From a virus (lineage: Duplodnaviria; Caudoviricetes): DNA of 64,000 nt. The position numbers and the translations under genes are program-made. Shown here piece after piece: positions 1 through 64,000 of the stretch. Numbering within the stretch: position 1 is the first letter of the stretch; the number at the start of each line of letters is the position of its first letter. The notes beneath the pieces were generated by a model that was not told where the DNA came from, made no database searches, and saw nothing but the letters and a program-made list of their open reading frames with translations. The stretch spans positions 48,519-112,518 of the IMG/VR virus record IMGVR_UViG_2863283106_000001; one strand, written 5' to 3'.

Positions 1-3000
1 GGATCTGCAGGAGTATTTCCCGCTTCCCCATGTGCCGGATGTGGTCGCCCGGGTCCGGGGGCAGCGGGGGCAGCGCGGGCAACCGGTCGCGCAGGGTGCG
101 GGCGATCGACGTCTCGTCGCCATCGTCGTCACTGGTGGCGGCGGGTTCGGAGCTGTCACCACCGTTACCGGTACTGCCAGCATCGGTGTTGTCGCTGCTG
201 TCGTTGTCGTCCTGCCCACCGGTCGGCTCGGGGCGGATCTGATTGAGGGTTTCCTGAACCTCCTGCCGCGGGATGCGGACCGCACCCCCCTGCTGCGGCG
301 GGACGAATTGGCCGCTGTTCAGGGCCGCGTCCAGTTCCTCGGGGCTGGCCACGTCCAGGCGCGGCTGGTCCTGCCCGTTGCGGCGCACGACACGGCTTGC
401 GGTGATCGGCGCGGTGCGGCCGTCCTCCGTGCGGACGCGCAGCTCCACGCCGTCGATCGCGGAGACGGTCCCCGCGAGGACGCTCTCCCCGTCCTCAGAC
501 CAGAAGGTGACGCGGTCGCCAGCCTGGAAGTCGCTGATCTTCCAGTCCCGGGTGTAGTCGCCGTCAGGCTCCTCCATGGGGTCGTCGCCCCGGGTGGCGT
601 CCATGACCCACCCCAGGGACCCCATGTCGAGGACGTCCGTCGCGCGGGTGACCGCGACGTACGCCAGGCGCAGCTCCTCGTCTCCGGGGATGGTGTCCCA
701 GTCGATACCTCCCTCGGGTGTCTCCTTCGGGGTGAAGAAGTCACTGGCGATGCGGACGCGCTCGGACTCCAAGCCCTTGGCCTTGTGGGCGGTCGAGACG
801 AGGAGATCGTGCGGGGCGGCCTGGTCGACGACCTGCCCGCCGCTGCTGCTGGGCGGGGCGGTGTACCGGTCGGCGATGTACTGCTCGACCTTCTGCAGGA
901 TCCGGGCGCGCTCGTCCTCGGGGACGTAATCGCCCTTCCTCGGCGGCGGGTACCCCCACCGCTTGCTGACGCCGTCCCAGCCGAAGCCCTGGCGCTTGAG
1001 CCATTCCTTCGTGGTCTCGAAGTTGCTGTCGCCGAAAGCGAGCTTGACCCACATGTGCTCGCCGTCGTCTTCCACCAGCGGCCGCGGCATGCGCACCGCG
1101 TTCAGGAGCGCCTCGAGGTCTTCGCTGTGGCGCTCCATCAGCTTGAACATGCTGTCGAGCTGCTTGAGGTTCTTGTCGCCCGCGACCTCTTCGCGGATGT
1201 CTTCCCAGGCCATGCCGTTGAACTGGGCCAGGTCCTGGTGCTTGGTGCGCTTGCCGTCCCGGAGCGCCTCGGCTGCTTCCAGGAACTTCCGCAGGTCGTT
1301 GAGGCCTCCGGAGACGGCAACCCTCCGACCGGCCTGTAGTCCTTCCACGGCGCCGAGAACGACGCCGGCGTTGGTGCGGGCGATGAGCATGGTTTCGTCG
1401 CCCGGGTTGATCTCCCCGATGTGGGAGTTCTTGCGGTCCCAGCCCTTGAGGCGCATCCGGGAGCCGACCAGCCGCAGGAACCGGTTACCGGCGTCGGCGA
1501 CAGCGTCACCGAAGCGGAACGTCTGGGTGAGGGTGGCCGTGGCGTCTGCGGGGAGCCGCCCCAGGGCGTCCGTGGCGCCCCGGAAGCCGTAGATGGCCTG
1601 GTTGGAGTCACCGACCGCGACGACCTGGATGCCGGCGGCGCGGATGTTGCGGACGATGCCCTCCATGACCGGGTTCACGTCCTGCGCTTCGTCCCAGAAC
1701 AGAACATCGGTGTCCGGCACCCTGCGGGACAGTGCCCACATCTTGACGGGGTGGTCGAACGACAGGGGCAGGTCGCGGTCCTTGTTCTTCGCCTTCGGGT
1801 CGGTGAGGTTGGCCCACATCTGCTCGGCGAGCGGCTTGACCGCCGCGAACACGGCCGCCCGGTTGCGGAGCTCCTCGGGCAGGTGGTGCTCGGCGAAGTC
1901 GTCGTCGTCGGACTTGACCCACGCGGAGAGCAGTTCGTTGGCGTAGTGTGCGGCCCGGCGCGGGGACAGCGAGTCGCCGCCGGCCTGGATCGGCTCGTAC
2001 CAGCGCATGCGGTCGGCGAGCTGCTGATCGTTGAGGCGCGGCCACTTCAACCGCTCGAGCAGGTCCTTGTCGACCATGCTGTTCGCGTACGCGTTGGCCG
2101 TGGTCGGGGTGAGATTCTTCCCGTATTCGCCGCGCTGCTGCGACTCGATCGCCTCATCGGCCACGGACCGGTTGAACGCCAGGTACAGGATCCGCTTGTT
2201 CGGCATGCGCCGGGACAGCATCTTGAGCGTCGTGGACTTGCCGGTGCCAGCGAGCGCCATGACACGCATGTCCAGGCCGCGGCGGGCGGCGCCCTCGATG
2301 ATGACCCGCTGCTCGTCGGTGGGCGGGTACGCCTCGCCGGCGGACGCCTGGGCCTCGATCCGCTCCCAGTCGGCGTCCGAGTAGCCTCCGGGCTTCGCGG
2401 GCGGCAGCTCGTCCACGCTGGAAACGGCGCCGCGGGCCTCGTCCTGGTTCAGGCCGTACCCGCCGACGCGGTCGAGGAGGATGCTGCCGCGGGACGGCTC
2501 GACCAGCTTGCCGTCCTTGTCGTACTCCGGTTCCCGCTCCCAGCGGTCGGCTTCCTCCCGCTGCAGCGCCCACAGCCGGCGCTCAGCGCGCAGCCGGTAC
2601 GCCAGTTCCAGCGGGTCGGTGGACTCCTCCAGGGCGCGGGTGACGTCCTCCAGGCCGTCGACCTCGTTCTCGATCTCCTCGGCGCTCATGTCGGCCGGTT
2701 CGCGGTCGCCGATCGGGTCGGTGCTGCCCGCCTCGCCCTCCGGCTGCGGGGCTGGCGGCTGGTTCACAGTGCCCGCGGCGGGGGTGTCGCTCTCCGGGGT
2801 CTCCGGAGCGCTGTTCTCCGGCGCCTCGGGCGCGTCCGTGGCCGGGGCGTCACCTTCGGGGGCCTCCGGCGCGTCCGTGTCCGGCACCTCGGGCGCGGCC
2901 TCGTCCGGGTACAGCACCCGCACCTCGACATCGGACGGGAGCAGGTGCTCCTTGCCGTCTTCGTCGACGACCAGGACGCGACCGCGACCGGTGAGCACGG

Positions 3001-6000
3001 GCTTCCGCGCCACGGTGCGCGCGCGGCCTCCGCTGTCCAGGAACCGGTCCCCGGACTCCAGGTCCATGGGCGCGCGAAGCTGTGCCTCCCGGAGGTTGGT
3101 GGTGTCGCGTCCCTCGGCGTCCGCGAACATGTCGGGGGTGCCGAACTCGTCGGCGGCCCGGTCGTCGGGGTTGTTCAGGTCCGCGGCCCTGTTCGGCCCG
3201 GTGTTGGCCGGCTGGTCGACGTCGAACAGGCCGCCCGGCTCCTCCACGGGCTGCTTCGGCTTCGGCTTCGGTTCCTGCTTCGGCTTGCGGCCGGCGCGGC
3301 GGGCCTCCTCCGCCTCGAGGACCTGCATGCGGGTGCGGTCGGCGCCAGACAGCTCCCCGGCCATGTCCCGCTCCATCAGGGCGACGATCTCTTCGCGGAT
3401 CTCCGGGTCCGTCATGGTGGACGGGGCCTTGGAGCCTTCCGGGCGTATCGCGTCGAGCTGTTCGGACACCTCGTCGGGCGACATGCTGACGGTGCCGTCA
3501 CCATCACCGCCGTCACCACTGCCGTCGGCGTCATCGGTGCCGTCGGCGTCATCGGTGCCGTCGGCGTCATCGGTGCCGTCGGCGTCCGGCGCCTGCGTGT
3601 CCTTCTCTCTCTGCGCGCGGCGTTCCCGCAGTTCAGCCGCAGCCTGGTCAACGCGCTTGGTGTAGGTGTTGTACGCCCGAACCTCATCCGGGTCGGACTC
3701 CAGGCCCTCGCCGCCCGCCATCGTCCACGCCCACTCGAGGAGAGCGCGGTGGACCTCGACCGGCCCGGTCACCCTGAGCGTGCCGTTGCGGCCCTTCTTG
3801 GCCTCCTTGAGGGCCTTCCGGGTGTCCGGGTCCTCCATCGCCGCGGTCTCTTCCGTGCTGAGGAAGTCGGCGAGGGCCTCCGGCATGGTCAGGGTGATGA
3901 AGTCCTCGGGCTTGTCCCACGCGTAGCGCAGTGGCTCATCCGCCGGCTCCGAGTTGTTGCGGTTGTTGTCGCTCTCGCGGCGCGCGAGTTCGGCCTCGAC
4001 GTCGGTCAGGCGCTGCTTACGGATCTTGGTGATCTCGTCGGTCTCGTATGACGGGCGAGCGCTGGCGAGCTCAGCCCGCTCGGCATTGAGCTGCTCGGTG
4101 TCGAGATCGGCGACCGGCGGCCGCGCCTGCAGTTCCTGCGCGCGCTGCTGTGCCTGTGCCGCGGTCTCCTTCTTCCGCCTGGCCTCCCGGATCGCTCGGG
4201 CGTCGGCTTCGAACCGGTCGGCGTTGGCGTCGAGGCGGTCATCGAGCTGCAGCAGTGCCCGCTGCAGGTCTTGGTCGAGACTCTCGGTGTCCAGGCCCTC
4301 GAGGGCGGCAAGAGCGCCACGCATCGCGTCCGCGTTCTGCTGGTAGCCCTCGGGGCCCTTCGGGGCGTCCGTAACGTTCTGCATGTGCTGGGCCAGGGCG
4401 CGGAACTCCTCCGGCGCCCCGTCCGGCCACTGCCGCTCGGCGAGCTCGTTGACCTTGCCCCAGTCGCTGATGACATCCCTGGCCGCGACCCTGGCATCAC
4501 CAACGGCGGGATGCGCCTGCATACGGGCACCGCTGTCGCGCTGCACGTCTTCCAGACGCCGGCGGGACCTGGGGACGACGGACAGCATGTCGCCGGGGCG
4601 CGCGCCGAACTGATCGATCTCCTCGCGGCCGCCGAGGCTGCGGGTGGTGAAGGTGCGGCCGCCCTCGTACCGGTCCACGCGGGTGACGACGTGCCCGAAC
4701 ATGCCACGTGCCACGACGTCACCAACGCGCACACGGTCGGCGCGGACTTCCTCGGGGGTGAAACCGTCGGTGTTCCCGGACACCTGCACCTGCGTCGGCA
4801 TCCGCAGAACGCGGGCGGTGTCGCCAGACACGATCACCTTGCCGTCCGGGCCCGTCAGCGTGACGTCCACCAGGGGCGCGCCGGTCGTTCCCGGGCCGGG
4901 CGAGTAGGTCGAGGCGATAGTGCCCTCGACGGTGACCGTTCCCGGCTTGGGCATGCTGCGGGTGCTGTCCGGCCACTCGATGTCACGGCCGTTGATGGTG
5001 ACGGTGACGCGGTCGCCGTGCTTGAGGCTGTCGCGGCTGACCGTCTCTGGGGTGTCGCTGCTGGACGCGTCGGTGTTTCCTTCGCCGGTGCCCGCAGCCG
5101 GGTCGTTCTGCGTTCCGGGAGCGTTCTCGTTCTGGCCAGGCTGGTTCTGTGCGCGCTTGTTGGCCTGGGAAGCGTCAGCGTCTGCCTGGGCTTTGGCGAT
5201 GGCCGCCTTGCCCGTGCCCTCGGTGTGGGACGTGTAGCTTCCGGGAGTGCTCCAGTCGAGCGGCTGCCCGTCATCACCGCGCACGGCCTCGAGGTCGCGG
5301 GCCGCCGCCATGCCCGAAGGCTTTGAAGCGAAGCCGTGAGCGACCAGCAGGGACGTGCCGGTGTGGTGAAGGTCCCACACGTTTCCTCGCCGGACGAGGA
5401 CGAAGTGCCCGGCGGGGGAGAGCTGGGCGCGGGGGAGCTTGCGGGCGGCGGTCTCTCCGTTCTTCGCCTGGATCCTGCGGGAGCGTTCGCTGTCGTCTCC
5501 TTCTCGAACCGGGTCGGGTCCGTTCTCCCAGTGCTTGCGGACAGCGTTGATGGTGGCGAAGCGGCGCTCACCGCCTGGAGCGTCGGTCTTCGGCTTCTTG
5601 GGTGCTGTGGTCTTCTTCGCCGTGGGCCGGGGGGTGGTGTCGAACTCTGTACGGGCCCGGGTGATGGCGGCCTGGATGTTCTCGCCCTTGGTGGAGCGCC
5701 AGGAGCCGGCGGCCCGGTCGAGGTCGGGGTTGGAGAAGTCGAACCCGCCGGGTGTCGCGGTGTCGGCGGTGGTCTGGGCGAGGTGGTCGGCGAACCGGGA
5801 GGCTTCCTGCGGGGAGTCGAAGTCGCCGGCGGCGTCCATGCGCTGACCGGTGCCGGTGGCCGTCAGGTACCAGCGGCCGCTGGAGTCGTCGCGGAGGATT
5901 GCCAGGCCGCCGGTGCGGTTGGTCACCAGGTCGTCGTCTTCGGCGACGGACCGCAGGAACCGGTCCATGTCCGGCCCTGTGTCGGGTCGTGCGGCGAGCT

Positions 6001-6601
6001 GGTGGAAGTGCTGGCGGACGGCTGCGACGTCCTTGAATCGGGAGCCTTTCTCGTGCCGCTTGTTCGGCAGGGCGTCGGTGTTGAGGGGGTGTCGGCCGTC
6101 GGCCGGCTCGTCCTCGTCGTCATCGTCGTCCGGGCCGTCGCCGTCATCGTCGCCGATGGGGCGGCCCTGGTCGTCGACGTCGTGCGGGTCGTTCGGGGTG
6201 TCCGGGTCGCCGTCGTCGTCCCGGGCCAGGCCGTTGCCGCGGCGCGGGTCCTTGCGGCGCTTCTCGTCCTCCGCCGCGACCTTGTCCTGGTCCTCGGTGG
6301 GCGCGGTGCCGTCGGGGCGGGTGACCATTGACACCCACTTGGCGCTGGTGGTGTGTCGGCGGCCGCGGAATTCGTTCGGGCCGCTCTGGTCCTGGACGAG
6401 GATGCGGTCATGCGGGAGTGCTCGGACGACGCGCGCGAGCTTGCCGCCCCACAGGCGGACAGTGCCGCCGGTCTCGATGAACCTGCCCTTGCTGTCGCGC
6501 GGGTGCAGGGCGGGGTTCCACTTACGGCGGGCGGCCTTGACCTCGAGGGCGTCACTCAGGGCCTGCAACTCAGCGTGCGCAGCAGCGGGGCGATTCAGCA
6601 T
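1..6601 (-). CDS. Giant polyvalent protein (>2200 aa, 3' end outside window) with N-terminal HPRDxxGRF motif and SF1/UvrD-like helicase domain (~640-2330)
   Basis: Hand-translated at both ends and in the helicase region: MLNRPAAAHAELQALSDALEVKAARRKWNPALHPRDSKGRF...; Walker A ALAGTGKST (2231-2257), DEAQD (~1679-1693), GDSNQAIYGFRGA, STAHKAKGLE, YVAVTRA. Frame is still open at position 1, which explains its absence from the ORF track. The long + strand ORFs 32-6331 all lie in the antisense frame. Confidence 0.9.
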   Translation of the reverse strand, partial: MLNRPAAAHAELQALSDALEVKAARRKWNPALHPRDSKGRFIETGGTVRLWGGKLARVVRALPHDRILVQDQSGPNEFRGRRHTTSAKWVSMVTRPDGTAPTEDQDKVAAEDEKRRKDPRRGNGLARDDDGDPDTPNDPHDVDDQGRPIGDDDGDGPDDDDDEDEPADGRHPLNTDALPNKRHEKGSRFKDVAAVRQHFHQLAARPDTGPDMDRFLRSVAEDDDLVTNRTGGLAILRDDSSGRWYLTATGTGQRMDAAGDFDSPQEASRFADHLAQTTADTATPGGFDFSNPDLDRAAGSWRSTKGENIQAAITRARTEFDTTPRPTAKKTTAPKKPKTDAPGGERRFATINAVRKHWENGPDPVREGDDSERSRRIQAKNGETAARKLPRAQLSPAGHFVLVRRGNVWDLHHTGTSLLVAHGFASKPSGMAAARDLEAVRGDDGQPLDWSTPGSYTSHTEGTGKAAIAKAQADADASQANKRAQNQPGQNENAPGTQNDPAAGTGEGNTDASSSDTPETVSRDSLKHGDRVTVTINGRDIEWPDSTRSMPKPGTVTVEGTIASTYSPGPGTTGAPLVDVTLTGPDGKVIVSGDTARVLRMPTQVQVSGNTDGFTPEEVRADRVRVGDVVARGMFGHVVTRVDRYEGGRTFTTRSLGGREEIDQFGARPGDMLSVVPRSRRRLEDVQRDSGARMQAHPAVGDARVAARDVISDWGKVNELAERQWPDGAPEEFRALAQHMQNVTDAPKGPEGYQQNADAMRGALAALEGLDTESLDQDLQRALLQLDDRLDANADRFEADARAIREARRKKETAAQAQQRAQELQARPPVADLDTEQLNAERAELASARPSYETDEITKIRKQRLTDVEAELARRESDNNRNNSEPADEPLRYAWDKPEDFITLTMPEALADFLSTEETAAMEDPDTRKALKEAKKGRNGTLRVTGPVEVHRALLEWAWTMAGGEGLESDPDEVRAYNTYTKRVDQAAAELRERRAQREKDTQAPDADGTDDADGTDDADGTDDADGSGDGGDGDGTVSMSPDEVSEQLDAIRPEGSKAPSTMTDPEIREEIVALMERDMAGELSGADRTRMQVLEAEEARRAGRKPKQEPKPKPKQPVEEPGGLFDVDQPANTGPNRAADLNNPDDRAADEFGTPDMFADAEGRDTTNLREAQLRAPMDLESGDRFLDSGGRARTVARKPVLTGRGRVLVVDEDGKEHLLPSDVEVRVLYPDEAAPEVPDTDAPEAPEGDAPATDAPEAPENSAPETPESDTPAAGTVNQPPAPQPEGEAGSTDPIGDREPADMSAEEIENEVDGLEDVTRALEESTDPLELAYRLRAERRLWALQREEADRWEREPEYDKDGKLVEPSRGSILLDRVGGYGLNQDEARGAVSSVDELPPAKPGGYSDADWERIEAQASAGEAYPPTDEQRVIIEGAARRGLDMRVMALAGTGKSTTLKMLSRRMPNKRILYLAFNRSVADEAIESQQRGEYGKNLTPTTANAYANSMVDKDLLERLKWPRLNDQQLADRMRWYEPIQAGGDSLSPRRAAHYANELLSAWVKSDDDDFAEHHLPEELRNRAAVFAAVKPLAEQMWANLTDPKAKNKDRDLPLSFDHPVKMWALSRRVPDTDVLFWDEAQDVNPVMEGIVRNIRAAGIQVVAVGDSNQAIYGFRGATDALGRLPADATATLTQTFRFGDAVADAGNRFLRLVGSRMRLKGWDRKNSHIGEINPGDETMLIARTNAGVVLGAVEGLQAGRRVAVSGGLNDLRKFLEAAEALRDGKRTKHQDLAQFNGMAWEDIREEVAGDKNLKQLDSMFKLMERHSEDLEALLNAVRMPRPLVEDDGEHMWVKLAFGDSNFETTKEWLKRQGFGWDGVSKRWGYPPPRKGDYVPEDERARILQKVEQYIADRYTAPPSSSGGQVVDQAAPHDLLVSTAHKAKGLESERVRIASDFFTPKETPEGGIDWDTIPGDEELRLAYVAVTRATDVLDMGSLGWVMDATRGDDPMEEPDGDYTRDWKISDFQAGDRVTFWSEDGESVLAGTVSAIDGVELRVRTEDGRTAPITASRVVRRNGQDQPRLDVASPEELDAALNSGQFVPPQQGGAVRIPRQEVQETLNQIRPEPTGGQDDNDSSDNTDAGSTGNGGDSSEPAATSDDDGDETSIARTLRDRLPALPPLPPDPGDHIRHMGKREILLQI
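3521..3586. repeat. 18-bp tandem repeat (GCCGTCGGCGTCATCGGT) x ~3.5 encoding an acidic DADGTD linker
   Basis: Directly visible tandem repeat inside the giant ORF. Confidence 0.9.
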
Positions 6602-6608
6602 GCCGCGG

Positions 6609-6639
6609 ACCATGCACAGTGCAGGTGGTTAGCGTCGCG
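6609..6639 (-). promoter_or_regulatory. CGCGAC-class promoter (CGCGAC-N19-CATGGT, 7 nt before ATG; leaderless)
   Basis: Motif recurs 9 times with fixed spacing upstream of genes. Confidence 0.7.
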
Positions 6640-6673
6640 CCCTGGCGTGCGGGCGCGACACCACGGCGGCGGC

Positions 6674-6919
6674 CTACATCGTTTCGGTCAGGATGTGGAA
6701 GAGGAACCAGACGGCGCCGCCGGCGACAGTCACCGTGAACAGGGCCCTTCCGGTTTTCGAGGTGCGGGTGCGGAAGGCTCTGCGGGTGGTCTCGCTGAGG
6801 GTGTCGTCGTCCTGCTTGTTCACCAGAGTGACCGTCTCGTAGATCACGAAGAACGCGGCCCACGTTCCCCAGAGGATGCGGCTGGTGTGGCGGCGGAGGA
6901 ATTGCACGGCAGTCTTCAC
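6674..6919 (-). CDS. Small membrane protein (2 predicted TM helices)
   Basis: GTG overlaps the nuclease stop (GTGA), RBS AAGGAG; hydrophobic segments ILWGTWAAFFVIY and ALFTVTVAGGAVWFLF. Confidence 0.7.
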   Translation of the reverse strand: MKTAVQFLRRHTSRILWGTWAAFFVIYETVTLVNKQDDDTLSETTRRAFRTRTSKTGRALFTVTVAGGAVWFLFHILTETM

Positions 6920-7275
6920 GGGGACTCCTTGGCGGCGGGGACGGGGCGGGGACCGGTGCCGTCGTAGGGAGCGGCGTGACCGGCGTCGAGGAGGGCGCTG
7001 TTCAGGGATGCGCCGTCGGCGGCCGTGATCGTGGCGAGCCAGCGGCCGTATTTCTCTTTGTGGTGGGTCCGCACCACCAGGCCCGGGGCGTGCTGGGTGA
7101 ACCAGTCGGCGGCCCACGCCTTGGCGGCCTTGCCCTCGGGGGTGTTCTTCTCCGGCGTGTTCAGCCCGAGGAGGCGGACGCGCTGGCGGGTGCTGATCCC
7201 GAAGCCGAGGTCGATGTTCAGGTCGTAGGTGTCGGCGTCGACCAGGTGCTGGAGCGTGGCGGGGTAGATGTTCAC
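6916..7275 (-). CDS. Thermonuclease (SNase-like) family protein
   Basis: VDADTY...RVRLLGLNTPE...KEKYGRWLA motifs. Confidence 0.88.
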   Translation of the reverse strand: MNIYPATLQHLVDADTYDLNIDLGFGISTRQRVRLLGLNTPEKNTPEGKAAKAWAADWFTQHAPGLVVRTHHKEKYGRWLATITAADGASLNSALLDAGHAAPYDGTGPRPVPAAKESP

Positions 7276-7276
7276 G

Positions 7277-9760
7277 TCAGCTCACCTCTTCGTCCGTGGC
7301 GTAGTGGAGGCGGCATCGGCAGTTGATCGTCAGCGCGAGCGGCGCGAAGGGGTCGCCGGGATACCGGAGCTGGGCGCCGTCGATCTGGTAGGGGGTGCCG
7401 GCGGGCAGGGTCTTGCCGTGCAGTGCCTTGTGCGCGGGCCGGACGCGGTCGTCCCGGCGGGTGACCCAGGTGCGGACGACGTCGGGGCCAGCGCTCTCCG
7501 CCGCGGCGTCCGCGGCCCCGTTGATGGTGGCGACGGCACACGTCTCGGCAGTCCGGGCCACCAGGGCGGGCACGGCCGCGTTGTAGTAGCCGCCCACTGT
7601 GTGCACGAGGGTGTCGAGGTCAAGGTCTGAGTCGTTGTCCTGCGTCTCCCGCAGCACTTCGGCGAGCTCGCCGAGGAAGGCGGTGATGGCTTCGCCGGCG
7701 TACATCGCGGTGACGAGCGCGGCCGCGGCCACGGCCGGGGGCACCGTGTCCGTACCGGTGAGGGCCTGGCTCAGCTTGCGGGCGGTGGCGGTGGCGGCGC
7801 GCTGCAGGATCGGGGCGAGGGTGTTGGTGGTCTCCTCTGCCCAGCGGGCGGCGGACACGACACGGTCCTCGTCGATGTTCGCGTCGCCGCCGCGGGTGTC
7901 GTGTTCGTTTTCCGGCTCCCAGAACCGGGTGTACTTGCGGGTCTTCGGGGCGCGGAGCCGGGCGACGATGACGCCCTCCTGCCGTGCCAGAAGCGCGGTG
8001 AGGGCCGCCTGCACGGCCATGGCCAGGGCGTCGAAATCGGCGTCGGTGACCTCGAACCCGTCCCGCGGGAGTGCCTTAGTCTCGATCGGGGCGCGCGCGT
8101 TCTCGACGTCCTCGGCCGCGGGCCCGGAGTCGGGCTGCATGCGGGTGGCGCGGGCGCGCGCGACGTCGTCGGCCGCATCTCCGGGGAGTGCGTCGGTGCT
8201 CTCGGCGCGGGCCGCCGCGACGTCGTCCGCGGCGGTCGCCGCCGGTCCGGCCGGCAGCTCGAGGGGCGCCTGCCCGCGGGCTGCGGCGACGTCGTCCGCT
8301 GCGGTCGGGGACGTCTCGAGTGCGCGGGCTGTGGCGACGTCCGCGGCGGCGGGCCCGTCTCCGGGGGCCGGGGGCAGCGCCGCGGCGGGGTCGGCCCCAA
8401 GGCCACCGTCAAGGGCGGGGTCGCCACCGAGGCCGGGGTCAGGGGCGAGTCCGAGGGCGGCCGCGTCCTGGTCGTTGGCCGGTACGGGCGCCTTCTGCGG
8501 GCTGATCCACAGCGCGCGGGACTGGGGGGTGTTGAACGGCCGGCGCTTGGCGATCTCCCGGTACTCGTCGATGGTGATCAGCCCGGCCTCGAACTCCTTG
8601 CGGGCTTCCTCGCGGGCCTGGCGGCGGGGGAACTCCAGGGCCTGGACCTGGGAGGTGTCGAACCGGATCACCCAGTCGTCGGACAGGTCTGGGTCGAACG
8701 CCGAGGCGATCAGGTTGAGGTGGGGCAGCTCGGTGTGTGCCCAGAAGTTCCACTCTTCGCGGTCGGCGTTGTTGAACGTCCGCTCGCTGGCGTTGCCGAT
8801 GACGGACTCGTACACGCCGAACGCGGAGAGGATCTCGTTCTTGGCGGTGCTGGCCAGCGTCTCGTATGCCATCTCCCGCGGGCGGGCGGAGGTGTCCACG
8901 TAGGTGACGCCGCCGGGGCCGGTGCCGACGAGGGTGAGCTGGCCGGCGTTGTGTGCGCCTGGGGCGAGGCGCCGTTGGATCCGTTCGACTTCGGCGGAGT
9001 CGACGCCGTCCAGGTCGATACCGACAATGCCGCCCGGTCTGCCGTCATTGTCGATAAATGAGATGTTGTAGGTGCGGGCCTTGACGTCCAGGTCGACGGA
9101 CAGGCCGGCGGCCTCGAGCGGGGTCACGCCGCAGAACGGATCGGTGGGGTGCGGGTCGCGCAGCCAGATCACTTTCTCCGGCTTGAGCTCCCGGATGTGT
9201 CCGGCGTAGTCCGTGAACTCGAAATGCTTGATGTAGTCGGCGTTCCGGTCGTCCGGGATGATCTGGACGCGGTCCGGTGGCAGCAGGTCAAGCCTGACCA
9301 GGACTCCGCCGCGGCTGTACGTCTTCTCGATGAACACACCCTTCTTGCTGAGCAGCAACTGGGCGCTGAGTCGCTTTTTGAAGACGTCGCCGGTCTCGAG
9401 GGGGTTGGCCCGCTTGTTCAGCAGCCGCAGCAGCGGGTGGTCCTCGAGGGTCTCCTCGAACTCCCGCTCGTCGCCGCCGCGGCCGATCTGTATGGGCAGG
9501 GTAGAGGCGTGCTTGCTGATCGCCTCGACGCTCTTGAAGGTCCAGATGCTGCGCTCGTAGCCCTCGATGACGACGCGCTCGAGGTCCCAGCCGTCCGCGC
9601 GGCCGGGGGTGCCCCAGACGTTGGTGACGCCGGCGTACGACATCGATGTGTAGACGCCGCCCCCGGCGAGGAGGTCCTTCGTCTCCACGGGTGGGGGTGG
9701 CGGCTCGACCGTTCGGGGGGCGAGGAGGCCGCGGAGCGTGGGGAGGAACTGGCGGGGCAT
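7277..9760 (-). CDS. Phage portal protein fused to C-terminal MuF (phage minor head) domain
   Basis: N-terminal HK97-like portal features (HPLLRLLNKRANPLET, GVTPLEAAG, ILSAFGV, ITIDEYRE); C-terminal WVTRRDDRVRPAH...YPGDP...INCRC MuF motif; repetitive Ala/Asp linker between them. Confidence 0.9.
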   Translation of the reverse strand: MPRQFLPTLRGLLAPRTVEPPPPPVETKDLLAGGGVYTSMSYAGVTNVWGTPGRADGWDLERVVIEGYERSIWTFKSVEAISKHASTLPIQIGRGGDEREFEETLEDHPLLRLLNKRANPLETGDVFKKRLSAQLLLSKKGVFIEKTYSRGGVLVRLDLLPPDRVQIIPDDRNADYIKHFEFTDYAGHIRELKPEKVIWLRDPHPTDPFCGVTPLEAAGLSVDLDVKARTYNISFIDNDGRPGGIVGIDLDGVDSAEVERIQRRLAPGAHNAGQLTLVGTGPGGVTYVDTSARPREMAYETLASTAKNEILSAFGVYESVIGNASERTFNNADREEWNFWAHTELPHLNLIASAFDPDLSDDWVIRFDTSQVQALEFPRRQAREEARKEFEAGLITIDEYREIAKRRPFNTPQSRALWISPQKAPVPANDQDAAALGLAPDPGLGGDPALDGGLGADPAAALPPAPGDGPAAADVATARALETSPTAADDVAAARGQAPLELPAGPAATAADDVAAARAESTDALPGDAADDVARARATRMQPDSGPAAEDVENARAPIETKALPRDGFEVTDADFDALAMAVQAALTALLARQEGVIVARLRAPKTRKYTRFWEPENEHDTRGGDANIDEDRVVSAARWAEETTNTLAPILQRAATATARKLSQALTGTDTVPPAVAAAALVTAMYAGEAITAFLGELAEVLRETQDNDSDLDLDTLVHTVGGYYNAAVPALVARTAETCAVATINGAADAAAESAGPDVVRTWVTRRDDRVRPAHKALHGKTLPAGTPYQIDGAQLRYPGDPFAPLALTINCRCRLHYATDEEVS

Positions 9761-10104
9761 CAGGCCCCCTCAGACTCGTGGGTGGCGAGCCAGAGGCCGG
9801 CCGCGGTGACGGCGAGGGCGATGTAGAGCCAGCCCGCGGGCGCGTACAGCACGAACGCGCACGCGGTGACGCCGCTGTACCCGACTCCGCAGACTGCCCA
9901 GCGCAGGACGTGCACGCGGCGTGGGGCGTCGGGCTTGGGGGTGATCAGCCAGCCCGCGACGATGAGCCCGATCATGACGGCGTTCAGGGCCGCAGCCCAG
10001 TGGAGTGCGCCCAGCGCCACGAGGACACCGAGCACGCCGAGAGCGGTGAGGCACAGGCCGGCGGCTTCGCGGGCGAGCGCCCTGGGGGTTCGCTGAGTAG
10101 TCAC
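9760..10104 (-). CDS. Small multi-pass membrane protein translationally coupled to the portal gene
   Basis: About 4 hydrophobic segments; stop overlaps portal ATG; GTG start lies 7 nt after the promoter -10. Confidence 0.75.
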   Translation of the reverse strand: MTTQRTPRALAREAAGLCLTALGVLGVLVALGALHWAAALNAVMIGLIVAGWLITPKPDAPRRVHVLRWAVCGVGYSGVTACAFVLYAPAGWLYIALAVTAAGLWLATHESEGA

Positions 10105-10111
10105 GCCGCGC

Positions 10112-10142
10112 ACCATGAACAGCGTGCGGCGTTAGTGTCGCG
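10112..10142 (-). promoter_or_regulatory. CGCGAC-class promoter for the membrane protein/portal operon
   Basis: CGCGACACTAA...N19...CATGGT-GCGCGGC-GTG, almost identical layout to 6609-6639. Confidence 0.72.
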
Positions 10143-10145
10143 TGC

Positions 10146-10679
10146 TCAGCGCTTGGGGCGGGACACCCCCGACACGTACGCGCCGATGCCGCGCCGGTTG
10201 ATCCTGCCGCCGGGGATGATCCTGGCGTTCGCGGGCGGGACAGGGATCTTCCGCTTCGCTCGCTTGGACTGGTCCCCGCCGATCAGGTGCGTGTTGTCGA
10301 TCTTCGCGGCGCAGTCGTCGCCTCGAACCTCGTCGTACGGGCGGCGGCAACCCTTGCAATACACCTCGAGTGCGTCGACGCGCTGCCCTTCGGTGGTCTT
10401 GAAGCTGCCCCGGAAGTCAGCGACGCGCGCGATCTTCGGAGTCACCTCGATCTCGGCGGCCACGACCCACACGTGGGAGAGGTCCGGTTTCTGCTCCGGC
10501 GCGGGCGGAGCCGGGGGTACTTCGGGGGCGGGCTCCTCGAGCGTCTTCGTTTCAGCCGCGGGCGCGGGCGGCTCCGGGGCCGGGCTGGGGGCCGGCTCGG
10601 GGGCGAGCCAGGCGAACAGGCTCTCCTGCAGATGGGAGCGGCCGGTCTCGGGCGAGAGGGGGGCTGTCGCTGTCGTCAC
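10146..10679 (-). CDS. Hypothetical protein with Pro-rich N-terminus and CxxC...C...H putative Zn site
   Basis: RBS GGAGGA; YCKGCRRPY...C...HLIGG. Confidence 0.75.
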   Translation of the reverse strand: MTTATAPLSPETGRSHLQESLFAWLAPEPAPSPAPEPPAPAAETKTLEEPAPEVPPAPPAPEQKPDLSHVWVVAAEIEVTPKIARVADFRGSFKTTEGQRVDALEVYCKGCRRPYDEVRGDDCAAKIDNTHLIGGDQSKRAKRKIPVPPANARIIPGGRINRRGIGAYVSGVSRPKR

Positions 10680-10735
10680 CGTTCCTCCGGATCACTGCGG
10701 GGTTGACATAAAGCGCAACCCCCTTCACTCCCGGA

Positions 10736-10764
10736 ACGTCAACGGCCGTGTTCTGTTACACCCC
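10736..10764 (-). promoter_or_regulatory. GGGGTGTAACAGAA-NN-CGGCC-NN-TGACGT repeated upstream motif
   Basis: Near-identical copy at 31093-31121; partial copies at 31866-31886 and 40584-40598. Confidence 0.55.
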
Positions 10765-10837
10765 AACGGCTGCGCCCCCGGGCCGGGGAGGGCTCGGGGG
10801 CGGGAGATCGAACAGGTTCAGGCGTCTGGATGAACCG

Positions 10838-11194
10838 TCAACTCAAGATGCCGGTGATCTCCTTTCCTGTGAGGGCCTGCGCAATCTGCCAGCGCATGCC
10901 CCCGCGAGAACCCTTGATCAGGACGATGTCGCCGGGCTGCAGGAGCGCATCGAGTAACGCGGTGGCGGTCTCGTTGTCCCGAACGATGGCGGCCTCTACA
11001 CCGGCATCGGCCGCGCCCAGGGCAAGCTGCTTGGCCATGTCATCGCCGACCGCGATCACCATGTCGATGTTGTACTCGCCTGCCATCCGGCCCACGTCCC
11101 AGTGTGCCCTGGCGGCTTCGTTGCCCAGCTCCAGCATCTCGCCCAGGACGGCGATCCGCCGCCCTCCAGTCTGCTCGCTTGCTTCCTTAGCCAC
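10838..11194 (-). CDS. Stand-alone Mur ligase C-terminal domain (MurF-like)
   Basis: RRIAVLGEMLELG...H...GDIVLIKGSR motifs; the N-terminal and ATP-binding domains of MurF are absent. Confidence 0.8.
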   Translation of the reverse strand: MAKEASEQTGGRRIAVLGEMLELGNEAARAHWDVGRMAGEYNIDMVIAVGDDMAKQLALGAADAGVEAAIVRDNETATALLDALLQPGDIVLIKGSRGGMRWQIAQALTGKEITGILS

Positions 11195-11807
11195 CCAGGA
11201 TCACCCCCCTGCCCGCATAGAAGCTCTCCAGCCGGGCCCACGAGACTGGCGCGGCCTCCTGGGACACCCCAGGCAGCCCAGAGGGGTTGTGCAGCATCAC
11301 GTTCTCCTCGCTGACGCCGACGGCGAGCACCAGGTGCCCGCCCTTGCTCGGCGGCTTTTCCTCGGTCGTGCGGATCGTCTTGTGTACCGACAGCAGCGCC
11401 AGGCGGCCGCCGGTGATGATGCCGGGCAGATGCGCGGCAGACAGCTCGGGGACGGCTTCAGCTTCCAGCCCCCAGCGGGCCCGTACGTGCTCGGCGAACG
11501 GCTGGTAGATCAGGCCCTTTACCTGGTTCCCGTCCCGGACGTAGGCGCCGGCCTCGCACAGCTCCCTCGCCAGGGGAACGGACGGCGGAACCGAATGCCC
11601 CCAGAAGTCCAGCGCCATCCGCAGGCACGCAACGCCGCACATGCGCGGCGCCCAGAACGCGTACTCCTGCGGGCTGTCAGCGCCGGACTTCTGCCACAGC
11701 GGATCATCTGCCGCGTCCCTGGTGCCAGTGATGAACTCCGGCACCAGGGACGCGGACTCCCACTGCGAGTAGTAGGGCACGGGGTGGAGGATCGTCGGGA
11801 CGCTCAT
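11187..11807 (-). CDS. C39-like cysteine peptidase
   Basis: VPYYSQW, CGVACLRMAL (Cys), GGHLVLAVG (His), HNPSG. Confidence 0.85.
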   Translation of the reverse strand: MSVPTILHPVPYYSQWESASLVPEFITGTRDAADDPLWQKSGADSPQEYAFWAPRMCGVACLRMALDFWGHSVPPSVPLARELCEAGAYVRDGNQVKGLIYQPFAEHVRARWGLEAEAVPELSAAHLPGIITGGRLALLSVHKTIRTTEEKPPSKGGHLVLAVGVSEENVMLHNPSGLPGVSQEAAPVSWARLESFYAGRGVILGG

Positions 11808-11822
11808 GCGCCCCAGTCTTTC

Positions 11823-12794
11823 CTACGGCAGGTACGCGGGCTTGGTGAACGCCGTCCTGACGATGTGCTGGATCAGCGCGGGGTAGGAGATCCCCGACGC
11901 CTTCGCCATCGTGGCGAGGTTTCCTCGTGCGGACAGGCCTGGCAGCGTGTTGCACTCCAGGATGGTGACGCGGCCGTTGGCGCCCGCCATGAAGTCGACG
12001 CGCAGCACGCCGTGCGCGCCGATCATCCGCCACACCCGCCGGGCCATGTACTTCATGGAGTCCGTCATGTGCTGCGGCAATATGGACGGGCAGTGCTCGG
12101 TGCGCAGAGTCGGGTCGTGCTTGGCCTCGTAGTCGTAGAACTCGCGGGTCGTCTCGACGTCGAGGACAGGCAGCGTCATGACGCGGCCGTCGATCTCGAT
12201 GAGGCCCACGGTGCACGGCAGGCCCTGGATGTACTCCTCGACCATGTACTCGGCGTACGGCTCCGCGTGCGCGGCTTCGATCATGCGACTGAGCTGGGTC
12301 TCGTCGTGTGCGATGCCGGCTGCAAGGCTTCCGCCGCCGCTGGACGGCTTGACGAACACGGGGAACCCGATGGAGTGCCTGACGACGGACAGCGTGTGCG
12401 TCACCGACACCTGCGGGTCAATCATCACCCACCGGGGGGTGTCCAGGTGTTCCTTGAGGGCCAGGTTCTTGAAGGTGGGTTTGTGCATGCCGATCGCGGA
12501 AGCGAGCACCCCGGAACCGGTGTAGGGAATCCGGGCGGTTTCGAGGGCGCCCTGAATCTTGCCGTCCTCGCCCCCAAGCCCGTGCAGGCCGAGGAGTGCC
12601 ACGTCGATACGCCCCTGCAGGGCAGAGAGCGGGATGTCCGCCACGTCGATCAGGTCGGTGCTGATCCCGGCATCGGTGAGAGCCTTGGACGCGTGCTCGC
12701 CGGAGGCGATTGAACCGGGCCGTTCGGGGGAGGCGCCTCCGCAGAGGACACCAATCCGTAAGGTCTGGATGTCCGGCACCATTGCTGCTGTCAC
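11823..12794 (-). CDS. D-Ala-D-Ala ligase family ATP-grasp protein (divergent active site)
   Basis: GVLCGGASPER, LHGLGGEDGKIQG, PYTGSG, VFVKP, VEEYI, FYDYEAKH, RVDF, ECNTLPG; start placed at GTG 12794 after RBS AAGGAG. Confidence 0.88.
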   Translation of the reverse strand: MTAAMVPDIQTLRIGVLCGGASPERPGSIASGEHASKALTDAGISTDLIDVADIPLSALQGRIDVALLGLHGLGGEDGKIQGALETARIPYTGSGVLASAIGMHKPTFKNLALKEHLDTPRWVMIDPQVSVTHTLSVVRHSIGFPVFVKPSSGGGSLAAGIAHDETQLSRMIEAAHAEPYAEYMVEEYIQGLPCTVGLIEIDGRVMTLPVLDVETTREFYDYEAKHDPTLRTEHCPSILPQHMTDSMKYMARRVWRMIGAHGVLRVDFMAGANGRVTILECNTLPGLSARGNLATMAKASGISYPALIQHIVRTAFTKPAYLP

Positions 12795-13029
12795 GCGATT
12801 CTCCTTCGCGTTGTGACATGGGTGGTGTCCTCGGCGCGGCGGCTGATCCTGGCAGGGGTGACCGTCGCGCCGAGCTGTATACCGCTCCTTCGTGGGGAGC
12901 GGAGAGAAGCCCGACGCGGGGCGATGACCTTGCCGTGGGGGAACACGAGTCGGGCAGTTCGTCCCCGCGCCGGGAGTTGTGCCTGCCTGGCGGCCCGGCC
13001 GGGGGACATTCGGGCCGCCAGGCAGGGGT

Positions 13030-13731
13030 CTATGCGGCGCGCTCCAGTTCCCAGAGCAGTTGGTCCAGGCCCATGAGGCGGAAGGTGCTGAGGCGGCGCA
13101 CCATCTGGGAGGCGAGGACGGTCGGCAGGAGCGGGTGGCCGTACGGGATCGGTCCCTCCGGCCGCTGTACGACCAGTACGCCGTCGGCGCTGGCGCCGTA
13201 GCCGACACCGTTCACGCCGTACAGGGGTGCGCTCTGCGCCAGGAGCACCACCGGGTCGCGGGTGAGGTGCGGGCACAGCTCGGCGGCGGGGCGTGCGTGC
13301 CGGGCGCACACCGGCGGCTGGTTCGTCAGGACCATCGAGTCGTCGGGGTCCACCGTGTCCGGGCCGGCGAGGAAGATGTACCCGAGCGGGGTCCGCGCGC
13401 GTTCGGCGCAGACCTGGCAGCGCATCGCCTGCATCGTGCCCCGCTGCCGCAGGGGGTGCATCATCCGCCACTGTGGCCTGCCCGTCGGCTGGCCGAGGTC
13501 GTCGACGGGGCCGAAGGAGCAGCGGGCCCACAGCACGCCGCGCAGGTCACGGTCCCGGGGGTCCTCGTCGGCGTAGCACAGCCGGTAGCGGCCTTTCCCG
13601 AGCGGGGCCAGTCGCAGGTTGTCGGGGGCGGCTTCCTCCCCCTCACGCTGGATGACGAACGGGATCAGGGGCGGCTCGGTGCGCACAGTCTTCTCTTCCA
13701 GGGATCGTGGCGGCGGGGGGAGAGTGGTCAC
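13030..13731 (-). CDS. Hypothetical protein with CxxC and CxxH motifs (Streptomyces mobile-element type)
   Basis: HPLRQR...RCQVC...PPVCARHA...LCPHL; coupled GTGA start. Confidence 0.7.
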   Translation of the reverse strand: MTTLPPPPRSLEEKTVRTEPPLIPFVIQREGEEAAPDNLRLAPLGKGRYRLCYADEDPRDRDLRGVLWARCSFGPVDDLGQPTGRPQWRMMHPLRQRGTMQAMRCQVCAERARTPLGYIFLAGPDTVDPDDSMVLTNQPPVCARHARPAAELCPHLTRDPVVLLAQSAPLYGVNGVGYGASADGVLVVQRPEGPIPYGHPLLPTVLASQMVRRLSTFRLMGLDQLLWELERAA

Positions 13732-14135
13732 GCCGCCTCCTTGAGGCATCCAATGGCGGCCAGGCGCTCGAGGAGCTCGTTCGCGGCCCAGGCCATCCGT
13801 CGCAGGTGGCCGACGGCGCTTTGGTGGTCGGCCGGTGTGCGCTCGGCGTGCAGGGCGCGGGCGCGTTGGGCCAGTCGGCCGGCTTCGTGGTCTTCGTGGG
13901 CGGCCTCGGTGGCGATCGCTATGTCCACGAGACGTGTCAGGTGTTCGTGGAGCCGTTGGGCGAGTCCCTCCAGGCCGGCTCCGCTTGGGGCGACGTCGTC
14001 CAGCGCGGTGGCGATGTCGTCGAGTAAGGCGCCGCCGTCGAACGGGGTCCACTGGCGGACCTTCTCCAAGACGCCGGTCAGGGCCTGTGCGTCCAGGGGT
14101 GGCGTCCACCGTAAGGCGGGGACCGGGGCGGTCAT
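13728..14135 (-). CDS. DUF6415-like protein
   Basis: Helical protein ending HLRRMAW..ELLERL, typical neighbour of HATPase/XRE cassettes; ATGA coupling. Confidence 0.6.
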   Translation of the reverse strand: MTAPVPALRWTPPLDAQALTGVLEKVRQWTPFDGGALLDDIATALDDVAPSGAGLEGLAQRLHEHLTRLVDIAIATEAAHEDHEAGRLAQRARALHAERTPADHQSAVGHLRRMAWAANELLERLAAIGCLKEAA

Positions 14136-14650
14136 GATGCCGCTCCGGCCGGGATGGTGAGGCTGCACCAGGTCTCGGCGCCGTTGTCGCTGGTTCCCCA
14201 GGTGCCGCCGCTTTCCTTCACGAGGGCCTGGACGAGCTGCAGGCCGCGCCCGCTCTCGTCTTTGTGGCCCGGGGTCTTCGGGGTGGCGTTGCCCGGCATC
14301 CCGTCACGGACCGCGATACGGAGGCTCTTGTCCTCCGCGGTGATGGACAGGCTGATCTCCGTGGTGCCGCTGTGCAGCAACGCGTTGGTCAGCAGCTCAG
14401 AGACGATCAGCATCACGTCGCCCTTCAACACCTCGAGGCCGCAGTACCTGAGCCGGGCGGCGGCGATACGGCGCATGGTGCCGATCCGGGCCGCGTCCCC
14501 GGCCGGCGGGTGGGTGCCGCAGGGGCGGGGAGCGACCGCGAAGCACGCGGTCATCACGTCCCCGCTGCGGGGGAGGGCCGTGCGCGACGTCCGTACGACC
14601 GGAGTCTTCCAGGGGTTTTCCTGCTGCGCAGCAGACGCAGGTGATGCCAT
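14132..14650 (-). CDS. HATPase_c ATP-binding (anti-sigma-like) regulatory protein
   Basis: LIVSELLTNALLH, AVRDG, ESGRGLQLV, WG...TWC motifs; start may be at 14557. Confidence 0.88.
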   Translation of the reverse strand: MASPASAAQQENPWKTPVVRTSRTALPRSGDVMTACFAVAPRPCGTHPPAGDAARIGTMRRIAAARLRYCGLEVLKGDVMLIVSELLTNALLHSGTTEISLSITAEDKSLRIAVRDGMPGNATPKTPGHKDESGRGLQLVQALVKESGGTWGTSDNGAETWCSLTIPAGAAS

Positions 14651-14931
14651 GCCGGGGCCTCCAGACGCCCAATGCGTGACGGTGCGGCAGGGCGAAGCGG
14701 AATCGCACGGGGGTGCGACTTTCCCAGCTTGCCTGTCACGGTTTGCGTTGGCTCAACTACCGTGGCGGTAGGACGCATTGGTAAGCAACTGGATCGCCAC
14801 TGAAAATTCAGTGGCGTCGCAAATGGACTATGCCAGAACCTGCACAGGGGGCTGCGGTGGGCGCACAGCGGGTGTCACACTCTGCGCAGGGTCGTACTCA
14901 ACCAGCGCAGACGCATGGGGGTGGTGCACAG

Positions 14932-15819
14932 GTGGCGGCGAAGCGAGGGGCGACCGGGCGGCGTTTGGATCTTGGGATCCAGCTACGGCAGTTGCGCGAG
15001 AACTGCCCGCCCGTCGAGGACGGCAGAGCGCGCGGCATGACCCGGAAAGCCGCCGTGCGCGGGCTCAGGCAACTGTCGGAGGCGTCCCTCGCGCGGATCG
15101 AGCACGGCGAGCTCAATTTCCGGCGCAACGTCGGGGACCTGCGCACGCTGTTGAAGCGATACGCCGTCGAGGATGACGAGCTGATCGAGTACCTGGTCGA
15201 GCTGAACCGCGAGGCCGCGAACGACGACTGGCTGACCACGTTCCGCGCCTTCATGCCGACGGGGATGCCGCACTACGTCGGTCTGGAAGCGGAGGCTACC
15301 GAGATCCTGGCCTACCACCCGACCGTCGTGTGCGGCCTCCTGCAGACGGAGGACTACGCGCGGGCCCTGTTCGAGGTCCAGCGGCCCGTCGAGGACACCA
15401 CCAGCGAGTTCATACAGCGCAACGTGGACCTACGGATGGAGCGAAAGCGCAGGGTCCTCGAGCGCGGCGACGTCCGTCTCCGCGTCATACTCGGCGAGGC
15501 TGCCCTGCGCATCCCCGTCGGGGACGACGAGACGATGCTCGAGCAGTACCGCGAGATCATCAAACTGGCCCGGCAGGACCACATCCAGGTCCAGGTGCTG
15601 CCGTTCAGGCGCGGCTACCGAGCAACCAACGATTTCGCCATCCTCGACCTCGGAGAGCTGCCGTCGCGGGTTCAGACTGACAATGCGTGGGGGGCCGTGT
15701 CCACGAGCGACAAGCCCCGTGAAGTCGACCGGTTCACACGCCGGTTCAACGCGATGGTCGGGGCCGCTCTCGGCCTCGAGGAGACCATCGAATTCCTGGA
15801 ATCACTCACTGGAAAGTAG
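14932..15819 (+). CDS. XRE-family HTH regulator with DUF5753 domain
   Basis: LGIQLRQLRE...SLARIEHG; GLEAEA, GLLQTEDYARA, ILGEAAL; divergent from the HATPase gene. Confidence 0.9.
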   Translation: MAAKRGATGRRLDLGIQLRQLRENCPPVEDGRARGMTRKAAVRGLRQLSEASLARIEHGELNFRRNVGDLRTLLKRYAVEDDELIEYLVELNREAANDDWLTTFRAFMPTGMPHYVGLEAEATEILAYHPTVVCGLLQTEDYARALFEVQRPVEDTTSEFIQRNVDLRMERKRRVLERGDVRLRVILGEAALRIPVGDDETMLEQYREIIKLARQDHIQVQVLPFRRGYRATNDFAILDLGELPSRVQTDNAWGAVSTSDKPREVDRFTRRFNAMVGAALGLEETIEFLESLTGK

Positions 15820-15841
15820 CGGAGCCATCAACACTCACCTC

Positions 15842-16057
15842 ATGCCCCAGACCTCTACCGAGATCGCCCCGGAAGGCGCCTGGTTCAAGTCCTCGTACAG
15901 CAGCGACGGCACCGGCAACTGCGTGGAGGCCGCCAACCTCCCGGCCGCGGTCGCTGTCCGTGACTCCAAGGACAAGAAGGGGCCCGCGCTGGTCTTCCCG
16001 CGCAGCTCCTGGGCCACCTTCATCACCAGCGTGAGCCAGGGCGAGACCACCGCCTGA
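15842..16057 (+). CDS. DUF397 protein
   Basis: WFKSSYS...NCVEAA...VAVRDSK...W..F. Confidence 0.92.
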   Translation: MPQTSTEIAPEGAWFKSSYSSDGTGNCVEAANLPAAVAVRDSKDKKGPALVFPRSSWATFITSVSQGETTA

Positions 16058-16092
16058 CGCACGCCCGACCTGGGCACTGCCCAACAGCATGG

Positions 16093-16121
16093 GGCCCCCC
16101 TCAGAGACGTTGAGGGGGGCC
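16093..16121. terminator. Inverted repeat between convergent genes (GGCCCCCCTCA / TGAGGGGGGCC)
   Basis: 11-bp perfect stem. Confidence 0.7.
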
Positions 16122-16190
16122 GCCATCGTTCTACGCCGACGGTACCGGTGCCAGGCCCCGCACGGTACGGAACCGGCCCAACGGGCGCGG

Positions 16191-17345
16191 TCAGGCCGGT
16201 GCCGTCGGGTCGTGTACGGGAACCTTGTCGAACGGGTTCTTCTTCGCGTCCTGGGCGGGGCGGACGTAGACCTTGCGGGGGATGGATGAGCCCTTGGCCC
16301 ACCGGCCGGCCCGCTCGAGGTCCTCGTCCGTGGCGTCGTTCGCGGCAAGGTCGGTGGCGGCGCCCGCGCGTAGGCCGTGGGAGGTGATTGGCCGGCCGTC
16401 GCCCACCAGGCCGGCCTTGGCGAACCAGTGCTTCACGCGCTCATTGACGACGTGCCCCCGCAGGTGAAGGCCCCGCTTGGTGGCCGTTTTCGCGCGGGTC
16501 TCCTCCGTGGCCGGCATGCCGTTCTTGAGGAGGTGCCGGAAGACGGGGCCGGTCGTGACGCCCATGCTGGCGAGGTAGTCCAGCCAGCGGCGCATCCGGC
16601 GGACGAGCTGGACGTCCTCCGGCCGGTCCTTGAGGGGGATCGTCTGCTCCTCGTCCTTGTGGGTCTTGTCCTCGGCGAGCCAGACAAGGACGCGGTCGTC
16701 CAGGACCTTCACGTCCTCGATCTCCAGGTTGACGTCCTCGATGCTGCGCCCGAGGAACATGTACCCGAAGGCGAACATGGCCGCGTCGCGGATGCCGATC
16801 GGCCGGCCGTCGGCTTCGGCCTTCTCCATCATCGGCACGACGTACGACAGGGTGAGCGGGAAGGCCTGCCGCGTGCGCACCGCGCGCTTGTTCTTCTTCC
16901 GGTAGTCGGCCAGGAGCCGCAGGTACAGGCTGTTATCCGGCTTCTTCCCCGCGGGCATCGCCGTACGGATCCGCGACATGTAGTTCTTGATCGTGGCGAC
17001 CTTGAGGCCCCGCTGCATCAGGTGCCGACTGTACTCGGTGAACGTCGCCGTGGTGCACGGCACCGCCACACGGCCCTGCTCCGCACACCACGCCTTGAAG
17101 GCCTTCATCGGGCCGGAGTCGCCCGGGTCGGACTCGTCCAGGATGCGCGCGGTCTCTTCGCTGACGTACAGGTCCCGCTCGGTGTACGTCGTGCCCGGAT
17201 CGTCGCTGGTCGGGATGGACTCCCCGGGCCGCAACACCGTGTGCTCGTCGACGAGCGGGCGGGGCGCCGGCGCAGCGCGCACCAGCTCCCCGTCCTCGAC
17301 GAATTCGGCGTCGACGACCTCGTCGTCCTCGGCGCGCACCGTCAT
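16191..17345 (-). CDS. Tyrosine recombinase/integrase (Cre-like)
   Basis: RDAAMFAFGYMFLGR (R), DKT (K), SHGLRAG (HxxR), GRW, VYVR (Y). Confidence 0.88.
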   Translation of the reverse strand: MTVRAEDDEVVDAEFVEDGELVRAAPAPRPLVDEHTVLRPGESIPTSDDPGTTYTERDLYVSEETARILDESDPGDSGPMKAFKAWCAEQGRVAVPCTTATFTEYSRHLMQRGLKVATIKNYMSRIRTAMPAGKKPDNSLYLRLLADYRKKNKRAVRTRQAFPLTLSYVVPMMEKAEADGRPIGIRDAAMFAFGYMFLGRSIEDVNLEIEDVKVLDDRVLVWLAEDKTHKDEEQTIPLKDRPEDVQLVRRMRRWLDYLASMGVTTGPVFRHLLKNGMPATEETRAKTATKRGLHLRGHVVNERVKHWFAKAGLVGDGRPITSHGLRAGAATDLAANDATDEDLERAGRWAKGSSIPRKVYVRPAQDAKKNPFDKVPVHDPTAPA

Positions 17346-17647
17346 GCCGCGGGCCTGGCCTCTGCGTCAGCGGGGACCGGGTCGATGTGGTGGAGGGCGA
17401 TGCCGCCGGACTCGCCCTTCACCTGGACGACCGGAGTGCCGTCCCCCAACGCCCACGCGGGGGACCGTGTGACGGTGTCCAGCGTCCGGCACGGGTCACT
17501 CCCCCACGCGGGCGGCAGGGTGCCGGTGGCGGCCCGTTCCCGGTAGGCCACGGCCACCGGGTCCTCGGGTCGCACGAAGGGGTACGCCACCACCCGCGTG
17601 CCGACCGGGTACCGCGCGTTCCACTCGTCCGCGTTGAGGCTGCTCAC
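17342..17647 (-). CDS. Hypothetical protein
   Basis: WNARYPVGT.V...TRSPAW; coupled to neighbours. Confidence 0.7.
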   Translation of the reverse strand: MSSLNADEWNARYPVGTRVVAYPFVRPEDPVAVAYRERAATGTLPPAWGSDPCRTLDTVTRSPAWALGDGTPVVQVKGESGGIALHHIDPVPADAEARPAA

Positions 17648-18069
17648 TGCCCTTCCTTCACCTTCCGCTCTGCGGCCTGCAGCACCTTCCGGTGGCCATC
17701 GAGCGTGATCTTCAAAGTCCCGACCAATGCATTCGTGTTGTCGCTGTACTCCTGCGTAGCCAGCTCGTGCACCAGGCGCAGAAGGAACCCGACGTTGAAC
17801 TGGTCCCGGTTGTAGAGCAGCACACGGCAGTTGCCGTCCGTCGGCAGCCGATCGGGCAGGTGACCGATGTTGTGCTCAGCCAGCCGCTCGGTGATGCGCT
17901 CCATGATTCGGGCGCCGGCCCGCTGTGCCCCGTCGAAGCGGACCAGTGCCTCCACGTACCACATGTCGTAGCCGCCGATGGCGGCGAGGTAGTCGGGCAG
18001 CTTGGCCCACGCTTCCTCGACATTGGTCGCCCCGGGCATCTGCGGTACCACCACGCTCGCGCTCGCCAC
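17644..18069 (-). CDS. Hypothetical protein
   Basis: RBS GAGGAGGGG; GTGA coupling to the next gene. Confidence 0.65.
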   Translation of the reverse strand: MASASVVVPQMPGATNVEEAWAKLPDYLAAIGGYDMWYVEALVRFDGAQRAGARIMERITERLAEHNIGHLPDRLPTDGNCRVLLYNRDQFNVGFLLRLVHELATQEYSDNTNALVGTLKITLDGHRKVLQAAERKVKEGQ

Positions 18070-18189
18070 CTGTCCATCCCCCTCCTCGTTGGCCCGGCAG
18101 ATGCCGGATCTGATGTGGCGCCAACTTTACCGACAACAATTGGAGTTATTGTCGGCTACCCACGAGTAACCCCGTATCGTGTCTTCCGA

Positions 18190-18233
18190 GGGCGGAGAGC
18201 ACCGCCCGAACCACGAACCGAAGGAGCACCCCC
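18190..18233 (+). promoter_or_regulatory. AGAGCA-loop leader hairpin + CCACGAA + RBS (copy 1 of ~13)
   Basis: GGGCGG-AGAGCA-CCGCCC then CCACGAACCGAAGGAG. Confidence 0.75.
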
Positions 18234-18497
18234 GTGCGGAAGCTGCCCGGCAAGTTGAAGCTCGTCGCGTACGCCCTCGTTCTCCTGGCCCTCGCGCACC
18301 CGGGCGCCGTTCCGCCCGTGCTCGGTATCGCGCTCGCCATGGCGGGCGCCGTCATCGGCTGGGCCCTGGCGCACCTGTCGCTCGCCCTCACGCTTGCCGC
18401 CGGCGTTTTGCTGTTCCGGGCCTTCCCCGGCATCCCGCGCTGGTTCAGCCGCTCCTGGGACGCCTCGGTCGACTCCGTGCTCCCCGTCAAGGCGTAA
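18234..18497 (+). CDS. Small membrane protein
   Basis: Highly hydrophobic; RBS AAGGAG. Confidence 0.75.
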   Translation: MRKLPGKLKLVAYALVLLALAHPGAVPPVLGIALAMAGAVIGWALAHLSLALTLAAGVLLFRAFPGIPRWFSRSWDASVDSVLPVKA

Positions 18498-18632
18498 CAA
18501 CGGCTCTGTTCGAGCCGTTCGATTCTTCGCCCAGAACGATTCTCCGCTCACCCCCTCATGACCCCACGGACGCCCGTTGTGGCGCCGACCGGTGGAGAGC
18601 AACCGCCGGAAGTCCAAACGAAGGAGCCCTCT

Positions 18633-19013
18633 GTGGCCACCGTTGAAATCGTCAGCTTCGGCTACTTGCACGGTCAGGCCCCGGAAGCCGATGTGACCCT
18701 CGACCTGCGGCGGGCCTTCCGAGACCCGCACGTCGACCCGCGCATGCGAGAGCTGACCGGCTACGACCGACTCGTACGCCGGAAGGTCCTGAACACCGCT
18801 GGAGTCCGTCAGCTCTTGAAGGCCACAACCAGGCAGGTGCAGGCGTACGCGGCGGGTCCGAACGTCGAGCACATCGTCATCGGTTCGGGATGTGCGGGCG
18901 GACGTCACAGGTCGGTGGTTGTTGCCGAGAAGCTGGCCCGTCGGCTCCGGCGCCGCGGTCACACCGTCACCGTCACCCACCGAGACATCCGCCGGGCAGT
19001 CGTCCAGCGCTGA
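18633..19013 (+). CDS. Stand-alone RapZ C-terminal-like (RNA-binding) domain
   Basis: IVSFGYLHG, DLRRAFRDP, LTGYD, GCAGGRHRSV; preceded by leader hairpin 18589-18609. Confidence 0.82.
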   Translation: MATVEIVSFGYLHGQAPEADVTLDLRRAFRDPHVDPRMRELTGYDRLVRRKVLNTAGVRQLLKATTRQVQAYAAGPNVEHIVIGSGCAGGRHRSVVVAEKLARRLRRRGHTVTVTHRDIRRAVVQR

Positions 19014-19067
19014 CCAGCACCCACCGGCGGAGAGCAACCGCCTGCACCCGAAGAGAGGAACACCCCG

Positions 19068-19979
19068 ATGCGACGACGCGTCGTCACCACCCTGATCCCT
19101 CAGCCCGACCCCGAGCCGGCGTACCCCGAGTACGAAGACGTCCGACGCGAGGCCCGCCGCCGCAAAGGGCCGTTCGTCAACCTGGCCGACACCGACCGCT
19201 GGACGGAGGTTGCCCGCCGCCGGGGCGGCGACTGGTGCGCCGCGGTGCTGGGCAAGGGCTTCCCCGGCGCCTACGCCCTATCCACCGTGGACGGCTGGAT
19301 GCTGATCGTCGCTGACGAGCGCGGCCTGAACCCGCCGCTGCCGGCCCGCATCGTCGAGGACCGCAGGCACGCGCAGGAGGCGAAGGAGCTGCGCGAGAAG
19401 CAGGTCAGGGAGCGCCAGGAGCGGGAGATGCGCCGCTGGCAGGCGGCCCTGGCCGCGGCCGGCGTCGAGATGACCGTCCGGGAGAACACCCGGCACACCG
19501 GTGTGGGCGGATCGCTGCGGCACGCGGTACCGAAGGAGGAGCTGGTCTCTGGCCAGTCCCGCAAGCACCTCGCCGACCGCGGCCTGTGCGAGACGCCCGA
19601 CCGGGCGAACCCGCTGCACCTGGGCGAGCCGGTCAACGCCCCGGCCAACTGCCGCCGCTGCCTCGCCTACATGGAGAAGGTCCGCACCCTCGACGCCCCC
19701 GCCCCGCCCACCGCGGCAGAACGGAAGCTGCTGCAGGTCATCGCCTCCGGCGTCGTCTTCACCATGACGCACGCCCGTTGCGCCCCGACGATCCGCGTCA
19801 CCACCGAACCGAGCCGAGGGCGCGCCGGCGCGCTGGGCCGGAGCGTCGATGCCGCGGTGAAGAGGCTGCAGGCGAAGGGCTGGACGGCCAAGGACGCGGA
19901 GCGCAGCGCGACGCAAACGGGTCACTCCGGCCACCGTTGGCGGCTCACCGAAGCCGGTACCGCCGCACTGGAGGGCTGA
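19068..19979 (+). CDS. Hypothetical protein, possible C-terminal winged helix
   Basis: Leader hairpin 19026-19042 and RBS; C-terminal RWRLTEAG. Confidence 0.7.
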   Translation: MRRRVVTTLIPQPDPEPAYPEYEDVRREARRRKGPFVNLADTDRWTEVARRRGGDWCAAVLGKGFPGAYALSTVDGWMLIVADERGLNPPLPARIVEDRRHAQEAKELREKQVRERQEREMRRWQAALAAAGVEMTVRENTRHTGVGGSLRHAVPKEELVSGQSRKHLADRGLCETPDRANPLHLGEPVNAPANCRRCLAYMEKVRTLDAPAPPTAAERKLLQVIASGVVFTMTHARCAPTIRVTTEPSRGRAGALGRSVDAAVKRLQAKGWTAKDAERSATQTGHSGHRWRLTEAGTAALEG

Positions 19980-19983
19980 CCCT

Positions 19984-20613
19984 GTGGTCCGCATGACCGC
20001 CCAGCAGTACAAGGAGCTCATGGCGCGCCGCCGCGGTCCCCAGCCCGCGGCGGCCGCCGCCGTGGCGCAGCGGAGACCGGCCGCGCACCCGGGCCTTCCG
20101 TCCGTTCCGGAACCGCCCGCGCTCGAGCCGTTGCTCGCCGGCCTGTCCGGCGTCGGTCGCACCTGGTCACTGCTCATGCCGTACGCCGAGAAGATGCTGA
20201 CCAGCAACCAGCGGCTCCACTGGCGGCGAGAGCACGAGATCCGGAAACAGCTTCGCGCGGACGCCACCAGCCTGATCGCAGCGCACCGTCTGCCCCGCCT
20301 GCAGCGCGCGGCGATCTTCTACGTGCTGCACCCCCGGCCGCTCAAGCGGTCCCGGGACCCGGGGAACTGGTCGCCGACCGCGAAGGCGTACGTCGACGGA
20401 CTGGTCACCCCAACCCCCGAACGGCCGTCGGAGCGCCACCTGTTGCCAGATGACGACCACGAGCACCTCCTGGGCCCGAACCCCGTCATGGGTGCGCCCG
20501 TCACCACCGGGTACGCCCGCATGACCCTCGTCATCGTGGAACTCGTCGAGCCGGTGACCAGCGGAAACGCCGAAACCGTAACAGGAACCAGTGATCCGAC
20601 GTACAGAAGCTGA
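19984..20613 (+). CDS. RusA-like Holliday junction resolvase
   Basis: SNQRLHW...RDPGNW.PTAKAYVDGL...LPDDD. Confidence 0.65.
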   Translation: MVRMTAQQYKELMARRRGPQPAAAAAVAQRRPAAHPGLPSVPEPPALEPLLAGLSGVGRTWSLLMPYAEKMLTSNQRLHWRREHEIRKQLRADATSLIAAHRLPRLQRAAIFYVLHPRPLKRSRDPGNWSPTAKAYVDGLVTPTPERPSERHLLPDDDHEHLLGPNPVMGAPVTTGYARMTLVIVELVEPVTSGNAETVTGTSDPTYRS

Positions 20614-20654
20614 GGGCTGGCCCGCCCTCGCCACCACCAAGGAGATGCCCCTCC

Positions 20655-21281
20655 ATGAGCACCACTTCCACGCCACCGACTGTGAGCGGTGAGCCCATAC
20701 TCGACCTGGTCCGCGGCGCGTATGCACGCAGTGGCACGTTGCTCGACCGCGACGTCGTGGACCTCCACCTCCTCGAGGCCGCCGACAAGGCGGCGTGTTC
20801 CCTGCTGCGGGACCAGTGGACGGACGGTTTCCCCGTCGCCGCATACTCGGAACTCCTGTCGACGATCGCCGCACTGCGGAGCATCCTCGGTTACTCCCCG
20901 ACGCCGACAGCCCGCGACGCCAACACCTGGGCGCGCCGTGTGGGCCACGCGTCCAAGGAAGCGGCGGGCGACGACGCGGACTTCTACGAAGTGCAGATCA
21001 TCGATGGCCCACACAAGGGGATCATCCTGCCCCTGTGGGGGCCGAAGATGCCCCAGACGCCCGACGCGTTGGCCGGCCCGCCCCTCACGCTGGAGCTGCC
21101 GATAGAACGCGGGGACAGCACGGACATGGAGTACGGCAGCGCCTACTACCGCCGGTGCACGAAGCCCCGCCCGACCACCATGCAGTGGGACTACCAGATC
21201 GACCGCGAACGCCCGTTCCCCGCCGAGGGGTCCCGCCCGAGCATGCTCCCCGCCGCGGGCGGTCAGGAGGGCCGCGCGTGA
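20655..21281 (+). CDS. Hypothetical protein
   Basis: RBS AAGGAG; start of a coupled operon. Confidence 0.7.
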   Translation: MSTTSTPPTVSGEPILDLVRGAYARSGTLLDRDVVDLHLLEAADKAACSLLRDQWTDGFPVAAYSELLSTIAALRSILGYSPTPTARDANTWARRVGHASKEAAGDDADFYEVQIIDGPHKGIILPLWGPKMPQTPDALAGPPLTLELPIERGDSTDMEYGSAYYRRCTKPRPTTMQWDYQIDRERPFPAEGSRPSMLPAAGGQEGRA

Positions 21282-21520
21282 TGCCTCTCCTGTCCGCCGT
21301 CATCCCGTCCCCGGCCGCAGACGCCGCGCACGACGCTGCGCACGAGACCGCAGCCCGGTTCCAGCACGGCGCCTACTCGGTGCCCTGCCCGGAGTGCCAC
21401 GTCCCGGCCGGTGTGCTCTGCCTCGCCCGCCGCAACGTCCACGCCGCCCGCCGGAACGCCTACCGGCAGAACCCGAAGCCCACCGGCCTGGTGCCGCTCC
21501 TCGTGGGACGTGTCCGATGA
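21278..21520 (+). CDS. Small zinc-finger protein
   Basis: VPCPEC...C...HAAR; GTGA coupling. Confidence 0.65.
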   Translation: MMPLLSAVIPSPAADAAHDAAHETAARFQHGAYSVPCPECHVPAGVLCLARRNVHAARRNAYRQNPKPTGLVPLLVGRVR

Positions 21521-21774
21521 GCGCCACGGCGGCCGAAGCCGCGCATCACGCCGCGGTCTGGGCCGGGCGCGCCGAGAGCGCCCACAAGGCGGTGCAGACC
21601 CGTCGGGAGCAGGCCCACAAGATGGCTGACCAGCGCTACAGCGCTGCCGCCCGCGACTGGCACGAGCGTGCCGACGCGGCGAAGGAAGAACGCGGCACGG
21701 CGGTGACCATGGCGAACATGTGGGCCAGCGTCGCCGGCGTTCTCCACCTGGTCGAGGCTGGTGAGTCGTCGTGA
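21517..21774 (+). CDS. Hypothetical protein
   Basis: ATGA coupling. Confidence 0.6.
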   Translation: MSATAAEAAHHAAVWAGRAESAHKAVQTRREQAHKMADQRYSAAARDWHERADAAKEERGTAVTMANMWASVAGVLHLVEAGESS

Positions 21775-22403
21775 GCGCGCTCGCCGTCGAGACGACGGCC
21801 GCGCCCGAGTGGGCTGGCCGCCTGGTCGTGCGCGCCGCGGGTCACTCGCACCTGCACGTCGCCGTGGAGGGCGCCGTGGCCCCGCGGGTGCCGGTGTTCA
21901 CCGTGCCGCTGGAGTGCGCGCCGGACGCCGAGCAGGCGCCCGGGGTGCGGCCGTGGGACGGGCCGGTCACCGCGTCGGACATTTGCCCGGCCTGCCTGCG
22001 CGCCCTGCGCGGGGAGCCGGAGCCCGAGCGGCCGCGCCCCGTTCCCTCCGGCGTCGCCGAGGAGCTGCCGGAGCCGGACCGCCGCGGACGCCACCTGTGG
22101 GCCGTCCCGGAACCGGTGACGTACGCCCCGGCTCCCCTGCCCTCCGAGCACGCCGGCCGGCCGATCACCTGGTCGGCCTGGACGAAGTCGCCGGTCCTCT
22201 CCCACTACGACCCGTCGTGTGAGTGGTGCGGGGACCCGGGTCCCGGCGAGATGGCCGGCGGCCGCCAGACCAACCCCCTGCGCCGGTATGTCGCTTACAG
22301 GTGCACCGCCTGCCAGGAGATGACCGCGTACGAGCAGGTCGGGAGCGAGCTCCAGACCATCGTTCACCACAAGTCCCGCGCCCCGAAGGACTGCAACCGA
22401 TGA
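21771..22403 (+). CDS. Hypothetical Cys-rich protein
   Basis: CPAC, CEWC, CTAC motifs; coupled. Confidence 0.65.
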   Translation: MSALAVETTAAPEWAGRLVVRAAGHSHLHVAVEGAVAPRVPVFTVPLECAPDAEQAPGVRPWDGPVTASDICPACLRALRGEPEPERPRPVPSGVAEELPEPDRRGRHLWAVPEPVTYAPAPLPSEHAGRPITWSAWTKSPVLSHYDPSCEWCGDPGPGEMAGGRQTNPLRRYVAYRCTACQEMTAYEQVGSELQTIVHHKSRAPKDCNR

Positions 22404-22663
22404 CCACTGCCGTTGAAGCACCCGACACCGCCGACCTCGAGCAGCTCATCGCCCTGATCGCGTGCGGCCGCACCCGCCCCGGCAAGACGAAGGCCTGCGA
22501 CCGCTGCGCGAAGAGGGGTCGCGCCCTGTTGGAGTTCGCCGCGCTGGGCACCATCGACGCCCTCGCCGCAGCGATATGCCGCTCCGAGGTCCGCCGGTCC
22601 TGCGCCCCGTGCGTGGAGAAGGCCCTCGAGATCATCAGCGTCTACAACGAGGGGGCCCAGTGA
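22400..22663 (+). CDS. Small Cys-rich protein
   Basis: Two C...CxxC repeats; ATGA coupling. Confidence 0.6.
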   Translation: MTTAVEAPDTADLEQLIALIACGRTRPGKTKACDRCAKRGRALLEFAALGTIDALAAAICRSEVRRSCAPCVEKALEIISVYNEGAQ

Positions 22664-23124
22664 CCACCGCAATCGCTCCGATCGCTCCGCCGCGTGCAGC
22701 GGTCGCTTTCGACCTCGAGGGCGGCCTTGCCAACGTGACGCGCATCCACCGTCTGGCCGGCGACTCCTCCAGGTTCTACCGGGCGATCCTCAAGTGCCCC
22801 GCGAACCGGGACGTCGTGCGGGCCGCCAAGGAGGCGCACCAGAGCGGGAAGACCGTCATCATCATGACCGGCGGGGACCAGCGCAACGCGCCCCTCGTGG
22901 CCCAGTGGCTGGCCCGCCACAGGGTGCCCTCGACCCTGGTCCTGATGCGCGGCCGCGGCGACTACCGGCCCAGCGCCGTGGTGAAGCGGGAGCGGCTGCG
23001 GGCCGCGCACCGCCAGTTCCCCAACCTCACCGTGTGGAGCGCTGACCCGAGCGTGGCCCGCCTGTCCGAGCAGGAGGGCATCACCGTCACGGAGCTGCCC
23101 GGGTACTGGGGGGATGCCCTGTGA
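22660..23124 (+). CDS. HAD-fold polynucleotide-phosphatase-like protein with degenerate motif I
   Basis: AVAFDLEGGL, IIMTGG, WL, LMRGRGDYRP...VK resemble the PNKP phosphatase domain. Confidence 0.6.
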   Translation: MTTAIAPIAPPRAAVAFDLEGGLANVTRIHRLAGDSSRFYRAILKCPANRDVVRAAKEAHQSGKTVIIMTGGDQRNAPLVAQWLARHRVPSTLVLMRGRGDYRPSAVVKRERLRAAHRQFPNLTVWSADPSVARLSEQEGITVTELPGYWGDAL

Positions 23125-23294
23125 CCGGCGAAGTTGGCCACGCCTCCGTGTTCATCGCCCCCGTCGGGACTCCGCCCGACGCGGCCGGCGCCTGGACGCA
23201 CATCGGTTACACCGAGGGACCCGCATTCGAGGCCGCCGACGAGGCGGAAACTGCCGGGCCTCCCCCGGCACAGGCCATCGAGGGACCGCGGTGA
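23121..23294 (+). CDS. 57-aa protein resembling the N-terminus of phage major tail proteins
   Basis: Hand translation MTGEVGHASVFIAPVGTPPDAAGAWTHIGYTEGPAF...; coupled on both sides by GTGA. Confidence 0.55.
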   Translation: MTGEVGHASVFIAPVGTPPDAAGAWTHIGYTEGPAFEAADEAETAGPPPAQAIEGPR

Positions 23295-23668
23295 ACAAGC
23301 CCGGCAACCACGAGCTCGCCCCCGAGGAGTTGCCCACGCTCCTCGGGGGCGAGTTGCCTCCCGTCCTGCCTCTCGAAGGATGGCGACCGGTGACGCTGCA
23401 CTGCCAGGTCGACGCGATCGGCCCGTCCGACCGACACCCCGACCTGGTCAAGCTCGAGGTCTCGTTCCCGCCCGTGCAGGCCCCGCCCGTGCAGGCCCCG
23501 CCTGTCATGCGGGCGCCGCTCATCGGGCAGCCCATCCAGGAGATCCGGCTTGTCTGCGGAACGTGCGGTCTGGTGCCCGTGGAGGAGCATCCCCGCATCC
23601 TTGACGTCCTGCGGTGCGTGAACTGCAAGGAGCACCTGGGCGTCGGCCGGTTCGAGGGATCGACGTGA
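23291..23668 (+). CDS. Hypothetical protein with C-terminal Zn ribbon
   Basis: CGTC...CVNC. Confidence 0.6.
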   Translation: MNKPGNHELAPEELPTLLGGELPPVLPLEGWRPVTLHCQVDAIGPSDRHPDLVKLEVSFPPVQAPPVQAPPVMRAPLIGQPIQEIRLVCGTCGLVPVEEHPRILDVLRCVNCKEHLGVGRFEGST

Positions 23669-23946
23669 AAGGCATCTATCACCTGGCCGAGTCCTCCCGG
23701 CTCTACGGCGGCCTCGCGCAGTGGATGGAGGCTGAGCAGCGGCGCGCGGCTGAGGCGGCCCGGTGCTGGGCGTGGCGGTGCGTGCAGGCGCGGCAGATCG
23801 TCGCGCCGACGCCCATCCCCTCGCAGTTGGCTCGGGAGTGGTTCGGGGTGGAGCCGGCGGACCCGCCCCAGCCGCCCCCCGTTCCGGAGAGCGTGCGGCT
23901 GCTGCTGAGCGTCGCCGCCCCCCTACTCGATTCTCGGTGGGATTGA
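23665..23946 (+). CDS. Hypothetical protein
   Basis: GTGA coupling. Confidence 0.55.
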   Translation: MKGIYHLAESSRLYGGLAQWMEAEQRRAAEAARCWAWRCVQARQIVAPTPIPSQLAREWFGVEPADPPQPPPVPESVRLLLSVAAPLLDSRWD

Positions 23947-24025
23947 TGAATTTCGGCGAAATCTTCCAATCTCGTCGAAAGATCGTGCACAATGAGGGCT
24001 GTTGCTGATCTAGAGGGGGGAACCG

Positions 24026-24280
24026 GTGGCCGACACCGAATCGCCGCGCGTCCTACGGCTCACGTTCGAGTTCCATGTGCCGGTCGGGCTGCCCACCAAC
24101 ATTCATGGCTCGCGTGTGACCAAGGCCGCAGAGGCGTTCACCAGCGCGGTGCAGGCCCTCGCCAGCCAGGTCTTCCCCTGGGCGGACCGCATCGAGGTCC
24201 GACGCGAGTGGTGCTACGCCTGGCAGGACAAGTCCGAAACGGTCCACTTGCCAGCCACGGACAAGAACACCCCGAAGTAG
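24026..24280 (+). CDS. Hypothetical protein
   Basis: RBS GAGGGGG. Confidence 0.6.
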   Translation: MADTESPRVLRLTFEFHVPVGLPTNIHGSRVTKAAEAFTSAVQALASQVFPWADRIEVRREWCYAWQDKSETVHLPATDKNTPK

Positions 24281-24381
24281 CCACAGAACTCAGCACCACA
24301 GCGCGATAACCGAACACTGGCGTCATGGCCAACCCCCGGCGGAGAGCAACCGTCGGAACCACGAAGTGAAGGAACACCCCG

Positions 24382-24438
24382 ATGCCCTCGCGTACCGCAG
24401 CCCTTGTCCGTCCGTCCGCGTCTCTTCTGTCGAGGTGA
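24382..24438 (+). CDS. 18-aa leader ORF (MPSRTAALVRPSASLLSR) upstream of traB
   Basis: Follows leader hairpin 24336-24356 and RBS GAAGGA; its stop overlaps the traB RBS GAGGTG. Confidence 0.4.
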   Translation: MPSRTAALVRPSASLLSR

Positions 24439-24444
24439 CGTGAC

Positions 24445-26484
24445 GTGTCCACACCTCGAGTTACGCCGGATCACGTCACCTCGGCTACGGAAGCCGCTTA
24501 CGAGGCCTTCACCGTTACCAGGCCCTCCCGCAGCTCCCGCATGCTGCGCATCGCGTGCACCGTCGTGCAGCGCCGCGCCCCCTACTTCGCCCCTCCCGTC
24601 GTCGCCGGAACGTGGGGGAGCTGGATCTACGCCTCCGCGTGGATTGGTGACCCGGGGCTGGAATGGCCGATCGCCTACGGCACGGCGGGCGCTGTGCTGG
24701 GCGCGGCCACGGTCGGGGCCACTGTCCTGGGTATCCGGCACCCGATCGCGCTGCCCGCCCTGTACGGCGGCGCCGTGGCGTCGGGCACGCTGCTGTGGTC
24801 GGCGTGGCAGACCGCGTTCCCGTCTGCACCTGGCGCGGCCGTCGGCCTGGTGGGTGCCATCGCGGCCGGTGTCCCGTACTGGCTATGGCTGGCCAAGCAC
24901 CGCCTGAACCGCGCCAAGATCGACAGCAAGACCGTGAAGCAGGCTGCGGCCGTGCCTGTCGAAGTGGTCCTGGCGCCCGACGACGTCGCCGGCGCGCTGG
25001 CCGCCACGGGGACGCCCGGCGCGACCCTCGAGCAGATGCTCCGCCACCCTGATGGCGCGTGGACCGCCATCCTCTCTCTGCCGGTCGGTGTCTCCCCCCG
25101 GGACATCGCCGGCAGTGCGCAGCGTGTCGCGCGTCTGCAGGCCGCTTTGCGTCTGGCGCCCGGCTGGACGCTCGAGGTCGGGGACGGCGGTGCCTCGCAC
25201 CACCTGATCGTCACCGCCCGGCCGCCCGCCCCGCAGAACACGGTCACCATTCCCTCCCGGCACCCCATCCTCGACGAGCTGGAGGAGTGGGACCCCTGGC
25301 AGCCGGTCCTCGTTGCGATCGACCTGGACACCGGCGAGGGCGTCCACCTGCACCTGCTGGCCCGCGCCGGCATCCTCATCGCCGGTCTGCAGCGCATGGG
25401 TAAGTCCGTGCTGCTGTCGGTGGTCGTGGCGCACCTGGCGCTCGCCGGGGCGCGGCTGATCCTCGCGGACGCCAAGCTGGTTGAGCTGTCCCTGTGGGCG
25501 CCGCTGTGCCAGCACGAAGACGACTTCATCGGCCGCGACCCCGCCGCGTTCCTGGCGAAGCTGCTGGAGCTGCAGCGGGAAATCGACGTCCGCTACGCCC
25601 GCCTGGTGCGGGAGGGCCGCACGAAGGCGGAGCCGGGCGACGGGTGGACCACGATCGCGCTCATCGTCGACGAGCTGGCGGCGTTCATCGACATCCCGGA
25701 CCGCAAGCTCCGTGGGCAGATCGTGTCCGTGCTGCGGGACATCCTCTCCCGTGGCCCGGCCTGCCTCGTCCCAGTCGTCCTTGCCACGCAGAAGCCGGAG
25801 GACAAGGTCGTCCCCTCTCAGATCCGCGACGTCTGCGGGCAGAAGGTCGCGCTGGCGACGACCACGCCGGAGATGACGGACACCATCCTCGGGCGTGGTT
25901 GGGCCGCCAAGGGCGCGGCCGCGCACCTGATCGGCGAGTCGGAGAAGGGCAAGGCGTACCTCCTCGAGGACGGCTCCCGGCCGCGGAAGGTGCAGACGTT
26001 CCCGTTCGAGCCGCCGGAGCGCCACGAGGTCATCACCGTTGTCCGTGAGCTGTGGCCCGACCGCCCCGGTGCCCGGGTGCCGCTGCCCGGCGCCGAGGAC
26101 CAGGATCCGGACCCTGTGCCGCCGACTCCCCCGCCGGGCGGCGGTGGCGGTGGTGGTCCGCGTGGCGGCCGGCCGCACCTGCGGCCGGTGCTGACGTACC
26201 CGGACGGTTCCCGCATCGAGGAGAACCGAAAGCCGTTGTGGGAGGCGCTGCAGCAGGCCGGCCCGGAAGGGCTGACCAAGCCGGAGGCGGTCAAGCGCGG
26301 CATCTGTAACCACCACACGACCATCAACCCGTGGCTGGCCCAGTGGGTCCGCGCGGGCTGGGTCGAGGAGTCCGGTAAGCGCGACCGGGCTGTCGTCTAC
26401 GTCCTCACCGCAGCTCAGCACACCCCCACCCCCGAAGCGTCCGCCACCAGCGAGGAGAGCACCGCATGCCGCACGAGCCTGTGA
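24445..26484 (+). CDS. traB: FtsK/SpoIIIE-family conjugative DNA translocase (Streptomyces TraB-like)
   Basis: N-terminal TM helices, Walker A AGLQRMGKS, Walker B LIVDELA, LATQKP, C-terminal winged-helix-like region. Confidence 0.85.
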   Translation: MSTPRVTPDHVTSATEAAYEAFTVTRPSRSSRMLRIACTVVQRRAPYFAPPVVAGTWGSWIYASAWIGDPGLEWPIAYGTAGAVLGAATVGATVLGIRHPIALPALYGGAVASGTLLWSAWQTAFPSAPGAAVGLVGAIAAGVPYWLWLAKHRLNRAKIDSKTVKQAAAVPVEVVLAPDDVAGALAATGTPGATLEQMLRHPDGAWTAILSLPVGVSPRDIAGSAQRVARLQAALRLAPGWTLEVGDGGASHHLIVTARPPAPQNTVTIPSRHPILDELEEWDPWQPVLVAIDLDTGEGVHLHLLARAGILIAGLQRMGKSVLLSVVVAHLALAGARLILADAKLVELSLWAPLCQHEDDFIGRDPAAFLAKLLELQREIDVRYARLVREGRTKAEPGDGWTTIALIVDELAAFIDIPDRKLRGQIVSVLRDILSRGPACLVPVVLATQKPEDKVVPSQIRDVCGQKVALATTTPEMTDTILGRGWAAKGAAAHLIGESEKGKAYLLEDGSRPRKVQTFPFEPPERHEVITVVRELWPDRPGARVPLPGAEDQDPDPVPPTPPPGGGGGGGPRGGRPHLRPVLTYPDGSRIEENRKPLWEALQQAGPEGLTKPEAVKRGICNHHTTINPWLAQWVRAGWVEESGKRDRAVVYVLTAAQHTPTPEASATSEESTACRTSL

Positions 26485-26795
26485 TCCCGTCGAACGTCTA
26501 CCCGGGCAACATGGCGCCGCACATGCCCATCGAGCAGTACCGGGCGGCGCACGGCTGCACCTGCGGGCACGCGCACGGCCACGGCCAGGTGCCCGCGCAG
26601 CAGATCATCATCAAGCAGTCCGACCCGTGGGTGAAGTACCTGGCCATGGGCTTCGCCGGGGCCGGTATCGGCCTCATGGTGTTCGCCAGTGTCGTGGCGA
26701 TGCTCATCGCGGCCGGGGTGTGCGCGCTGTGCGTCGCGGTGGCCTCCTGGGCGCTGCGCGGTCTCCTCAACGGTGGCAGGGGCGCCAAGAAGTAA
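26466..26795 (+). CDS. SpdD-like plasmid spread membrane protein
   Basis: C-terminal long hydrophobic hairpin ending ALRGLL; directly after traB. Confidence 0.6.
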   Translation: MPHEPVIPSNVYPGNMAPHMPIEQYRAAHGCTCGHAHGHGQVPAQQIIIKQSDPWVKYLAMGFAGAGIGLMVFASVVAMLIAAGVCALCVAVASWALRGLLNGGRGAKK

Positions 26796-26886
26796 GAGCG
26801 CGCGACAGTTTCGGGGGAGGGCCCTGGCCGGCTGGTCGGGGCCTTTGCCGTGTCCGTGTCGGCGGTTCGTGCGATGATCCCCCGCC

Positions 26887-27348
26887 ATGGGGAGACATCG
26901 CATGTGGGGGAAGGCGGCCGGCGCTCTGGTCCTGGCCGCGGTCGTGAGCGGCTGCAGCGACTCAAGCGACTCAGCCGACAAGGGCGCCACGAAGCCGGCC
27001 GCGAAGGCGGTGACCGTGGGGGAGGCGACCGCCACGTTCCAGGCCGCGGTGACGAAGTTCGACACTGACGGCGGGTGCCTCGAGCAGGAGCCGGGCACGT
27101 GCTGGGAGCAGATGCAGGCGCTCATGAAACCCGCGCGTGACCTGCGGAAGGCGGCGAACGCCGACAAGAGCACCGGCCCGGAGTTCTGGTCAGAGGCATA
27201 CGCGCTGATCGACACGATGGAGGACGGCATCGCAGTGGGCGAAGACAAGGGTTTCCCGGCCGGCGGTGACGCCCTGACGAACCGGGACGAGGTCCTCGGA
27301 TCCGCTCATGACCTGTCGGACTGGTTGGCCGCGCACCCCGTCCAGTAG
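26887..27348 (+). CDS. Lipoprotein
   Basis: Signal peptide with lipobox VVSGC. Confidence 0.8.
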   Translation: MGRHRMWGKAAGALVLAAVVSGCSDSSDSADKGATKPAAKAVTVGEATATFQAAVTKFDTDGGCLEQEPGTCWEQMQALMKPARDLRKAANADKSTGPEFWSEAYALIDTMEDGIAVGEDKGFPAGGDALTNRDEVLGSAHDLSDWLAAHPVQ

Positions 27349-27529
27349 TGGAGGCCCTGAACGGTTGAAGGCCGCGTCAGCCCGGAGGGGGGGCGTCCGG
27401 CTGACGCGGCCTTGCCACGCCGCGGCGGGGGGAGACCGCTGGAGTGGCAACTGTTGTGCGTGTGCCCGCGATGTTGAGGGTTACACCATCCGAAGATCAG
27501 GAAAGTTCGCGCCAGCGCGGCCGGGGCCG

Positions 27530-27754
27530 TCAGTGGGCGTAGTCGTGCTGGACCTGCTCGGCGCGGCCGCGCGCGGCGATGGTCTCGGCAGCCTGCTCGA
27601 GGGCGACGCGGAACGGGTCGTGCGCGGCCTCGAGGACCGCGGTTCGCATGAACTCCTCCACGGTCTGCCCGACGGCGGCCGCGGCGTGCTGCACCCGTTC
27701 CCGCTCGGAGGCCGTCAGAGCGACCGTGAGGGCCTGGGCGCGCGCGGTATCCAT
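27530..27754 (-). CDS. DUF1778-like ribbon-helix-helix protein
   Basis: LTASERERVQHAAAAVGQTVEEFMRTAVLEAA; leaderless after TACCGT. Confidence 0.7.
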   Translation of the reverse strand: MDTARAQALTVALTASERERVQHAAAAVGQTVEEFMRTAVLEAAHDPFRVALEQAAETIAARGRAEQVQHDYAH

Positions 27755-27802
27755 GCGGGGACGGTATCAGCGTCCTGGGGCCGTCAGAGGCCGCCGTGGG
27801 GC

Positions 27803-28816
27803 CTATGCGGTACTCTCCCCGGCCTGTTGCCGCGCGAGGAGGGTGCGGCGCATCGTCTCCCACCTGGTCGGCACCAGGTCCTCCTCCGGCACGCCGGCGG
27901 CGTCCTGCTTGATCTGCACGGCGTCGGCGAGCTTCTTGTACCACTTGCTGATGCCGCGGCGGCGGATCGGGACGCCGGCGTCGGGGTTGGGCGGGGTGGA
28001 CAGCCACAGGTGCCGGGGGACTCCGCCCTGCAGGCGGTCGATCAGCCGGGTACGGCGGTCGAGCCAGTCCTCGAGGCGGCGGCCGGTGTCCGGGCTCAGG
28101 GGGATCGTCTCGGGCTCGGGCATCTTCCCGCGTAGGCCGCCCTGCGGCTGGCGCAGCAGGGTGAGGGTGCGGGTGTCGGCGGTGAGGACCAGGTCGTCGA
28201 CGCGCATGGACTCCAGCTCGCCCAGGCGCGGCAGGACGTCGCGCATCACTGCCCACATGGCCAGGCCGCGCACGATGATGTCGGGCCGGTCGGTCTCGGG
28301 CCACTGGGCGGCCTCGTCCTCCAGGTGCTGGGTGATGAGGTCGGCCATCAGGGGGGAGACGGTGGGCCGTAGTCCCCACGGCGGTAGGTCGGGCATCTCG
28401 AACGGGATCTGCGCCTGGCGGGCGAGGGCCTCGAGGCAGAAGATCCGGATCCGCTCGGTGGTGTCGTAGCTGGTGGGGTCGGTGGACACCGTGGGCGCGG
28501 TGCGCAGGTATCCGCCGCGGCCGTAGAGCAGGTATGCGTGGACGGCGTCCGGGGCGAGGAGCTCGGCGAGGGAGTCGCCGGCTGTCTCGGTCAGGCCCAA
28601 GGGGAGCGCCAGGGCGAGCTCGCTGGCGACCCACTCGAGTTGCTGCAGGCGGGCGTCCGAGACGACGTCCTTGGCGGTGCCGTTGACCGTGCGGAACACG
28701 TCCAGGACCCGCTCGAGCTCCCGCAGGGCGGGCGGGGTCGAGGGGACAGCGGTCAGCGCGGCCGCCGGTGCGCGGCCGCGGCTGTCGTCGTCGAGGGGGC
28801 GGGCGGGCGAACTCAT
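27803..28816 (-). CDS. Tyrosine-recombinase-like protein lacking the C-terminal catalytic Tyr segment
   Basis: RGLAMWAVMRDVLPRLGELESMRVDDL box I; ends shortly after ETMRRT. Confidence 0.6.
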   Translation of the reverse strand: MSSPARPLDDDSRGRAPAAALTAVPSTPPALRELERVLDVFRTVNGTAKDVVSDARLQQLEWVASELALALPLGLTETAGDSLAELLAPDAVHAYLLYGRGGYLRTAPTVSTDPTSYDTTERIRIFCLEALARQAQIPFEMPDLPPWGLRPTVSPLMADLITQHLEDEAAQWPETDRPDIIVRGLAMWAVMRDVLPRLGELESMRVDDLVLTADTRTLTLLRQPQGGLRGKMPEPETIPLSPDTGRRLEDWLDRRTRLIDRLQGGVPRHLWLSTPPNPDAGVPIRRRGISKWYKKLADAVQIKQDAAGVPEEDLVPTRWETMRRTLLARQQAGESTA

Positions 28817-28953
28817 GGCATAAGAGTGTGCACGCTCGCGGCCCCGTCGGGTGCACGCGGTGGGCTAGTTCAGCAGACTGCGGCGGGTGCCGTTGAAATA
28901 CAGGGAGGCTCTCAGTGGTGTGGCACACTGCATTTACCTCAAATGAGGGTTCA

Positions 28954-29007
28954 GCCCGCCCCGTCGACGCCGGGAAGCGTTTCTAACCCGACGGGGCGGG
29001 CCCTTTT
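28954..29007. terminator. Long inverted repeat after the terminase gene (GCCCGCCCCGTCG / CGACGGGGCGGGC)
   Basis: 13-bp stem. Confidence 0.6.
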
Positions 29008-29018
29008 GCATGATCAGC

Positions 29019-30815
29019 TCAGTTCAGCAGACCGCGGCGGCGGGGCGGGTTGATCGGCTCCGGTTCGTAGGGGGCCAGGAGGATCGCCTCGGCCCGGTCG
29101 GGGGATTTCATGCCGCGGCCCTTCATCTGCTTCTTCGACTCGACGACGGAGTACCCGCCGGCGTTCGACAGGAGCTTCGGCGTGGAGAGCTGCGCCGCAG
29201 ACTTCTTGTCGATGCGGTAGCGCAGCCGGCCGCGGCCGGTGGACGGGTCCGGCTGCAGGAGGCTGCGGGTGGCGAGCCACATCTCGTCACGCTTGCGGTA
29301 GGGCCGCATGACGGCGCCCGGGTCGTCCTGGGAGGGGTTCTCGGACACCATCACGCCGACGATCTGCGCCTGGTGCTCGCCGTTCTGCCCCCAGGTCTCG
29401 AGCATGGACACCACGCCGTGGCCGATGCCGTTCTTGTCGACCTTGACGCGGACGGGGTGCGGGGACTTGAGGGCGTCGGCCAGGCGCTGCGCGGCGTGGA
29501 TCTCCTCGAGGACCTTCTTGGCGACCTTGACCTGGTTGTCGTTGGCGGCGCCAGCGGAGGCGTGCCGGTTCTCGATGACGTCGCCGATGGAGCGGGCGAT
29601 GGCGAACTCGTCGCCGCCGTCGGCTGCGACGTCGACGCCGAGGCGGACCCAGGCGCCTTCGCGGACGGTGTGGGTGGCGGTCTCGTCCTCGAGTCCGAGG
29701 TCGCATAGGCGGTGCCAGCCGGGCCCGGTGGGGTCTTCGGTGTTGAGGGCGTCCTCGATCCAGGTGGGCGGGATGACGAGCCCTCCGCCGCCCTTGGGGA
29801 AGCGCGCGTACACCTTGGCGATGACGTACGGGTGATCGGGGCCGTAGGCGCGGATGGTGCGGTCCACCCAGTCCTGGTCCGGCATGTGCCGGGCGAGGGT
29901 GTGCAGGTCGTTCGGGTTGGGCGGGCAGTCCGTGCAGTACGGCACCCGCTCCCCCGTGATCGCGGGGGAGGTGAGGGAGGAGATCGGGATGGTGACGGTG
30001 GTCGGCTCCTCCGGGTCCTCCCCTTCCAGGCACAGCTCCTCGAACCAGGACGCGGGGTCGTCCATGGCGGGGTTGCCGATGGCGAGCATCGCGGCGTGTC
30101 CGCCGGTCAGGAGGTTGTTCGTGCCGTGGCCGATCGCCGGGGCGATACCGCCGGCCTCGTCGACGATGAGCAGGATGTGGGCCATGTGGATGCCCTGCAT
30201 GGCGGCCTCGTCGTTCGCGGGGGCCGAGAAGCCGTACGCGGCGACGAAGTCGTGCCCCTGCGGGGTGGGCATCTTGTACTGGACGGTGTCGCAGTAGCCG
30301 GGCAGTCCGGCCCGGGGCACCACCTTGCGGATGTGGGGCCAGAGCTGCCGCTGCACCTGCCGGAAGCGGGTCGCGGTGGTGATGCACAGCGCGGTGCCGA
30401 CCGGGTAGACGTTGACGAACCAGACGGCGGCGCGCGCGGCGAGGTGGGTCTTGCCGACGCCGAAGCCGGCCGGGACGGCGACGCGTTTGTGGGTGACGAT
30501 CGCGTCCAGGACGTCGCGCTGCAGGCTCCAGATGGACTCTCCGAGGACGTCCTCGACGAACCCGCTCGGGGTGTCGCGCCATAGGCCGTAGAGGGAGCCG
30601 GTGACGCGTTCGACCTCGCGCATGACGTACGGCCGCTCTCGGGCGGTGATGTCGTGCTTGAAGGCGTGGCGACGGGCGGTGACGGGGGCGCGGAGCAGGA
30701 TGTCGGCGACGTTGGCGGCGTCGCGGGATTTGACGCCGGGCCGGCGGGCGCGCTGCAGCTCCTGGCGTGAGGGGGCCACGCGGAGATGTGAGGTCGGGGG
30801 CTGCGTGCGGGGCAT
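29019..30815 (-). CDS. terL: Phage terminase large subunit
   Basis: Walker A AGFGVGKT, Walker B LLIVDEAG, IGNP coupling motif, nuclease LGVDVA, VDKNGIG, SPDRAEA. Confidence 0.92.
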   Translation of the reverse strand: MPRTQPPTSHLRVAPSRQELQRARRPGVKSRDAANVADILLRAPVTARRHAFKHDITARERPYVMREVERVTGSLYGLWRDTPSGFVEDVLGESIWSLQRDVLDAIVTHKRVAVPAGFGVGKTHLAARAAVWFVNVYPVGTALCITTATRFRQVQRQLWPHIRKVVPRAGLPGYCDTVQYKMPTPQGHDFVAAYGFSAPANDEAAMQGIHMAHILLIVDEAGGIAPAIGHGTNNLLTGGHAAMLAIGNPAMDDPASWFEELCLEGEDPEEPTTVTIPISSLTSPAITGERVPYCTDCPPNPNDLHTLARHMPDQDWVDRTIRAYGPDHPYVIAKVYARFPKGGGGLVIPPTWIEDALNTEDPTGPGWHRLCDLGLEDETATHTVREGAWVRLGVDVAADGGDEFAIARSIGDVIENRHASAGAANDNQVKVAKKVLEEIHAAQRLADALKSPHPVRVKVDKNGIGHGVVSMLETWGQNGEHQAQIVGVMVSENPSQDDPGAVMRPYRKRDEMWLATRSLLQPDPSTGRGRLRYRIDKKSAAQLSTPKLLSNAGGYSVVESKKQMKGRGMKSPDRAEAILLAPYEPEPINPPRRRGLLN

Positions 30816-30822
30816 GGGCCGG

Positions 30823-30853
30823 AAGGTGCAGCGCGGGCGGCGCTTGTGTCGCG
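30823..30853 (-). promoter_or_regulatory. CGCGAC-class promoter of terL (leaderless)
   Basis: CGCGACACAAG...N19...CACCTT, 7 nt, ATG. Confidence 0.7.
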
Positions 30854-31112
30854 GCCTGGCCGGGGCCCATGCCCAGGCCGCCGGCCAGACCGCGCGGTTC
30901 CGGCACTGCCATGACGAACTGCCTGCCCTGTCTGTCAGGAAAGGCGTCTGTGCCGGAAGTCGGTGCCGGGGTGAGGCCTCTCCCGGGGGGGTGGAGCAGG
31001 ACCGTCACCCCGGCTCTTGGGGGGGGGTGCGTGGCTGGCGCGTCCTTCCCCGGGGGGATGTCGGGGCGGGAGAGCCAGCCGCACCCTGTAGTACGTCAGG
31101 GGCCGGATTCTG

Positions 31113-31847
31113 TTACACCCCCGGCGAGAAGGGCGGCCGCAGCCGGTCCCCGCGGAAGTACCGGAGCGCCTGCCGCTCGTATCGGCGCTGCGCCGGGCCG
31201 TCGTCCGGGTCGGCGGAGGCGAGCCAGGCCGGGGTGATGTCGAGCGTCCAGACGGCGGGCGCGGCCGGGCCCGGAACGACCTTGAGGGGCTTGCCCGCGG
31301 CCACCCACTCATCGAGTGCGTTCTTGGCGACCTGGCGCAGCCGCTCGGTTTCCCCGGCCGTGGGCGTACGGCCGGGCCCCGCGGTGGTCACCTCGCTGAT
31401 GTTGAACGGGAAGTCGTTCAGGTCCGTCGCCGGCAGCCCTAGGGAGACCTCCAGCTTCTTGCCCATCTGCTCGAGGAGGGTGACGACCGCGGCGACGGCG
31501 CTGCAGCCGGGGCAGGGGCAGTCCTCCGGGGCTTCCTCAGCGGCCGTGGCCTCCGGCACGTCCTGGGTGTGCTCCGGCGCGTCCTCGGCGGCCGTGGCGA
31601 CCGGTGCCGTGCCGGTGGTGGCGTCGAGGCTGGCGAGGAGGTCCTGCTCCTCCTCAGCCCGCCGTATCGCCTCCCGGAAGAGGGTCATCTCCGACTCGAC
31701 GACGGCGCGCTCCAGCGCGGTGAGCGCGAACCATGGGGTGGACTCCTCGCCGGTGGCCTGCCGGAGGAAGGCCCGGCGGGTCTCGTAGAAGTGGCGGGTC
31801 AGGTGGGGCGGGAGCGTGGTCCGCGGGGGCGTGGTTCGCGTCGTCAT
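31113..31847 (-). CDS. Hypothetical protein
   Basis: Flanked by 21-bp direct repeats GGGGTGT(A/C)ACAGAATCCGGCC. Confidence 0.65.
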   Translation of the reverse strand: MTTRTTPPRTTLPPHLTRHFYETRRAFLRQATGEESTPWFALTALERAVVESEMTLFREAIRRAEEEQDLLASLDATTGTAPVATAAEDAPEHTQDVPEATAAEEAPEDCPCPGCSAVAAVVTLLEQMGKKLEVSLGLPATDLNDFPFNISEVTTAGPGRTPTAGETERLRQVAKNALDEWVAAGKPLKVVPGPAAPAVWTLDITPAWLASADPDDGPAQRRYERQALRYFRGDRLRPPFSPGV

Positions 31848-31994
31848 GCTGGGGGGAACGCGGGCGGCCGGATTCTGTGACACCCCTGCCCCGGCTGCTG
31901 CTGCGCCTGGTGCTGCTCGATCCCTAGCGAACCCCACCACGCGCCGATGCCTGAGCGAAGCGAAGGCATCGGAACTTACTTGATGGTGGTGCTT

Positions 31995-32112
31995 GATCTT
32001 ATTACTAAAGGGGACCAGTCTTCCGGAACCCGGTTATCCGGCGACCGATCTACCGGCGACCGAAAACCGGTCCCCGGTGACCGGGGACCAAAAACCGGTC
32101 TCCGGTGCGACC
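31995..32112. repeat. Imperfect ~15-bp-period repeats (CCGGCGACCG-like) next to an AT-rich patch; candidate iteron or clt-like locus
   Basis: ccggcgaccgatcta/ccggcgaccgaaaa/ccggtccccggtga/ccggggaccaaaaa/ccggtctccgg adjacent to cttattactaaag. Confidence 0.5.
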
Positions 32113-32176
32113 TGGGGCGGGGCAAGAAGAAACCGGCCCCGACGATGCCGGGGCCGGTGCGGTGCGGGGTGTTGCT

Positions 32177-32803
32177 CTACAGGCCGTACCTCTTACGGGC
32201 GGCCGCCCGGTGCTGGTACGCCAGAGTCCGGCTGACGCCGGCGTGCTCGGCGATCTGCTCCGGGCTCCACTCGTAGGGCGGCTGCGACAGGGCGAGCACG
32301 GCCGCCTGCATGACGCGTACGGCAACTTCACGGCGGGCCCGTGCCGCGTGCACGATCGGGGCCGCCTCGAGGAGCTTGGTCTCGGCGTCCTGGACGCGCT
32401 CGACGCCTGCCTCTTCCGCGAACCGGATGAGGTCCTCGTTCGTCTCGGCGTCCGGCAGCGGGTGCGTCTTGTCGCCGAATACGGTCGCGGCGAGGTTCCG
32501 CCGGTACCCGATCGGGGACAGACCGACAGTTTTGGCCAGTCCGAGACGCTGCTCGTAGAACCACAGGTGTGCCAGCGCGCGGTCCCGCTCCCCCTGATAG
32601 AGGGCGATCTCGGCGTCAGCCTGACGGACGGCTTCCGCGGCCTTCACGACCAGGTCGTCCGGACGGGCGCTGACGATCAGGTCCTCGGGCCGCTCGGGGC
32701 GAAGACCAAGAGCCGTGAGGGCCACGGTCTCGGCGTCCTTGGCGATCTGCTCGTAGTCCGGGCCCTTGATGCGCGGCCCGTACTTGACTCCAGCCTTGGG
32801 CAT
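32177..32803 (-). CDS. Regulator with C-terminal HTH (sigma-70 region 4-like)
   Basis: WSPEQIAEHAGVSRTLAYQH; RBS GGAGA. Confidence 0.7.
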   Translation of the reverse strand: MPKAGVKYGPRIKGPDYEQIAKDAETVALTALGLRPERPEDLIVSARPDDLVVKAAEAVRQADAEIALYQGERDRALAHLWFYEQRLGLAKTVGLSPIGYRRNLAATVFGDKTHPLPDAETNEDLIRFAEEAGVERVQDAETKLLEAAPIVHAARARREVAVRVMQAAVLALSQPPYEWSPEQIAEHAGVSRTLAYQHRAAARKRYGL

Positions 32804-32884
32804 AACGGCTGTTCTCCATCTCGCTGTGGCGCGGTTGTGCGCCGTAGCGGCGACTGGGGCAACCCCATGCCGCCGCATCAGCGG

Positions 32885-32906
32885 GAATGGTACACCCGAG
32901 TAAATC
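32885..32906 (-). promoter_or_regulatory. ATTTAC-N3-GGTGTAC(T/C)ATT class promoter/operator
   Basis: GATTTACTCGGGTGTACCATTC; 8 related copies in the window. Confidence 0.65.
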
Positions 32907-33169
32907 CCGGTGTCAGGTGTGCCGGGCCGGGAGGGGCACTGACCTGATGCGGAGCACCGCGAACGCGACGCCGGCGACCACCACCACTTTCCCGTGGGCA
33001 TCCCGTACGACGCTCTGTCCGGGAGCTGGGTTGCCGGGCGTGTCAGTGGTGGCGATCCGGCCTGCCCCAAGAGTCGGCCCGCCCGGGATCCGCAGGACCC
33101 ACAGCAGGAACGGACCCAGGCGCAGCCCTCGAGGGCGCCGGAGGCGGCGCTGCAGCGTGACACGGGGGC

Positions 33170-33754
33170 TCACCGGCGGTGCCCCTTCTGTGCGGCGCGG
33201 AGTGCGGCCCGTTCCCTCTTGCTGGCGGCCCACTCCTTCCGCGGGGCGAGCGCGTGCGCCCCCACGGATACGCGGCCCAGAACGACCTCGAGACCGGCCC
33301 TCTTCGCGTTCCGTCCCTGCCCGTGCCACAACCAGGAGATGGCGAAGATCGCGGGTGGCACGTTGGGGCTCGCCGGCCACACGCCGACGGTGAACCGGCC
33401 GAAGTCGACGAAGTGCGACCGCTGCGCGGACAGCAGCACCTGCACGACGAGGTACACGAGGGCAGAGCCCAGCGATACCCACTGCCACAGCAGGAACGCG
33501 ATCAGGGCGTTCGCGGTCCACTCGCCCAGGAACCAGGCCGCCTTCCCCACGCGGGACGGGTCCGGCCGGGGGAACCGCACCGTGCCGGGCAGGTGCTCGA
33601 GAGTGCGCGGGTCCTCGTCGGTCCATGCCCAGTGCCGCTCATGCCGCTCGCTCCCAGAGGCGGCGTGCGCGCCCTCGTGCCCGGCGAGCCGCTGGCACTG
33701 CAGGTTGAGGGAGAAGCAGGACCAGACAGGACACTGGCGTTGACGACGGCGCAT
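33170..33754 (-). CDS. Hypothetical membrane protein with Cys/His N-terminus
   Basis: C...C..HEGAH; TM segment ALIAFLLWQWVSLGSALVYLVV; start uncertain. Confidence 0.55.
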   Translation of the reverse strand: MRRRQRQCPVWSCFSLNLQCQRLAGHEGAHAASGSERHERHWAWTDEDPRTLEHLPGTVRFPRPDPSRVGKAAWFLGEWTANALIAFLLWQWVSLGSALVYLVVQVLLSAQRSHFVDFGRFTVGVWPASPNVPPAIFAISWLWHGQGRNAKRAGLEVVLGRVSVGAHALAPRKEWAASKRERAALRAAQKGHRR

Positions 33755-33930
33755 CACGGCCTCCACGAGGTGAGGAAGTCGAGGAGCCCGTCGACCAGGC
33801 CCTCGAAGAGATCGGCGATCCGCCCGGCCCTGGACCGCTGCGGTGTCCCGGCGCAGGCGCGGCGGGCGCGCTTGCCGGGCCTGCGCCGGGACGTACGCCT
33901 CTCGGCCCCGGGCGGCCCACAACCGGCGCC

Positions 33931-34287
33931 TCATCGGGCGGCCGCCGCGGTCACGGCCCGCACCCCGTCGGGGGTGAGCAGGTACAGGCGGCCGTCGGGG
34001 TAGCGCACCTCGACCTCGCTGGGGAGCTGCGGCCGGCGAACCTTCCACCCGGCCTCGTACGACTCCCGCGGGTGGTCCTCGAACCAGCCGTTACACGTCG
34101 TGCAGACCAGCAGCAGGTTGTGCGCCTGGTTGATCCACGGCTCCCGTGCCCCGCCCATGCCGCGGTTCACCCGGTGGTGGATGGTCAGGTCCTGCCGGGT
34201 CTCGCAGCGCACGCAGGCGCCCCCGTCACGCGCGTATACGAGGGCCTTCACCACGTCGGTGGGACCGGTCCGTCGTCGTGCCTTCAC
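33931..34287 (-). CDS. HNH endonuclease
   Basis: ARDGGACVRC...IHHR...NLLLVCTTCN; CGCGAC-class promoter at 34367-34397. Confidence 0.88.
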   Translation of the reverse strand: MKARRRTGPTDVVKALVYARDGGACVRCETRQDLTIHHRVNRGMGGAREPWINQAHNLLLVCTTCNGWFEDHPRESYEAGWKVRRPQLPSEVEVRYPDGRLYLLTPDGVRAVTAAAAR

Positions 34288-34475
34288 AGCACTGGTCTCC
34301 TACCTGCCCCGGGCGCCGGACCGCGTCGTTCACGGTCCTGGTGGGCGCGCCCGGGGCGAGGCGGGGAGAGTGGACGGCGGCCGCGCCTTACGTCGCGCCG
34401 AAATGGCCCGGCGCCTCAAGGGGGCTTGGGATACTTCTGTCTGTCCTGCTGCTGACGACTGAGGAGCGCCCCTCG

Positions 34476-34691
34476 ATGTCTGACGAGAACGCGTTCGTGA
34501 TCTTCACCGTGATTGGAGTCGCGCATCTGGCCGGGGCGTATCTCACCTGGTCGCGCCGCTCCCGGTGGGAAGCGGACACTCAGCGGTGGAGGGGCGTGAT
34601 GCGTTGGTTCAGCGGCCAGCGTCAGCTCAACGCCGAGTTGGCCCTCGGCGTCCTCTTCCTGGGCCTGGGCCTGGCCATCGGTCTCGCGTAG
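34476..34691 (+). CDS. Small membrane protein (2 TM)
   Basis: RBS GAGGAG; hydrophobic ends. Confidence 0.6.
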   Translation: MSDENAFVIFTVIGVAHLAGAYLTWSRRSRWEADTQRWRGVMRWFSGQRQLNAELALGVLFLGLGLAIGLA

Positions 34692-35033
34692 CTACCACGG
34701 CCCGTCAAGTCTCGCGTGGAGCTGCGCCCAGGTGGTGACGCCGAGGACGTCCGCGGCGAACCCGGCCAGGGTGTCGGCCCACAGGGCGTACGGCGTGCCG
34801 TGGCGCAGGTACGACAGCACCAGGAGGTCACACAGGACGTCGTCGGCGAGGATCGCGATCGTGGCGCGCCGGTCGGCGGCGGGGGCCGCGGTCAGATGCT
34901 CGAGCTGGTCCAGGCGGGCGAGCCAGTCGGGAACGGCCGAGGTGCGGGTGCACAGGCCTGAGTCGACGACGTTCCGGGCGCGGGCCGCGAGGCCGGCGAT
35001 CCGGGTGCGGGGCGGTGCGGCGGTCGGGAACAT
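34692..35033 (-). CDS. Hypothetical protein (leaderless)
   Basis: ATG 8 nt after TACGGT of a CGCGAC-class promoter. Confidence 0.65.
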   Translation of the reverse strand: MFPTAAPPRTRIAGLAARARNVVDSGLCTRTSAVPDWLARLDQLEHLTAAPAADRRATIAILADDVLCDLLVLSYLRHGTPYALWADTLAGFAADVLGVTTWAQLHARLDGPW

Positions 35034-35041
35034 GCCCGCGG

Positions 35042-35111
35042 ACCGTAGGCACGGCCACGGCTTGCGTCGCGCAGCGAGGACGCGACGTTAAGAGGCCCTG
35101 CAGCCGATGGT
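35042..35111. promoter_or_regulatory. Back-to-back divergent CGCGAC-class promoters
   Basis: Minus: CGCGAC(35071-35066)-N18-TACGGT; plus: CGCGAC(35081-35086)-N19-GATGGT. Confidence 0.68.
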
Positions 35112-35159
35112 GCGCGGCCCTGGGACGCAACAGGCGTCCCTGCGCCCCTTGGAGCTCCC

Positions 35160-35681
35160 GTGTCCCGCCTGTTCGGCAGCCTCGCGGCCCTTCTCTACAT
35201 CGGCACCATCGTCTCTGCGAACTGGGCCACTGCCCACTTCGGTTTCCTGTCGGTCGGCTTCGGCCTGTCCGCGACGGCGGGGACGTTCCTCGCCGGCGGC
35301 GCGCTGCTCGCCCGCAACCTCGTCCAGGACGCGTACGGGCGCACCACTGCCCTGGTGCTGATGACGGTCGGTACCTGCCTGTCGGCGTTCACCGCTCCGG
35401 CCGCCCTCGTGGTGGCCTCCGCCGCGGCGTTCGCGTTCTCCGAGCTCGCCGACATGGCCGTCTACACGCCGCTGCGCCGTTCCTACTGGGCCCGCGCGAT
35501 CCTGCCCGCGTGCCTGGTCGGCGCGCTCGTCGACACCGTGCTGTTCCTCGCCATCGCCGGGTTCCCGATCTGGTCGGCGGTGCCGGGCCAGATGGTCGGC
35601 AAGGCCTGGGCGGTGTTCCTGCCGGTCGCCGCGGTGACCGCCTTCCGGGCGGCCCGGAAGGTACGGACGGCGCGGCTGTGA
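35160..35681 (+). CDS. VUT/YhhQ-family queuosine-precursor (preQ0/preQ1) transporter
   Basis: ANW, RNLVQDAYG, ASAAAFAFSELADMAVYTPLR, VDTVLFLAIA, GQMVGK. Confidence 0.85.
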   Translation: MSRLFGSLAALLYIGTIVSANWATAHFGFLSVGFGLSATAGTFLAGGALLARNLVQDAYGRTTALVLMTVGTCLSAFTAPAALVVASAAAFAFSELADMAVYTPLRRSYWARAILPACLVGALVDTVLFLAIAGFPIWSAVPGQMVGKAWAVFLPVAAVTAFRAARKVRTARL

Positions 35682-36316
35682 TCTACCTGACCACGCCCTC
35701 CGGGGACAAGGTCCGGGCGGCGATGGCCGCGGGCCACGGGATCGCGTGGATGAGTACGCCCGCCTGCGGCCACGTCCTGCCCGCAGGGCAGATATGGGCA
35801 GCGGACAACGGCCGGTTCGGGAAGGGCTGGCCGGGCTACGAACGGTGGTGGCGGTACCTGGAGAGCCACGCCGACCGGGCCGGGGACTGCCTGTTCGCGG
35901 TCGCTCCGGACATCCCCATGGACGCGGCCGCAACGCTCGAGGAGTCCCGGCCGTGGCTGCCGAAGATCCGCGCCCTGGGCTACCGGGCGGCGTTCGCCGC
36001 GCAGGACGGCGCCGAGGACCTGCCGGTGCCGTGGGACGACCTGGACGTGCTGTTCCTCGCCGGCTCCACCGAGTGGAAGCTCGGGCCGGGCGCGCGCGTG
36101 CTGGCGCTCGAGGCGAAGCGGCGCGGCAAGCGCGTGCACATGGGGCGGGTGAACTCCCTCAAGCGGTTGCGGTACGCGCACTCGATCGGCTGCGACAGTG
36201 CCGACGGCACGTTCGTCGCGTTCGGGCCGGACAAGAACCTGCCGAAGTGCCTGGCGTGGGTGGCAGAGCTCAACGGCCAGGAGGAGCTGTTCCCGCTCAA
36301 GGCGCCCGCCGCTTAG
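35678..36316 (+). CDS. DpdA/TGT-like 7-deazaguanine DNA-modification protein
   Basis: WAADNG.F, APD, AQDG, LFLAGSTEWK, HMGRVNS, DSADGT; coupled to the VUT transporter. Confidence 0.72.
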   Translation: MIYLTTPSGDKVRAAMAAGHGIAWMSTPACGHVLPAGQIWAADNGRFGKGWPGYERWWRYLESHADRAGDCLFAVAPDIPMDAAATLEESRPWLPKIRALGYRAAFAAQDGAEDLPVPWDDLDVLFLAGSTEWKLGPGARVLALEAKRRGKRVHMGRVNSLKRLRYAHSIGCDSADGTFVAFGPDKNLPKCLAWVAELNGQEELFPLKAPAA

Positions 36317-36366
36317 GTGAGGTGACGCGGTTCTGCAGCTCCCGCCGCGTCACCTCACCTCACGGG

Positions 36367-36840
36367 TCAGGCCGCGCGCTGGATGGCGAGCGCCCGCTCG
36401 AGCTCGTCGAGCATCGCCACGATGTCGTCGACCTTCACGTAGGAGATCCCGAACGTGACCGTGCCGTCGTCGTGGACGTCGAACTCGTACTCCGCGTAAC
36501 TCTGCTCGTCCTCGTAGAAGTACCGGCCCGGCTCCGCTTCGGCGAACCCGCCGGGCCCCTCGTCGAACCAGCCAGCGCCCCATATCTCCGCCATGGCTTG
36601 GCCAACGGCCGCTTTGGGGACATGCTCGAACTCGATGGTGGCGCGCCCGTGGTCATCGAGGCATGCCTTCCCCAGGCCTTCCCCGGATGTCTCCCAGCGC
36701 AGGGTGGGGCCGAAGCACTGGCACCTGTCGGCGTGGGTCAGGGCGGGGAACGCCGCGATGAACGCGGCTTGCGCGGTCCGCTGGTGCTCGCTCCATGCGT
36801 CGGTCCAGTCCTCGAGCGCTTCCTTGACGTGCGGTTGCAC
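36367..36840 (-). CDS. Hypothetical acidic protein
   Basis: RBS GAAGGGAG before GTG. Confidence 0.65.
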   Translation of the reverse strand: MQPHVKEALEDWTDAWSEHQRTAQAAFIAAFPALTHADRCQCFGPTLRWETSGEGLGKACLDDHGRATIEFEHVPKAAVGQAMAEIWGAGWFDEGPGGFAEAEPGRYFYEDEQSYAEYEFDVHDDGTVTFGISYVKVDDIVAMLDELERALAIQRAA

Positions 36841-36962
36841 GTTGCTCCCTTCCGCCCACGGGGCGGGGCCGCGGGGTTGCGGCCGCGGGACGCGCCGCGG
36901 GCAAGGAGGGGCACCCTGCACACCGCGGAATGCTTGCGTCCGCTCCTGGGGTGCGGGGTCAG

Positions 36963-37784
36963 TCAGCCGACTGCAGGCTTCGCCACCAGGTCGCACGACT
37001 CGAACAGCTCGAACCACTCCTCCGGCTCGCCGTCCTCGTCCGCCAGGGCGACCAGACGGGAACCGCCGTACACGGACTCGGCAAGGAAGTTCATCGTGGC
37101 GCGCATGTCGGGGTCGGCGATCCGGTCCGCGCCGACGGCGACCGCGACGTACTGGTCCAGCCCGGCCATGGCGTCAGGGTTGGTGTTCCACACGGCGAAC
37201 GCCATGACGCGCTGCGGGTCCTCACCCCACCAGGCACGCCGCCCCAGGTCGAGCCGGCCGGGCAGCAACGCCTGATCGACGAACCGGGCCAGGATCCGCC
37301 AGACACTGTCCGAGTGGTGCCGGTACTGGGCGAACGACACGGCCACCCGCGGAACGTCCCCGTACGGGCGGGGACAAGACACCAGGGCTGTCCACACCAG
37401 GAGCACGGCCGCTGCTGTGTCGTGGTCTGGGCGCGGGATGCGGGCGGCGATCCGGCGGGCGTACGGGTCCGCCACGGCGCCCAGGACGGCGCGCTGCTCG
37501 CTGGTGAGGGCCAGGCCGAGAACGTCCTGGGCGAACCTGGCGGGGGTGTCGTGCCACAGCTCGTAGGCGCTGCCGGTGTGCAGGTCCAGGGCGATCATCA
37601 CGTCCAGGACCGCGGCGTCCTCGAGGGCGGAGACGTGCGTGAGCCGCTCGTCGACCGGCATGTTCAGCAGTCGGTGCGCGAGCTCCACGGACTGCGGGAC
37701 CGGCTGGACGATCCGGTGCGGGTGGTTTCGGCGCCAGGCCGTGGCGGCGAGCGTGGCGTACCGGGTGGGCGGGATGTACGTCAT
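36963..37784 (-). CDS. Catalytically degenerate paralog of the terminase ATPase domain
   Basis: Aligns by eye with the TerL N-terminal half (TGSAYELWHDTPARFAQDVLG vs TGSLYGLWRDTPSGFVEDVLG); Walker A/B lost; no nuclease domain. Confidence 0.75.
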   Translation of the reverse strand: MTYIPPTRYATLAATAWRRNHPHRIVQPVPQSVELAHRLLNMPVDERLTHVSALEDAAVLDVMIALDLHTGSAYELWHDTPARFAQDVLGLALTSEQRAVLGAVADPYARRIAARIPRPDHDTAAAVLLVWTALVSCPRPYGDVPRVAVSFAQYRHHSDSVWRILARFVDQALLPGRLDLGRRAWWGEDPQRVMAFAVWNTNPDAMAGLDQYVAVAVGADRIADPDMRATMNFLAESVYGGSRLVALADEDGEPEEWFELFESCDLVAKPAVG

Positions 37785-37792
37785 GGGCGCGG

Positions 37793-37822
37793 ACCGTAGG
37801 GTCCCCGAGCGCTTGCGTCGCG
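37793..37822 (-). promoter_or_regulatory. CGCGAC-class promoter (leaderless)
   Basis: CGCGACGCAAG...N18...TACGGT, 8 nt, ATG. Confidence 0.7.
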
Positions 37823-37904
37823 CGCCTTGCGCCGGGGCCTGGGGGTACGGCTGCGCCCCGGCCGGGGAGTCGTCCGGCCGGGGCGCAGGAGCGGGCGGAG
37901 GGAG

Positions 37905-38273
37905 TTACCCTCCGGTGCTGCCGCCGGTGGAGCCGGGGCACTCCGGATCGAAGATGTTGCACGGGGTGCCGACGGACGGTGTCGGCGTCGGGTCCGGGGC
38001 GGTCGGCTTCGCGGTGGGCTGCGTGCTCGGCGACGGGGTAGCGGGCGCGGTCGGCGCCGGGGTGGTCGGTGCCGGGGTGGTCGGTGCGGGGCCCGGGTCG
38101 CGGGTGTAGCCGGGGCCCTTCACGAGGATCAGCGCCATGGCGGCCGCGGCGAGAACACCGACGACCAGCCACACGGCCGCGGCGGTCCAGAGCACGGCGC
38201 CGGCCCATCGGGGGAGGCGGGGCTTGCAGTCGCCGTTCTTGCAGGCGGCAGTGCAGGTGAGCGGGGCAGACAC
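37905..38273 (-). CDS. Membrane-anchored Pro/Thr-rich protein
   Basis: TM helix then PAPTT repeats, CNIFDPEC; CGCGAC promoter 38309-38339. Confidence 0.7.
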   Translation of the reverse strand: MSAPLTCTAACKNGDCKPRLPRWAGAVLWTAAAVWLVVGVLAAAAMALILVKGPGYTRDPGPAPTTPAPTTPAPTAPATPSPSTQPTAKPTAPDPTPTPSVGTPCNIFDPECPGSTGGSTGG

Positions 38274-38344
38274 AGGGGGTCCTTCCGTACGGGGTACTGG
38301 AAGGGCGGACCGTGCCCGGCCCGGACGGCTTACGTCGCGTCGTG

Positions 38345-38692
38345 TCACTTCGCTGAGCGGACCGGGGGCGCCTTCACCGCGGGCGCGGCCGGAACCTTCG
38401 GCGCGGCCGGGGCTGGCGCCTTCGGCTGCGTCCGGGCAGGCTTGCGCGCGCTGCTGTCGGGATTGCTGCCGCCGGGGACCACTCCGGGCCCGTACGGCTT
38501 GCACGTCACCGGGTCCACGGTGCCCGCGAGGGCCGGAGCGCACCGGCCGGGGCTGCTGTCCTTGCTGGGGGCGCGGGTGGCGTCGGCGGCCAGGAAGGCG
38601 ACGCACAGCACCAGGGCGAGCACGACACAGCCGATGCTGAACGAGATGAACAGACGGAACTGGCGGTCGTCCCGGGGGAGGTTGGTCTTCAC
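38345..38692 (-). CDS. Membrane-anchored Pro/Lys-rich protein
   Basis: TM helix, C...DPVTC, PKAP repeats; CGCGAC motif 38728-38758. Confidence 0.65.
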   Translation of the reverse strand: MKTNLPRDDRQFRLFISFSIGCVVLALVLCVAFLAADATRAPSKDSSPGRCAPALAGTVDPVTCKPYGPGVVPGGSNPDSSARKPARTQPKAPAPAAPKVPAAPAVKAPPVRSAK

Positions 38693-38849
38693 TGCGTGGC
38701 CTTCCAGGCGGAGGGATGAGGCCACGCAGGCTCGAGGGGCGGACGGTCTTACGTCGCGCGCTGCCGCTCAGGATCGCTCAGGGCGGGCGACGGGCGACCG
38801 GGGCAGGGGGAATGGGCCCCGCCGGGCGTAGGCGGGGCCACAGGGCCGC

Positions 38850-39287
38850 TCAGGCGGCCTGCTGGACGTCTCCCGGCTCGAGGGTGGCGCTCTTCCCCGC
38901 CGGGGCGTCGGGGACGGCGCCGGGGGCGTGCTTGAGTGCCATACGGGCGGCGACCAGATCGGCGCCCGTGGTCCCCTCCTTCTTGCAGCGCTCCCACCAC
39001 CCATGGCACTGCACGGTGGCGGTCGCCTTGCGCAGCTCCTCGAGGAGTTTGTCGAACTCGGCGGCGTCGTCCTCCGGCCAGCCGTCCGTGGCGGGGCGGC
39101 CGGGGTGCTGCCGTCCCCGTTCCGTCTCCTCCGGCCATCCGTCGTGGGGCTCACGGGACCAGGGGAGTCGGGCCTGCAGCGCGTGCAGCTTGGCGTACAG
39201 CTCGGCGGCCGTGCGCTGGGCGGCGACCAGGTCGTTGGGGAAGGCGTGCGGGTTGAACGGGGCCGGGGCCGGGTCGGGGGTGGTCAT
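38850..39287 (-). CDS. Hypothetical protein (leaderless, TAGGCT -10)
   Basis: FPNDLVAAQ...LPWSREP..GW...WW...ARMALKH. Confidence 0.7.
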   Translation of the reverse strand: MTTPDPAPAPFNPHAFPNDLVAAQRTAAELYAKLHALQARLPWSREPHDGWPEETERGRQHPGRPATDGWPEDDAAEFDKLLEELRKATATVQCHGWWERCKKEGTTGADLVAARMALKHAPGAVPDAPAGKSATLEPGDVQQAA

Positions 39288-39297
39288 GCTTTCGAGC

Positions 39298-40512
39298 CTA
39301 GTTCGAGCCGGCGGCCGCGCCCTGCTCCACGCGGGGTGAGGTTCGACGCTCGCCAGTCCGCCCGGCGTGCTCGGCGTCCTGGTCCACACGCACCGCGAGC
39401 CGCGGGCCGTCCTCCGACCGCTCGGCGTCCTCGAGGACCTCCGCCCACCAGGCGTAGCGATCGGGCCGGATCGGGTGCTCCGTCGCCTGGTAGAACGCCA
39501 CGGCGCCGTTGATCCGGACGGGCCGCAGCAGCCCGAGCACATCCCCCAGCGCGGCAACGGCCCGCTCGGCGCGATGCCGGGCGACGTCTTCGCCGGCTTC
39601 GGCTTCACCGCAGCGGGCCGCGTACCGGTCGCGCTCGCGCTTCGCGTCGGCCCACTGCCGGTTGCGGAGGCGGAGCTGGGCCCACAGGTTCTGTACCTGT
39701 GTCGGGTCCCCTCCCAGGGCGCGCACCGCGGTTCGCAGGGTGCGCAGCTCCCCCTCAGCGAGCTTCGCCCGGAGCTGCCACCCGTCGCGCTGCCGGGTGA
39801 GCTGGGCGCAGTCCACCAGGATGCCGACGCTCGGCGCGCCTGCGCCACGGATGACGCGGAGCGCTTCGGCGGCGTGGTCGCGGCCGCACATCGCGCAGTC
39901 CTCCCGCTCGCTCGGGTCGGTCGCCTCGCGGTGCTCCTCGGCTTCCTGCAGCACCTGGCACACGCGGGCGGTGACCGTCTGGAACTCGACGAGGGCGGAC
40001 CCGTGCTCGCACTCCGGGCCGGTCGCGCGTTCCTGGCGTTCGGCGGCCGCGCGGGTCGCCCACTGGTGCGCCTCTCGGGCGTGGTCGATCAGCGTGGGCC
40101 ACGGGGTGTCAGGGTGGACGTCCAGGGCTTCGGCCAGGGCCCGGCGGCGCATGGTGTCGGCCCCCTCCTCCTGGAGGGCCTTCTGCTGCCACGTGGTGGC
40201 GGCGCCCACGGCGATACGGACCGCGTCGGTGCTGCCCTTGGGGGCGGGCCTGGCGTTGGCGCGCTGTTCGGCCTCGCGTATGGCGGCGTCCGCGGCCTCA
40301 CGGTGCCGGGCAAGGCGCCGGTTCGTCTTGGCCAAGCTCTTGCCGGTCTTCACCCCCAGACGGACCTCCTCGCGGACGTGGGCGGCCAGGACGGCGGCCT
40401 GCTCCGGGGTGAGGGTCCCGGCCTCGAGGCGGGGCAGCAGGTCGTCGAACGCGGCGCGCCGTGCCTCGCGTTCGTGGCGCTGCGGTGTGGTGCGGGAGTG
40501 GCGGCGGGGCAT
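39298..40512 (-). CDS. Coiled-coil hypothetical protein
   Basis: RBS GAGGAG; Ala/Arg/Glu-rich helices. Confidence 0.7.
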   Translation of the reverse strand: MPRRHSRTTPQRHEREARRAAFDDLLPRLEAGTLTPEQAAVLAAHVREEVRLGVKTGKSLAKTNRRLARHREAADAAIREAEQRANARPAPKGSTDAVRIAVGAATTWQQKALQEEGADTMRRRALAEALDVHPDTPWPTLIDHAREAHQWATRAAAERQERATGPECEHGSALVEFQTVTARVCQVLQEAEEHREATDPSEREDCAMCGRDHAAEALRVIRGAGAPSVGILVDCAQLTRQRDGWQLRAKLAEGELRTLRTAVRALGGDPTQVQNLWAQLRLRNRQWADAKRERDRYAARCGEAEAGEDVARHRAERAVAALGDVLGLLRPVRINGAVAFYQATEHPIRPDRYAWWAEVLEDAERSEDGPRLAVRVDQDAEHAGRTGERRTSPRVEQGAAAGSN

Positions 40513-40665
40513 GTGCTCGGCTCCTCGTGCACGGGCGGCGGGGCCCGGCGGGAAGTCCGGGCACGGCAAGGAACGGGCGCGGCGGCCGATCTGTTACAGC
40601 GGCCGCGGGAACGACGGAGCGCCCGGCCTCCGCGGGGTGCGGGGCCGGGCGCTCCAGGGGGCCGG

Positions 40666-41988
40666 TCAGGCGGCCGGGGTGTAGTCGTCGGTGCTGTGGA
40701 CCAGTTCATTCATGCGGTAGAGCTGGCAGAGGTAGTCAGTGGCCAGCGTCTCTCCGTCGACGTTGAAGAACTGGGCGAGCAGCCGCGCTGCCATGAGCGG
40801 GGGGACGACGTCGGCGAGCTGCTGGAACACGCTCGTGCGGGAGCCTTGCGAGGGGTAGGAGGCGCGGAAGCCGACGAGGAGTGCGGCTTCGTTCTGGGTG
40901 AGGCGCAGGCCGTCAGAGACTCGCTTCCAGGTGCGGGCCTTGCCGGTGAGGCAGTTGGAGGGGCGATCGGCGGAGAACTCGTTGCCGCCCTTGGGGCGGC
41001 CGGTCTTCGGGTCGATGCCGCGCACGCCACGGGTGTTGATCTTCTCGCCCTCCTTCCAGCCAAGGGCCTGCGCCATCGTGGTCTGGGGGACGTTCTCGGT
41101 GGGCGTGGGCAGGTACGACAGGCGGCGGGAGGCGAGGAAGAACACCCGCTCGCGGCGAGAGGCGAGCCCGAACTGGGAGGCTTCGAGGATGCCGTGGGTG
41201 GTCCAGTACCACTCTCCCTCTTCCTGGCCGCCGCGCAGCTCTAGGCGGATGTCGTCGAGGATCTGCTGCGGCAGTCGGCTGGACTGCTCCATTGCGATGA
41301 ACTCCAGCGGCGCGCCCGCTGCCTGCATGCCGAACGCCCAGAACAGGAGTTCCGCCATGAGGCCGATGCGGGGGTCGGTGAGCGGGGCGAGTTGGGCGCG
41401 CAGTTCGTCCCAGGTGACGCCGGAGCGCGGGGCGTAGCCGTCGTGGTAGCCGAGTTCGTCGCAGGTGTCGCAGCCTTCGCACCAGTCATCCAGCTCGTTA
41501 CCGGGAAGGAATCCGCCCGCCTCGGAGGTCTGGGCGAGCACGCGGCACAGGGTGTTGATGTTGGCCTGGTCCTGCCCGGAGTGCTTCCCGGCAGGGGAGA
41601 AGGAGGGGCACGGCGGGGAGACGATCAGGCCGCGGACGTGGCGCAGGGCGTAGTGCTCGGGGTCCAGGGTGGTGATGTCGGCGCAGATGCGGAAGTGCCC
41701 GGCGGCGCGGGCGGTGGCGCACGCGTCCTTGGAGATGTCGATGCCGACGGCGTCCACGGCGACGCCGAGAACCTTCGCGATGCCCTCGGACCAGCCCCCC
41801 GGGCCGGCGAACAGCTCCACCACGCGGATCGGGTCGCCGGGCAGCGGGTCGAGCAGCCAGCGGCCGGGGAAGGGGTCGGCGGCCGCGTCCAGGACGGCGA
41901 GGACCTTCGGGGGGATGGGCAGACCGGCCTTGCGGGCGAGGGTGGCGACGTGGACGGCGGTTGCGACCGCGGGGGGCAGGGTCCGCAT
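40666..41988 (-). CDS. DNA (cytosine-5) methyltransferase
   Basis: ELFAGPGG (I), SPPCPSFS (IV), MEQ (VI variant), SRRERVF (VIII), QQLADVVPP (X); no cognate restriction gene seen. Confidence 0.9.
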   Translation of the reverse strand: MRTLPPAVATAVHVATLARKAGLPIPPKVLAVLDAAADPFPGRWLLDPLPGDPIRVVELFAGPGGWSEGIAKVLGVAVDAVGIDISKDACATARAAGHFRICADITTLDPEHYALRHVRGLIVSPPCPSFSPAGKHSGQDQANINTLCRVLAQTSEAGGFLPGNELDDWCEGCDTCDELGYHDGYAPRSGVTWDELRAQLAPLTDPRIGLMAELLFWAFGMQAAGAPLEFIAMEQSSRLPQQILDDIRLELRGGQEEGEWYWTTHGILEASQFGLASRRERVFFLASRRLSYLPTPTENVPQTTMAQALGWKEGEKINTRGVRGIDPKTGRPKGGNEFSADRPSNCLTGKARTWKRVSDGLRLTQNEAALLVGFRASYPSQGSRTSVFQQLADVVPPLMAARLLAQFFNVDGETLATDYLCQLYRMNELVHSTDDYTPAA

Positions 41989-42062
41989 CTGGTGTTCCTC
42001 TCTTCGTGGTCCGCGCCGGTGGTGCTCTCCACCGACACCACGAATAGTACACCCAGGTAAAT
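41989..42062 (-). promoter_or_regulatory. ATTTACCTGGGTGTACTATT promoter + AGAGCA leader hairpin
   Basis: GTCGGTGG-AGAGCA-CCACCGGC then CCACGAAGAGAGGA. Confidence 0.78.
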
Positions 42063-42139
42063 CTCCTGTCCCTGGAACAGCGGAAACGCGCACTCCGATC
42101 GCCTAGGGTGCGCGTTTCTGCTGGTGGTTCGGCTGACAG

Positions 42140-42529
42140 TCAGCCGATCGCCGCGGCGTGCGCCTGACCCTCGAGGACCGCGGCCGCGGCCTCGACGTCG
42201 GCCCGCAGGTCCACCCCGCGGCGCTTGAGGTCCTCGAGCAGCTCCCCCGGCTCCGGGTCATCGCCCTGGTCCGCGGCGGCGACATGCTCGGCGAGCGCGG
42301 CCCGCAGGGTGAGCACCTCGGACTCGGCGGCCAGCAGCCGGCGCAGCAGCGACGGCAACGCGACACGGCAGTACCGGCCGAACGCCTCGGTGGTGTGGCC
42401 GCCGCGGAGGGTCTCCGCGTGGACTTCCGCAGCGTCAACGGCTCCAGCGAGCGACGACAGGGGGGCAGTGCCGGGGCGCAGCAGCGCGTCCAGTTCGGCG
42501 AGTAGCTCGGGCGTGGCAGGGGTCAGCAC
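42140..42529 (-). CDS. Hypothetical protein
   Basis: RBS GGAG; GTG start. Confidence 0.6.
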   Translation of the reverse strand: MLTPATPELLAELDALLRPGTAPLSSLAGAVDAAEVHAETLRGGHTTEAFGRYCRVALPSLLRRLLAAESEVLTLRAALAEHVAAADQGDDPEPGELLEDLKRRGVDLRADVEAAAAVLEGQAHAAAIG

Positions 42530-42596
42530 AGGAGGCTCCAGAGACGGGCAGGAAGGGCGCCCGGGGCCGATACGGGCCCCGGGCGCAGGGATGGGG

Positions 42597-42749
42597 TCAG
42601 ACCACTTCGTTGCCGACGGTGGGCGGCTCGGCGTGGTCCTCCGGCTCGCAGTGCGTGCCATGCTCGGGGCAGCCGGCCGGCCGCTCGAAGCACGGGATCC
42701 GGCAGCTTCCGCAGGGGCAGGAACCGACGGTGCGCGGGACAGGGGCCAT
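42597..42749 (-). CDS. 50-aa Cys-rich protein
   Basis: Hand translation MAPVPRTVGSCPCGSCRIPCFERPAGCPEHGTHCE...; RBS AGGAAGGA. Confidence 0.5.
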   Translation of the reverse strand: MAPVPRTVGSCPCGSCRIPCFERPAGCPEHGTHCEPEDHAEPPTVGNEVV

Positions 42750-42777
42750 GGGTGTCCGGGTCCTTCCTGGGCGACGG

Positions 42778-43632
42778 TCAGCGGGCGAGCTGCGGGGCGA
42801 GGGAGACCAGGAGGTCCACGCCGACCCCGTGGACGTCGGCGGAGGCCGGGCTGGTGTCCCTCACCCGGGCGTACGGGTCAAGCGGCGGCGCGACGTACCC
42901 GTACGGGCCGCTGCCGGATCCGAACGCGACCCCGCCCTGCTCCGTCTGCTCGACGTCGACGCGCTGCGCCAGGAACGCGGCCACGCGGCGCTGCAGCCGG
43001 CCCCGCACGGCCTTCATCGGCCACGTCTTCGGGTCGGTCGGACGGGCGGGCAGGAAGTGCGCGACGGCCCGTTCCACGGCGCGCACGGGCCCCTCGATCT
43101 GCACATCGGCGACGGGGTTGGAGCCGTTCAGGGTGGCCGAGTAGCGGCAGCCGCTCGAGGACCAGGTGACGGTGGACGTGTTCCGCAGCAGTCCCCCACG
43201 CTCATAGGTGGCGGCACCCTGGGCGCGCATCGCGGCGCCGATCTCGTACAGCAGCGCCAGACGCGCGCGGGCCGGGTCGTCGTCCTCGTGGGCGCGGGCG
43301 GCGGCCTCGTCGTCGATGACGGGCAGCACCAGGCGCAGCACCTCGCGGGCGACCTTCGCGGGGGCGAGGGCGTGCAGCGTGAAGTCCGGCCGGTACGGCT
43401 CACGGCCGGGGAGCTGCCATCCGACCTCGGTTTCCCACGGGCGGGTCACCAGGATCACGGCGCGCTCCCCCTGCACGATGCGGGCGGCGGGGTGCCGGGC
43501 GGTCCACCACGGGGCGTAGGGCTCCACGGTCCAGGGCACGCCGGCGCGGGCGGGCAGCAGCGCGGCGACGTGCTCGGCGAGCGTCACGGCGGGGGAGTCG
43601 GGGCGGGCCGGGGCGGCGGTGGGCGGGGTCAT
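42778..43632 (-). CDS. Hypothetical protein, paralog of 43704-44531
   Basis: Shared AALLPAR.G..W, LR.VLP...EAAAR, GPV, G.DLL.S.A motifs. Confidence 0.75.
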   Translation of the reverse strand: MTPPTAAPARPDSPAVTLAEHVAALLPARAGVPWTVEPYAPWWTARHPAARIVQGERAVILVTRPWETEVGWQLPGREPYRPDFTLHALAPAKVAREVLRLVLPVIDDEAAARAHEDDDPARARLALLYEIGAAMRAQGAATYERGGLLRNTSTVTWSSSGCRYSATLNGSNPVADVQIEGPVRAVERAVAHFLPARPTDPKTWPMKAVRGRLQRRVAAFLAQRVDVEQTEQGGVAFGSGSGPYGYVAPPLDPYARVRDTSPASADVHGVGVDLLVSLAPQLAR

Positions 43633-43703
43633 GGCGTGCGGCCTTTCGAGCAAGGGCCGCACCCCCGGGCAGGGGCAGGAGGTGCGGCCGGGCGGGCGAG
43701 GGG

Positions 43704-44531
43704 TCAGACCAGGAGCGCGGCGACGGACAGCAGCAGGTCGGTGCCGATGGCGGAGAACTCGGCGACGACTCGGGTGGTGTCGTCCGCGGTCGCGTCCGGC
43801 GTGGGCTTTTCCGGGCGGGCGATGTACCCGGGGACGTCCCCGAGGCGGCCGAACTCGAGCTCGTCGACTCCCAGGGGCCGAAGCTGCGGGAACCGGGCCG
43901 TCAGATGCCGCGTGAGCGTGCCTTCGGCGTCCTGGGGGGCGTGCCCGTCGGCGGGGGGCAGCAGGACCGGCAGAACGGCGTACAGGCCGTGCACGGGCCC
44001 GTCGTAGGTGAGGGTGAGCTGACCGGCCAGGCCGTACACGGACAGGCCCCACTTCCCGCCGGCGGTGCCCTCCCACTCCAGGGCGGGCCCGGTCAGCGTG
44101 TCCTCGACGGCCGGGTGCGCGCCGTGGTCGATCAGCTCGAACCCGACTTCCGACAGGTCCGCGGCCTTCGCGGTGACGACTCCCTGCCACCCGTTCTCGT
44201 GGTGGACGCGGGCCGCGGCCTCCCTCTCCAGGCGGGGCAGCACGGTACGCAGGATCCGTCCGGCGAGCGTGGCGACGGGGTGCGGGGCGTCCTGGGCGAC
44301 GACGACGTCCGGGGTCACGGGGAACATGTCGGCGTCGTCGACGAACACCTCGATGCGGCCGCCGCTTTCGGCGATGATCAGCGCGCGGTGCCCGTTGGTG
44401 AGCCGGGACGTCGCGGCGTGGGGCCGGACGCAGTACGGGGCGGGGGTGACCTTCCACGCTTCACCGCGGCGGGCGGGCAGGAGAGCGGCGAGCGGCGCCG
44501 CGGTGGCGGCGTGGGCGATGGCAGTGATCAC
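43704..44531 (-). CDS. Hypothetical protein, paralog of 42778-43632
   Basis: As above; leader hairpin 44561-44583. Confidence 0.75.
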   Translation of the reverse strand: MITAIAHAATAAPLAALLPARRGEAWKVTPAPYCVRPHAATSRLTNGHRALIIAESGGRIEVFVDDADMFPVTPDVVVAQDAPHPVATLAGRILRTVLPRLEREAAARVHHENGWQGVVTAKAADLSEVGFELIDHGAHPAVEDTLTGPALEWEGTAGGKWGLSVYGLAGQLTLTYDGPVHGLYAVLPVLLPPADGHAPQDAEGTLTRHLTARFPQLRPLGVDELEFGRLGDVPGYIARPEKPTPDATADDTTRVVAEFSAIGTDLLLSVAALLV

Positions 44532-44734
44532 AGGGGGCGGTCCTTCGGTTCGTGGTCGGTCCGGCGCGGTGCTCTCCGGCCGGGCAAGGTGGCCATGCGG
44601 GTAGTGCTTGCGTCACGCCCCGGGGCGGCTCGAGGTCGTCCAGGCCCCGGGGCGCGACAGCCGAAAGCCGGCTCTCTCACCGGGTAGTACGCCGAACAGG
44701 CGCGCCTTGTGACGCGCCTGTTCGGCGTGGGGCC

Positions 44735-45616
44735 CTACCGGCGGCAGTCGAACAGCGCGGTGCAGCCGTCGGGGCAGGAGTGGACGTGTGTGGCGGCGAG
44801 GAGCAAGCGCACGTTGCTGGCGCCCTGGGCGCGGCGGGGGGTGCCGTTGTTGCCCTGGACCACCTCGGCGCGCAGCACCTTGCCGGAGCGCTTGCCGATC
44901 TGGATGGTGCCGAACGTGCCGTGCTTGCCGCCCGCGTTGAGGTGGATACGGCGCACACCGCGGTAGGTGCCCCCGTCGGTGAGGCGGAACCCCTCCTTCT
45001 CGGCGAGCTGGAGGGTGCTGACGGTGTATGGGGTGAGGCCGGTGAGGTCGAGCGGCGCCGGAGCGGCCGGGGCCGGGGCGACGCGGGCGGGGGCGGCGGG
45101 GGCGGCGGGGGCGGTCATGATGCGGTCGTAGGCGTCGTGCAGGTTCAGCGCGGTCTGCAGGCAGGCGGTCACGGCCTCCGTGCCGCGCGCGGCGTGCAGG
45201 GCGTCGTGCGCCTCGGCGAGCTGGGCGAGCACGGCCGCGGCGCGGGTCCGTCGGCCCACCCCGGCGGCGGTGAACGCCTTCACGGGCGGGGTCGGCATGG
45301 CGCGGCGGCTGAACGGCTCGAGCACGTACGCGGTGAAGTCGGCGGGCAAGCCCGTGCCCGGGGTCTCCTCCACCAGCCAACGGGCCTCCACTAGGGGCAT
45401 GCTTGCCTCGAACGGCAGCACGTTGGTGAGGGTGATGCCGTCGACGACGTCCGGCTCCTCAGCCTCGAACGCGGTGGCGGAGGCGTCCAGGAAGCCGGCG
45501 ATCTGCAGCAGGACCGCGGCGACGTCGGGGCGCTCGGTGGCGCGGGTGCGGACGACGTCGGCGATGGCGCGGGTACGGACGGCGCGCACGAGGTTGGGGT
45601 TGGTGGTCACGGCCAT
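44735..45616 (-). CDS. Hypothetical protein
   Basis: RBS GGAGA; C-terminal HSCPDGC. Confidence 0.7.
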   Translation of the reverse strand: MAVTTNPNLVRAVRTRAIADVVRTRATERPDVAAVLLQIAGFLDASATAFEAEEPDVVDGITLTNVLPFEASMPLVEARWLVEETPGTGLPADFTAYVLEPFSRRAMPTPPVKAFTAAGVGRRTRAAAVLAQLAEAHDALHAARGTEAVTACLQTALNLHDAYDRIMTAPAAPAAPARVAPAPAAPAPLDLTGLTPYTVSTLQLAEKEGFRLTDGGTYRGVRRIHLNAGGKHGTFGTIQIGKRSGKVLRAEVVQGNNGTPRRAQGASNVRLLLAATHVHSCPDGCTALFDCRR

Positions 45617-45686
45617 GGTGGGTGTCTCCGATCGGCGGGGAGGGGGCCGCGCCCCGGGGTCGGGGCGCGGCGGGGGTTGCGTCCGG

Positions 45687-46133
45687 TCAGGCGGCGGCGC
45701 GGGCGGGGGCCGGGCGGCCGAGGGCGAGCGCGGCGAGGAACGCGGCCACCTCGTCGTTCTTCGGCCGGTACCCGGTCAGGGCGACGGCGCGGATGTCCTC
45801 GCGGGTCCACAGGGCGGCGGGGACGACGCGGTGCCGCTTCTTGCGGGCGAGGTCGCCGGTGCGGGCGACGGTCAGGCCCTTCTTGCCCTTGCGCTTCTTC
45901 GTGGTGGTGCCCGCGCCCGGGATGCGGTCGGCGGCCTTCGCCTTCTTCGTGATGGTGGCCGCGTAGTTGTGGGCGACCAGCGGGGTGACGCCACCGGCGA
46001 TGAGGTGGGCGGAGGTGGCCGCGGGGCCGGCGTTCACGGCCTTCACGGCGGCGCGGATCTCGCGGGCGGTACGGGCGCGGTCGCGGAGTGCGGCGCGGCG
46101 GGGGTCGACCTTGTGGGTACGGGCAGAAGCCAT
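45687..46133 (-). CDS. Very basic Lys/Arg-rich protein (possible nucleic-acid binder)
   Basis: KKRKGKK, RKKRHR; promoter + leader hairpin 46134-46204. Confidence 0.75.
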   Translation of the reverse strand: MASARTHKVDPRRAALRDRARTAREIRAAVKAVNAGPAATSAHLIAGGVTPLVAHNYAATITKKAKAADRIPGAGTTTKKRKGKKGLTVARTGDLARKKRHRVVPAALWTREDIRAVALTGYRPKNDEVAAFLAALALGRPAPARAAA

Positions 46134-46204
46134 GGGGTGCTCCTCGGTTCGTGGTCGTTGGCGGTGCTCTCCACCAACACCACGAATAGTACACCCTCAC
46201 GAAT
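46134..46204 (-). promoter_or_regulatory. GGGTGTACTATT promoter + AGAGCA leader hairpin
   Basis: ATTCGTGAGGGTGTACTATTCGTGGT-GTTGGTGG-AGAGCA-CCGCCAAC-GACCACGAACCGAGGAG. Confidence 0.78.
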
Positions 46205-46310
46205 CTAGGGGGAAGCGGAACGGCAGAACCGGCCAGCGTTTCCGCAGATGGACACGCGCCCGACTCCGTCCGGGAGGGGCGGGTGCGTTCCCTTGGGGTC
46301 GCCGTTCCGG

Positions 46311-46547
46311 TCAGAACAGGGTGTCGGCGTCCGCGGCCGGGGGCGGGGCGGACCGGCTGGTGCGCGGCGCCCGGCGGCCGGTGGGCTCGTCCCCGAACAG
46401 GGCGTCGGTGCCGTAGGCGTCCGGCACGGCCAGCACGGGCCGCTTCACCTCGTCGGTGTCCACCAGGGCGAGCGGCGCGCCCTCGTCGAAGTCGGCGCGG
46501 CGCATGGCGGACCAGTCGCGGCCCTGGGGGCTGGTGGCAGTGCTCAT
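46311..46547 (-). CDS. Small hypothetical protein ending DTLF
   Basis: RBS AGGAGA. Confidence 0.65.
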   Translation of the reverse strand: MSTATSPQGRDWSAMRRADFDEGAPLALVDTDEVKRPVLAVPDAYGTDALFGDEPTGRRAPRTSRSAPPPAADADTLF

Positions 46548-46621
46548 GGGTCTCTCCTGTCTGGGGGCGGTGCGGGCGGCCGGGGCGCCGTGCGGGGCGC
46601 CCCGGTAGGGGTGGGGAGCTG

Positions 46622-47059
46622 TCAGGCGCGGGGGCGGGTGTCGGGGAGCTTGCCGACGGCGGCGGCCAGGCCGAGGCGGAACCACTCGGCGCGCGGGGAG
46701 TCCCACTCGGCGCGGACGAACTCCGGCAGCTCGAACCCGAGGTGTGTACGGGGCGCGCCCGGGTGCGGGTCGACCGGCTCGGGCTCCGGCTCGGCGACGG
46801 GCGCGGTGATGGCCTCCACGCACTCGCTGGTGAAGCGGCCGGGCCCCCACTCGTAATCGGCCCCCGGGCCCGTCAGCGCCCACACGGCCTGTCCGCCCGT
46901 CTGGAAGGCGTAGGCCAGTTCCCACGTGCGGCCGAGGTGCGTCACCTCGAACGTCCGGGCCTTGCCGGGCTTGAGGGTGGCGGTGAAGGGCACGCCGGCG
47001 TTCTCCAGGGCGGTGCGGAGCTGCTCGATGTGCTTCGCGGGGATGCGGGGCTTGGACAC
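46622..47059 (-). CDS. Hypothetical protein
   Basis: RBS AGAGAGG. Confidence 0.65.
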   Translation of the reverse strand: MSKPRIPAKHIEQLRTALENAGVPFTATLKPGKARTFEVTHLGRTWELAYAFQTGGQAVWALTGPGADYEWGPGRFTSECVEAITAPVAEPEPEPVDPHPGAPRTHLGFELPEFVRAEWDSPRAEWFRLGLAAAVGKLPDTRPRA

Positions 47060-47141
47060 GGGGGCCTCTCTGCAGTACGGGGGGAGGGGCCGGGGCGCGG
47101 CAGGGGCGCCCCGGCGGGTGGTCAGTGGTGGGCGGGCCGGC

Positions 47142-47693
47142 TCACGGCTCGTTGCGCTGGACCCACTGGGTGTCAAGCTCGAACAGGGCTGCGGCGAACG
47201 CGTCCGTGCCCGGGGTGGCGTCCAGGCGGGCGAGCTGCTCGCGGCCGCTGGGGACGGCGTGGGTGACTCCATCGGTGTCGGTGTAGGCGTACGCCTCGCG
47301 GGCCGCTACGGTCGCGCACAGCTCGGCGTACTCGATCTCTCCGCGGCACTCGTCCGGCACGCCGAGCGCGTCCGCCTGTCCGTCGACCCATCCGTCATGC
47401 CACGCGACCGTGCCCGGGTCGCTGCCGTCGCCGACGGCGTTCGAGTAGGTGGGGACCTTGCTGTCACCCAGGGCGGCCACGCCCGCCTTCCAGCCGGCGT
47501 TGTAGGCGGTCACCAGCGGCTCCTCGGTGGCCGTGGCGGAGACGCTGGGGCGGGGCGCGGGGGCCGCGGTGGTGTCGGTGCCCGGGGTGGCGCCCAGGGC
47601 GGCCGCGGTGCCCAGGATGACGGTCGCCAGTCCGGCGGTGATGATCGCGGCCGGGCGGGGCCGGCGGGTGAAGAAGCGGCGGACGTTGCGCAT
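47142..47693 (-). CDS. Secreted or membrane-anchored hypothetical protein
   Basis: Basic N-terminus + hydrophobic signal; leader hairpin 47723-47745. Confidence 0.7.
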   Translation of the reverse strand: MRNVRRFFTRRPRPAAIITAGLATVILGTAAALGATPGTDTTAAPAPRPSVSATATEEPLVTAYNAGWKAGVAALGDSKVPTYSNAVGDGSDPGTVAWHDGWVDGQADALGVPDECRGEIEYAELCATVAAREAYAYTDTDGVTHAVPSGREQLARLDATPGTDAFAAALFELDTQWVQRNEP

Positions 47694-47838
47694 CGGGGTG
47701 TTCCTTCGGTTCGTGGTGGTGGGGCCCCGGTTGCTCTCCGGGGCCGGTAGGGCGGTGCGCCCTGCGCCTACGCCGGGCGGGCCGGCGCGGGGGCGGGGCG
47801 CACCGCCCGCCGGGTGTGGCGGGCGGTGCGGTGCGGGG

Positions 47839-48744
47839 TCAGAGGGTGACGATCTCGTGGGGGAGTTCGTCGGCGGAGATGTCGCCGAGGGCGTGCAGTT
47901 CCGCGCTGTCGGCGTCGCCCAGCGTGATGCGGGTGATGACGTGGTCGTCGCGGGTGGTGAACGCGGCGGTGAAGTCCTTGAGCGCGAGCGTCTGCAGCGC
48001 GGTGCGGGCGGCGGAGGGGGTGGCGGCGTTCATGCGGACGGTGATCGTGCCCGGGGCGCTCAGGGTGACGGTGCCGGGCACCGTGTCGTCGTCGGCCAGT
48101 TCGGCGCTCTCCGCGTCGTCGACGGTGACGTACCCGATGACGTGTCCGTCGCAGGTGGGGATCTCGACGTCGAAGTCCTCGAACTCGATCTCCTCGAGCG
48201 CTTCGCGGGCGCCGTCGGCGTCGCCGGCGTTCATGCGGATGGTGACGGTGCCGTCGACGCTCAGGATGACCGGCGCGCCGTGGGTGGCGATGACGTACTT
48301 GACCTCGTCGGTCAGCGCGGTGTCCTCCATCCCTTCAAGGGTGGGGTTGGCCATGCCCTGCAGCGTCATCCAGGGCTCCGCGGCGCCGCGCATTTCGATG
48401 GTCTCGAGGAACAGGGGCGCGGCGGTCTCTGCGTCCAGGACGGCGCCGTCGGCGAGGTTCCAGGCGTAGCCCATGCCGTGCACGTCGTCGTAGTGGTCGT
48501 GCACGGAGACGGCGACCACGGCCGGCCGGTTGTCGGCGATCACGGCGGTGAGCGCCTGCAGGAAGGCGGAGACGTCGGCGGGGGCGAAGTCCATCTCTCC
48601 GGACTGGAACATGCCGCGCACGGACCAGGACTCGTCAGCGGTGCGGAGGCGGATGTACATCTTCGCGTCGTCTTCAAAGACGCTGTTGAAGGCGCCGGCG
48701 AAGAGGGAAGCGGCGCGGGCCGCGGGGGTGAGGGTGGCGTTCAT
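47839..48744 (-). CDS. Acidic hypothetical protein with internal duplication
   Basis: GTVTIRMNA..A..AR.AL repeated; leader hairpin 48771-48788. Confidence 0.75.
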   Translation of the reverse strand: MNATLTPAARAASLFAGAFNSVFEDDAKMYIRLRTADESWSVRGMFQSGEMDFAPADVSAFLQALTAVIADNRPAVVAVSVHDHYDDVHGMGYAWNLADGAVLDAETAAPLFLETIEMRGAAEPWMTLQGMANPTLEGMEDTALTDEVKYVIATHGAPVILSVDGTVTIRMNAGDADGAREALEEIEFEDFDVEIPTCDGHVIGYVTVDDAESAELADDDTVPGTVTLSAPGTITVRMNAATPSAARTALQTLALKDFTAAFTTRDDHVITRITLGDADSAELHALGDISADELPHEIVTL

Positions 48745-49019
48745 GGGGTGTTCCTTCCGTTCGTGGTGGGCCCCGGCGCTCTCCAGGGCGGCGGGGTGAA
48801 CCGCTGAGGAGAACAGTACACCCTCATGAATGTTGCGCAACCCCTGATCTCTCAACTCTCTAGAAAATGCAGGTGAAGACCGGAATTCCTCGAGTCATTC
48901 CGACCCCCGTGATTTATCTGGGTTGCATATTCTGCCGGTACGGCTGTACGGTCAGGGCACGCCACAACGGCGGGCCGGGGCGAGCATCCCCAGCCGGACC
49001 ACGAACCGAGGAGCACCCG
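48745..49019. promoter_or_regulatory. Divergent control region with two promoters and two leader hairpins
   Basis: Minus GGGTGTACTGTT (48811-48832); plus GATTTATCTGGGTTGCATATT (48911-48931); gene orientation switches here. Confidence 0.65.
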
Positions 49020-50963
49020 ATGATCACTGCCACCGAGCGCGCCGAAGCGATGGCGCTGCAGGTCTTCATCTCCGCCCGACTGCACAACGACCGCGTCATC
49101 ACGCACGACCTGGTCGACGCCGTCATGTCCCGCGACGCCCTCAAGGAGCAGGGCAAGGCCAACAAGGAGACGGTCCGCCGCATCATCCGCAAGCGCGCCG
49201 CCTCGGAGCGCTGCCGCGTCATCTTCACCGACGAAGAGCGCTACTGGGCGATCCGCGAGCAGCTCCACCACATGAGCCGCGACGAGGTGCAGGCACTGCG
49301 CGACAGCATCGCCGACGGCGGCCACGACGACCCCCGCGGCTGGGACCGCGTCCTGAACGACGCGATCAGCGTGCGTCTGTCCAACCGCCCCGCCCCCCGC
49401 CGGCTGGACCACGCCGAGCCGGTCACCATCCGCCTGTGGAAGCAGCCGCGCCACCTGATGCCGTTTCCCGAGGACGTCGTCGACGCCCCGCACACCCTCT
49501 ACATCGACGGAGTGCCGCGCCGCGAGGGCATCCCCGCCGCACGCATCCGCACCATCGTGAACAACCGCCGCTTTGCGGGCCGGCCCGTCGAGCAGGACGC
49601 CACCGGCGCCATCATCTGCGACACCCGCCGCTACGCCCCCCAGCGGGCCGCCGAGGAGGTCCCCACCGTCCGGGAGCAGCAGCGCGAGGCGCTCGCCCGT
49701 ATCCAGGCCAAGGCCGACGCCCAGCGTGCCGAGCACCGCGCCGAGATGGACGACCGGATCGCCGCCGAGCACCAGGAGCACGGCGCGCCCGCCCCGGCCG
49801 CCGTTCAGGCCCGCATCGACGCCCGCACCCCCGACCGGACGCCCGCGCGCCGTGTGCTGGAGGGCCTGGTCGTCACCCACGACGGCACGGCCACCGGCAG
49901 CACCCCGAGCAACGCCGCGCACCCCAACGTCGTGGCCGCCCGTGCCGCTCTCGACAACATGGCCGCCGCGACCATGACGGAGCACCACGACGTGACCGAG
50001 CCGACCGGCGACGAGGTGAACGTGCGCGGGTACCTGGTCCAGCCGCGGGAAGGTGACCGGGTCGCTGTCTACTGGCTCGAGGGCGGCCGGATCGTCCGGC
50101 ACGACGACCCCGCCTTCGGCCCGTCCCTGGACTGCCTCTCGTACCGGCTCGAGTGCCGCGGCTGGACCGTGGAGCCGATGCTTCGGTCGTCCCTGTGCGT
50201 GTTCGCCCACCGTCCCGCCGAGGAGCAGCGCCCGGCCGTCGAGGCGCACCAGGACGTCGCCGCCGGCGGGGTCGCCGCCGAAGTCGGCCGCCGCGTGCTT
50301 GCCGAAGCCGGAGAGAGCCCGGCCGACTCCGCAACCCTGTTCGTCGCGCTCGCCGCGTACGAGTCCACCGTCCAGGCGCGTCTCACCATCAACGACGAGA
50401 GCCTCACCCTGGTTGCCCGCCACCTGCTGGAGTTCTCGGCGGACCATGCGCAGCACGCCCAGATCATGGCCGCGTACCGGGCCGTCGATGACGCCCGGAG
50501 CGCCTTGGAGGACGCGACCGGCCTCACCGCCCGCGCCGAGGCCAGGAAGGCGGCCATTGCCGCTGTCGAGCAGGCCCGTACGGTCATCCTCTCCGTCGCC
50601 CCGCGCGCGCACCGGATGCACGGCACCGACATGCCCGCCACGGCACCCGACATCCGCGCGGCCGCCCTGGCGTACAACGCCGTTGAAAGCACGCGTGAGG
50701 AGCTGTCCGCCATCGTGACCGGCACCCCCAAGGTCCGCGTCCACTGCGCCAGCGACTCCGGTACCGGCTGGAGCATCACCGCCACCATCACGGCCGGGGT
50801 CGACACCCCCCAGGGGATGTTCATCCCTGCGCACCCGCCCCTCGTCGTGAAGTTCCCCCGCCGGGACGGACGGGAAGACGCGGCTGTCAACACCCACCGG
50901 GTTATCAGCTCCCGATTCCTCGTCGGTGTCCCCGTCGAGTACGTCACCGACCGCCGGCCCTGA
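49020..50963 (+). CDS. Large multidomain hypothetical protein
   Basis: RBS GAGGAG after leader; good high-GC codon pattern. Confidence 0.8.
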   Translation: MITATERAEAMALQVFISARLHNDRVITHDLVDAVMSRDALKEQGKANKETVRRIIRKRAASERCRVIFTDEERYWAIREQLHHMSRDEVQALRDSIADGGHDDPRGWDRVLNDAISVRLSNRPAPRRLDHAEPVTIRLWKQPRHLMPFPEDVVDAPHTLYIDGVPRREGIPAARIRTIVNNRRFAGRPVEQDATGAIICDTRRYAPQRAAEEVPTVREQQREALARIQAKADAQRAEHRAEMDDRIAAEHQEHGAPAPAAVQARIDARTPDRTPARRVLEGLVVTHDGTATGSTPSNAAHPNVVAARAALDNMAAATMTEHHDVTEPTGDEVNVRGYLVQPREGDRVAVYWLEGGRIVRHDDPAFGPSLDCLSYRLECRGWTVEPMLRSSLCVFAHRPAEEQRPAVEAHQDVAAGGVAAEVGRRVLAEAGESPADSATLFVALAAYESTVQARLTINDESLTLVARHLLEFSADHAQHAQIMAAYRAVDDARSALEDATGLTARAEARKAAIAAVEQARTVILSVAPRAHRMHGTDMPATAPDIRAAALAYNAVESTREELSAIVTGTPKVRVHCASDSGTGWSITATITAGVDTPQGMFIPAHPPLVVKFPRRDGREDAAVNTHRVISSRFLVGVPVEYVTDRRP

Positions 50964-51125
50964 CCACGACCCCGGGATGCCGCCCACCCGCCCCGGTGGG
51001 CGGCATCCCGGCGGCCCATACGCGCTCGCGCGCGTGTGGACGGTCCAGAAAGTCCAGAAACCCGTCTCTCCTGCCCTGTCGTTGCTCTCTTGCCCTCGGT
51101 GTCCGTCGGGGTGCTGTAGGGCGCT

Positions 51126-51491
51126 GTGAGGAAGGCTCAGCCGTTCATGCTCCCCTCTTGGATTCGCTCCCATCTCCCCGGCCCATCGCCGCAGTCGTTC
51201 GTGTCGTTCACGGATGAGGTGGCCCGCCTGTTGGGTCTGCCGCCGGCCCGTCCGTCGGACACGGTGCAGCGGGCCTATGACACCGACCGCGTATGGATGC
51301 TGTGGCGCACCACCCAGGGCGGGGCGACGCTCACCCTCGAGCGGCCGTACGCGGACCCGCGGGAGCGCCTGGTGCTCGTCGTCGAGTGGCACCAGCCGCC
51401 GGCCCCGGAGACGGTCGCCGCGATGGTCCGGGCGTACGAGGGGCGCGGCCGTGGCCGGTCCCGTCTCGCCCGGCTGTTCCGCAGCCACTGA
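51126..51491 (+). CDS. Hypothetical protein
   Basis: ORF with plausible composition. Confidence 0.5.
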   Translation: MRKAQPFMLPSWIRSHLPGPSPQSFVSFTDEVARLLGLPPARPSDTVQRAYDTDRVWMLWRTTQGGATLTLERPYADPRERLVLVVEWHQPPAPETVAAMVRAYEGRGRGRSRLARLFRSH

Positions 51492-51686
51492 CTCGGCCCC
51501 GCCGTGAGCGACTGGAACGGCAACCCCGGGTGAGCGTGTCCATCCGTCCCATGCGAGTCAAACGTGTCTCCATCTGCGGAAATCCTGGCCAGCCTCGCCG
51601 TTCTCCCCCTGGATATTCTCTAGGGTGTATCATTCCAAGCGTTGGCGGAGAGCGCCGCCGACGACCACGAAGAGAGGACCCCGCGC

Positions 51687-52706
51687 ATGAGCGCGCACGT
51701 CGAGATCCCCCGCCCGCACGAGACGGCCCCCGGCCGGTTCACCGCCGATCTGGCGTTCCCCGACCCGTCCAAGCGCAGGGCGCAGCAGCACCACGACGTC
51801 GCTTGGGCCCTGGCCCAGGTCCACGGCCTGGACGCGTCGACGCCGTACAAGGTCAACCGCCGCTGGTCCATCTACGAGGAGCAGTGGGGCAACGGGGAGC
51901 GGAACGGGTGGTTGGACATGCGCCGGCTGTGTGTCGACGGGCCCGCCCGGGAGCTCGCCCGGTACCTGGTCGCGCTGGAGCGGGTCCTGGACGAGGTGGA
52001 GGCCCTGGCGACGCGCGCGGTGCGTGTGTTCGGCCAGTGGAAGCGGTCCGTGGCCGCTGAGCCGCACCTGGCGTACGAGGACGCGTCCACGATGCGCACC
52101 CGGGTCCGGGAGTTCCGCGCGGGCGTCCTGCGGTCCCTGGTGGCCGGTCTGGGCGCCCCCCGGCCGGCCGCGGTCGAGCGGGACAGCTCCCGGCCGCTGT
52201 GGGAGCAGAGCCGGGCGGTCGCCGAGGAGGTGCGGGCCGCCGCGGGCGGGGTCGACCTCGAACGGGCCGACGACAGCGCGGTGACGGCCCTCATGGCGCG
52301 GATGGTGCCCGCAGCGGTCGCCGAGGCGGAGCGCCTGGCCGCCCTCGAGGCCGCCCGGGTGGAGGCGGAGCGCCTGGAGGCGGAGCGGGTGGAGCTGTTC
52401 CGGCAGGTCGACGCGGCGTGCGCGCGGGAGGCCGACGAGGCGGACGCCGAGCGGTACGCGCGGGACGGGCAGGGGGCGCTGTTCCCCGTGTCGGAGGCCC
52501 GGCCGGCGCTGGTGGTGCCCCCGCCCATGCCGGTGAAGCCGCGCCGCGCGCCCCGTAGGCGCGTGCCCGTGGCGGCCCGGTTCCCGGAGGGGACCACGAA
52601 CGTCGTGATCAGCCGAGAGCAGGTGGAGCACTTCAATCCGGGCATGGCGGCCGCCATCTGGCCGGAGGTGAGCGCGGACCGCCAGCGGTACGCCCCCGCG
52701 GCCTGA
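51687..52706 (+). CDS. Hypothetical protein with QGALF motif
   Basis: Promoter 51614-51635 and hairpin 51641-51662 upstream. Confidence 0.75.
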   Translation: MSAHVEIPRPHETAPGRFTADLAFPDPSKRRAQQHHDVAWALAQVHGLDASTPYKVNRRWSIYEEQWGNGERNGWLDMRRLCVDGPARELARYLVALERVLDEVEALATRAVRVFGQWKRSVAAEPHLAYEDASTMRTRVREFRAGVLRSLVAGLGAPRPAAVERDSSRPLWEQSRAVAEEVRAAAGGVDLERADDSAVTALMARMVPAAVAEAERLAALEAARVEAERLEAERVELFRQVDAACAREADEADAERYARDGQGALFPVSEARPALVVPPPMPVKPRRAPRRRVPVAARFPEGTTNVVISREQVEHFNPGMAAAIWPEVSADRQRYAPAA

Positions 52707-52808
52707 CAGCTCCCCGGGCACGTAGGGTCCCCAGGGCTCCTGGAATGTGCATCCATGGCGAATCGCTGGGGTGCTGTCTCCAGGATTTCCTGGGGAGTCC
52801 CTAGACGT

Positions 52809-52880
52809 GATTTACCTGGGTGTACTATTCTCTGTGTTGGCGGGAGAGCAACCCGCCACACCACGAAGGAGGAGCACCCC
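52809..52880 (+). promoter_or_regulatory. ATTTACCTGGGTGTACTATT promoter + AGAGCAA leader hairpin
   Basis: TGGCGGG-AGAGCAA-CCCGCCA then CCACGAAGGAGGAG. Confidence 0.78.
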
Positions 52881-53306
52881 GTGAACGCTGCCCCGACCAT
52901 CAAGGCCCTGGCCGAGCTCACCGAGCAGTACGGGCCGATGCGCACCGTCCTGCACCACCTGGGCCTTACCGACGTGCCCGCGGAGCAGGACCAGGCGTAC
53001 ATGTTCAACATCCTCAGCGGCGACGAGCTGCGCGAGTCGGTCATCAAGGCCGACGACGGCAGCGCGGACCTGGTCATCCGGTTCATCGAGTACATCGACC
53101 CGGTCACCCAGCGCCGCCGGTTCGCCGTCGACTACTGGTCCATCAACGCCTACTGGGCCACCGACCACGAGCACCGCGCCGTCGCCGAGAAGGCGTACGA
53201 GGACGCCGTGCGCACCGAGTTCGCCCGCCCGACGCTGCGCCTCTCCCGGGCGCGGTTCGAGCGGGGCCTGGCGAGCTTCTACGACCGCACCGACGTCCAG
53301 CCGTAG
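52881..53306 (+). CDS. Hypothetical protein
   Basis: GTG after GGAGGAG. Confidence 0.75.
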   Translation: MNAAPTIKALAELTEQYGPMRTVLHHLGLTDVPAEQDQAYMFNILSGDELRESVIKADDGSADLVIRFIEYIDPVTQRRRFAVDYWSINAYWATDHEHRAVAEKAYEDAVRTEFARPTLRLSRARFERGLASFYDRTDVQP

Positions 53307-53398
53307 CCCTTCCCCCCTCCCGCCGGGGCGCGACCGTACACGCCGCGCCCCGGCACCCTCCCCCAGCTCACCGCAACCTCTCGAGGAGACACCCCGCC

Positions 53399-54379
53399 AT
53401 GGCCACGAAGACCGGCATCGACACCGTCCCCACCGACTACCAGGCCCGCTTGTTGCTCGCCGCGCTCGCCGACCCCCAGCACCGCATCCCGTCCGATGCC
53501 AGGGGCCGCACGCTTGACATCATGCTGAGCCGCCAGTGGATCCGCCCCCGCCGGCTGACGTCGTCCCTGGCGTTCGTCAAGTCGGGTGTGCGCGACTGGG
53601 TCCTTACCCACCACGGCGTCAACGCCGCGAACAAGGTGAAGGCCGCCCAGGGCAGCGGGCCCGAGAAGCGCACACGGGTCGTCGACGTCGAGGGCATCGG
53701 CTGGACCTGCGAGAGGCCGGGGCGCAAGTGGACCGCGGAGTACGAGGGCGTGAAGTTCGAGCTCGAGCGCCGCACCCGCAACGTGGCCGACGGGTGCCCG
53801 GACACCGGTTGGTACCTGTACGGCGGTAGCCACTTCGGCGAATACATGGCCGCTGGCTTCAAGGAGGCCGCCACCGCGGCGTTCCCGTATGTCTGCCCGA
53901 AGGAAGGCCACCCGCAGCCGGCCGCCGAGGTGCAGGCGCTCGCCGAGCGGTTCCCGGCCGGTTCCCCGGCCATCTACGTGCCCGAGGGCTCCACGGAGCG
54001 GGACGTCGTCGTCGTGAACTCCGGGCCCGACCAGGACGGCACCGTCGAGGTGCTCAGCATGCAGCAGGGCGGCAAGGCGCTCCGTGTCCCGCTCGCCGCG
54101 CTGGAGGAACTGCCCGAGCTGCCCCCGGAGCCCGAGGGTGAGATCACCGACTGGTGGACGATCACGGACGCCCAGGGCGCGGAGCTCACCCGCGTACAGG
54201 CCGAGGACGACCCCCGGGCGCGGAAGGCAGCCATGCGGCACGCGGCGGTCGTCGCGGCGGTCCGCCGGGACAAGGGGTTCGCCGTGCGCCGTCTGCGCAC
54301 CTCGGAACTGTCCGTCCCCGTCGGAGAGCTGCGCGGAGTGCCCCGCTTCCCCCCGGCCCCGGCCGTCCAAAGCGTCTGA
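53399..54379 (+). CDS. Multidomain hypothetical protein
   Basis: RBS GAGGAG. Confidence 0.75.
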   Translation: MATKTGIDTVPTDYQARLLLAALADPQHRIPSDARGRTLDIMLSRQWIRPRRLTSSLAFVKSGVRDWVLTHHGVNAANKVKAAQGSGPEKRTRVVDVEGIGWTCERPGRKWTAEYEGVKFELERRTRNVADGCPDTGWYLYGGSHFGEYMAAGFKEAATAAFPYVCPKEGHPQPAAEVQALAERFPAGSPAIYVPEGSTERDVVVVNSGPDQDGTVEVLSMQQGGKALRVPLAALEELPELPPEPEGEITDWWTITDAQGAELTRVQAEDDPRARKAAMRHAAVVAAVRRDKGFAVRRLRTSELSVPVGELRGVPRFPPAPAVQSV

Positions 54380-54469
54380 CCGCCCCTCCGGCCGGGGCGC
54401 GTCCCCACCGCGCCCCGGGCCCGCATCCGCCCCTCTCCGCCCGCCCTACGCCCCCTTGAGGACCACGCC

Positions 54470-54913
54470 ATGCAGACCATCGCCCTGTTCGACTTCCCCG
54501 CCGCCCTGGCCCCCGTGCGGCCGCGCGTCCCGCTCGCGTTGGGAGAGATGCCCGTCTCGAGCGTTCCGGCCGCGTACGACCGTGGGCACCTCTACAGCCC
54601 GAAGGAGGGCACGGCCGAGCGGGTCGACCACCGGCCCGGCGACCGGTTCGCGCCGCTCCCGAAGGCCCCGCACGAGCCGAAGGCGTGGGGCACCTGGTGG
54701 AGGGCCGAGGCGAACGCGCCCACGCCGGATTACCTGGGGCTGGAGCCCGGCGACGTGATCACCCTCGTGGACGACGTCACCGCGACCGTCGTTTCCACCT
54801 GTCGGTTCGGCGCGGTCGTCCGGTACGAGGTGCCGCCGTCGCCGTGGGCCGCCGAGACGCACGTGGACATGTACGTGACCGCGCGAAACCAGTTCGGCCA
54901 CTGGTACCGCTGA
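54470..54913 (+). CDS. Hypothetical protein beginning MQTIALFD
   Basis: RBS GAGGA. Confidence 0.7.
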   Translation: MQTIALFDFPAALAPVRPRVPLALGEMPVSSVPAAYDRGHLYSPKEGTAERVDHRPGDRFAPLPKAPHEPKAWGTWWRAEANAPTPDYLGLEPGDVITLVDDVTATVVSTCRFGAVVRYEVPPSPWAAETHVDMYVTARNQFGHWYR

Positions 54914-54963
54914 CCGCCGCCCGCCCCTCCCTGTCCGCTCCACGCCCCTCGAGGACGCCCGCC

Positions 54964-56145
54964 ATGCAGACCGCCGCCTTGTTCGACCTTCCCGCCATCG
55001 AGACGCCCGCCCAGGGCCGCCCCACCTTGAAGGTGAAGGGCCGGTTCGCGCGCCGGTCCGCCCCTGTGGAACAGCTCGTCGTCCAGGCCGCGCCCGCGGC
55101 CGCCGCGCCGGCGAAGCCGAAGCGGAAGCGGTCCCCGCGCAAGGTGCACGCGTCCGTGCCCCTCGAGCCGTCGACAACCGTGCCGGATGAGCTGATCCGC
55201 AACGCCGACTGGGTTGTTATCTCGAGCTCGGGTGGTAAGGACTCGCAGGCGATGCTGTCGCACGTCGTCGAGCGTGCGCGGGCCCTGGGGATGCTGGGCA
55301 AGGTCGTCGTTGTTCATGCGGACCTGGGTCGGGTCGAGTGGGGCGGCACGCTCGAGCTGGCGGCCGCACAGGCGCGGCTCGCCGGGGTCCGCCGGTTCGA
55401 GGTGGTCCGGGCGCAGGGCGCCGATCTCCTCGACCGGGTCGAGATCAGGTACGGCAAGCTCAAGGCGAAGGCGGAACAGGAAGCCATCGAGCGGGGCGAG
55501 GACCCGGCCGCGGTGACGGTTCCGCCGGCGTGGCCGTCGAGTTCCGCGCGCTGGTGCACCCCAGACGCGAAGCGGGGCCCGATCCGGACTCTCTACACGC
55601 GGCTTGTCGCGGAGCTCGCGCACCTGGGCCGGCCCGTGCGGATCCTGGAGTGCATCGGGCAGCGGGCCGCGGAGAGCACTCAGCGGGCGAAGCTCGCCGA
55701 GGTGGAGATCAACCGCGGGGCGAGCAACGGCAAGCGACACGTCACCACGTGGCGGCCTATCCACGGCTGGAGTGACGCCGCCGTGTGGCAGGAGATCGGC
55801 CGGTCCGGTCTGCCGTACCACTCGGCTTATGACTGGGGAAATCGGCGTTTGAGCTGTGTGTTCTGTGTCCTTGGGTGCAACAGCGACTTGGTGAACGGTG
55901 CGCGCCGGATGCCGGAGCTCGCCGCGGCCTACGCTGCGACCGAAGTGAAGGTCGGGGCCGACTTCAAGAAGGGTTTGTCCATGCGGGAGATCATCCGCCG
56001 CGCCCAGGTCCTGGAGGCGGAGGAGGGGCCCGCCAAGTGGCCGCCGGCGGGGACGGAGCTGTCCAAGTACGTCGGCAAGCGCAAGACGGCCGCGTACCTC
56101 GCCCGCGTGGACGAGCTGCGCACGCGCTACGACCTCACCGCCTGA
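54964..56145 (+). CDS. Phosphoadenosine-phosphosulfate (PAPS) reductase-family protein
   Basis: PP-loop SSSGGKDS, RWCT...K..P, GQRAAES..RA, RPI..W, RLSCVFC. Confidence 0.85.
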   Translation: MQTAALFDLPAIETPAQGRPTLKVKGRFARRSAPVEQLVVQAAPAAAAPAKPKRKRSPRKVHASVPLEPSTTVPDELIRNADWVVISSSGGKDSQAMLSHVVERARALGMLGKVVVVHADLGRVEWGGTLELAAAQARLAGVRRFEVVRAQGADLLDRVEIRYGKLKAKAEQEAIERGEDPAAVTVPPAWPSSSARWCTPDAKRGPIRTLYTRLVAELAHLGRPVRILECIGQRAAESTQRAKLAEVEINRGASNGKRHVTTWRPIHGWSDAAVWQEIGRSGLPYHSAYDWGNRRLSCVFCVLGCNSDLVNGARRMPELAAAYAATEVKVGADFKKGLSMREIIRRAQVLEAEEGPAKWPPAGTELSKYVGKRKTAAYLARVDELRTRYDLTA

Positions 56146-56268
56146 TCTGCACCACGCCCGCGCTGGGCCCGTCCCGGCGCGGGCCGACGAGCCGCGCTTC
56201 GGCGCCCGCCTGTCAGTGACAGATGGCAGGCTGACCACCGTCCGACCCTCCCGAGAAGGACCCACACC

Positions 56269-56676
56269 ATGCCCTCGTTCGACACCCTCGCCCACGCCAA
56301 CGGACTACGGGAAGCGCTGGACCAGCTCGACGTCTGGTTGGCCCGCGAGCGGGAGACCGCGCTGGACGCCACGCTGCCCGTCGAGGAGCGGGTGAGCGCC
56401 GGTGTCGCGTACTCCGAGCTGGTGCACACCCTGCGCGTCCACCTGGGCGCCGCTCGGGACGCCCTGCCGGTCCTGGAGACCCGCCAGGCGTACAGCCCGG
56501 TTGCGGCCACCGGCCCGGAGCGGTCGCCGGAGGCCGCGCGGCTGTGGGCTGCGGCGGCCGCCGCGGAGTCGGCCGCCGCCGTCCTGAGCGCCGTACTGCA
56601 GATGCTGCCCCTCGACGGTGGCAGGGTCCGCGACCGGGCCGCGCTCGAGGACCCGCATATGGACCTGGGTGACTGA
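56269..56676 (+). CDS. Hypothetical helical protein
   Basis: RBS GAAGGA. Confidence 0.7.
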   Translation: MPSFDTLAHANGLREALDQLDVWLARERETALDATLPVEERVSAGVAYSELVHTLRVHLGAARDALPVLETRQAYSPVAATGPERSPEAARLWAAAAAAESAAAVLSAVLQMLPLDGGRVRDRAALEDPHMDLGD

Positions 56677-56699
56677 CCGGCCGGACGGGAGAGACGACG

Positions 56700-57284
56700 A
56701 TGCCCGAAGAACAGCGCCAGGGGCTCGAGGAGCAGCCGGAGGCGGTGCGCGCCCTGGTGGGCCGGACCATCACGGTGACGGAGGCCTTGACGGGGATTCC
56801 GAACAGCCGGCCCTACCTGCTCCGCGTGGAGGAAGCCAAGCTCACCACCGTGGAGGGCTCCGACACCGTATGGGCGACCGGTGACCGGCTGCGCATGGAC
56901 GGCACGCCTGCGCGCCGCAAGCGTGGGAACCGGTGCACGGTCGCGTTGCTGGGCGGGTGGACGGAGGTCCTCGGTTTGCCCGCGCTGCCGCCGCGCGAGT
57001 GGCGCATGCGGGCGGTGGGCCTCACGCAGTACGCCGAGCGGGCCCGCCGGTACATCGCCCTGACGGAGATTGACCAACTCGGCACTTACCGGCATGCCGT
57101 CGTCGGTCCGGACGGCGGCGAGGAGGTGATCCAGGTCCTCAGCGGGGACGAGGTGGTCGACCTGGTGGCCGATGTCCTACGGCACGACGGGGTGACGCTC
57201 GAGCGGCACCGGGACGATGTCACCCTGCGGCTGCGCTACGCCGACGGCCGGCCTGCGGTGTTTTTGGGCCCGGTGAACACGTAG
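56700..57284 (+). CDS. Hypothetical protein
   Basis: RBS GGAGAG. Confidence 0.7.
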   Translation: MPEEQRQGLEEQPEAVRALVGRTITVTEALTGIPNSRPYLLRVEEAKLTTVEGSDTVWATGDRLRMDGTPARRKRGNRCTVALLGGWTEVLGLPALPPREWRMRAVGLTQYAERARRYIALTEIDQLGTYRHAVVGPDGGEEVIQVLSGDEVVDLVADVLRHDGVTLERHRDDVTLRLRYADGRPAVFLGPVNT

Positions 57285-57362
57285 CCGAGCGGCCGGAGCG
57301 TGTGGCGGGGATCGTCCTGGTGGATGGTCCCCGCTTCTGTTTCTGCATTCCCCTACCCCAGA

Positions 57363-57436
57363 AATTTACATGGGTGTACTATTCGGGGTGTTGGTGGAGA
57401 GCAACCACCGACGGACCACAAAGCGAGGAAACCCTT
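57363..57436 (+). promoter_or_regulatory. ATTTACATGGGTGTACTATT promoter + AGAGCAA leader hairpin
   Basis: GTTGGTGG-AGAGCAA-CCACCGAC then CCACAAAGCGAGGA. Confidence 0.78.
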
Positions 57437-58195
57437 ATGTCTTCTGCCGTTTTTCCCGGCGTTCCCGCGCTCGCGGTGAATGCGTACTCCACGGCAACGC
57501 GCGCCGTGTCGACGTTCGTCCCCGGCAGCGCCGGCCAGCAGATGGCCGACGCGCTCGCCGAGTGGGGCGTGACCGTCCACCACGACGACGACGCCGGTAA
57601 CTCCTGGCTCCTCGTCAACCTGGACGGCGACGACTTCCCCGGCGTCGGCACGCCGCACCTGGTCGCCTACGTCTACGACTGGGAAGAGGACGCGCTGTTC
57701 GTCGACGAACCCTTGGAGGGCCGGGCTGCCACCTGGCGCGTGAACTTCAACAACGGCCGTGCCGAGGCGCCCGTGTTCACCGGCAAGCGGACCGACCCGG
57801 CCACCGACACCGCCCAGTGCGCCGCGTTCATCGCGGACTACCTCACCGCGCCCCCGGCCGCCACCGCTGACGGTGTGCTGCTGGACGAGCTGGAGACGTA
57901 CGGGATCACCGCCGAGCTCGACGCGTCGTGCTACCTCGTGCCGCTGCCCGCGGCCGCGGCCGACGGTACGGAGTACCTGACCATCTCCGGCAGCGACGAG
58001 ACGACCGTCGACCACCCGGCCGCGGAGCACCGGGGTTGGACCGTGTGGCGGCACTCCGCCAACGGGGAGCCGATCGGGGACGCGCTCCTGGAGCACCCCG
58101 GGACCGCCCTGGTGGACTGCGCGGCCCACTCCGTCCAGGTCGCCGAGACGGTCGCCGCCTACCTCTCCGCGCTCAGCGGCTCCCACCTGTCCTGA
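57437..58195 (+). CDS. Acidic hypothetical protein with two related halves
   Basis: LAEWGVT/LETYGIT and AAFIADYL/AETVAAYL pairs. Confidence 0.75.
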   Translation: MSSAVFPGVPALAVNAYSTATRAVSTFVPGSAGQQMADALAEWGVTVHHDDDAGNSWLLVNLDGDDFPGVGTPHLVAYVYDWEEDALFVDEPLEGRAATWRVNFNNGRAEAPVFTGKRTDPATDTAQCAAFIADYLTAPPAATADGVLLDELETYGITAELDASCYLVPLPAAAADGTEYLTISGSDETTVDHPAAEHRGWTVWRHSANGEPIGDALLEHPGTALVDCAAHSVQVAETVAAYLSALSGSHLS

Positions 58196-58270
58196 CACAG
58201 CTTGCCGGGGCGCGACGTTCCCTCATGCGCCCCGGCATCTTCCGCAACCCATGTCCCTGGAAGGACACCG

Positions 58271-58957
58271 ATGGACTCCGTCGACTTCACCCCGAAGGAC
58301 ATCCCCACCCTGCGCCGGGCCGCACGCTACCTGCGCCGCACGGAACTGGAGCTGCCGAACACCGCGCACCAGTTGACCCACGACGCCATCCTCATTTCCG
58401 CTCTGCGGCTGGACGGCAAGGCGGACGAGCTGGGCGCCGTCCCGCCCGCCGTCGACACCGCTCTCCTCGGCCACATCAGCCGCGACCGGATCGCCGCGCT
58501 GTCCGGCGAGGAACTCGACGCCTTCACCGAGGCGGTCGCCGCCGTGCGCGCCCTCATCGACGACGTACGCGACGAGCGGTCGCCGCGGTCCACGTGCGGC
58601 GGACTCCACGACCACGCCGGGCACACCTGGACCCTGTACGGCCGCCCCCGCTACTGCTGGGGTAACGGGCCGTTCCTGAACAAAAACGCCTACGGCAAGT
58701 GCGGGGCCCACTGGCCGCACCCGGCGCACGAGATGGGCCGCTACTACGAGCCGTGTCCGGGGGTGCTGGCCGAGCCCACGGACCAGCCGGCCCCGGCCGC
58801 GGACGGCACCAACGGCACGCCCGCCGTCGGGGGCCCGTCCCCGTTGTGCGGGACCCGCTGGCCGCACCCGGAGCACCGGATCGGCGCCTCCTACCGCAAT
58901 TGGTGCCCGGGGGTTCCGGACGCGCCGGAGCAGGACCCGGGCGACGCCGTCAAGTAG
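58271..58957 (+). CDS. Protein with three C-x5-H-x2-H-x(7-9)-C putative zinc fingers
   Basis: CGGLHDHAGH..C, CGAHWPHPAH..CPGV, CGTRWPHPEH..CPGV. Confidence 0.75.
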   Translation: MDSVDFTPKDIPTLRRAARYLRRTELELPNTAHQLTHDAILISALRLDGKADELGAVPPAVDTALLGHISRDRIAALSGEELDAFTEAVAAVRALIDDVRDERSPRSTCGGLHDHAGHTWTLYGRPRYCWGNGPFLNKNAYGKCGAHWPHPAHEMGRYYEPCPGVLAEPTDQPAPAADGTNGTPAVGGPSPLCGTRWPHPEHRIGASYRNWCPGVPDAPEQDPGDAVK

Positions 58958-59032
58958 CCCACCCCGGCCGGGCGCCCCGCGCGCCCGGCCCCCCGCTCAC
59001 CACCCGCCCGAGCCCCCGGCAGGAGTTGCGAG

Positions 59033-59308
59033 ATGACGCCGTACGAGCGCCTCATGGCCGAAGCCATCCCGACCGGCAGGTTCGGCCGCTCGGACGTCGA
59101 CAGCCAGGCGCGCAAGACGCCGGCCGCGACGTCGACGCCGGAGCAGCAGGCCGCGCGCCGCGCCGTCCTGGAAGAAGCCCAGCACGGTTGGCGCCTGCCG
59201 GACGAGCGCTCGCAGCGGAACCGTGAGCGCACCGCCGAGCGCAAGCGCGCCGCCCGCCCGCGTCACCTGCGCGTCGTGCCCGACCCGAACGACACCCGAG
59301 CCGCTTGA
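59033..59308 (+). CDS. Hypothetical protein (MTPYERLMAEAIPTGRFG)
   Basis: RBS AGGAG. Confidence 0.7.
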   Translation: MTPYERLMAEAIPTGRFGRSDVDSQARKTPAATSTPEQQAARRAVLEEAQHGWRLPDERSQRNRERTAERKRAARPRHLRVVPDPNDTRAA

Positions 59309-59524
59309 CCCTCACACGCCCAGGAAGGCACCGCCATGCGTTGGACCGTCACGCCCCGCCGCCGCAAGCCGAACTCCGGCCGCTGGAGGGCCGACCGCAC
59401 CGAGTTCGCCCGCCGCCGGCCGTGGCCGCTCGGGCTCCCCAGCCTGTCCGTCCCCCGCCCCGCCTGACCCCCCGATCACCGCCGCGGTGCACCACCCGGC
59501 GGCCCAACGAGAACGGAGCACCCC

Positions 59525-60142
59525 GTGCCCGAGCAGCTCACCTATCCGTACTGCTACACCGACGGCCAGAACCACCGTTTGAACCTGCGCACCGCGGTCG
59601 ACGGGAACGGAGAGCCGTACGTGTGGGTCGAGGCCGAGAACCTCGCCCACGGCGGCGACCAGGTGTCCATGTGGCTGACGATCGAGCAGGTCGCCGAGCT
59701 CGACGCCGCGCTCAACACCGGCAGCGAGTACCACGCCGCCGACCACACGGGCGACAGCCTCAGCGTGACGCCGAGCGCCCCCTGGACGACGTTCACCGTG
59801 ACCCGGCAGGCGAACGACGACGAGGAGTCCGCCACGGTGCCCGTCGTCGTCCTCACCGGCCGACTGCCGGAGCTGCGCGACGCGCTCGCCATGACCGCGC
59901 AGTTCGCGCAGCAGCGCATCGCCGCAGGAGCGCGGAAGCCGTACGTGCTCACCCCGGCCGAGCACGACCGGGCGTGGCACGCGATCGAGGGTGCCGCCGG
60001 CGAGCCGGGGGCCGACCCGGGCACGATCCTGCGGGCCGTCCTCGGCGCGCTCCAGATCCTGCCGCCCAGCGCCGAGGACTGGCAGGCCGCCCGTGAGGAA
60101 CTGCACGGCCGGGTGGGCAGGAAGCCGTCCCGTGGCGAGTGA
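59525..60142 (+). CDS. Hypothetical protein
   Basis: RBS GGAG. Confidence 0.7.
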   Translation: MPEQLTYPYCYTDGQNHRLNLRTAVDGNGEPYVWVEAENLAHGGDQVSMWLTIEQVAELDAALNTGSEYHAADHTGDSLSVTPSAPWTTFTVTRQANDDEESATVPVVVLTGRLPELRDALAMTAQFAQQRIAAGARKPYVLTPAEHDRAWHAIEGAAGEPGADPGTILRAVLGALQILPPSAEDWQAAREELHGRVGRKPSRGE

Positions 60143-60452
60143 GCCGGCCGCGGGCCGCGCGCTGGCCTGCCACTGGTGGGACGACGGGCACGGCGGCCGC
60201 TATCTGATCCCCGGGTGTCACGCGCGCGTGGAGAACCCCGACCTCGAGGTGTGCCACTGCCCCACGGTCGAGCAGCAGCTCGAGGCCGCGCGCCGCAAGG
60301 ACGCCGCGGCCGGCCGGACGCTGCGCGGTCTGCAGGCGTGGCATGACGCGATCGTGCGGGCCGTCTACGACCACCCCGACGGGCTCGCCATCATGAAGGC
60401 CGCCGCCGGCCTGGCCGAGCGTGGGTACGGCAGGAGGGCGTGCCGTGCGTAG
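60132..60452 (+). CDS. Hypothetical Cys-containing protein
   Basis: CHWW...IPGC...CHC. Confidence 0.6.
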   Translation: MASEPAAGRALACHWWDDGHGGRYLIPGCHARVENPDLEVCHCPTVEQQLEAARRKDAAAGRTLRGLQAWHDAIVRAVYDHPDGLAIMKAAAGLAERGYGRRACRA

Positions 60453-60945
60453 CGTCTCCCTGGACCGTGGCCGTGCCGAGCGTCGGGCCCAGCTCGAGGA
60501 GCTGCAGTTCGACGACCACTTCGCAATTTTCCGCGGCCGCCGGGAGCCGGTCGACCACTGGTCGGACCTGCTGTTCCAATCGACCTGGTGGCAGGACGCC
60601 GACCGGAACATCTGGCGCCTGGACGAGCTCGACACGATGCGGTGCAGCCGGATCTACGGGTTCATCGCCCAGCACGAGGACGAGACCGGAACGCGCTTGG
60701 CGTGGGAGTCGACCCACGGGCCCATGCCGCGAGGTGCTGTGGCGTTCGACGCGTATGAGCGCGGCCGGGCGCAGCTCCTGGAGATGGTCAGCGAGCGTGG
60801 GTGGATTCACCGCACTGACCTGATGGTCGCGCTGCAGCGCCGCATGCGGAGCCTGCCCGCGGTCGAGGGCACGTGCTTCTGCGGCTACCCCGTCGCCGGG
60901 GACTGGGATCACTCGGCGTGTCACGCCGGGATGGAGATTGCCTGA
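60445..60945 (+). CDS. Hypothetical protein
   Basis: RBS AGGAGG; C-terminal CFC...H..C. Confidence 0.65.
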   Translation: MRSVSLDRGRAERRAQLEELQFDDHFAIFRGRREPVDHWSDLLFQSTWWQDADRNIWRLDELDTMRCSRIYGFIAQHEDETGTRLAWESTHGPMPRGAVAFDAYERGRAQLLEMVSERGWIHRTDLMVALQRRMRSLPAVEGTCFCGYPVAGDWDHSACHAGMEIA

Positions 60946-61022
60946 CCGGCTGGGGGGTGCCGCCCGGCGGCCGCGCGATGGGGTGCGGCGGCCGGGCGGT
61001 ATGTTTCCCACCCCCAAGCATT

Positions 61023-61036
61023 GTAAAGAGCTTTAC
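61023..61036. promoter_or_regulatory. Palindromic operator GTAAAG-AG-CTTTAC in an AT-rich promoter
   Basis: Perfect inverted repeat upstream of TAAGGT and a leaderless ATG at 61058. Confidence 0.6.
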
Positions 61037-61057
61037 GATTACGGTAAGGTGCATTAC

Positions 61058-61849
61058 ATGACAGAGATTGCGTACACCGCGAACTACGTGACCCAGGAGC
61101 AGCTCCAGCGCGCCTATGCCCGACTCGGACACACCTCCCCCACCCCCAAGTGGGCGGCGACCTTGCTGATCCGGCCGAGCCTCACGATGGCGTGGGCGTG
61201 CCCCGTCCTCGCGTCGGACCGGACGGAGGAGCACCCGGCCCTGTACGACTGGCACGTCATCGCCGAGGCCGGTGAGCTGGACTGGCCCCCGCTCCGGCCC
61301 GAGGAGGACATCTGGCCGGCCCTGCTGGCGAAGGACCCGCTGCCCACCGGGGAGCGGGCCGAGCGTCAGGCGGCCATGCTCGGGCAGACCGTCGAGGAGA
61401 TGCACCACGCCGCGCTGCGCCGTCACTACCTGTCCGACGCGCACATCGGCGGGATGAAGCGGAACAAGACCGACGTCAACTTCGACCCGGTCGTGCGGGA
61501 CTGGGACGTCACCGCGCGCGAGCTCGCCCAGTTCCTCGACACCCACCGGCCCCCCAAGCTGACCGCGGAACAGCGGGTGATGGTGCAGGGCGTGCGCCTG
61601 GCCGAGTTGGAGGCGCAGGTGGCGGACGCCAAGGACAGCCTGGGCCAGCTGATGCGCAACGCCGCGCGCGAGCAGGGCGAGAGGCTGCGGCGCGGTTTCA
61701 AGGCGGACATGACGGCCTGGTCCGGGAAATCGCGCCCCACCGTGGACGCCTGGCTGGCGGACGCGGGTTGCTGCGAGGGGCCGGTGCCCGACGAGATGGA
61801 TGAGACCGCCGCCCGCATCCTCTACACCGACGAGGGGGAATCCCAGTGA
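61058..61849 (+). CDS. Protein with C-terminal HTH-like motif
   Basis: KADMTAWSGKSRPTVDAWL. Confidence 0.7.
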   Translation: MTEIAYTANYVTQEQLQRAYARLGHTSPTPKWAATLLIRPSLTMAWACPVLASDRTEEHPALYDWHVIAEAGELDWPPLRPEEDIWPALLAKDPLPTGERAERQAAMLGQTVEEMHHAALRRHYLSDAHIGGMKRNKTDVNFDPVVRDWDVTARELAQFLDTHRPPKLTAEQRVMVQGVRLAELEAQVADAKDSLGQLMRNAAREQGERLRRGFKADMTAWSGKSRPTVDAWLADAGCCEGPVPDEMDETAARILYTDEGESQ

Positions 61850-62574
61850 AGTACGACGTCACCCGCGCGTGCGGGCACCAGGAGCGGGTGGAGCTGACCG
61901 GCCCGACCAAGCGGCGCGAGTGGGCTCTTGAGCGGATGGAGCAGGGCGACTGCAGCGACTGCGTGGACGCCCAGCGTCAGAAGGAGAACGCGGAGAACGC
62001 CGCGGCGGCGCAGGCCGCCGGCTGGCCCGCGCTGACCGGCAGCGAGCGGCAAGTGGCGTGGGCGGAGACGATCCGCGCGGCCGCCGTCGTCAAGGTCCGC
62101 GAGTCCGCGACCTGGTGGCCGGAGAAGTACCCGGAGGTGACGGGGGACCCGGCCGGGATCATCGAGGCGGCGATGCTGGCCCAGACGTCCGCGTCCTGGT
62201 GGATCGACAACCGTGGTGGGGAGATCGCCGCGGCCGTCGCCCTGGCGGCCGCGGATGTCGCGCGCGCCCTGGGCATGTTGAAGCCGCTGGAGCGTGACGA
62301 CCTCGGGCCGCACGTCCTGGTTCGGCCGTTGATCGAGCTGCCCGTGCCGGCTTCGTACGGCATGCGCTCGACGGTCCGCGCGGCGTTGTGCTCGTGCGGC
62401 TGGCTACCGGAAAACCAGTGGGAGGCCGCCATGTCCGCGCGTGACCACATCGAGAGCCTCAGCGAGGAGGAGCGGGAAGCGATCCGCAGGGCGCACCCGC
62501 AGGACGAGCCGCACGCGTGCACGGAGGGCCTCGGGCTGCGCAAGTGCTTGATGCGGCCGTACCTCCGGCGGTAG
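61846..62574 (+). CDS. Phage/mobile-element hypothetical protein (CGH...CxxC; L.GSERQVAWA..IR motif)
   Basis: GTGA coupling; recognisable motif. Confidence 0.72.
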   Translation: MKYDVTRACGHQERVELTGPTKRREWALERMEQGDCSDCVDAQRQKENAENAAAAQAAGWPALTGSERQVAWAETIRAAAVVKVRESATWWPEKYPEVTGDPAGIIEAAMLAQTSASWWIDNRGGEIAAAVALAAADVARALGMLKPLERDDLGPHVLVRPLIELPVPASYGMRSTVRAALCSCGWLPENQWEAAMSARDHIESLSEEEREAIRRAHPQDEPHACTEGLGLRKCLMRPYLRR

Positions 62575-62643
62575 CCCCGTGGGGCGTCCGCCCCGGCATG
62601 ACCAAAGGCACCGCACCTGTCAGTGCGATGCGGAAGAGTGAGC

Positions 62644-62674
62644 GGGGCGGAACCAGGCGAATTGGTTCCGCCCC
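62644..62674. terminator. Stem-loop GGGGCGGAACCA / TGGTTCCGCCCC
   Basis: 12-bp perfect stem between genes. Confidence 0.55.
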
Positions 62675-62702
62675 GTACCAGTATCTACAGAGACGAGGAA
62701 GC

Positions 62703-63053
62703 GTGACCAGCGTTGACCCGGCCGAGGTGATTGTCGAGTCCCTCGGGCGCATGGCCGTCCGCGGGCGGACCTACCCGCGGCCGTTGCCCGATGAGTTGGC
62801 CCCGTGGCACTGCTATGTCTTGGACGGGGGGCACAGCATCCTCGCCGTCCTCGACGACGGCTCCCTGGGCGACGCCCCGCCCCGCCAGGCGCTGCTGGAC
62901 CGGCTGGTGCCCGCGCCGGTGCGGGCCGTGGAGCGGGCCGGCTGGCGGGTGGTCGACGGGTTCGTCCTCTCCCCGCTGCCGTACGACCCCGACATCGACC
63001 TGGTGGTCGAGAAGGAGGACGAGGAGTTCGACGGCGGCCGGGGAGGGATGTGA
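62703..63053 (+). CDS. Hypothetical protein
   Basis: RBS GAGGAA before GTG. Confidence 0.65.
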   Translation: MTSVDPAEVIVESLGRMAVRGRTYPRPLPDELAPWHCYVLDGGHSILAVLDDGSLGDAPPRQALLDRLVPAPVRAVERAGWRVVDGFVLSPLPYDPDIDLVVEKEDEEFDGGRGGM

Positions 63054-64000
63054 TGGGCAAGCCGGGCCGTGGCCTGATCCCCCAGGCCGGCGACGACGCC
63101 GAGAAGGTCACCGCGCTGGCCGTGAAGCGCACCCGGCGGTACCTCGCCGAGGTCCGCAAGCGGTACCCGGACGCGTTCGCTCAGCTCAACCGCATGGTGC
63201 GGCAGAAGGGCGCCCCGGGGATGCCGGACTGGCCGGACTGGTGCTGGCTGCCGATGGGCGCGTCGTACGCGGTTGCCTCCGGGGGCGGGCTCAACCGGCT
63301 CACGGCCACCGACCCGCGCACGGCGGACATGGGCCGGCTCGCGGCACTGGCGGCGTGGCGCCTGACGAAGGGGGTGTACTGGCTGGAGGCGGACGCCCAG
63401 GACCGACACATCCGCCGGCTGTGGAAGGCGCCGGGCGTGCCGGCCGACCCGGTGTTGCGCCAGGAGCGCTACACCGGCGGCATGCCGCAGCACTGCGTGT
63501 ACGTGGCGCTCCCCCAGAGGAACCGGCCGACGCAGGTGGGACCGTTGCCGTGGCCGCTGGGTGTGTTCATCCACCTCGAGCACGACGTGAACAACGGGCG
63601 GCCGGAGCTGCGGATCGTGGTGGACACGGACGGCACCTGGGAAGGGCTCGCCCCGCACCCCGTGATGCTCGACCGGCCGACGCTCCTGGCCTCCAGCCGT
63701 GAAGGGGCGCACGAGTCCCTCGCCACGGTGCTGCAGCACTTCCCCGGCCTGGGGGACAACGAGGACCCCGCGGAGGCGCTGGCGAAGTTCTCTCAGACGC
63801 TGCCGTTCCAGGTGTGGCCCGTCGTCGAGGCGGTCACGGACCCGGACGTAGTGATCAGCCGGTGGGACATGCCGGGCGAGCGGCCCGAGCGGGCCCGGCC
63901 GGTGCAGGACAGCGGCGGGCCGCGGTGGGAGCCGGCGAACGAGCCGGTCCGGTGGCGGGTGAGCCTGGAGGCTCCGCGCCCTGGGCTGCGCGCCATGTGA
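63053..64000 (+). CDS. AcrVA2/FinQ-like protein
   Basis: PDWPDWCWLPM, LAAWRLTKGVYWL, MPQHCVYV, GVFIHLE..NGRPELRIVVDTD match my recollection of AcrVA2-family motifs. Confidence 0.6.
   Translation: MGKPGRGLIPQAGDDAEKVTALAVKRTRRYLAEVRKRYPDAFAQLNRMVRQKGAPGMPDWPDWCWLPMGASYAVASGGGLNRLTATDPRTADMGRLAALAAWRLTKGVYWLEADAQDRHIRRLWKAPGVPADPVLRQERYTGGMPQHCVYVALPQRNRPTQVGPLPWPLGVFIHLEHDVNNGRPELRIVVDTDGTWEGLAPHPVMLDRPTLLASSREGAHESLATVLQHFPGLGDNEDPAEALAKFSQTLPFQVWPVVEAVTDPDVVISRWDMPGERPERARPVQDSGGPRWEPANEPVRWRVSLEAPRPGLRAM

What the first reader, a model, noticed from the sequence alone, without database searches (positions are those of the whole stretch)
18190..57412. Family of ~13 structured 5' leaders: covarying stem, AGAGC(A/G)(A) loop, then CCACGAA and RBS
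Seen: hairpins at 18190, 18589, 19026, 24336, 48973, 51641, 52838 and 57390 on the + strand, and at 42015, 44561, 46157, 47723 and 48771 on the - strand. Each sits ~25-40 nt before a start codon. Stem sequences differ but stay paired (GGCCCCGG/CCGGGGCC, GTTGGTGG/CCGCCAAC, TGGCGGG/CCCGCCA, with G-U pairs), while the loop is nearly invariant (one CGAGCAT variant). A CCACGAA box usually precedes the RBS. Where a TACTAT -10 is present, the hairpin usually starts ~7-10 nt downstream, at the likely transcript 5' end. At 42015 and 46157 the upstream TTCGTGGT can also pair with the downstream ACCACGAA. Inference: an element-wide cis-regulatory RNA (boxB/nut-like antitermination site, translational activator or RNase-protection signal) controlling the early/accessory regulon, including the methyltransferase and traB. 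I do not recognise it as a known Rfam family.
Basis: partly seen in the sequence, partly recalled or inferred. Interest (0 to 1): 0.88.

Follow-up and report, generated by a model that had tools for sequence, protein, structure and literature searches.

The report
Repeated leader RNA hairpin, Streptomyces phage-plasmid
A large Streptomyces phage that can also live as a plasmid puts the same small RNA hairpin (fixed tip, freely changing stem) and a fixed ribosome-binding stretch in front of about fourteen non-virion genes; the tag is in no RNA catalogue and what reads it is still unknown.

Summary
All 13 hairpins exist at the stated places. A covariance model built from 8 copies finds exactly these 13 in the window at E<=0.003; the next window hit has E=0.019.

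The stems covary strongly: 99.1% of cells pair against 71.3% in shuffles, and 0 of 500 shuffles reach this. The loop core GAGCA is kept in 50 of 53 distinct hairpins.

The window is the last 64 kb of a 112.5-kb provirus record related to Streptomyces phage Gilgamesh. Relatives carry 15-20 copies each. In five host genomes 51 of 56 hits lie on the phage-like contig.

Rfam has no match.

At the conserved phage promoter the hairpin starts 4-10 nt after the -10 in 22 of 30 copies. It ends about 30 nt before a start codon, mostly ATG.

Function is not shown. My best guess is a per-gene post-transcriptional tag read by an element-encoded factor. A new lead is a conserved, very basic, arginine-rich early protein. 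A nut-like antitermination reading remains open.

This scan found the same motif before on three other genomes.

The parts
18190..18236 (+). Leader copy 1: hairpin GGGCGG-AGAGCA-CCGCCC, CCACGAA box, SD, GTG of an 87-aa membrane-like protein. It has its own TATCGT -10 nine nt upstream.
   Evidence: (E 8.7e-15)
18589..18635 (+). Leader copy 2: 7-bp hairpin with AGAGCAA loop and a degenerate box, then GTG of a 126-aa RapZ C-terminal-domain protein.
19026..19070 (+). Leader copy 3: 5-bp hairpin with AGAGCAA loop and ACCCGAA box, then ATG of a 303-aa basic protein. It starts 12 nt after the upstream stop codon.
24336..24384 (+). Leader copy 4: 7-bp hairpin, CCACGAA, then ATG of an 18-codon upstream ORF (24382-24438) that ends 6 nt before the FtsK/TraB-like gene (24445-26484).
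48973..49022 (+). Leader copy 5: variant loop CGAGCAT, 8-bp stem with one mismatch, CCACGAA, ATG of a 647-aa protein. The variant loop is kept in the orthologous copies.
51640..51689 (+). Leader copy 6: 9-bp hairpin with AGAGCG loop, CCACGAA, ATG of a 339-aa protein. Promoter motif lies at 51623-51635.
52838..52883 (+). Leader copy 7: 7-bp hairpin with AGAGCAA loop, CCACGAA, GTG of a 141-aa protein. Promoter motif lies at 52818-52830.
57389..57439 (+). Leader copy 8: 9-bp hairpin with AGAGCAA loop, CCACAAA, ATG of a 252-aa acidic protein. Promoter motif lies at 57372-57384.
48742..48789 (-). Leader copy 9: 7-bp hairpin with AGAGCG loop, CCACGAA, ATG of a 301-aa acidic protein. Promoter motif lies at 48811-48823; the stem starts 23 nt after the -10.
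47691..47745 (-). Leader copy 10: 8-bp hairpin GGCCCCGG-AGAGCAA-CCGGGGCC, CCACGAA, ATG of a 183-aa protein. No promoter motif; a 13-bp GC-rich hairpin lies upstream.
46131..46179 (-). Leader copy 11: 9-bp hairpin with AGAGCA loop, CCACGAA, ATG of the 148-aa arginine-rich basic protein. Promoter motif lies at 46184-46196.
44529..44583 (-). Leader copy 12: 8-bp hairpin with a 1-nt bulge and AGAGCA loop, CCACGAA, GTG of a 275-aa protein. An 18-bp GC-rich hairpin lies upstream.
41986..42038 (-). Leader copy 13: 10-bp hairpin with AGAGCA loop, CCACGAA, ATG of a C5 DNA cytosine methyltransferase. Promoter motif lies at 42042-42054.
45687..46133 (-). Candidate reader (inference only): a 148-aa protein, pI 11.8, 21.6% Arg+Lys, with an arginine-rich N-terminus. 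Small, very basic proteins of like build sit at the same place in Gilgamesh, G001 and G003.
32885..32897 (-). Eighth copy of the promoter motif in the record (1 mismatch). It is followed by a different 5' hairpin, not the AGAGCA one. This is the one exception per genome.

Best explanation
This is an element-specific family of mRNA leaders that acts at the RNA level, one gene at a time.

Each unit has four pieces. First comes a 5-11-bp hairpin whose stem sequence is free but whose tip is fixed (core GAGCA). Then comes a nearly U-free, unstructured linker carrying the box ACC(A)CGAA. Then come a Shine-Dalgarno sequence and, mostly, an ATG.

[quoted passage not shown] Elsewhere it stands between genes, just after a GC-rich terminator-like hairpin.

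The mechanism I think most likely is as follows. The hairpin protects the 5' end and shows a fixed loop. The loop, together with the box next to the ribosome-binding site, is bound by a factor encoded by the element. That factor sets translation and/or stability of about 14 non-virion genes together.

A candidate reader is the small arginine-rich basic protein at 45687-46133(-), whose own mRNA carries the tag.

Shown here: the structure, its strand, its positions, its restriction to the element, and its absence from Rfam. Inferred: the transcript starts, the existence of a reader, its identity, and the effect on expression.
For: Structure. On 69 model hits, 99.1% of cells pair against 71.3% in shuffles (0 of 500 reach this), 67 cells change on both sides, and slid controls give 37-60%. 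In my own count of 53 distinct hairpins, pairs 3-7 are canonical in 243 of 265 cells against 134 +/- 8 for shuffled partners. Between grouped copies, 53 of 57 changes keep the pair.

RNA sense strand. There are 27 G-U pairs against 6 A-C mismatches.

Fixed tip. GAGCA is kept in 50 of 53 and GAGCG in 3 of 53.

Tie to the gene start. Loop end to start codon is 30-33 nt in 42 of 61 copies, the start is ATG in 52 of 61, and the linker has 34 T in 1647 positions.

Per-gene placement. Three neighbouring genes (18234, 18633, 19068) each have their own copy within 900 nt.

Tie to the 5' end. Of 30 promoter-motif copies in five genomes, 26 are followed by the hairpin: 4-10 nt after the -10 in 22, and 23 nt in 4. 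In the one copy where the hairpin and the SD are about 130 nt apart, the hairpin stays at the promoter, and a box-like ACC(A)CGGAA sits in a second loop near the SD.

A reader is likely element-encoded. Of 56 hits in five host genomes, 51 lie on the phage-like contig. Host 16S has no 6-8-nt complement to the loop or the box. One relative (G003) has shifted most of its boxes together to CCAACGAA or CCAGCGAA.

Candidate protein. It is conserved in place, has pI about 12, is among the two most basic ORFs called in three of four genomes, and is found only in this element clade (27 protein clusters, all Streptomyces).
Against: No transcript, binding or expression data exist here, and no RNA run was listed. 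Transcript starts are guessed from -10 spacing only. No known RNA-binding domain was found in the core early proteins (Pfam, PHROGs and NCBIfam). The candidate protein's model has low confidence (pLDDT 44.8). Its two subfamilies are only weakly alignable (BLASTP E 8.2; hhalign E 0.0024 with probability 12%). It could equally bind DNA. Loop type does not track the protein subfamily. Folding energies are not unusual. Many strong GC-rich hairpins lie between the genes, which fits an antitermination reading as well.
Confidence: 0.4

Rival explanations
1. A nut-like processive antitermination site. The hairpin, with a GNR(N)A-type loop like boxB, loads an arginine-rich N-like protein (the 125-148-aa basic protein) onto RNA polymerase at the start of each early transcript. 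Polymerase can then read through the many GC-rich hairpins between genes.
For: The loop core GAGCA fits the GNR(N)A pattern of the boxB pentaloops bound by N peptides (pattern match only; passages of PMC12550061 read). In 22 of 30 promoter copies the hairpin starts 4-10 nt after the -10. GC-rich hairpins of 10-18 bp follow most early genes, in 11 intergenic regions. A small, very basic, arginine-rich and apparently disordered protein is the first gene behind one such promoter and hairpin, as N is behind nutL (the lambda layout is recalled).
Against: There are 13-20 sites per genome, with three within 900 nt. The distance to the start codon is tight and there is an ATG bias, which nut sites do not need. 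The linear box lies 3' of the hairpin and is absent from the host rrn leader that I read. No N-family hit was found in Pfam, PHROGs or NCBIfam. Canonical U-tail terminators are not enriched (5 found against 4.0 expected).
Confidence: 0.2
2. A self-contained expression cassette with no dedicated reader. A 5' hairpin blocks 5'-end-dependent RNases and insulates the ribosome-binding site. An unstructured A/C-rich linker keeps the SD open. The fixed loop is kept for folding or for a general host component such as the ribosome.
For: The hairpin sits at the predicted 5' end. The linker is nearly U-free and is unpaired in the centroid folds. No reader was identified. That 5'-terminal stem-loops stabilise bacterial mRNA is established knowledge (recalled, not checked here).
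Against: A purely structural cap does not explain an invariant GAGCA tip and a conserved box across more than 50 hairpins whose stems have changed completely. Nor does it explain the joint box change in G003. Host chromosomes do not use the motif. No complement was found in 16S.
Confidence: 0.2
3. An RNA processing punctuation. An endonuclease cuts in the C-rich spacer between the upstream GC-rich hairpin and the leader hairpin. This gives single-gene mRNAs with a 3' and a 5' protective hairpin, and the loop and box guide the cut.
For: Copies without the promoter motif lie downstream of strong GC-rich hairpins that start a few nt after the upstream stop codon. The motif is placed gene by gene.
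Against: Stems of 5-11 bp are short for RNase III (recalled). No nuclease is conserved with the motif: the MazF/PemK-like gene is in G001 only and the RapZ-domain gene in this record only. Promoter-proximal copies need no cut.
Confidence: 0.12
4. A DNA-level site, such as an operator, a cruciform or a recombination cassette, with no RNA role.
For: The promoter-leader cassette is repeated. Similarity to Gilgamesh ends at window 57434, three bases before the 57437 start codon behind one cassette, so cassettes may mark mosaic joints.
Against: Stems covary while the loop is fixed, the opposite of a double-strand protein site. The G-U excess is strand-specific. All copies point toward the downstream gene.
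Confidence: 0.03

Closest known systems
[quoted passage not shown]
   Same: Both are repeated 11-19 times per actinophage genome. Both are confined to non-structural genes, lie in one orientation, sit a few nt before start codons, include the SD, and show a strong ATG bias. In both cases the function is still unknown.
   Different: The SAS consensus GGGATAGGAGCCC is absent here (0 matches at up to 2 mismatches). ESAS arms are conserved in sequence, and the authors state that departures do not support RNA pairing, so they favour a DNA site. Here the stems are free in sequence and covary, and the loop is fixed.
Lambda-type nut sites (boxB hairpin plus boxA, read by N)
   Same: Both have a short hairpin with a fixed purine-rich loop that fits GNR(N)A, plus a linear box, early in phage transcripts. 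A small arginine-rich basic early protein is present.
   Different: The order of hairpin and box is reversed. There are 13-20 copies instead of two. The motif is tied to the ribosome-binding site. No homology to N or to the host boxA was shown.
Phage translational operators (T4 RegA regulon; T4 gp43 operator hairpin plus SD) (recalled)
   Same: Many early mRNAs share a site at or just upstream of the SD, and the gp43 operator is a hairpin plus a 3' single strand reaching the SD.
   Different: No RegA or gp43 homologue was looked for specifically. The RegA site is not a hairpin.
5'-terminal stabiliser stem-loops (ompA type) (recalled)
   Same: The hairpin lies within a few nt of the predicted transcript start.
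   Different: Those have no conserved loop or box and do not form a multi-copy family.

Membership tests
Any Rfam 15 family | Match to a curated covariance model | tested here: not met
   0 matches at gathering score over the whole window. Only two chance-level hits (a miRNA and a snoRNA) at E<=5 over 41000-58000.
Lambda-type nut (boxA/boxB/N) | boxB: a short hairpin with a GNRA-like pentaloop | tested here: inconclusive
   The core GAGCA fits GNR(N)A in 50 of 53 hairpins, but it is flanked by one or two extra A. The fold was not modelled; this is a pattern match against passages of PMC12550061.
Lambda-type nut (boxA/boxB/N) | boxA: a linear box 5' of boxB, related to the host rrn boxA | tested here: not met
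   The box lies 3' of the hairpin. CCACGAA is absent from the 237-nt rrn leader of a host genome printed.
Lambda-type nut (boxA/boxB/N) | A small arginine-rich N protein encoded just downstream of a nut site | tested here: inconclusive
   A 125-148-aa protein of pI about 12 stands behind a promoter and hairpin in four genomes. It has no family hit and a low-confidence model.
Lambda-type nut (boxA/boxB/N) | Few sites per genome, placed per operon and not tied to start codons | tested here: not met
   There are 14 full copies in this record. Loop end to start codon is 30-33 nt in 42 of 61 copies.
SAS/ESAS of cluster K mycobacteriophages | The 13-bp consensus GGGATAGGAGCCC before start codons | tested here: not met
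   0 matches at up to 2 mismatches.
SAS/ESAS of cluster K mycobacteriophages | ESAS: 17-bp inverted repeats conserved in sequence, without compensatory change | tested here: not met
   Here the arms vary and covary. The ESAS property is taken from passages of PMC3203893; its supplements were not seen.
SAS/ESAS of cluster K mycobacteriophages | Multi-copy, one orientation, non-structural genes, ATG bias | tested here: met
   gene functions.
5'-terminal stabiliser hairpin | Hairpin within a few unpaired nt of the true 5' end | not testable with these tools
   Only -10 spacing is available. No RNA run was listed.

The most novel reading that the evidence does not exclude
The hairpins are boxB-like sites and the conserved 125-148-aa arginine-rich protein is an N-like RNA-binding factor. 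This would be an N/nut-type system in actinobacterial phages. It would be multiplied to 13-20 sites and fused to ribosome-binding sites, so that one protein couples read-through of the many hairpins between genes with translation of each early gene.
Probability: 0.15. Interest if true: 0.85.

Novelty: new variant of a known kind. Interest (0 to 1): 0.62.

Why it matters
The motif marks a whole regulon of mostly unknown early and accessory genes in a clade of ~110-130-kb Streptomyces phage-plasmids. In a sample of 151 Streptomyces genomes, 3 held six or more hits.

It is a clean, strongly covarying RNA motif that is missing from Rfam. It shows a different solution from the SAS/ESAS repeats of mycobacteriophages, whose function has stayed open since 2011.

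Finding its reader would show how these phages coordinate early expression. It could also give a compact, portable 5' leader for gene expression in Streptomyces.

Tried and rejected
rRNA pairing. Host 16S has no 6-8-nt complement to the loop, the box or the spacer. 23S has two TTCGTGG words and an unpaired GGTAGAGCAC stretch. I judged these irrelevant to initiation.

RapZ C-terminal-domain protein (18633-19010) as reader. It is present only in this record among the five genomes compared, so I rejected it.

MazF/PemK-like nuclease as reader. It is present in G001 only, so I rejected it.

Arginine-rich protein. tblastn against phages found nothing. The Atlas gave only unnamed clusters. The AlphaFold model had pLDDT 44.8, so I made no fold search.

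TTCGTGGT/ACCACGAA extended pairing. It is not conserved in orthologues.

An sRNA partner. I searched no genome for one: CCACGAA was searched only in the window, where I read only the 13884-13950 cluster and judged it coding by eye without translating it; words complementary to the loop were not searched in the element.

Loose pattern GGAGAGCA-N7-15-CCACGAA in viral contigs.

RNA runs. No RNA holder was listed, so no reads were laid.

Literature. Searches for 'Streptomyces phage' with 'Gilgamesh' (0 papers), and for 'Streptomyces phage', 'stem-loop', 'intergenic' and 'conserved motif' (15 of 443 listed, none relevant by title) found no description of this motif. Supplements of PMC3203893 and PMC12699233 were not seen.

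Sigma-70 consensus scan. It found 0 promoters in 38600-58500, so the promoter class is read from the repeated motif only.


Full report
WHAT THE WINDOW IS. The window is bases 48519-112518 of a single 112,518-bp virus record. IMG/VR classes the record as a provirus, 87% complete. It has 71% G+C. Over 40-58 kb it is about 80% identical, across half of the query, to Streptomyces phage Gilgamesh (MN234216, 129 kb). Gilgamesh is annotated with virion genes, ParA and ParB, an FtsK-like translocase, integrases and a sigma factor. A related 125-kb circular plasmid of S. zaomyceticus (NZ_CP107934.1) matches as well. The element is therefore a Gilgamesh-like phage-plasmid.

THE OBSERVATION. All 13 reported sites hold a hairpin on the strand of the downstream gene.
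- Eleven have perfect stems of 5-10 bp. 48973(+) has one mismatch and 44583(-) has a one-base bulge.
- The loops are AGAGCA, AGAGCAA or AGAGCG, with CGAGCAT at 48973.
- CCACGAA follows in 11 of 13. The word occurs 22 times in the window against 7.3 expected.
- The bare loop word is not enriched.

I built a covariance model (R1) from 8 copies, 4 from the window and 4 from Gilgamesh. It finds the 13 sites at E<=0.003 and no other place in the window below E=0.019.

The full record has one more complete copy at record position 8646, and a hairpin-only copy at 3685. Both lie outside the window.

IT IS AN RNA STRUCTURE.
- On the 69 model hits from five genomes, 99.1% of cells pair against 71.3% after shuffling. 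No shuffle of 500 reaches this, 67 cells change on both sides, and sliding the partner gives 37-60%.
- That alignment was fitted to the model, so I also counted without it. In 53 distinct hairpins anchored on the loop, pairs 3-7 are canonical in 243 of 265 cells against 134 +/- 8 for shuffled partners, with a maximum of 165 in 2000 shuffles. Only the first three pairs had been required by my filter.
- Between grouped copies of different genomes, 53 of 57 changes keep pairing. A few of those groups are probably paralogues rather than orthologues.
- G-U pairs (27) far outnumber A-C mismatches (6). This points to the sense strand as the folded one.
- Folding energies are not unusual for this G+C content (z from -2.4 to +1.7), although the hairpin is in every minimum-energy and centroid fold.

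ANATOMY.
- The invariant part of the loop is GAGCA (50 of 53 hairpins) or GAGCG (3 of 53). The closing pair is G-C in 52 of 53.
- From loop end to start codon is 30-33 nt in 42 of 61 copies.
- The start codon is ATG in 52 of 61.
- The 27 positions before the start hold 34 T among 1647 letters.
- The box is ACC(A)CGAA. One relative, G003, carries CCAACGAA or CCAGCGAA in most copies. This joint change suggests either a co-evolving partner or homogenisation among copies.

PROMOTERS AND 5' ENDS. A motif GGTGTAYYRT, often (A)TTTACCTGGGTGTACTATTC, occurs 30 times in the five genomes.
- In 26 of the 30 it is followed by the hairpin: 4-10 nt after the -10 in 22 cases, and 23 nt in one ortholog group of 4.
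- The one exception per genome, at window 32885-32897(-), is followed by a different hairpin.
- If transcription starts about 7 nt after the -10 (an inference), the hairpin closes the extreme 5' end.
- Copy 18190 has a different -10 (TATCGT; TAGAGT in relatives) at a similar distance.
- The hairpin-only copy is informative. The hairpin stays at the promoter. About 120 nt of conserved leader follow, with an operator-like ACCTGGGCCTAGGT. A box-like word then sits in the loop of a second covarying hairpin close to the SD.

BETWEEN GENES. Copies without the promoter motif (47745, 44583, 24336, 18589, 19026) lie between co-directional genes. In the early region, 11 intergenic spaces hold a GC-rich hairpin of 10-18 bp, most of them starting a few nt after the upstream stop and followed by C-rich sequence. 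Terminators with a U tail are not enriched (5 found against 4.0 expected). Three neighbouring genes (18234, 18633, 19068) each carry their own copy.

DISTRIBUTION.
- Copies per element at E<=0.01: 20 in G001, 17 in G003, 4 in the fragment G002, 16 full-length in Gilgamesh, and 15 in plasmid NZ_CP107934.1.
- The promoter-plus-hairpin pattern hits only Streptomyces contigs: 7 contigs of 6 genomes, mostly 106-132 kb. In the viral collection it hits 9 contigs.
- In five host genomes, 51 of 56 hits at E<=0.001 lie on the phage-like contig. Only 150 first-look candidates per genome were scored.
- In 151 Streptomyces genomes, 8 have a hit at E<=1e-5 and 3 have six or more. In one of these the hits cluster in the chromosome near 4.06 Mb.

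GENES BEHIND THE LEADERS.
- Identified: a C5 DNA methyltransferase; an 18-codon upstream ORF coupled to an FtsK/TraB-like gene; a RapZ C-terminal-domain protein.
- The other ten have no Pfam hit, and none of the leader-gene proteins I put to PHROGs or NCBIfam got a named function: eight were scanned in each, only the 148-aa protein had a weak hit to a PHROG of unknown function, and the 87-aa protein was scanned against Pfam only.

WHAT READS IT.
- No complement to the loop or box exists in host 16S.
- The RapZ-domain and MazF-like genes are each limited to a single genome.
- Pfam scans of 84 G001 proteins found no conserved RNA-binding domain.

One lead remains. The gene behind leader 46179 encodes a 148-aa protein of pI 11.8 with an arginine-rich N-terminus. 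Gilgamesh, G001 and G003 have 125-145-aa proteins of pI 12 at the same place.
- It is among the two most basic ORFs called in three of the four genomes; in G003 my caller truncated it and it ranked fifth.
- Its 27 database clusters are all from Streptomyces, mostly on 124-146-kb contigs.
- The two subfamilies align end to end only weakly (hhalign E 0.0024, probability 12%; BLASTP E 8.2).
- The structure model is of low confidence.
- GAGCA fits the GNR(N)A pattern of the boxB loops bound by arginine-rich N peptides (passages of PMC12550061).

All of this is suggestive, not evidence of binding.

VERDICT. The per-gene placement and the fixed distance to the start codon make me favour a post-transcriptional tag acting on translation and/or stability, read by an element factor (0.4). 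I rank this over nut-like antitermination (0.2), a reader-free cassette (0.2) and processing punctuation (0.12).

COMPARISON WITH KNOWN SYSTEMS. SAS/ESAS of cluster K mycobacteriophages is the nearest described phenomenon. It differs in the defining point: ESAS arms do not covary, and the SAS consensus is absent here.

PRIOR FINDS IN THIS SCAN. New here are:
- the separation seen in the hairpin-only copy;
- the joint box change in G003;
- the host-genome and genus surveys;
- the negative rRNA test;
- the arginine-rich protein lead.

Noticed in passing
window 18633-19010 (+): A 126-aa stand-alone RapZ C-terminal domain protein (Pfam PF22740, E 5e-30). Its nearest phage homologues, at about 50% identity, are annotated 'RNA binding protein' in Streptomyces phages YDN12, TP1604 and others. 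It is absent from Gilgamesh, G001, G002 and G003.
   Followed up: partly
window 24382-24447 (+): An 18-codon ORF (MPSRTAALVRPSASLLSR) owns leader copy 4. Its in-frame TGA lies 6 nt before the GTG of the FtsK/TraB-like gene. The peptide and the TGA are conserved in Gilgamesh and G001, which suggests translational coupling.
   Followed up: partly
record position 3668-3900 (outside the window; orthologues in Gilgamesh, G001, G002, G003): A promoter and AGAGCAA hairpin are followed by about 120 nt of highly conserved leader. The leader holds the near-palindrome ACCTGGGCCTAGGT and a second covarying hairpin. It stands before a gene that, by Gilgamesh's annotation (its gene 83), is followed by two HTH genes and an AAA-ATPase, and may be a master control region.
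   Followed up: partly
window 32885-32950 (-): The same promoter motif (1 mismatch) is followed by a different nested 5' hairpin (GCGGCGGCATGGGGTTGCCCCAGTCGCCGC). It is conserved in all four complete relatives.
   Followed up: no
window 38800-60000, both early arms: Eleven intergenic regions carry a GC-rich hairpin of 10-18 bp, most of them starting a few nt after the stop codon and followed by a C-rich tail. Apart from 57304-57335, they lack a U tract.
   Followed up: partly
window 57434-57460 (+): Nucleotide similarity to Gilgamesh ends just before the start codon behind leader copy 8. The gene here encodes a 252-aa acidic protein with no Pfam hit. The corresponding leader precedes a gene with a Pfam DpdA hit in G001 and one annotated queuine tRNA-ribosyltransferase in Gilgamesh. 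Leader cassettes may therefore mark mosaic joints.
   Followed up: partly
L152:15049-15363 (G001): A PemK/MazF-like toxin gene (Pfam E 7.6e-7) is present only in G001 among the five genomes.
   Followed up: yes
Gilgamesh gene 51 (L002 46895-47104): This gene in the virion module is annotated 'ribosome modulation factor'. Earlier notes of this scan report a second promoter class with leaderless virion genes. Together these hint at a switch in translation mode between early and late genes.
   Followed up: no

What the first reader, a model, noticed from the sequence alone, without database searches (positions are those of the whole stretch)
36963..37784. Catalytically dead copy of the element's own terminase ATPase domain (decoy or dominant-negative)
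Seen: the 273-aa protein aligns by eye along the N-terminal half of TerL (29019-30815): LAHRLLNMPV vs VADILLRAPV; TGSAYELWHDTPARFAQDVLG vs TGSLYGLWRDTPSGFVEDVLG; QRAVLGAV vs QRDVLDAI; ALLPG vs AGLPG; DAMAGL vs AAMQGI; EPEEWFE vs DPASWFE. Walker A (AGFGVGKT) has become IPRPDHDT, Walker B (LIVDEA) has become AVGAD, and the nuclease domain is absent. The ORF is intact and carries the same CGCGAC promoter class as terL. Established: terminase ATPase domains are sensed by Avs/STAND defence proteins, and satellite elements interfere with packaging. Inference: a maintained pseudo-terminase acting as an Avs decoy, a packaging regulator, or a poison subunit against competing phages.
Basis: partly seen in the sequence, partly recalled or inferred. 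Interest (0 to 1): 0.85.

Follow-up and report, generated by a model that had tools for sequence, protein, structure and literature searches.

The report
Dead terminase-ATPase paralogue in Streptomyces phage
A 125-kb Streptomyces phage keeps, near its DNA-packaging motor gene, a selected copy of the motor's ATP-binding half that has lost its ATP-handling residues, so it probably works by binding an unknown partner.

Summary
The 273-aa ORF (36963-37784, minus strand) is a true paralogue of the N-terminal ATPase half of the element's own large terminase, TerL (29019-30815). Evidence: BLASTP E 3e-9, profile-profile E 6.5e-23, and Foldseek best hits to T4 gp17, P74-26 and HK97 terminase ATPase domains. 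[quoted passage not shown]

The gene is under purifying selection (omega 0.115; neutrality rejected, 2dlnL 524). It evolves about three times faster than TerL and was deleted in one relative.

The element is a relative of Streptomyces phage Gilgamesh (gp146), not a satellite.

New here:
- It belongs to a family of dead TerL paralogues.
- A second lineage (314-359 aa elsewhere) survives in this window only as a 113-aa N-terminal stub (34692-35033).
- All three genes carry the exact motif CGCGACRCAAGC 26 nt before their ATG.

The function is untested. I favour an accessory binder acting through the N-terminal module it shares with TerL. Decoy and poison-subunit readings remain open.

The closest published analogue is T4 vs.8. 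Unchecked notes from this scan report dead terminase copies on other phage DNA (T4-like and P1-like).

The parts
36963..37784 (-). pTerL1: 273-aa catalytically dead, nuclease-less paralogue of the TerL ATPase domain (orthologue of Streptomyces phage Gilgamesh gp146)
   Evidence: ORF; BLASTP to TerL E 3e-9; hhalign E 6.5e-23; Foldseek to TerL ATPase domains; 67.5% identity to Gilgamesh gp146.
37470..37784 (-). N-terminal helical module (about residues 1-105), shared with TerL, pTerL2 and the 113-aa stub. It contains the near-invariant motif Y-x-L-W-x-D-T-P-x-x-F-x-x-D-V-L-G (nt 37515-37577).
   Evidence: AF2 helices H8-20, H30-40, H44-53, H56-70, H81-87, H95-105; motif table; coordinates.
37407..37451 (-). 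Former Walker A position (IAARIPRPDHDTAAA). It has no GK[ST] but is itself conserved as AARVPxPDNH in the family.
   Evidence: A113, R115 and P117 are invariant in A1.
37110..37151 (-). Former Walker B strand (YVAVAVGADRIADP). TerL D-E is replaced by V-G here, and by A-D in most homologues.
37811..37822 (-). Promoter-class motif CGCGACGCAAGC, ending 26 nt before the ATG. A -10-like TACGGT lies at 37793-37798, which suggests a leaderless or very short-leader mRNA.
   Evidence: The promoter function itself is inferred, not shown.
34692..35033 (-). 113-aa 'mini' paralogue: the N-terminal helical module only. It is orthologous (58-60% identity) to the N-terminus of the 314-359-aa dead paralogues (pTerL2) found on other Gilgamesh-like elements.
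35060..35071 (-). The same promoter-class motif CGCGACGCAAGC, 26 nt before the ATG of the 113-aa gene.
29019..30815 (-). TerL, the element's real large terminase (598 aa). Walker A AGFGVGKT is at 30447-30470, Walker B LIVDEA at 30153-30170, and the nuclease half is present.
   Evidence: phrog_2 E 3.7e-20; 74% identity to Gilgamesh gp1 and 36-40% to Arthrobacter and Microbacterium phage TerLs; coordinates.
30842..30853 (-). Promoter-class motif CGCGACACAAGC, 26 nt before the terL ATG.
33931..34287 (-). HNH endonuclease gene lying between the 113-aa paralogue and terL (context only).
   Evidence: phrog_740 E 1.3e-30.

Best explanation
Shown: the 273-aa protein (pTerL1) is a folded paralogue of the ATPase half of this phage's own large terminase. 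It is kept by selection, has no nuclease domain, and has lost its Walker A P-loop and Walker B acidic pair. The glutamine at the position where TerL has an invariant Q (the adenine-binding Q motif by my recall) is not conserved across the family. It therefore very probably cannot bind or hydrolyse ATP.

Inferred: it acts by binding. It is made together with TerL from the same phage promoter class. That class also precedes a virion protein gene and the giant gene, so expression is probably late.

My preferred mechanism is also inferred. pTerL1, its sister lineage pTerL2 and the 113-aa stub all keep the roughly 100-residue N-terminal helical module of TerL, including the near-invariant YxLWxDTPxGFxxDVLG motif. 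They would engage whatever partner that module contacts in TerL: a packaging-initiation factor, TerL itself, or the portal. This would make them non-essential modulators or competitors of terminase assembly or initiation, not motor subunits.

The faster evolution, the patchy presence and the one deletion mark it as an accessory gene rather than a core packaging gene.

The confidence of 0.4 applies to this specific mechanism. That it is a selected, non-catalytic TerL paralogue I hold at about 0.9.
For: - Homology and fold.
- Motif loss: GK[ST] and DE are each present in 0 of 23 family members. All 8 TerL rows keep K[ST] and DE.
- Selection: ML codon omega is 0.115 for pTerL1 (9 sequences), 0.16 for the stub (8) and 0.037 for TerL (7). 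Likelihood-ratio tests against omega=1 give 2dlnL of 524, 151 and 1741.
- Conserved order: pTerL1, then the stub about 2 kb on, then terL about 6-8.5 kb on. terL was found in all 6 elements whose sequence reaches that far (L008, L009, L010, L011, L012 and Gilgamesh L001/L002).
- Shared promoter: the window's 3 exact CGCGACRCAAGC sites are the 3 paralogue genes, each 26 nt before the ATG. The class has 6 exact and 14 one-mismatch-or-better sites in the 112.5-kb record, 12 of the 14 on the minus strand. It also precedes a 338-aa minor-tail/head protein gene (phrog_25212, E 3.4e-61), and a two-mismatch variant precedes the giant 5726-aa gene.
- N-terminal module: it is shared by TerL, pTerL1, pTerL2 and the stub. 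The stub matches TerL at E 8e-7 and pTerL1 at E 1e-8 and P0037 at 58-60% identity.
- The stub has nothing but this module and is well conserved (79% mean column identity, 7 sequences).
- Single origin: dead paralogues form one clade against all TerLs (100/98) and share A-D in place of the Walker B D-E.
Against: - No binding partner was tested.
- pTerL1 diverges much faster than TerL. TerL residues 17-280 are 92-95% identical among five elements whose pTerL1 copies are 65-89% identical (10 pairs). That is not what one expects of a tight partner of a conserved TerL surface.
- The gene lies among accessory genes, including a VUT-family transporter and a C5 DNA methylase. This fits an anti-defence role as well.
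- The N-terminal motif may be partly a structural element of the TerL fold rather than a partner-binding surface.
- The paralogue clade could owe something to long-branch attraction. The pTerL1 stem length is 1.25.
- Promoter function and late timing are inferred from sequence only.
Confidence: 0.4

Rival explanations
1. Immune decoy or sponge. The dead ATPase-like core mimics TerL and occupies host sensors that recognise terminase ATPase domains (Avs1-3-type STAND proteins, Upx) without triggering them, or it otherwise counters a defence.
For: - Terminase ATPase domains are direct targets of Avs2, Avs3 and Upx. [quoted passage not shown]
- pTerL1 evolves about three times faster than TerL, is patchily retained, and lies near DNA-modification-type genes.
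- Co-expression with terL from the same promoter class would suit a decoy.
Against: - The 113-aa paralogue has no ATPase core yet is conserved and co-regulated. The function shared by the family therefore seems to sit in the N-terminal module, which is outside the ATPase core.
- In the EcAvs2 structure the interface includes the terminase-bound ATP. pTerL1 has no P-loop.
- vs.8 activates rather than blocks Avs2 and keeps its Walker motifs.
- No sliding window shows dN/dS above 1.
- There is no match to PADLOC models. My searches found no paper describing a terminase decoy.
Confidence: 0.2
2. Poison subunit or exclusion factor. The dead copy enters or caps the terminase assemblies of competing related phages, or damps the element's own terminase until the right time, acting as a dominant negative.
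For: - It has the TerL ATPase fold and keeps segments such as AMxGL, RLVALG and EEWF that align with TerL.
- Paralogues are confined to Gilgamesh-like elements. Many of these sit in Streptomyces genomes as contigs of about 122-135 kb or integrated copies, where exclusion of relatives could pay.
Against: - It shares the terL promoter motif and spacing. It would therefore be made together with its own TerL rather than as a lysogeny-expressed exclusion gene.
- At 29% identity to its own TerL the split is old, with no sign of matching to a particular TerL allele. TerL identity and pTerL1 identity are uncoupled.
- No oligomer test was possible.
Confidence: 0.1
3. TerL-derived non-catalytic subunit of the terminase holoenzyme. 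It would substitute for the small terminase, which has not been identified in these phages, by recognising the packaging start site or recruiting TerL.
For: - No small terminase is annotated in Gilgamesh in the 126 kb of annotation I read (positions 1-79999 and 110000-129136).
- The ORFs I scanned near terL have no TerS family match.
- Position 1 of the Gilgamesh record is the terL start, which is consistent with a circularly permuted, headful-packaged genome (inference).
- Dead paralogues serving as structural partners of active ATPases are common in other systems (general knowledge).
Against: - pTerL1 was half-deleted in one relative whose TerL is 93% identical to the window's.
- The stub is missing from 2 of 9 elements.
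- pTerL1 evolves faster than TerL.
- Neither Pfam nor PHROGs gives pTerL1 a TerS match, and the module has no PDB fold match.
- I did not scan every ORF of the element. A weak match to an Arthrobacter phage TerS exists elsewhere in the record (E 2.8e-4).
Confidence: 0.1
4. Decaying pseudogene or annotation artefact with no function.
For: All tested catalytic motifs are lost, and one lineage carries a deletion remnant.
Against: - Neutral evolution is rejected (omega 0.115, 2dlnL 524).
- 49 columns are invariant and mean column identity is 73% across 23 sequences of 48-81% identity to the query.
- Length and start codon are conserved.
- The AF2 fold is confident.
Confidence: 0.02

Closest known systems
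The element's own large terminase, and TerL ATPase domains generally (T4 gp17 2o0j/3cpe, P74-26 4znj, HK97 6z6d, Sf6 4ife)
   Same: Homologous sequence (E 3e-9 pairwise, 6.5e-23 profile-profile) and the same RecA-like terminase ATPase fold, preceded by the same N-terminal helical module.
   Different: No Walker A lysine or P-loop, no Walker B D-E, a non-conserved Q-motif glutamine, and no lid or zinc-ribbon-like segment. It has no nuclease domain, is 273 aa against 598 aa, and evolves about three times faster.
T4 vs.8, a stand-alone TerL-ATPase-like protein (PMC13601566, Nat Commun 2026; passages read, supplements closed)
   Same: A separate phage gene encoding only an ATPase-like domain homologous to that phage's own terminase. 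Its function is unknown, and it has been discussed in connection with terminase-sensing immunity.
   Different: vs.8 is reported to keep Walker A and B; pTerL1 has lost both. The phage lineage differs (T4-like coliphage versus a Streptomyces siphovirus), as does the TerL clade. I held no vs.8 sequence, so direct relatedness was not tested.
Streptomyces phage Gilgamesh gp146 (MN234216; annotated 'hypothetical protein')
   Same: Orthologue: 67.5% identity over 99% of the length, in the same position relative to terL.
   Different: None in kind. The GenBank record does not note the terminase relationship.
pTerL2: the 314-359-aa dead TerL paralogues of other Gilgamesh-like elements (P0037, P0051-P0054, P0036, P0044, P0034)
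   Same: Same clade of dead paralogues (100/98), the same A-D replacement of the Walker B D-E, and the same N-terminal module.
   Different: pTerL2 keeps the lid and CxxC...H segment and a partial P-loop (G-K-[ST] in 2 of 10 rows, A-K-T in 5 of 10). In this window it survives only as the 113-aa stub.
Packaging-interference proteins of satellites (SaPI Ppi, PICI Rpp) - recalled, not searched
   Same: Small non-enzymatic proteins that act by binding a terminase component. This is the kind of mechanism I favour.
   Different: They are encoded by satellites, target the helper's small terminase, and to my knowledge are not terminase paralogues. No sequence comparison was made here.

Membership tests
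Large terminase subunit (functional TerL) | Sequence or profile homology to the TerL ATPase domain | tested here: met
   BLASTP E 3e-9; hhalign probability 99.5, E 6.5e-23; phmmer hits to 546-593-aa TerLs. There is no Pfam hit, but the element's true TerL has none either.
Large terminase subunit (functional TerL) | Terminase-type RecA-like ATPase fold | tested here: met
   Foldseek PDB top hits are T4 gp17 and P74-26 TerL ATPase domains (E 4.4e-5 to 9.3e-5; TMq 0.54 for gp17, 0.46 for P74-26). The BFVD top hit is a large terminase (E 3e-9, TMq 0.57). DEAD-box RecA1 domains score only a little lower.
Large terminase subunit (functional TerL) | Walker A P-loop with G-K-[ST] | tested here: not met
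   0 of 23 family members; 8 of 8 TerL rows keep K-[ST].
Large terminase subunit (functional TerL) | Walker B hhhhD-E with the catalytic glutamate | tested here: not met
   0 of 23. The query has V-G and most members have A-D at the D-E positions.
Large terminase subunit (functional TerL) | Adenine-binding glutamine (Q motif) before Walker A; the motif name and role are recalled | tested here: not met
   The glutamine is invariant in the TerL alignment A2 (Q99) and present in 8 of 8 TerL rows. At the aligned position pTerL1 has Q in 5 of 14 rows and L, H or D in the others; the query itself has Q97.
Large terminase subunit (functional TerL) | C-terminal RNase H-like nuclease domain | tested here: not met
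   The protein ends at about TerL residue 280 of 598.
Stand-alone TerL-ATPase-like paralogues of the T4 vs.8 type | A separate gene encoding only an ATPase-like domain homologous to the phage's own TerL | tested here: met
Stand-alone TerL-ATPase-like paralogues of the T4 vs.8 type | Conserved Walker A and B motifs (as reported for vs.8) | tested here: not met
   against the statement in PMC13601566.
Stand-alone TerL-ATPase-like paralogues of the T4 vs.8 type | Activation of, or binding to, Avs2 | not testable with these tools
   Needs co-expression or binding assays.
Small terminase subunit (TerS) | Match to a TerS family, or a TerS-like fold | tested here: not met
   No Pfam, PHROG or NCBIfam TerS match for pTerL1 or the stub. 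The model of the N-terminal module has no PDB fold match (best E 1.7).
Known defence-system proteins (PADLOC models) | Match to a PADLOC model | tested here: not met
   No hits for pTerL1, the stub or P0037 at E up to 0.1. No library of anti-defence proteins was available.

The most novel reading that the evidence does not exclude
These phages have turned duplicated, inactivated copies of their packaging ATPase into a small family of binding proteins. The family comprises a full dead domain, a dead domain with lid, and an N-terminal module alone, all expressed with terL. These proteins either supply the missing small-terminase or initiation function, or shield TerL from terminase-sensing immunity. 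Either way this would be a class of terminase pseudo-subunits not described in print.
Probability: 0.25. Interest if true: 0.85.

Novelty: new variant of a known kind. Interest (0 to 1): 0.6.

Why it matters
Stand-alone terminase-ATPase look-alikes have just entered the literature. T4 vs.8 triggers Avs2, and its authors call its function 'an interesting open question' (PMC13601566).

This is a clear case in which such a copy has lost its tested nucleotide-handling motifs (Walker A, Walker B) yet is kept by selection. It has diversified into at least two lineages plus a domain-only stub, and it is wired to the same promoter motif as terL. ATP hydrolysis therefore cannot be the point of these proteins, which leaves binding.

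The orthologue, gp146 of Streptomyces phage Gilgamesh, sits in an isolated phage that grows on the laboratory strain S. lividans. Deletion, pull-down and co-expression tests are therefore straightforward.

If the partner is the packaging machinery, this reveals a new layer of terminase regulation. If it is a terminase sensor, it would be, as far as my searches show, the first described terminase mimic used against immunity.

Unchecked notes from this scan suggest that similar dead copies arose independently in T4-like and P1-like phages, so the answer may generalise.

Tried and rejected
Family libraries gave nothing for the 273-aa protein. Pfam had no hit. PHROGs gave only phrog_14127 at E 0.07. 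NCBIfam, PADLOC and a profile search of PDB sequences had no hits.

Expression: no RNA holder was listed for window:28500-38400, and read laying was not used.

A viral-contig scan with P0037 found nothing. A metagenome scan with alignment A4 returned only a 1.1-kb fragment. I could therefore not see whether elements with a full-length pTerL2 also carry pTerL1. The only hint is that P0018 and P0044 both come from JGI contigs of 21,940 bp.

Small terminase: the ORF upstream of terL (31113-31847) had no Pfam or PHROG hit and no usable Atlas hit. Arthrobacter phage Edmundo TerS gave only a weak tblastn match far away in the record (E 2.8e-4), which I did not follow up.

Fold of the N-terminal module: the model of the 113-aa protein (pLDDT 73.9) has no significant PDB match (best E 1.7).

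Nei-Gojobori dN/dS (medians 0.53 for pTerL1, 0.22 for TerL, 0.58 for the stub) is inflated because GC3 of about 0.9 compresses dS. I therefore rely on the ML codon model with F3X4 frequencies. The first run failed to parse omega, which I fixed.

Readings considered and rejected:
- Split terminase (ATPase and nuclease on separate genes): a full-length TerL is present and this copy lacks the motifs.
- Satellite-encoded interference: the element is a complete Gilgamesh-like phage.
- Recent gene conversion as the cause of the shared N-terminal motif: the DNA differs at synonymous sites.

Literature: I found no paper on phage Gilgamesh and none on inactive terminase paralogues. 'Decoy' alongside 'terminase' and 'Avs' occurred only in the mass-spectrometry sense in the two papers I opened.

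Tree: I used 14 of the 23 members of A1. I left out P0042 (intein-bearing TerL), the fragments P0039, P0041 and P0047, and P0051.
Full report
WHAT IS THERE

The window is the last 64 kb of a 112.5-kb IMG/VR provirus record with 71.6% G+C. The ORF at 36963-37784 on the minus strand is intact and encodes 273 aa. Its composition is coding-type (GC3 0.91, GC2 0.52).

It matches phrog_2 'terminase large subunit' at E 3.7e-20. It is 74% identical to gp1 (TerL) of Streptomyces phage Gilgamesh and 36-40% identical to the TerLs of Arthrobacter and Microbacterium phages.

The 273-aa protein is 67.5% identical to Gilgamesh gp146, which is annotated only as 'hypothetical protein'. Gilgamesh is a 129-kb phage isolated on S. 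lividans. Its annotation includes a portal-MuF fusion, a major capsid protein, a tape measure protein, two tyrosine integrases, an FtsK-like translocase and a ParB-like protein. The element in the window is therefore a complete Gilgamesh-like temperate phage, not a satellite.

- BLASTP of the 273-aa protein against TerL gives 29% identity over 210 residues, E 3e-9.
- A profile of 23 homologues against a profile of 9 TerLs gives hhalign probability 99.5, E 6.5e-23 over 249 columns. Residues 16-273 align collinearly with TerL 17-280.
- A filter-free phmmer search of 1.84 billion representatives returns only 26 proteins, among them full-length TerLs of 546-593 aa.
- The AF2 model is confident (pLDDT 87.9, pTM 0.89). 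Its best PDB matches are the ATPase domains of T4 gp17 and P74-26 TerL, followed by the HK97 and Sf6 terminases (E 4.4e-5 to 3.2e-4, TMq 0.43-0.54). Its best BFVD matches are large terminases (E 3e-9, TMq 0.57). DEAD-box RecA1 domains score slightly lower, as expected for this fold class.
- TerL's Walker A (AGFGVGKT) aligns with IPRPDHDT, and its Walker B (LIVDEA) aligns with AVGAD.
- Across 23 near-full-length homologues, G-K-[ST] is present in 0 of 23 and D-E in 0 of 23. All 8 TerL rows in my motif table keep both.
- The glutamine at the position I take to be the adenine-binding Q motif (role recalled) is invariant in the TerL alignment (Q99). It is present in only 5 of 14 pTerL1 rows.
- The former P-loop is itself conserved as AARVPxPDNH (A113, R115 and P117 invariant). 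This suggests the site has been re-used rather than merely degraded.

IT IS SELECTED, BUT LOOSELY

The word-indexed search found 27 homologues, all from Streptomyces or unnamed assemblies. They are 48-81% identical to the query, and many come from contigs of about 113-135 kb. I aligned 23 and dropped 4 partial sequences (P0024-P0027). The alignment has 49 invariant columns and 73% mean column identity.

I recovered DNA for 9 pTerL1 genes, 7 terL genes and 8 copies of the 113-aa gene. Simple Nei-Gojobori ratios are inflated by the extreme GC3 (medians 0.53, 0.22 and 0.58).

A maximum-likelihood codon model with F3X4 frequencies gives omega of 0.115 for pTerL1, 0.16 for the 113-aa gene and 0.037 for TerL. 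Fixing omega at 1 costs 2dlnL of 524, 151 and 1741 respectively. Neutral decay is therefore rejected.

The protein is nonetheless clearly less constrained than TerL. Among five elements, TerL residues 17-280 are 92-95% identical while their pTerL1 copies are 65-89% identical (10 pairs). No 25-codon window exceeds dN/dS of 1.

In one relative (L011, on a 231-kb contig) TerL is 93% identical to the window's. There, a deletion of about 740 bp has removed the promoter and the first ~147 codons of pTerL1. The gene is thus dispensable, at least for carriage of the element.

A FAMILY, NOT A SINGLE GENE

I confirmed that it matches TerL (E 8e-7) and pTerL1 (E 1e-8) over the N-terminal module only.

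The exhaustive search also revealed more distant relatives of 288-346 aa (P0031, P0034, P0036, P0037, P0038, P0044). A second word-indexed search and a cluster look-up added P0051-P0054 (up to 359 aa). Where named, they are Streptomyces proteins from contigs of about 122-135 kb.

These proteins carry the whole TerL ATPase domain, including the lid and a CxxC...H segment, but not the nuclease. In 10 such rows the Walker B D-E is present in none. G-K-[ST] survives in 2, A-K-T in 5, and the lysine is gone in 3.

The 113-aa protein is 58-60% identical to residues 6-111 of P0037. It is therefore the N-terminal remnant of this second lineage (pTerL2). It is conserved as a short protein in 7 of 9 elements examined and was not found in L006 and L012.

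In a tree of 35 sequences, all dead paralogues form one clade against all TerLs (ultrafast bootstrap/SH-aLRT 100/98). The stem leading to pTerL1 is long (1.25). Both lineages share A-D where TerL has D-E. This points to a single ancient inactivation followed by duplication, although long-branch attraction cannot be excluded.

In a sample of 401 Streptomyces species genomes, 18 matched P0037, mostly through related TerLs. Co-occurrence of TerL with the paralogues was seen in five (G001, G003, G170, G018, G005). The own record holds exactly three TerL-like places.

REGULATION AND CONTEXT

The 12-mer CGCGACRCAAGC occurs exactly three times in the window, and each copy ends 26 nt before the ATG of terL, the 113-aa gene or pTerL1. 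With one mismatch allowed there are 7 sites against 2.78 expected, and 1 of 100 shuffles reached 7.

In the whole record the motif has 6 exact and 14 one-mismatch-or-better sites, 12 of the 14 on the minus strand. Each is followed at a fixed distance by a -10-like element, here TACGGT, only a few bases from the ATG. The same class precedes a 338-aa minor-tail/head protein gene (phrog_25212, E 3.4e-61). A two-mismatch variant precedes the 5726-aa giant gene.

I read this as a phage promoter class, probably late, that gives leaderless or short-leader mRNAs and co-expresses the three paralogues. This is inference from sequence; no RNA data were available.

The gene order is conserved across Gilgamesh and the related loci: pTerL1, then the stub after about 2 kb, then HNH, then terL after about 6-8.5 kb. 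Neighbours include a VUT-family transporter on the other strand, a C5 DNA methylase and an HNH endonuclease.

No small terminase is annotated in the parts of the Gilgamesh record I read (positions 1-79999 and 110000-129136), and I found none near terL.

HOW IT PROBABLY WORKS

Without a P-loop or acidic pair, the protein cannot be an ATPase, so it must work by binding.

The strongest clue is the nested series. TerL has the module, an active core and the nuclease. pTerL2 has the module, a dead core and the lid. pTerL1 has the module and a dead core. The stub has the module alone.

What all four keep is the roughly 100-residue helical N-terminal module, with the near-invariant YxLWxDTPxGFxxDVLG motif. 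The stub, which has nothing else, is the best conserved of the accessory copies. The motif differs at synonymous sites between paralogues, so it is maintained at the protein level and not by recent gene conversion.

I therefore favour a role through the partner of TerL's N-terminal module. That would mean modulating or competing in terminase assembly or packaging initiation, as an accessory factor (confidence 0.4).

Three rivals are listed with their tests:
- Immune decoy or sponge (0.2).
- Poison or exclusion subunit (0.1).
- TerL-derived substitute for the unidentified small terminase (0.1).

Neutral decay is essentially excluded. The remaining probability goes to functions I have not thought of.

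COMPARISON WITH WHAT IS KNOWN

The protein fails four of the six defining TerL features tested: Walker A, Walker B, the Q motif and the nuclease domain. It meets two: homology and fold. It is a pseudo-enzyme paralogue, not a terminase.

The closest published analogue is T4 vs.8, a stand-alone TerL-ATPase-like protein. It is reported to keep its Walker motifs and to be toxic with EcAvs2, and its function is open (PMC13601566, passages read; supplements not seen).

My searches found no paper describing a catalytically dead terminase paralogue or a terminase decoy.

Notes from this scan (unchecked by me) report dead terminase-ATPase copies in T4-like and P1-like phages. The phenomenon therefore seems recurrent and convergent. 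This Streptomyces family, with two lineages plus a domain-only stub under the terL-type promoter, is a new variant of it.

VERDICT

Novelty: new variant of a known kind. Interest: 0.6.

Noticed in passing
window 34692-35033 (-): A 113-aa protein consisting only of the TerL-type N-terminal helical module. It is the truncated orthologue of the 314-359-aa dead paralogues (pTerL2) found on other Gilgamesh-like elements, is conserved in 7 of 9 elements, and has the same promoter motif and spacing as terL.
   Followed up: yes
window 30842-30853, 35060-35071, 37811-37822 and other minus-strand sites; whole record: A phage promoter-like class: CGCGACRCAAGC, about 13 nt, a -10-like CAnnnTCCGC or TACGGTCCGCG, then an ATG a few bases later (leaderless) or a short leader with a ribosome-binding site. 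There are 6 exact and 14 one-mismatch-or-better sites in 112.5 kb, 12 of the 14 on the minus strand. It precedes terL and a minor-tail/head gene, and a two-mismatch variant precedes the giant gene.
   Followed up: partly
L011 9816-10001 (a Streptomyces genome contig of 231 kb): A deletion of about 740 bp removes the promoter and the N-terminal half of pTerL1 in an element whose TerL is 93% identical to the window's. This is a natural knock-out.
   Followed up: partly
protein P0042 (997 aa): A related TerL carries a large insertion just before the Walker B strand. The insertion begins with Cys and ends just before the LLLVVDEAGG strand, so it looks like an intein in the terminase ATPase.
   Followed up: no
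window 2-6628 (-), continuing upstream in G000 to 55131: A giant ORF of 5726 aa preceded by a variant of the same promoter class. Gilgamesh has a 4624-aa 'hypothetical protein' (gp48) at the corresponding place, after the portal-MuF gene.
   Followed up: no
G002:C30 (128,403-bp contig); several other contigs of 122-135 kb: On this contig terL lies at one end and pTerL1 and the stub at the other. Many homologues come from contigs the size of the whole element, and Gilgamesh encodes a ParB-like protein. This suggests a circular or circularly permuted extrachromosomal (plasmid-prophage) state, although some copies are chromosomal (for example G018:C1 at 4.04 Mb).
   Followed up: no
window 31113-31940 (-) and Gilgamesh gp155/gp156: No small terminase is annotated or detectable next to terL. 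The ORF directly upstream has no family or Atlas match. The only TerS-like signal is a weak tblastn hit far away (G000 2164-2328, E 2.8e-4).
   Followed up: partly
window 35160-35681 (+), 40666-42093 (-), 33931-34287 (-): A VUT-family transporter (PF02592, E 2.2e-9), a C5 cytosine DNA methylase (PF00145, E 4.8e-20) and an HNH endonuclease (phrog_740, E 1.3e-30) surround the paralogues. This is a DNA-modification and accessory gene neighbourhood.
   Followed up: partly
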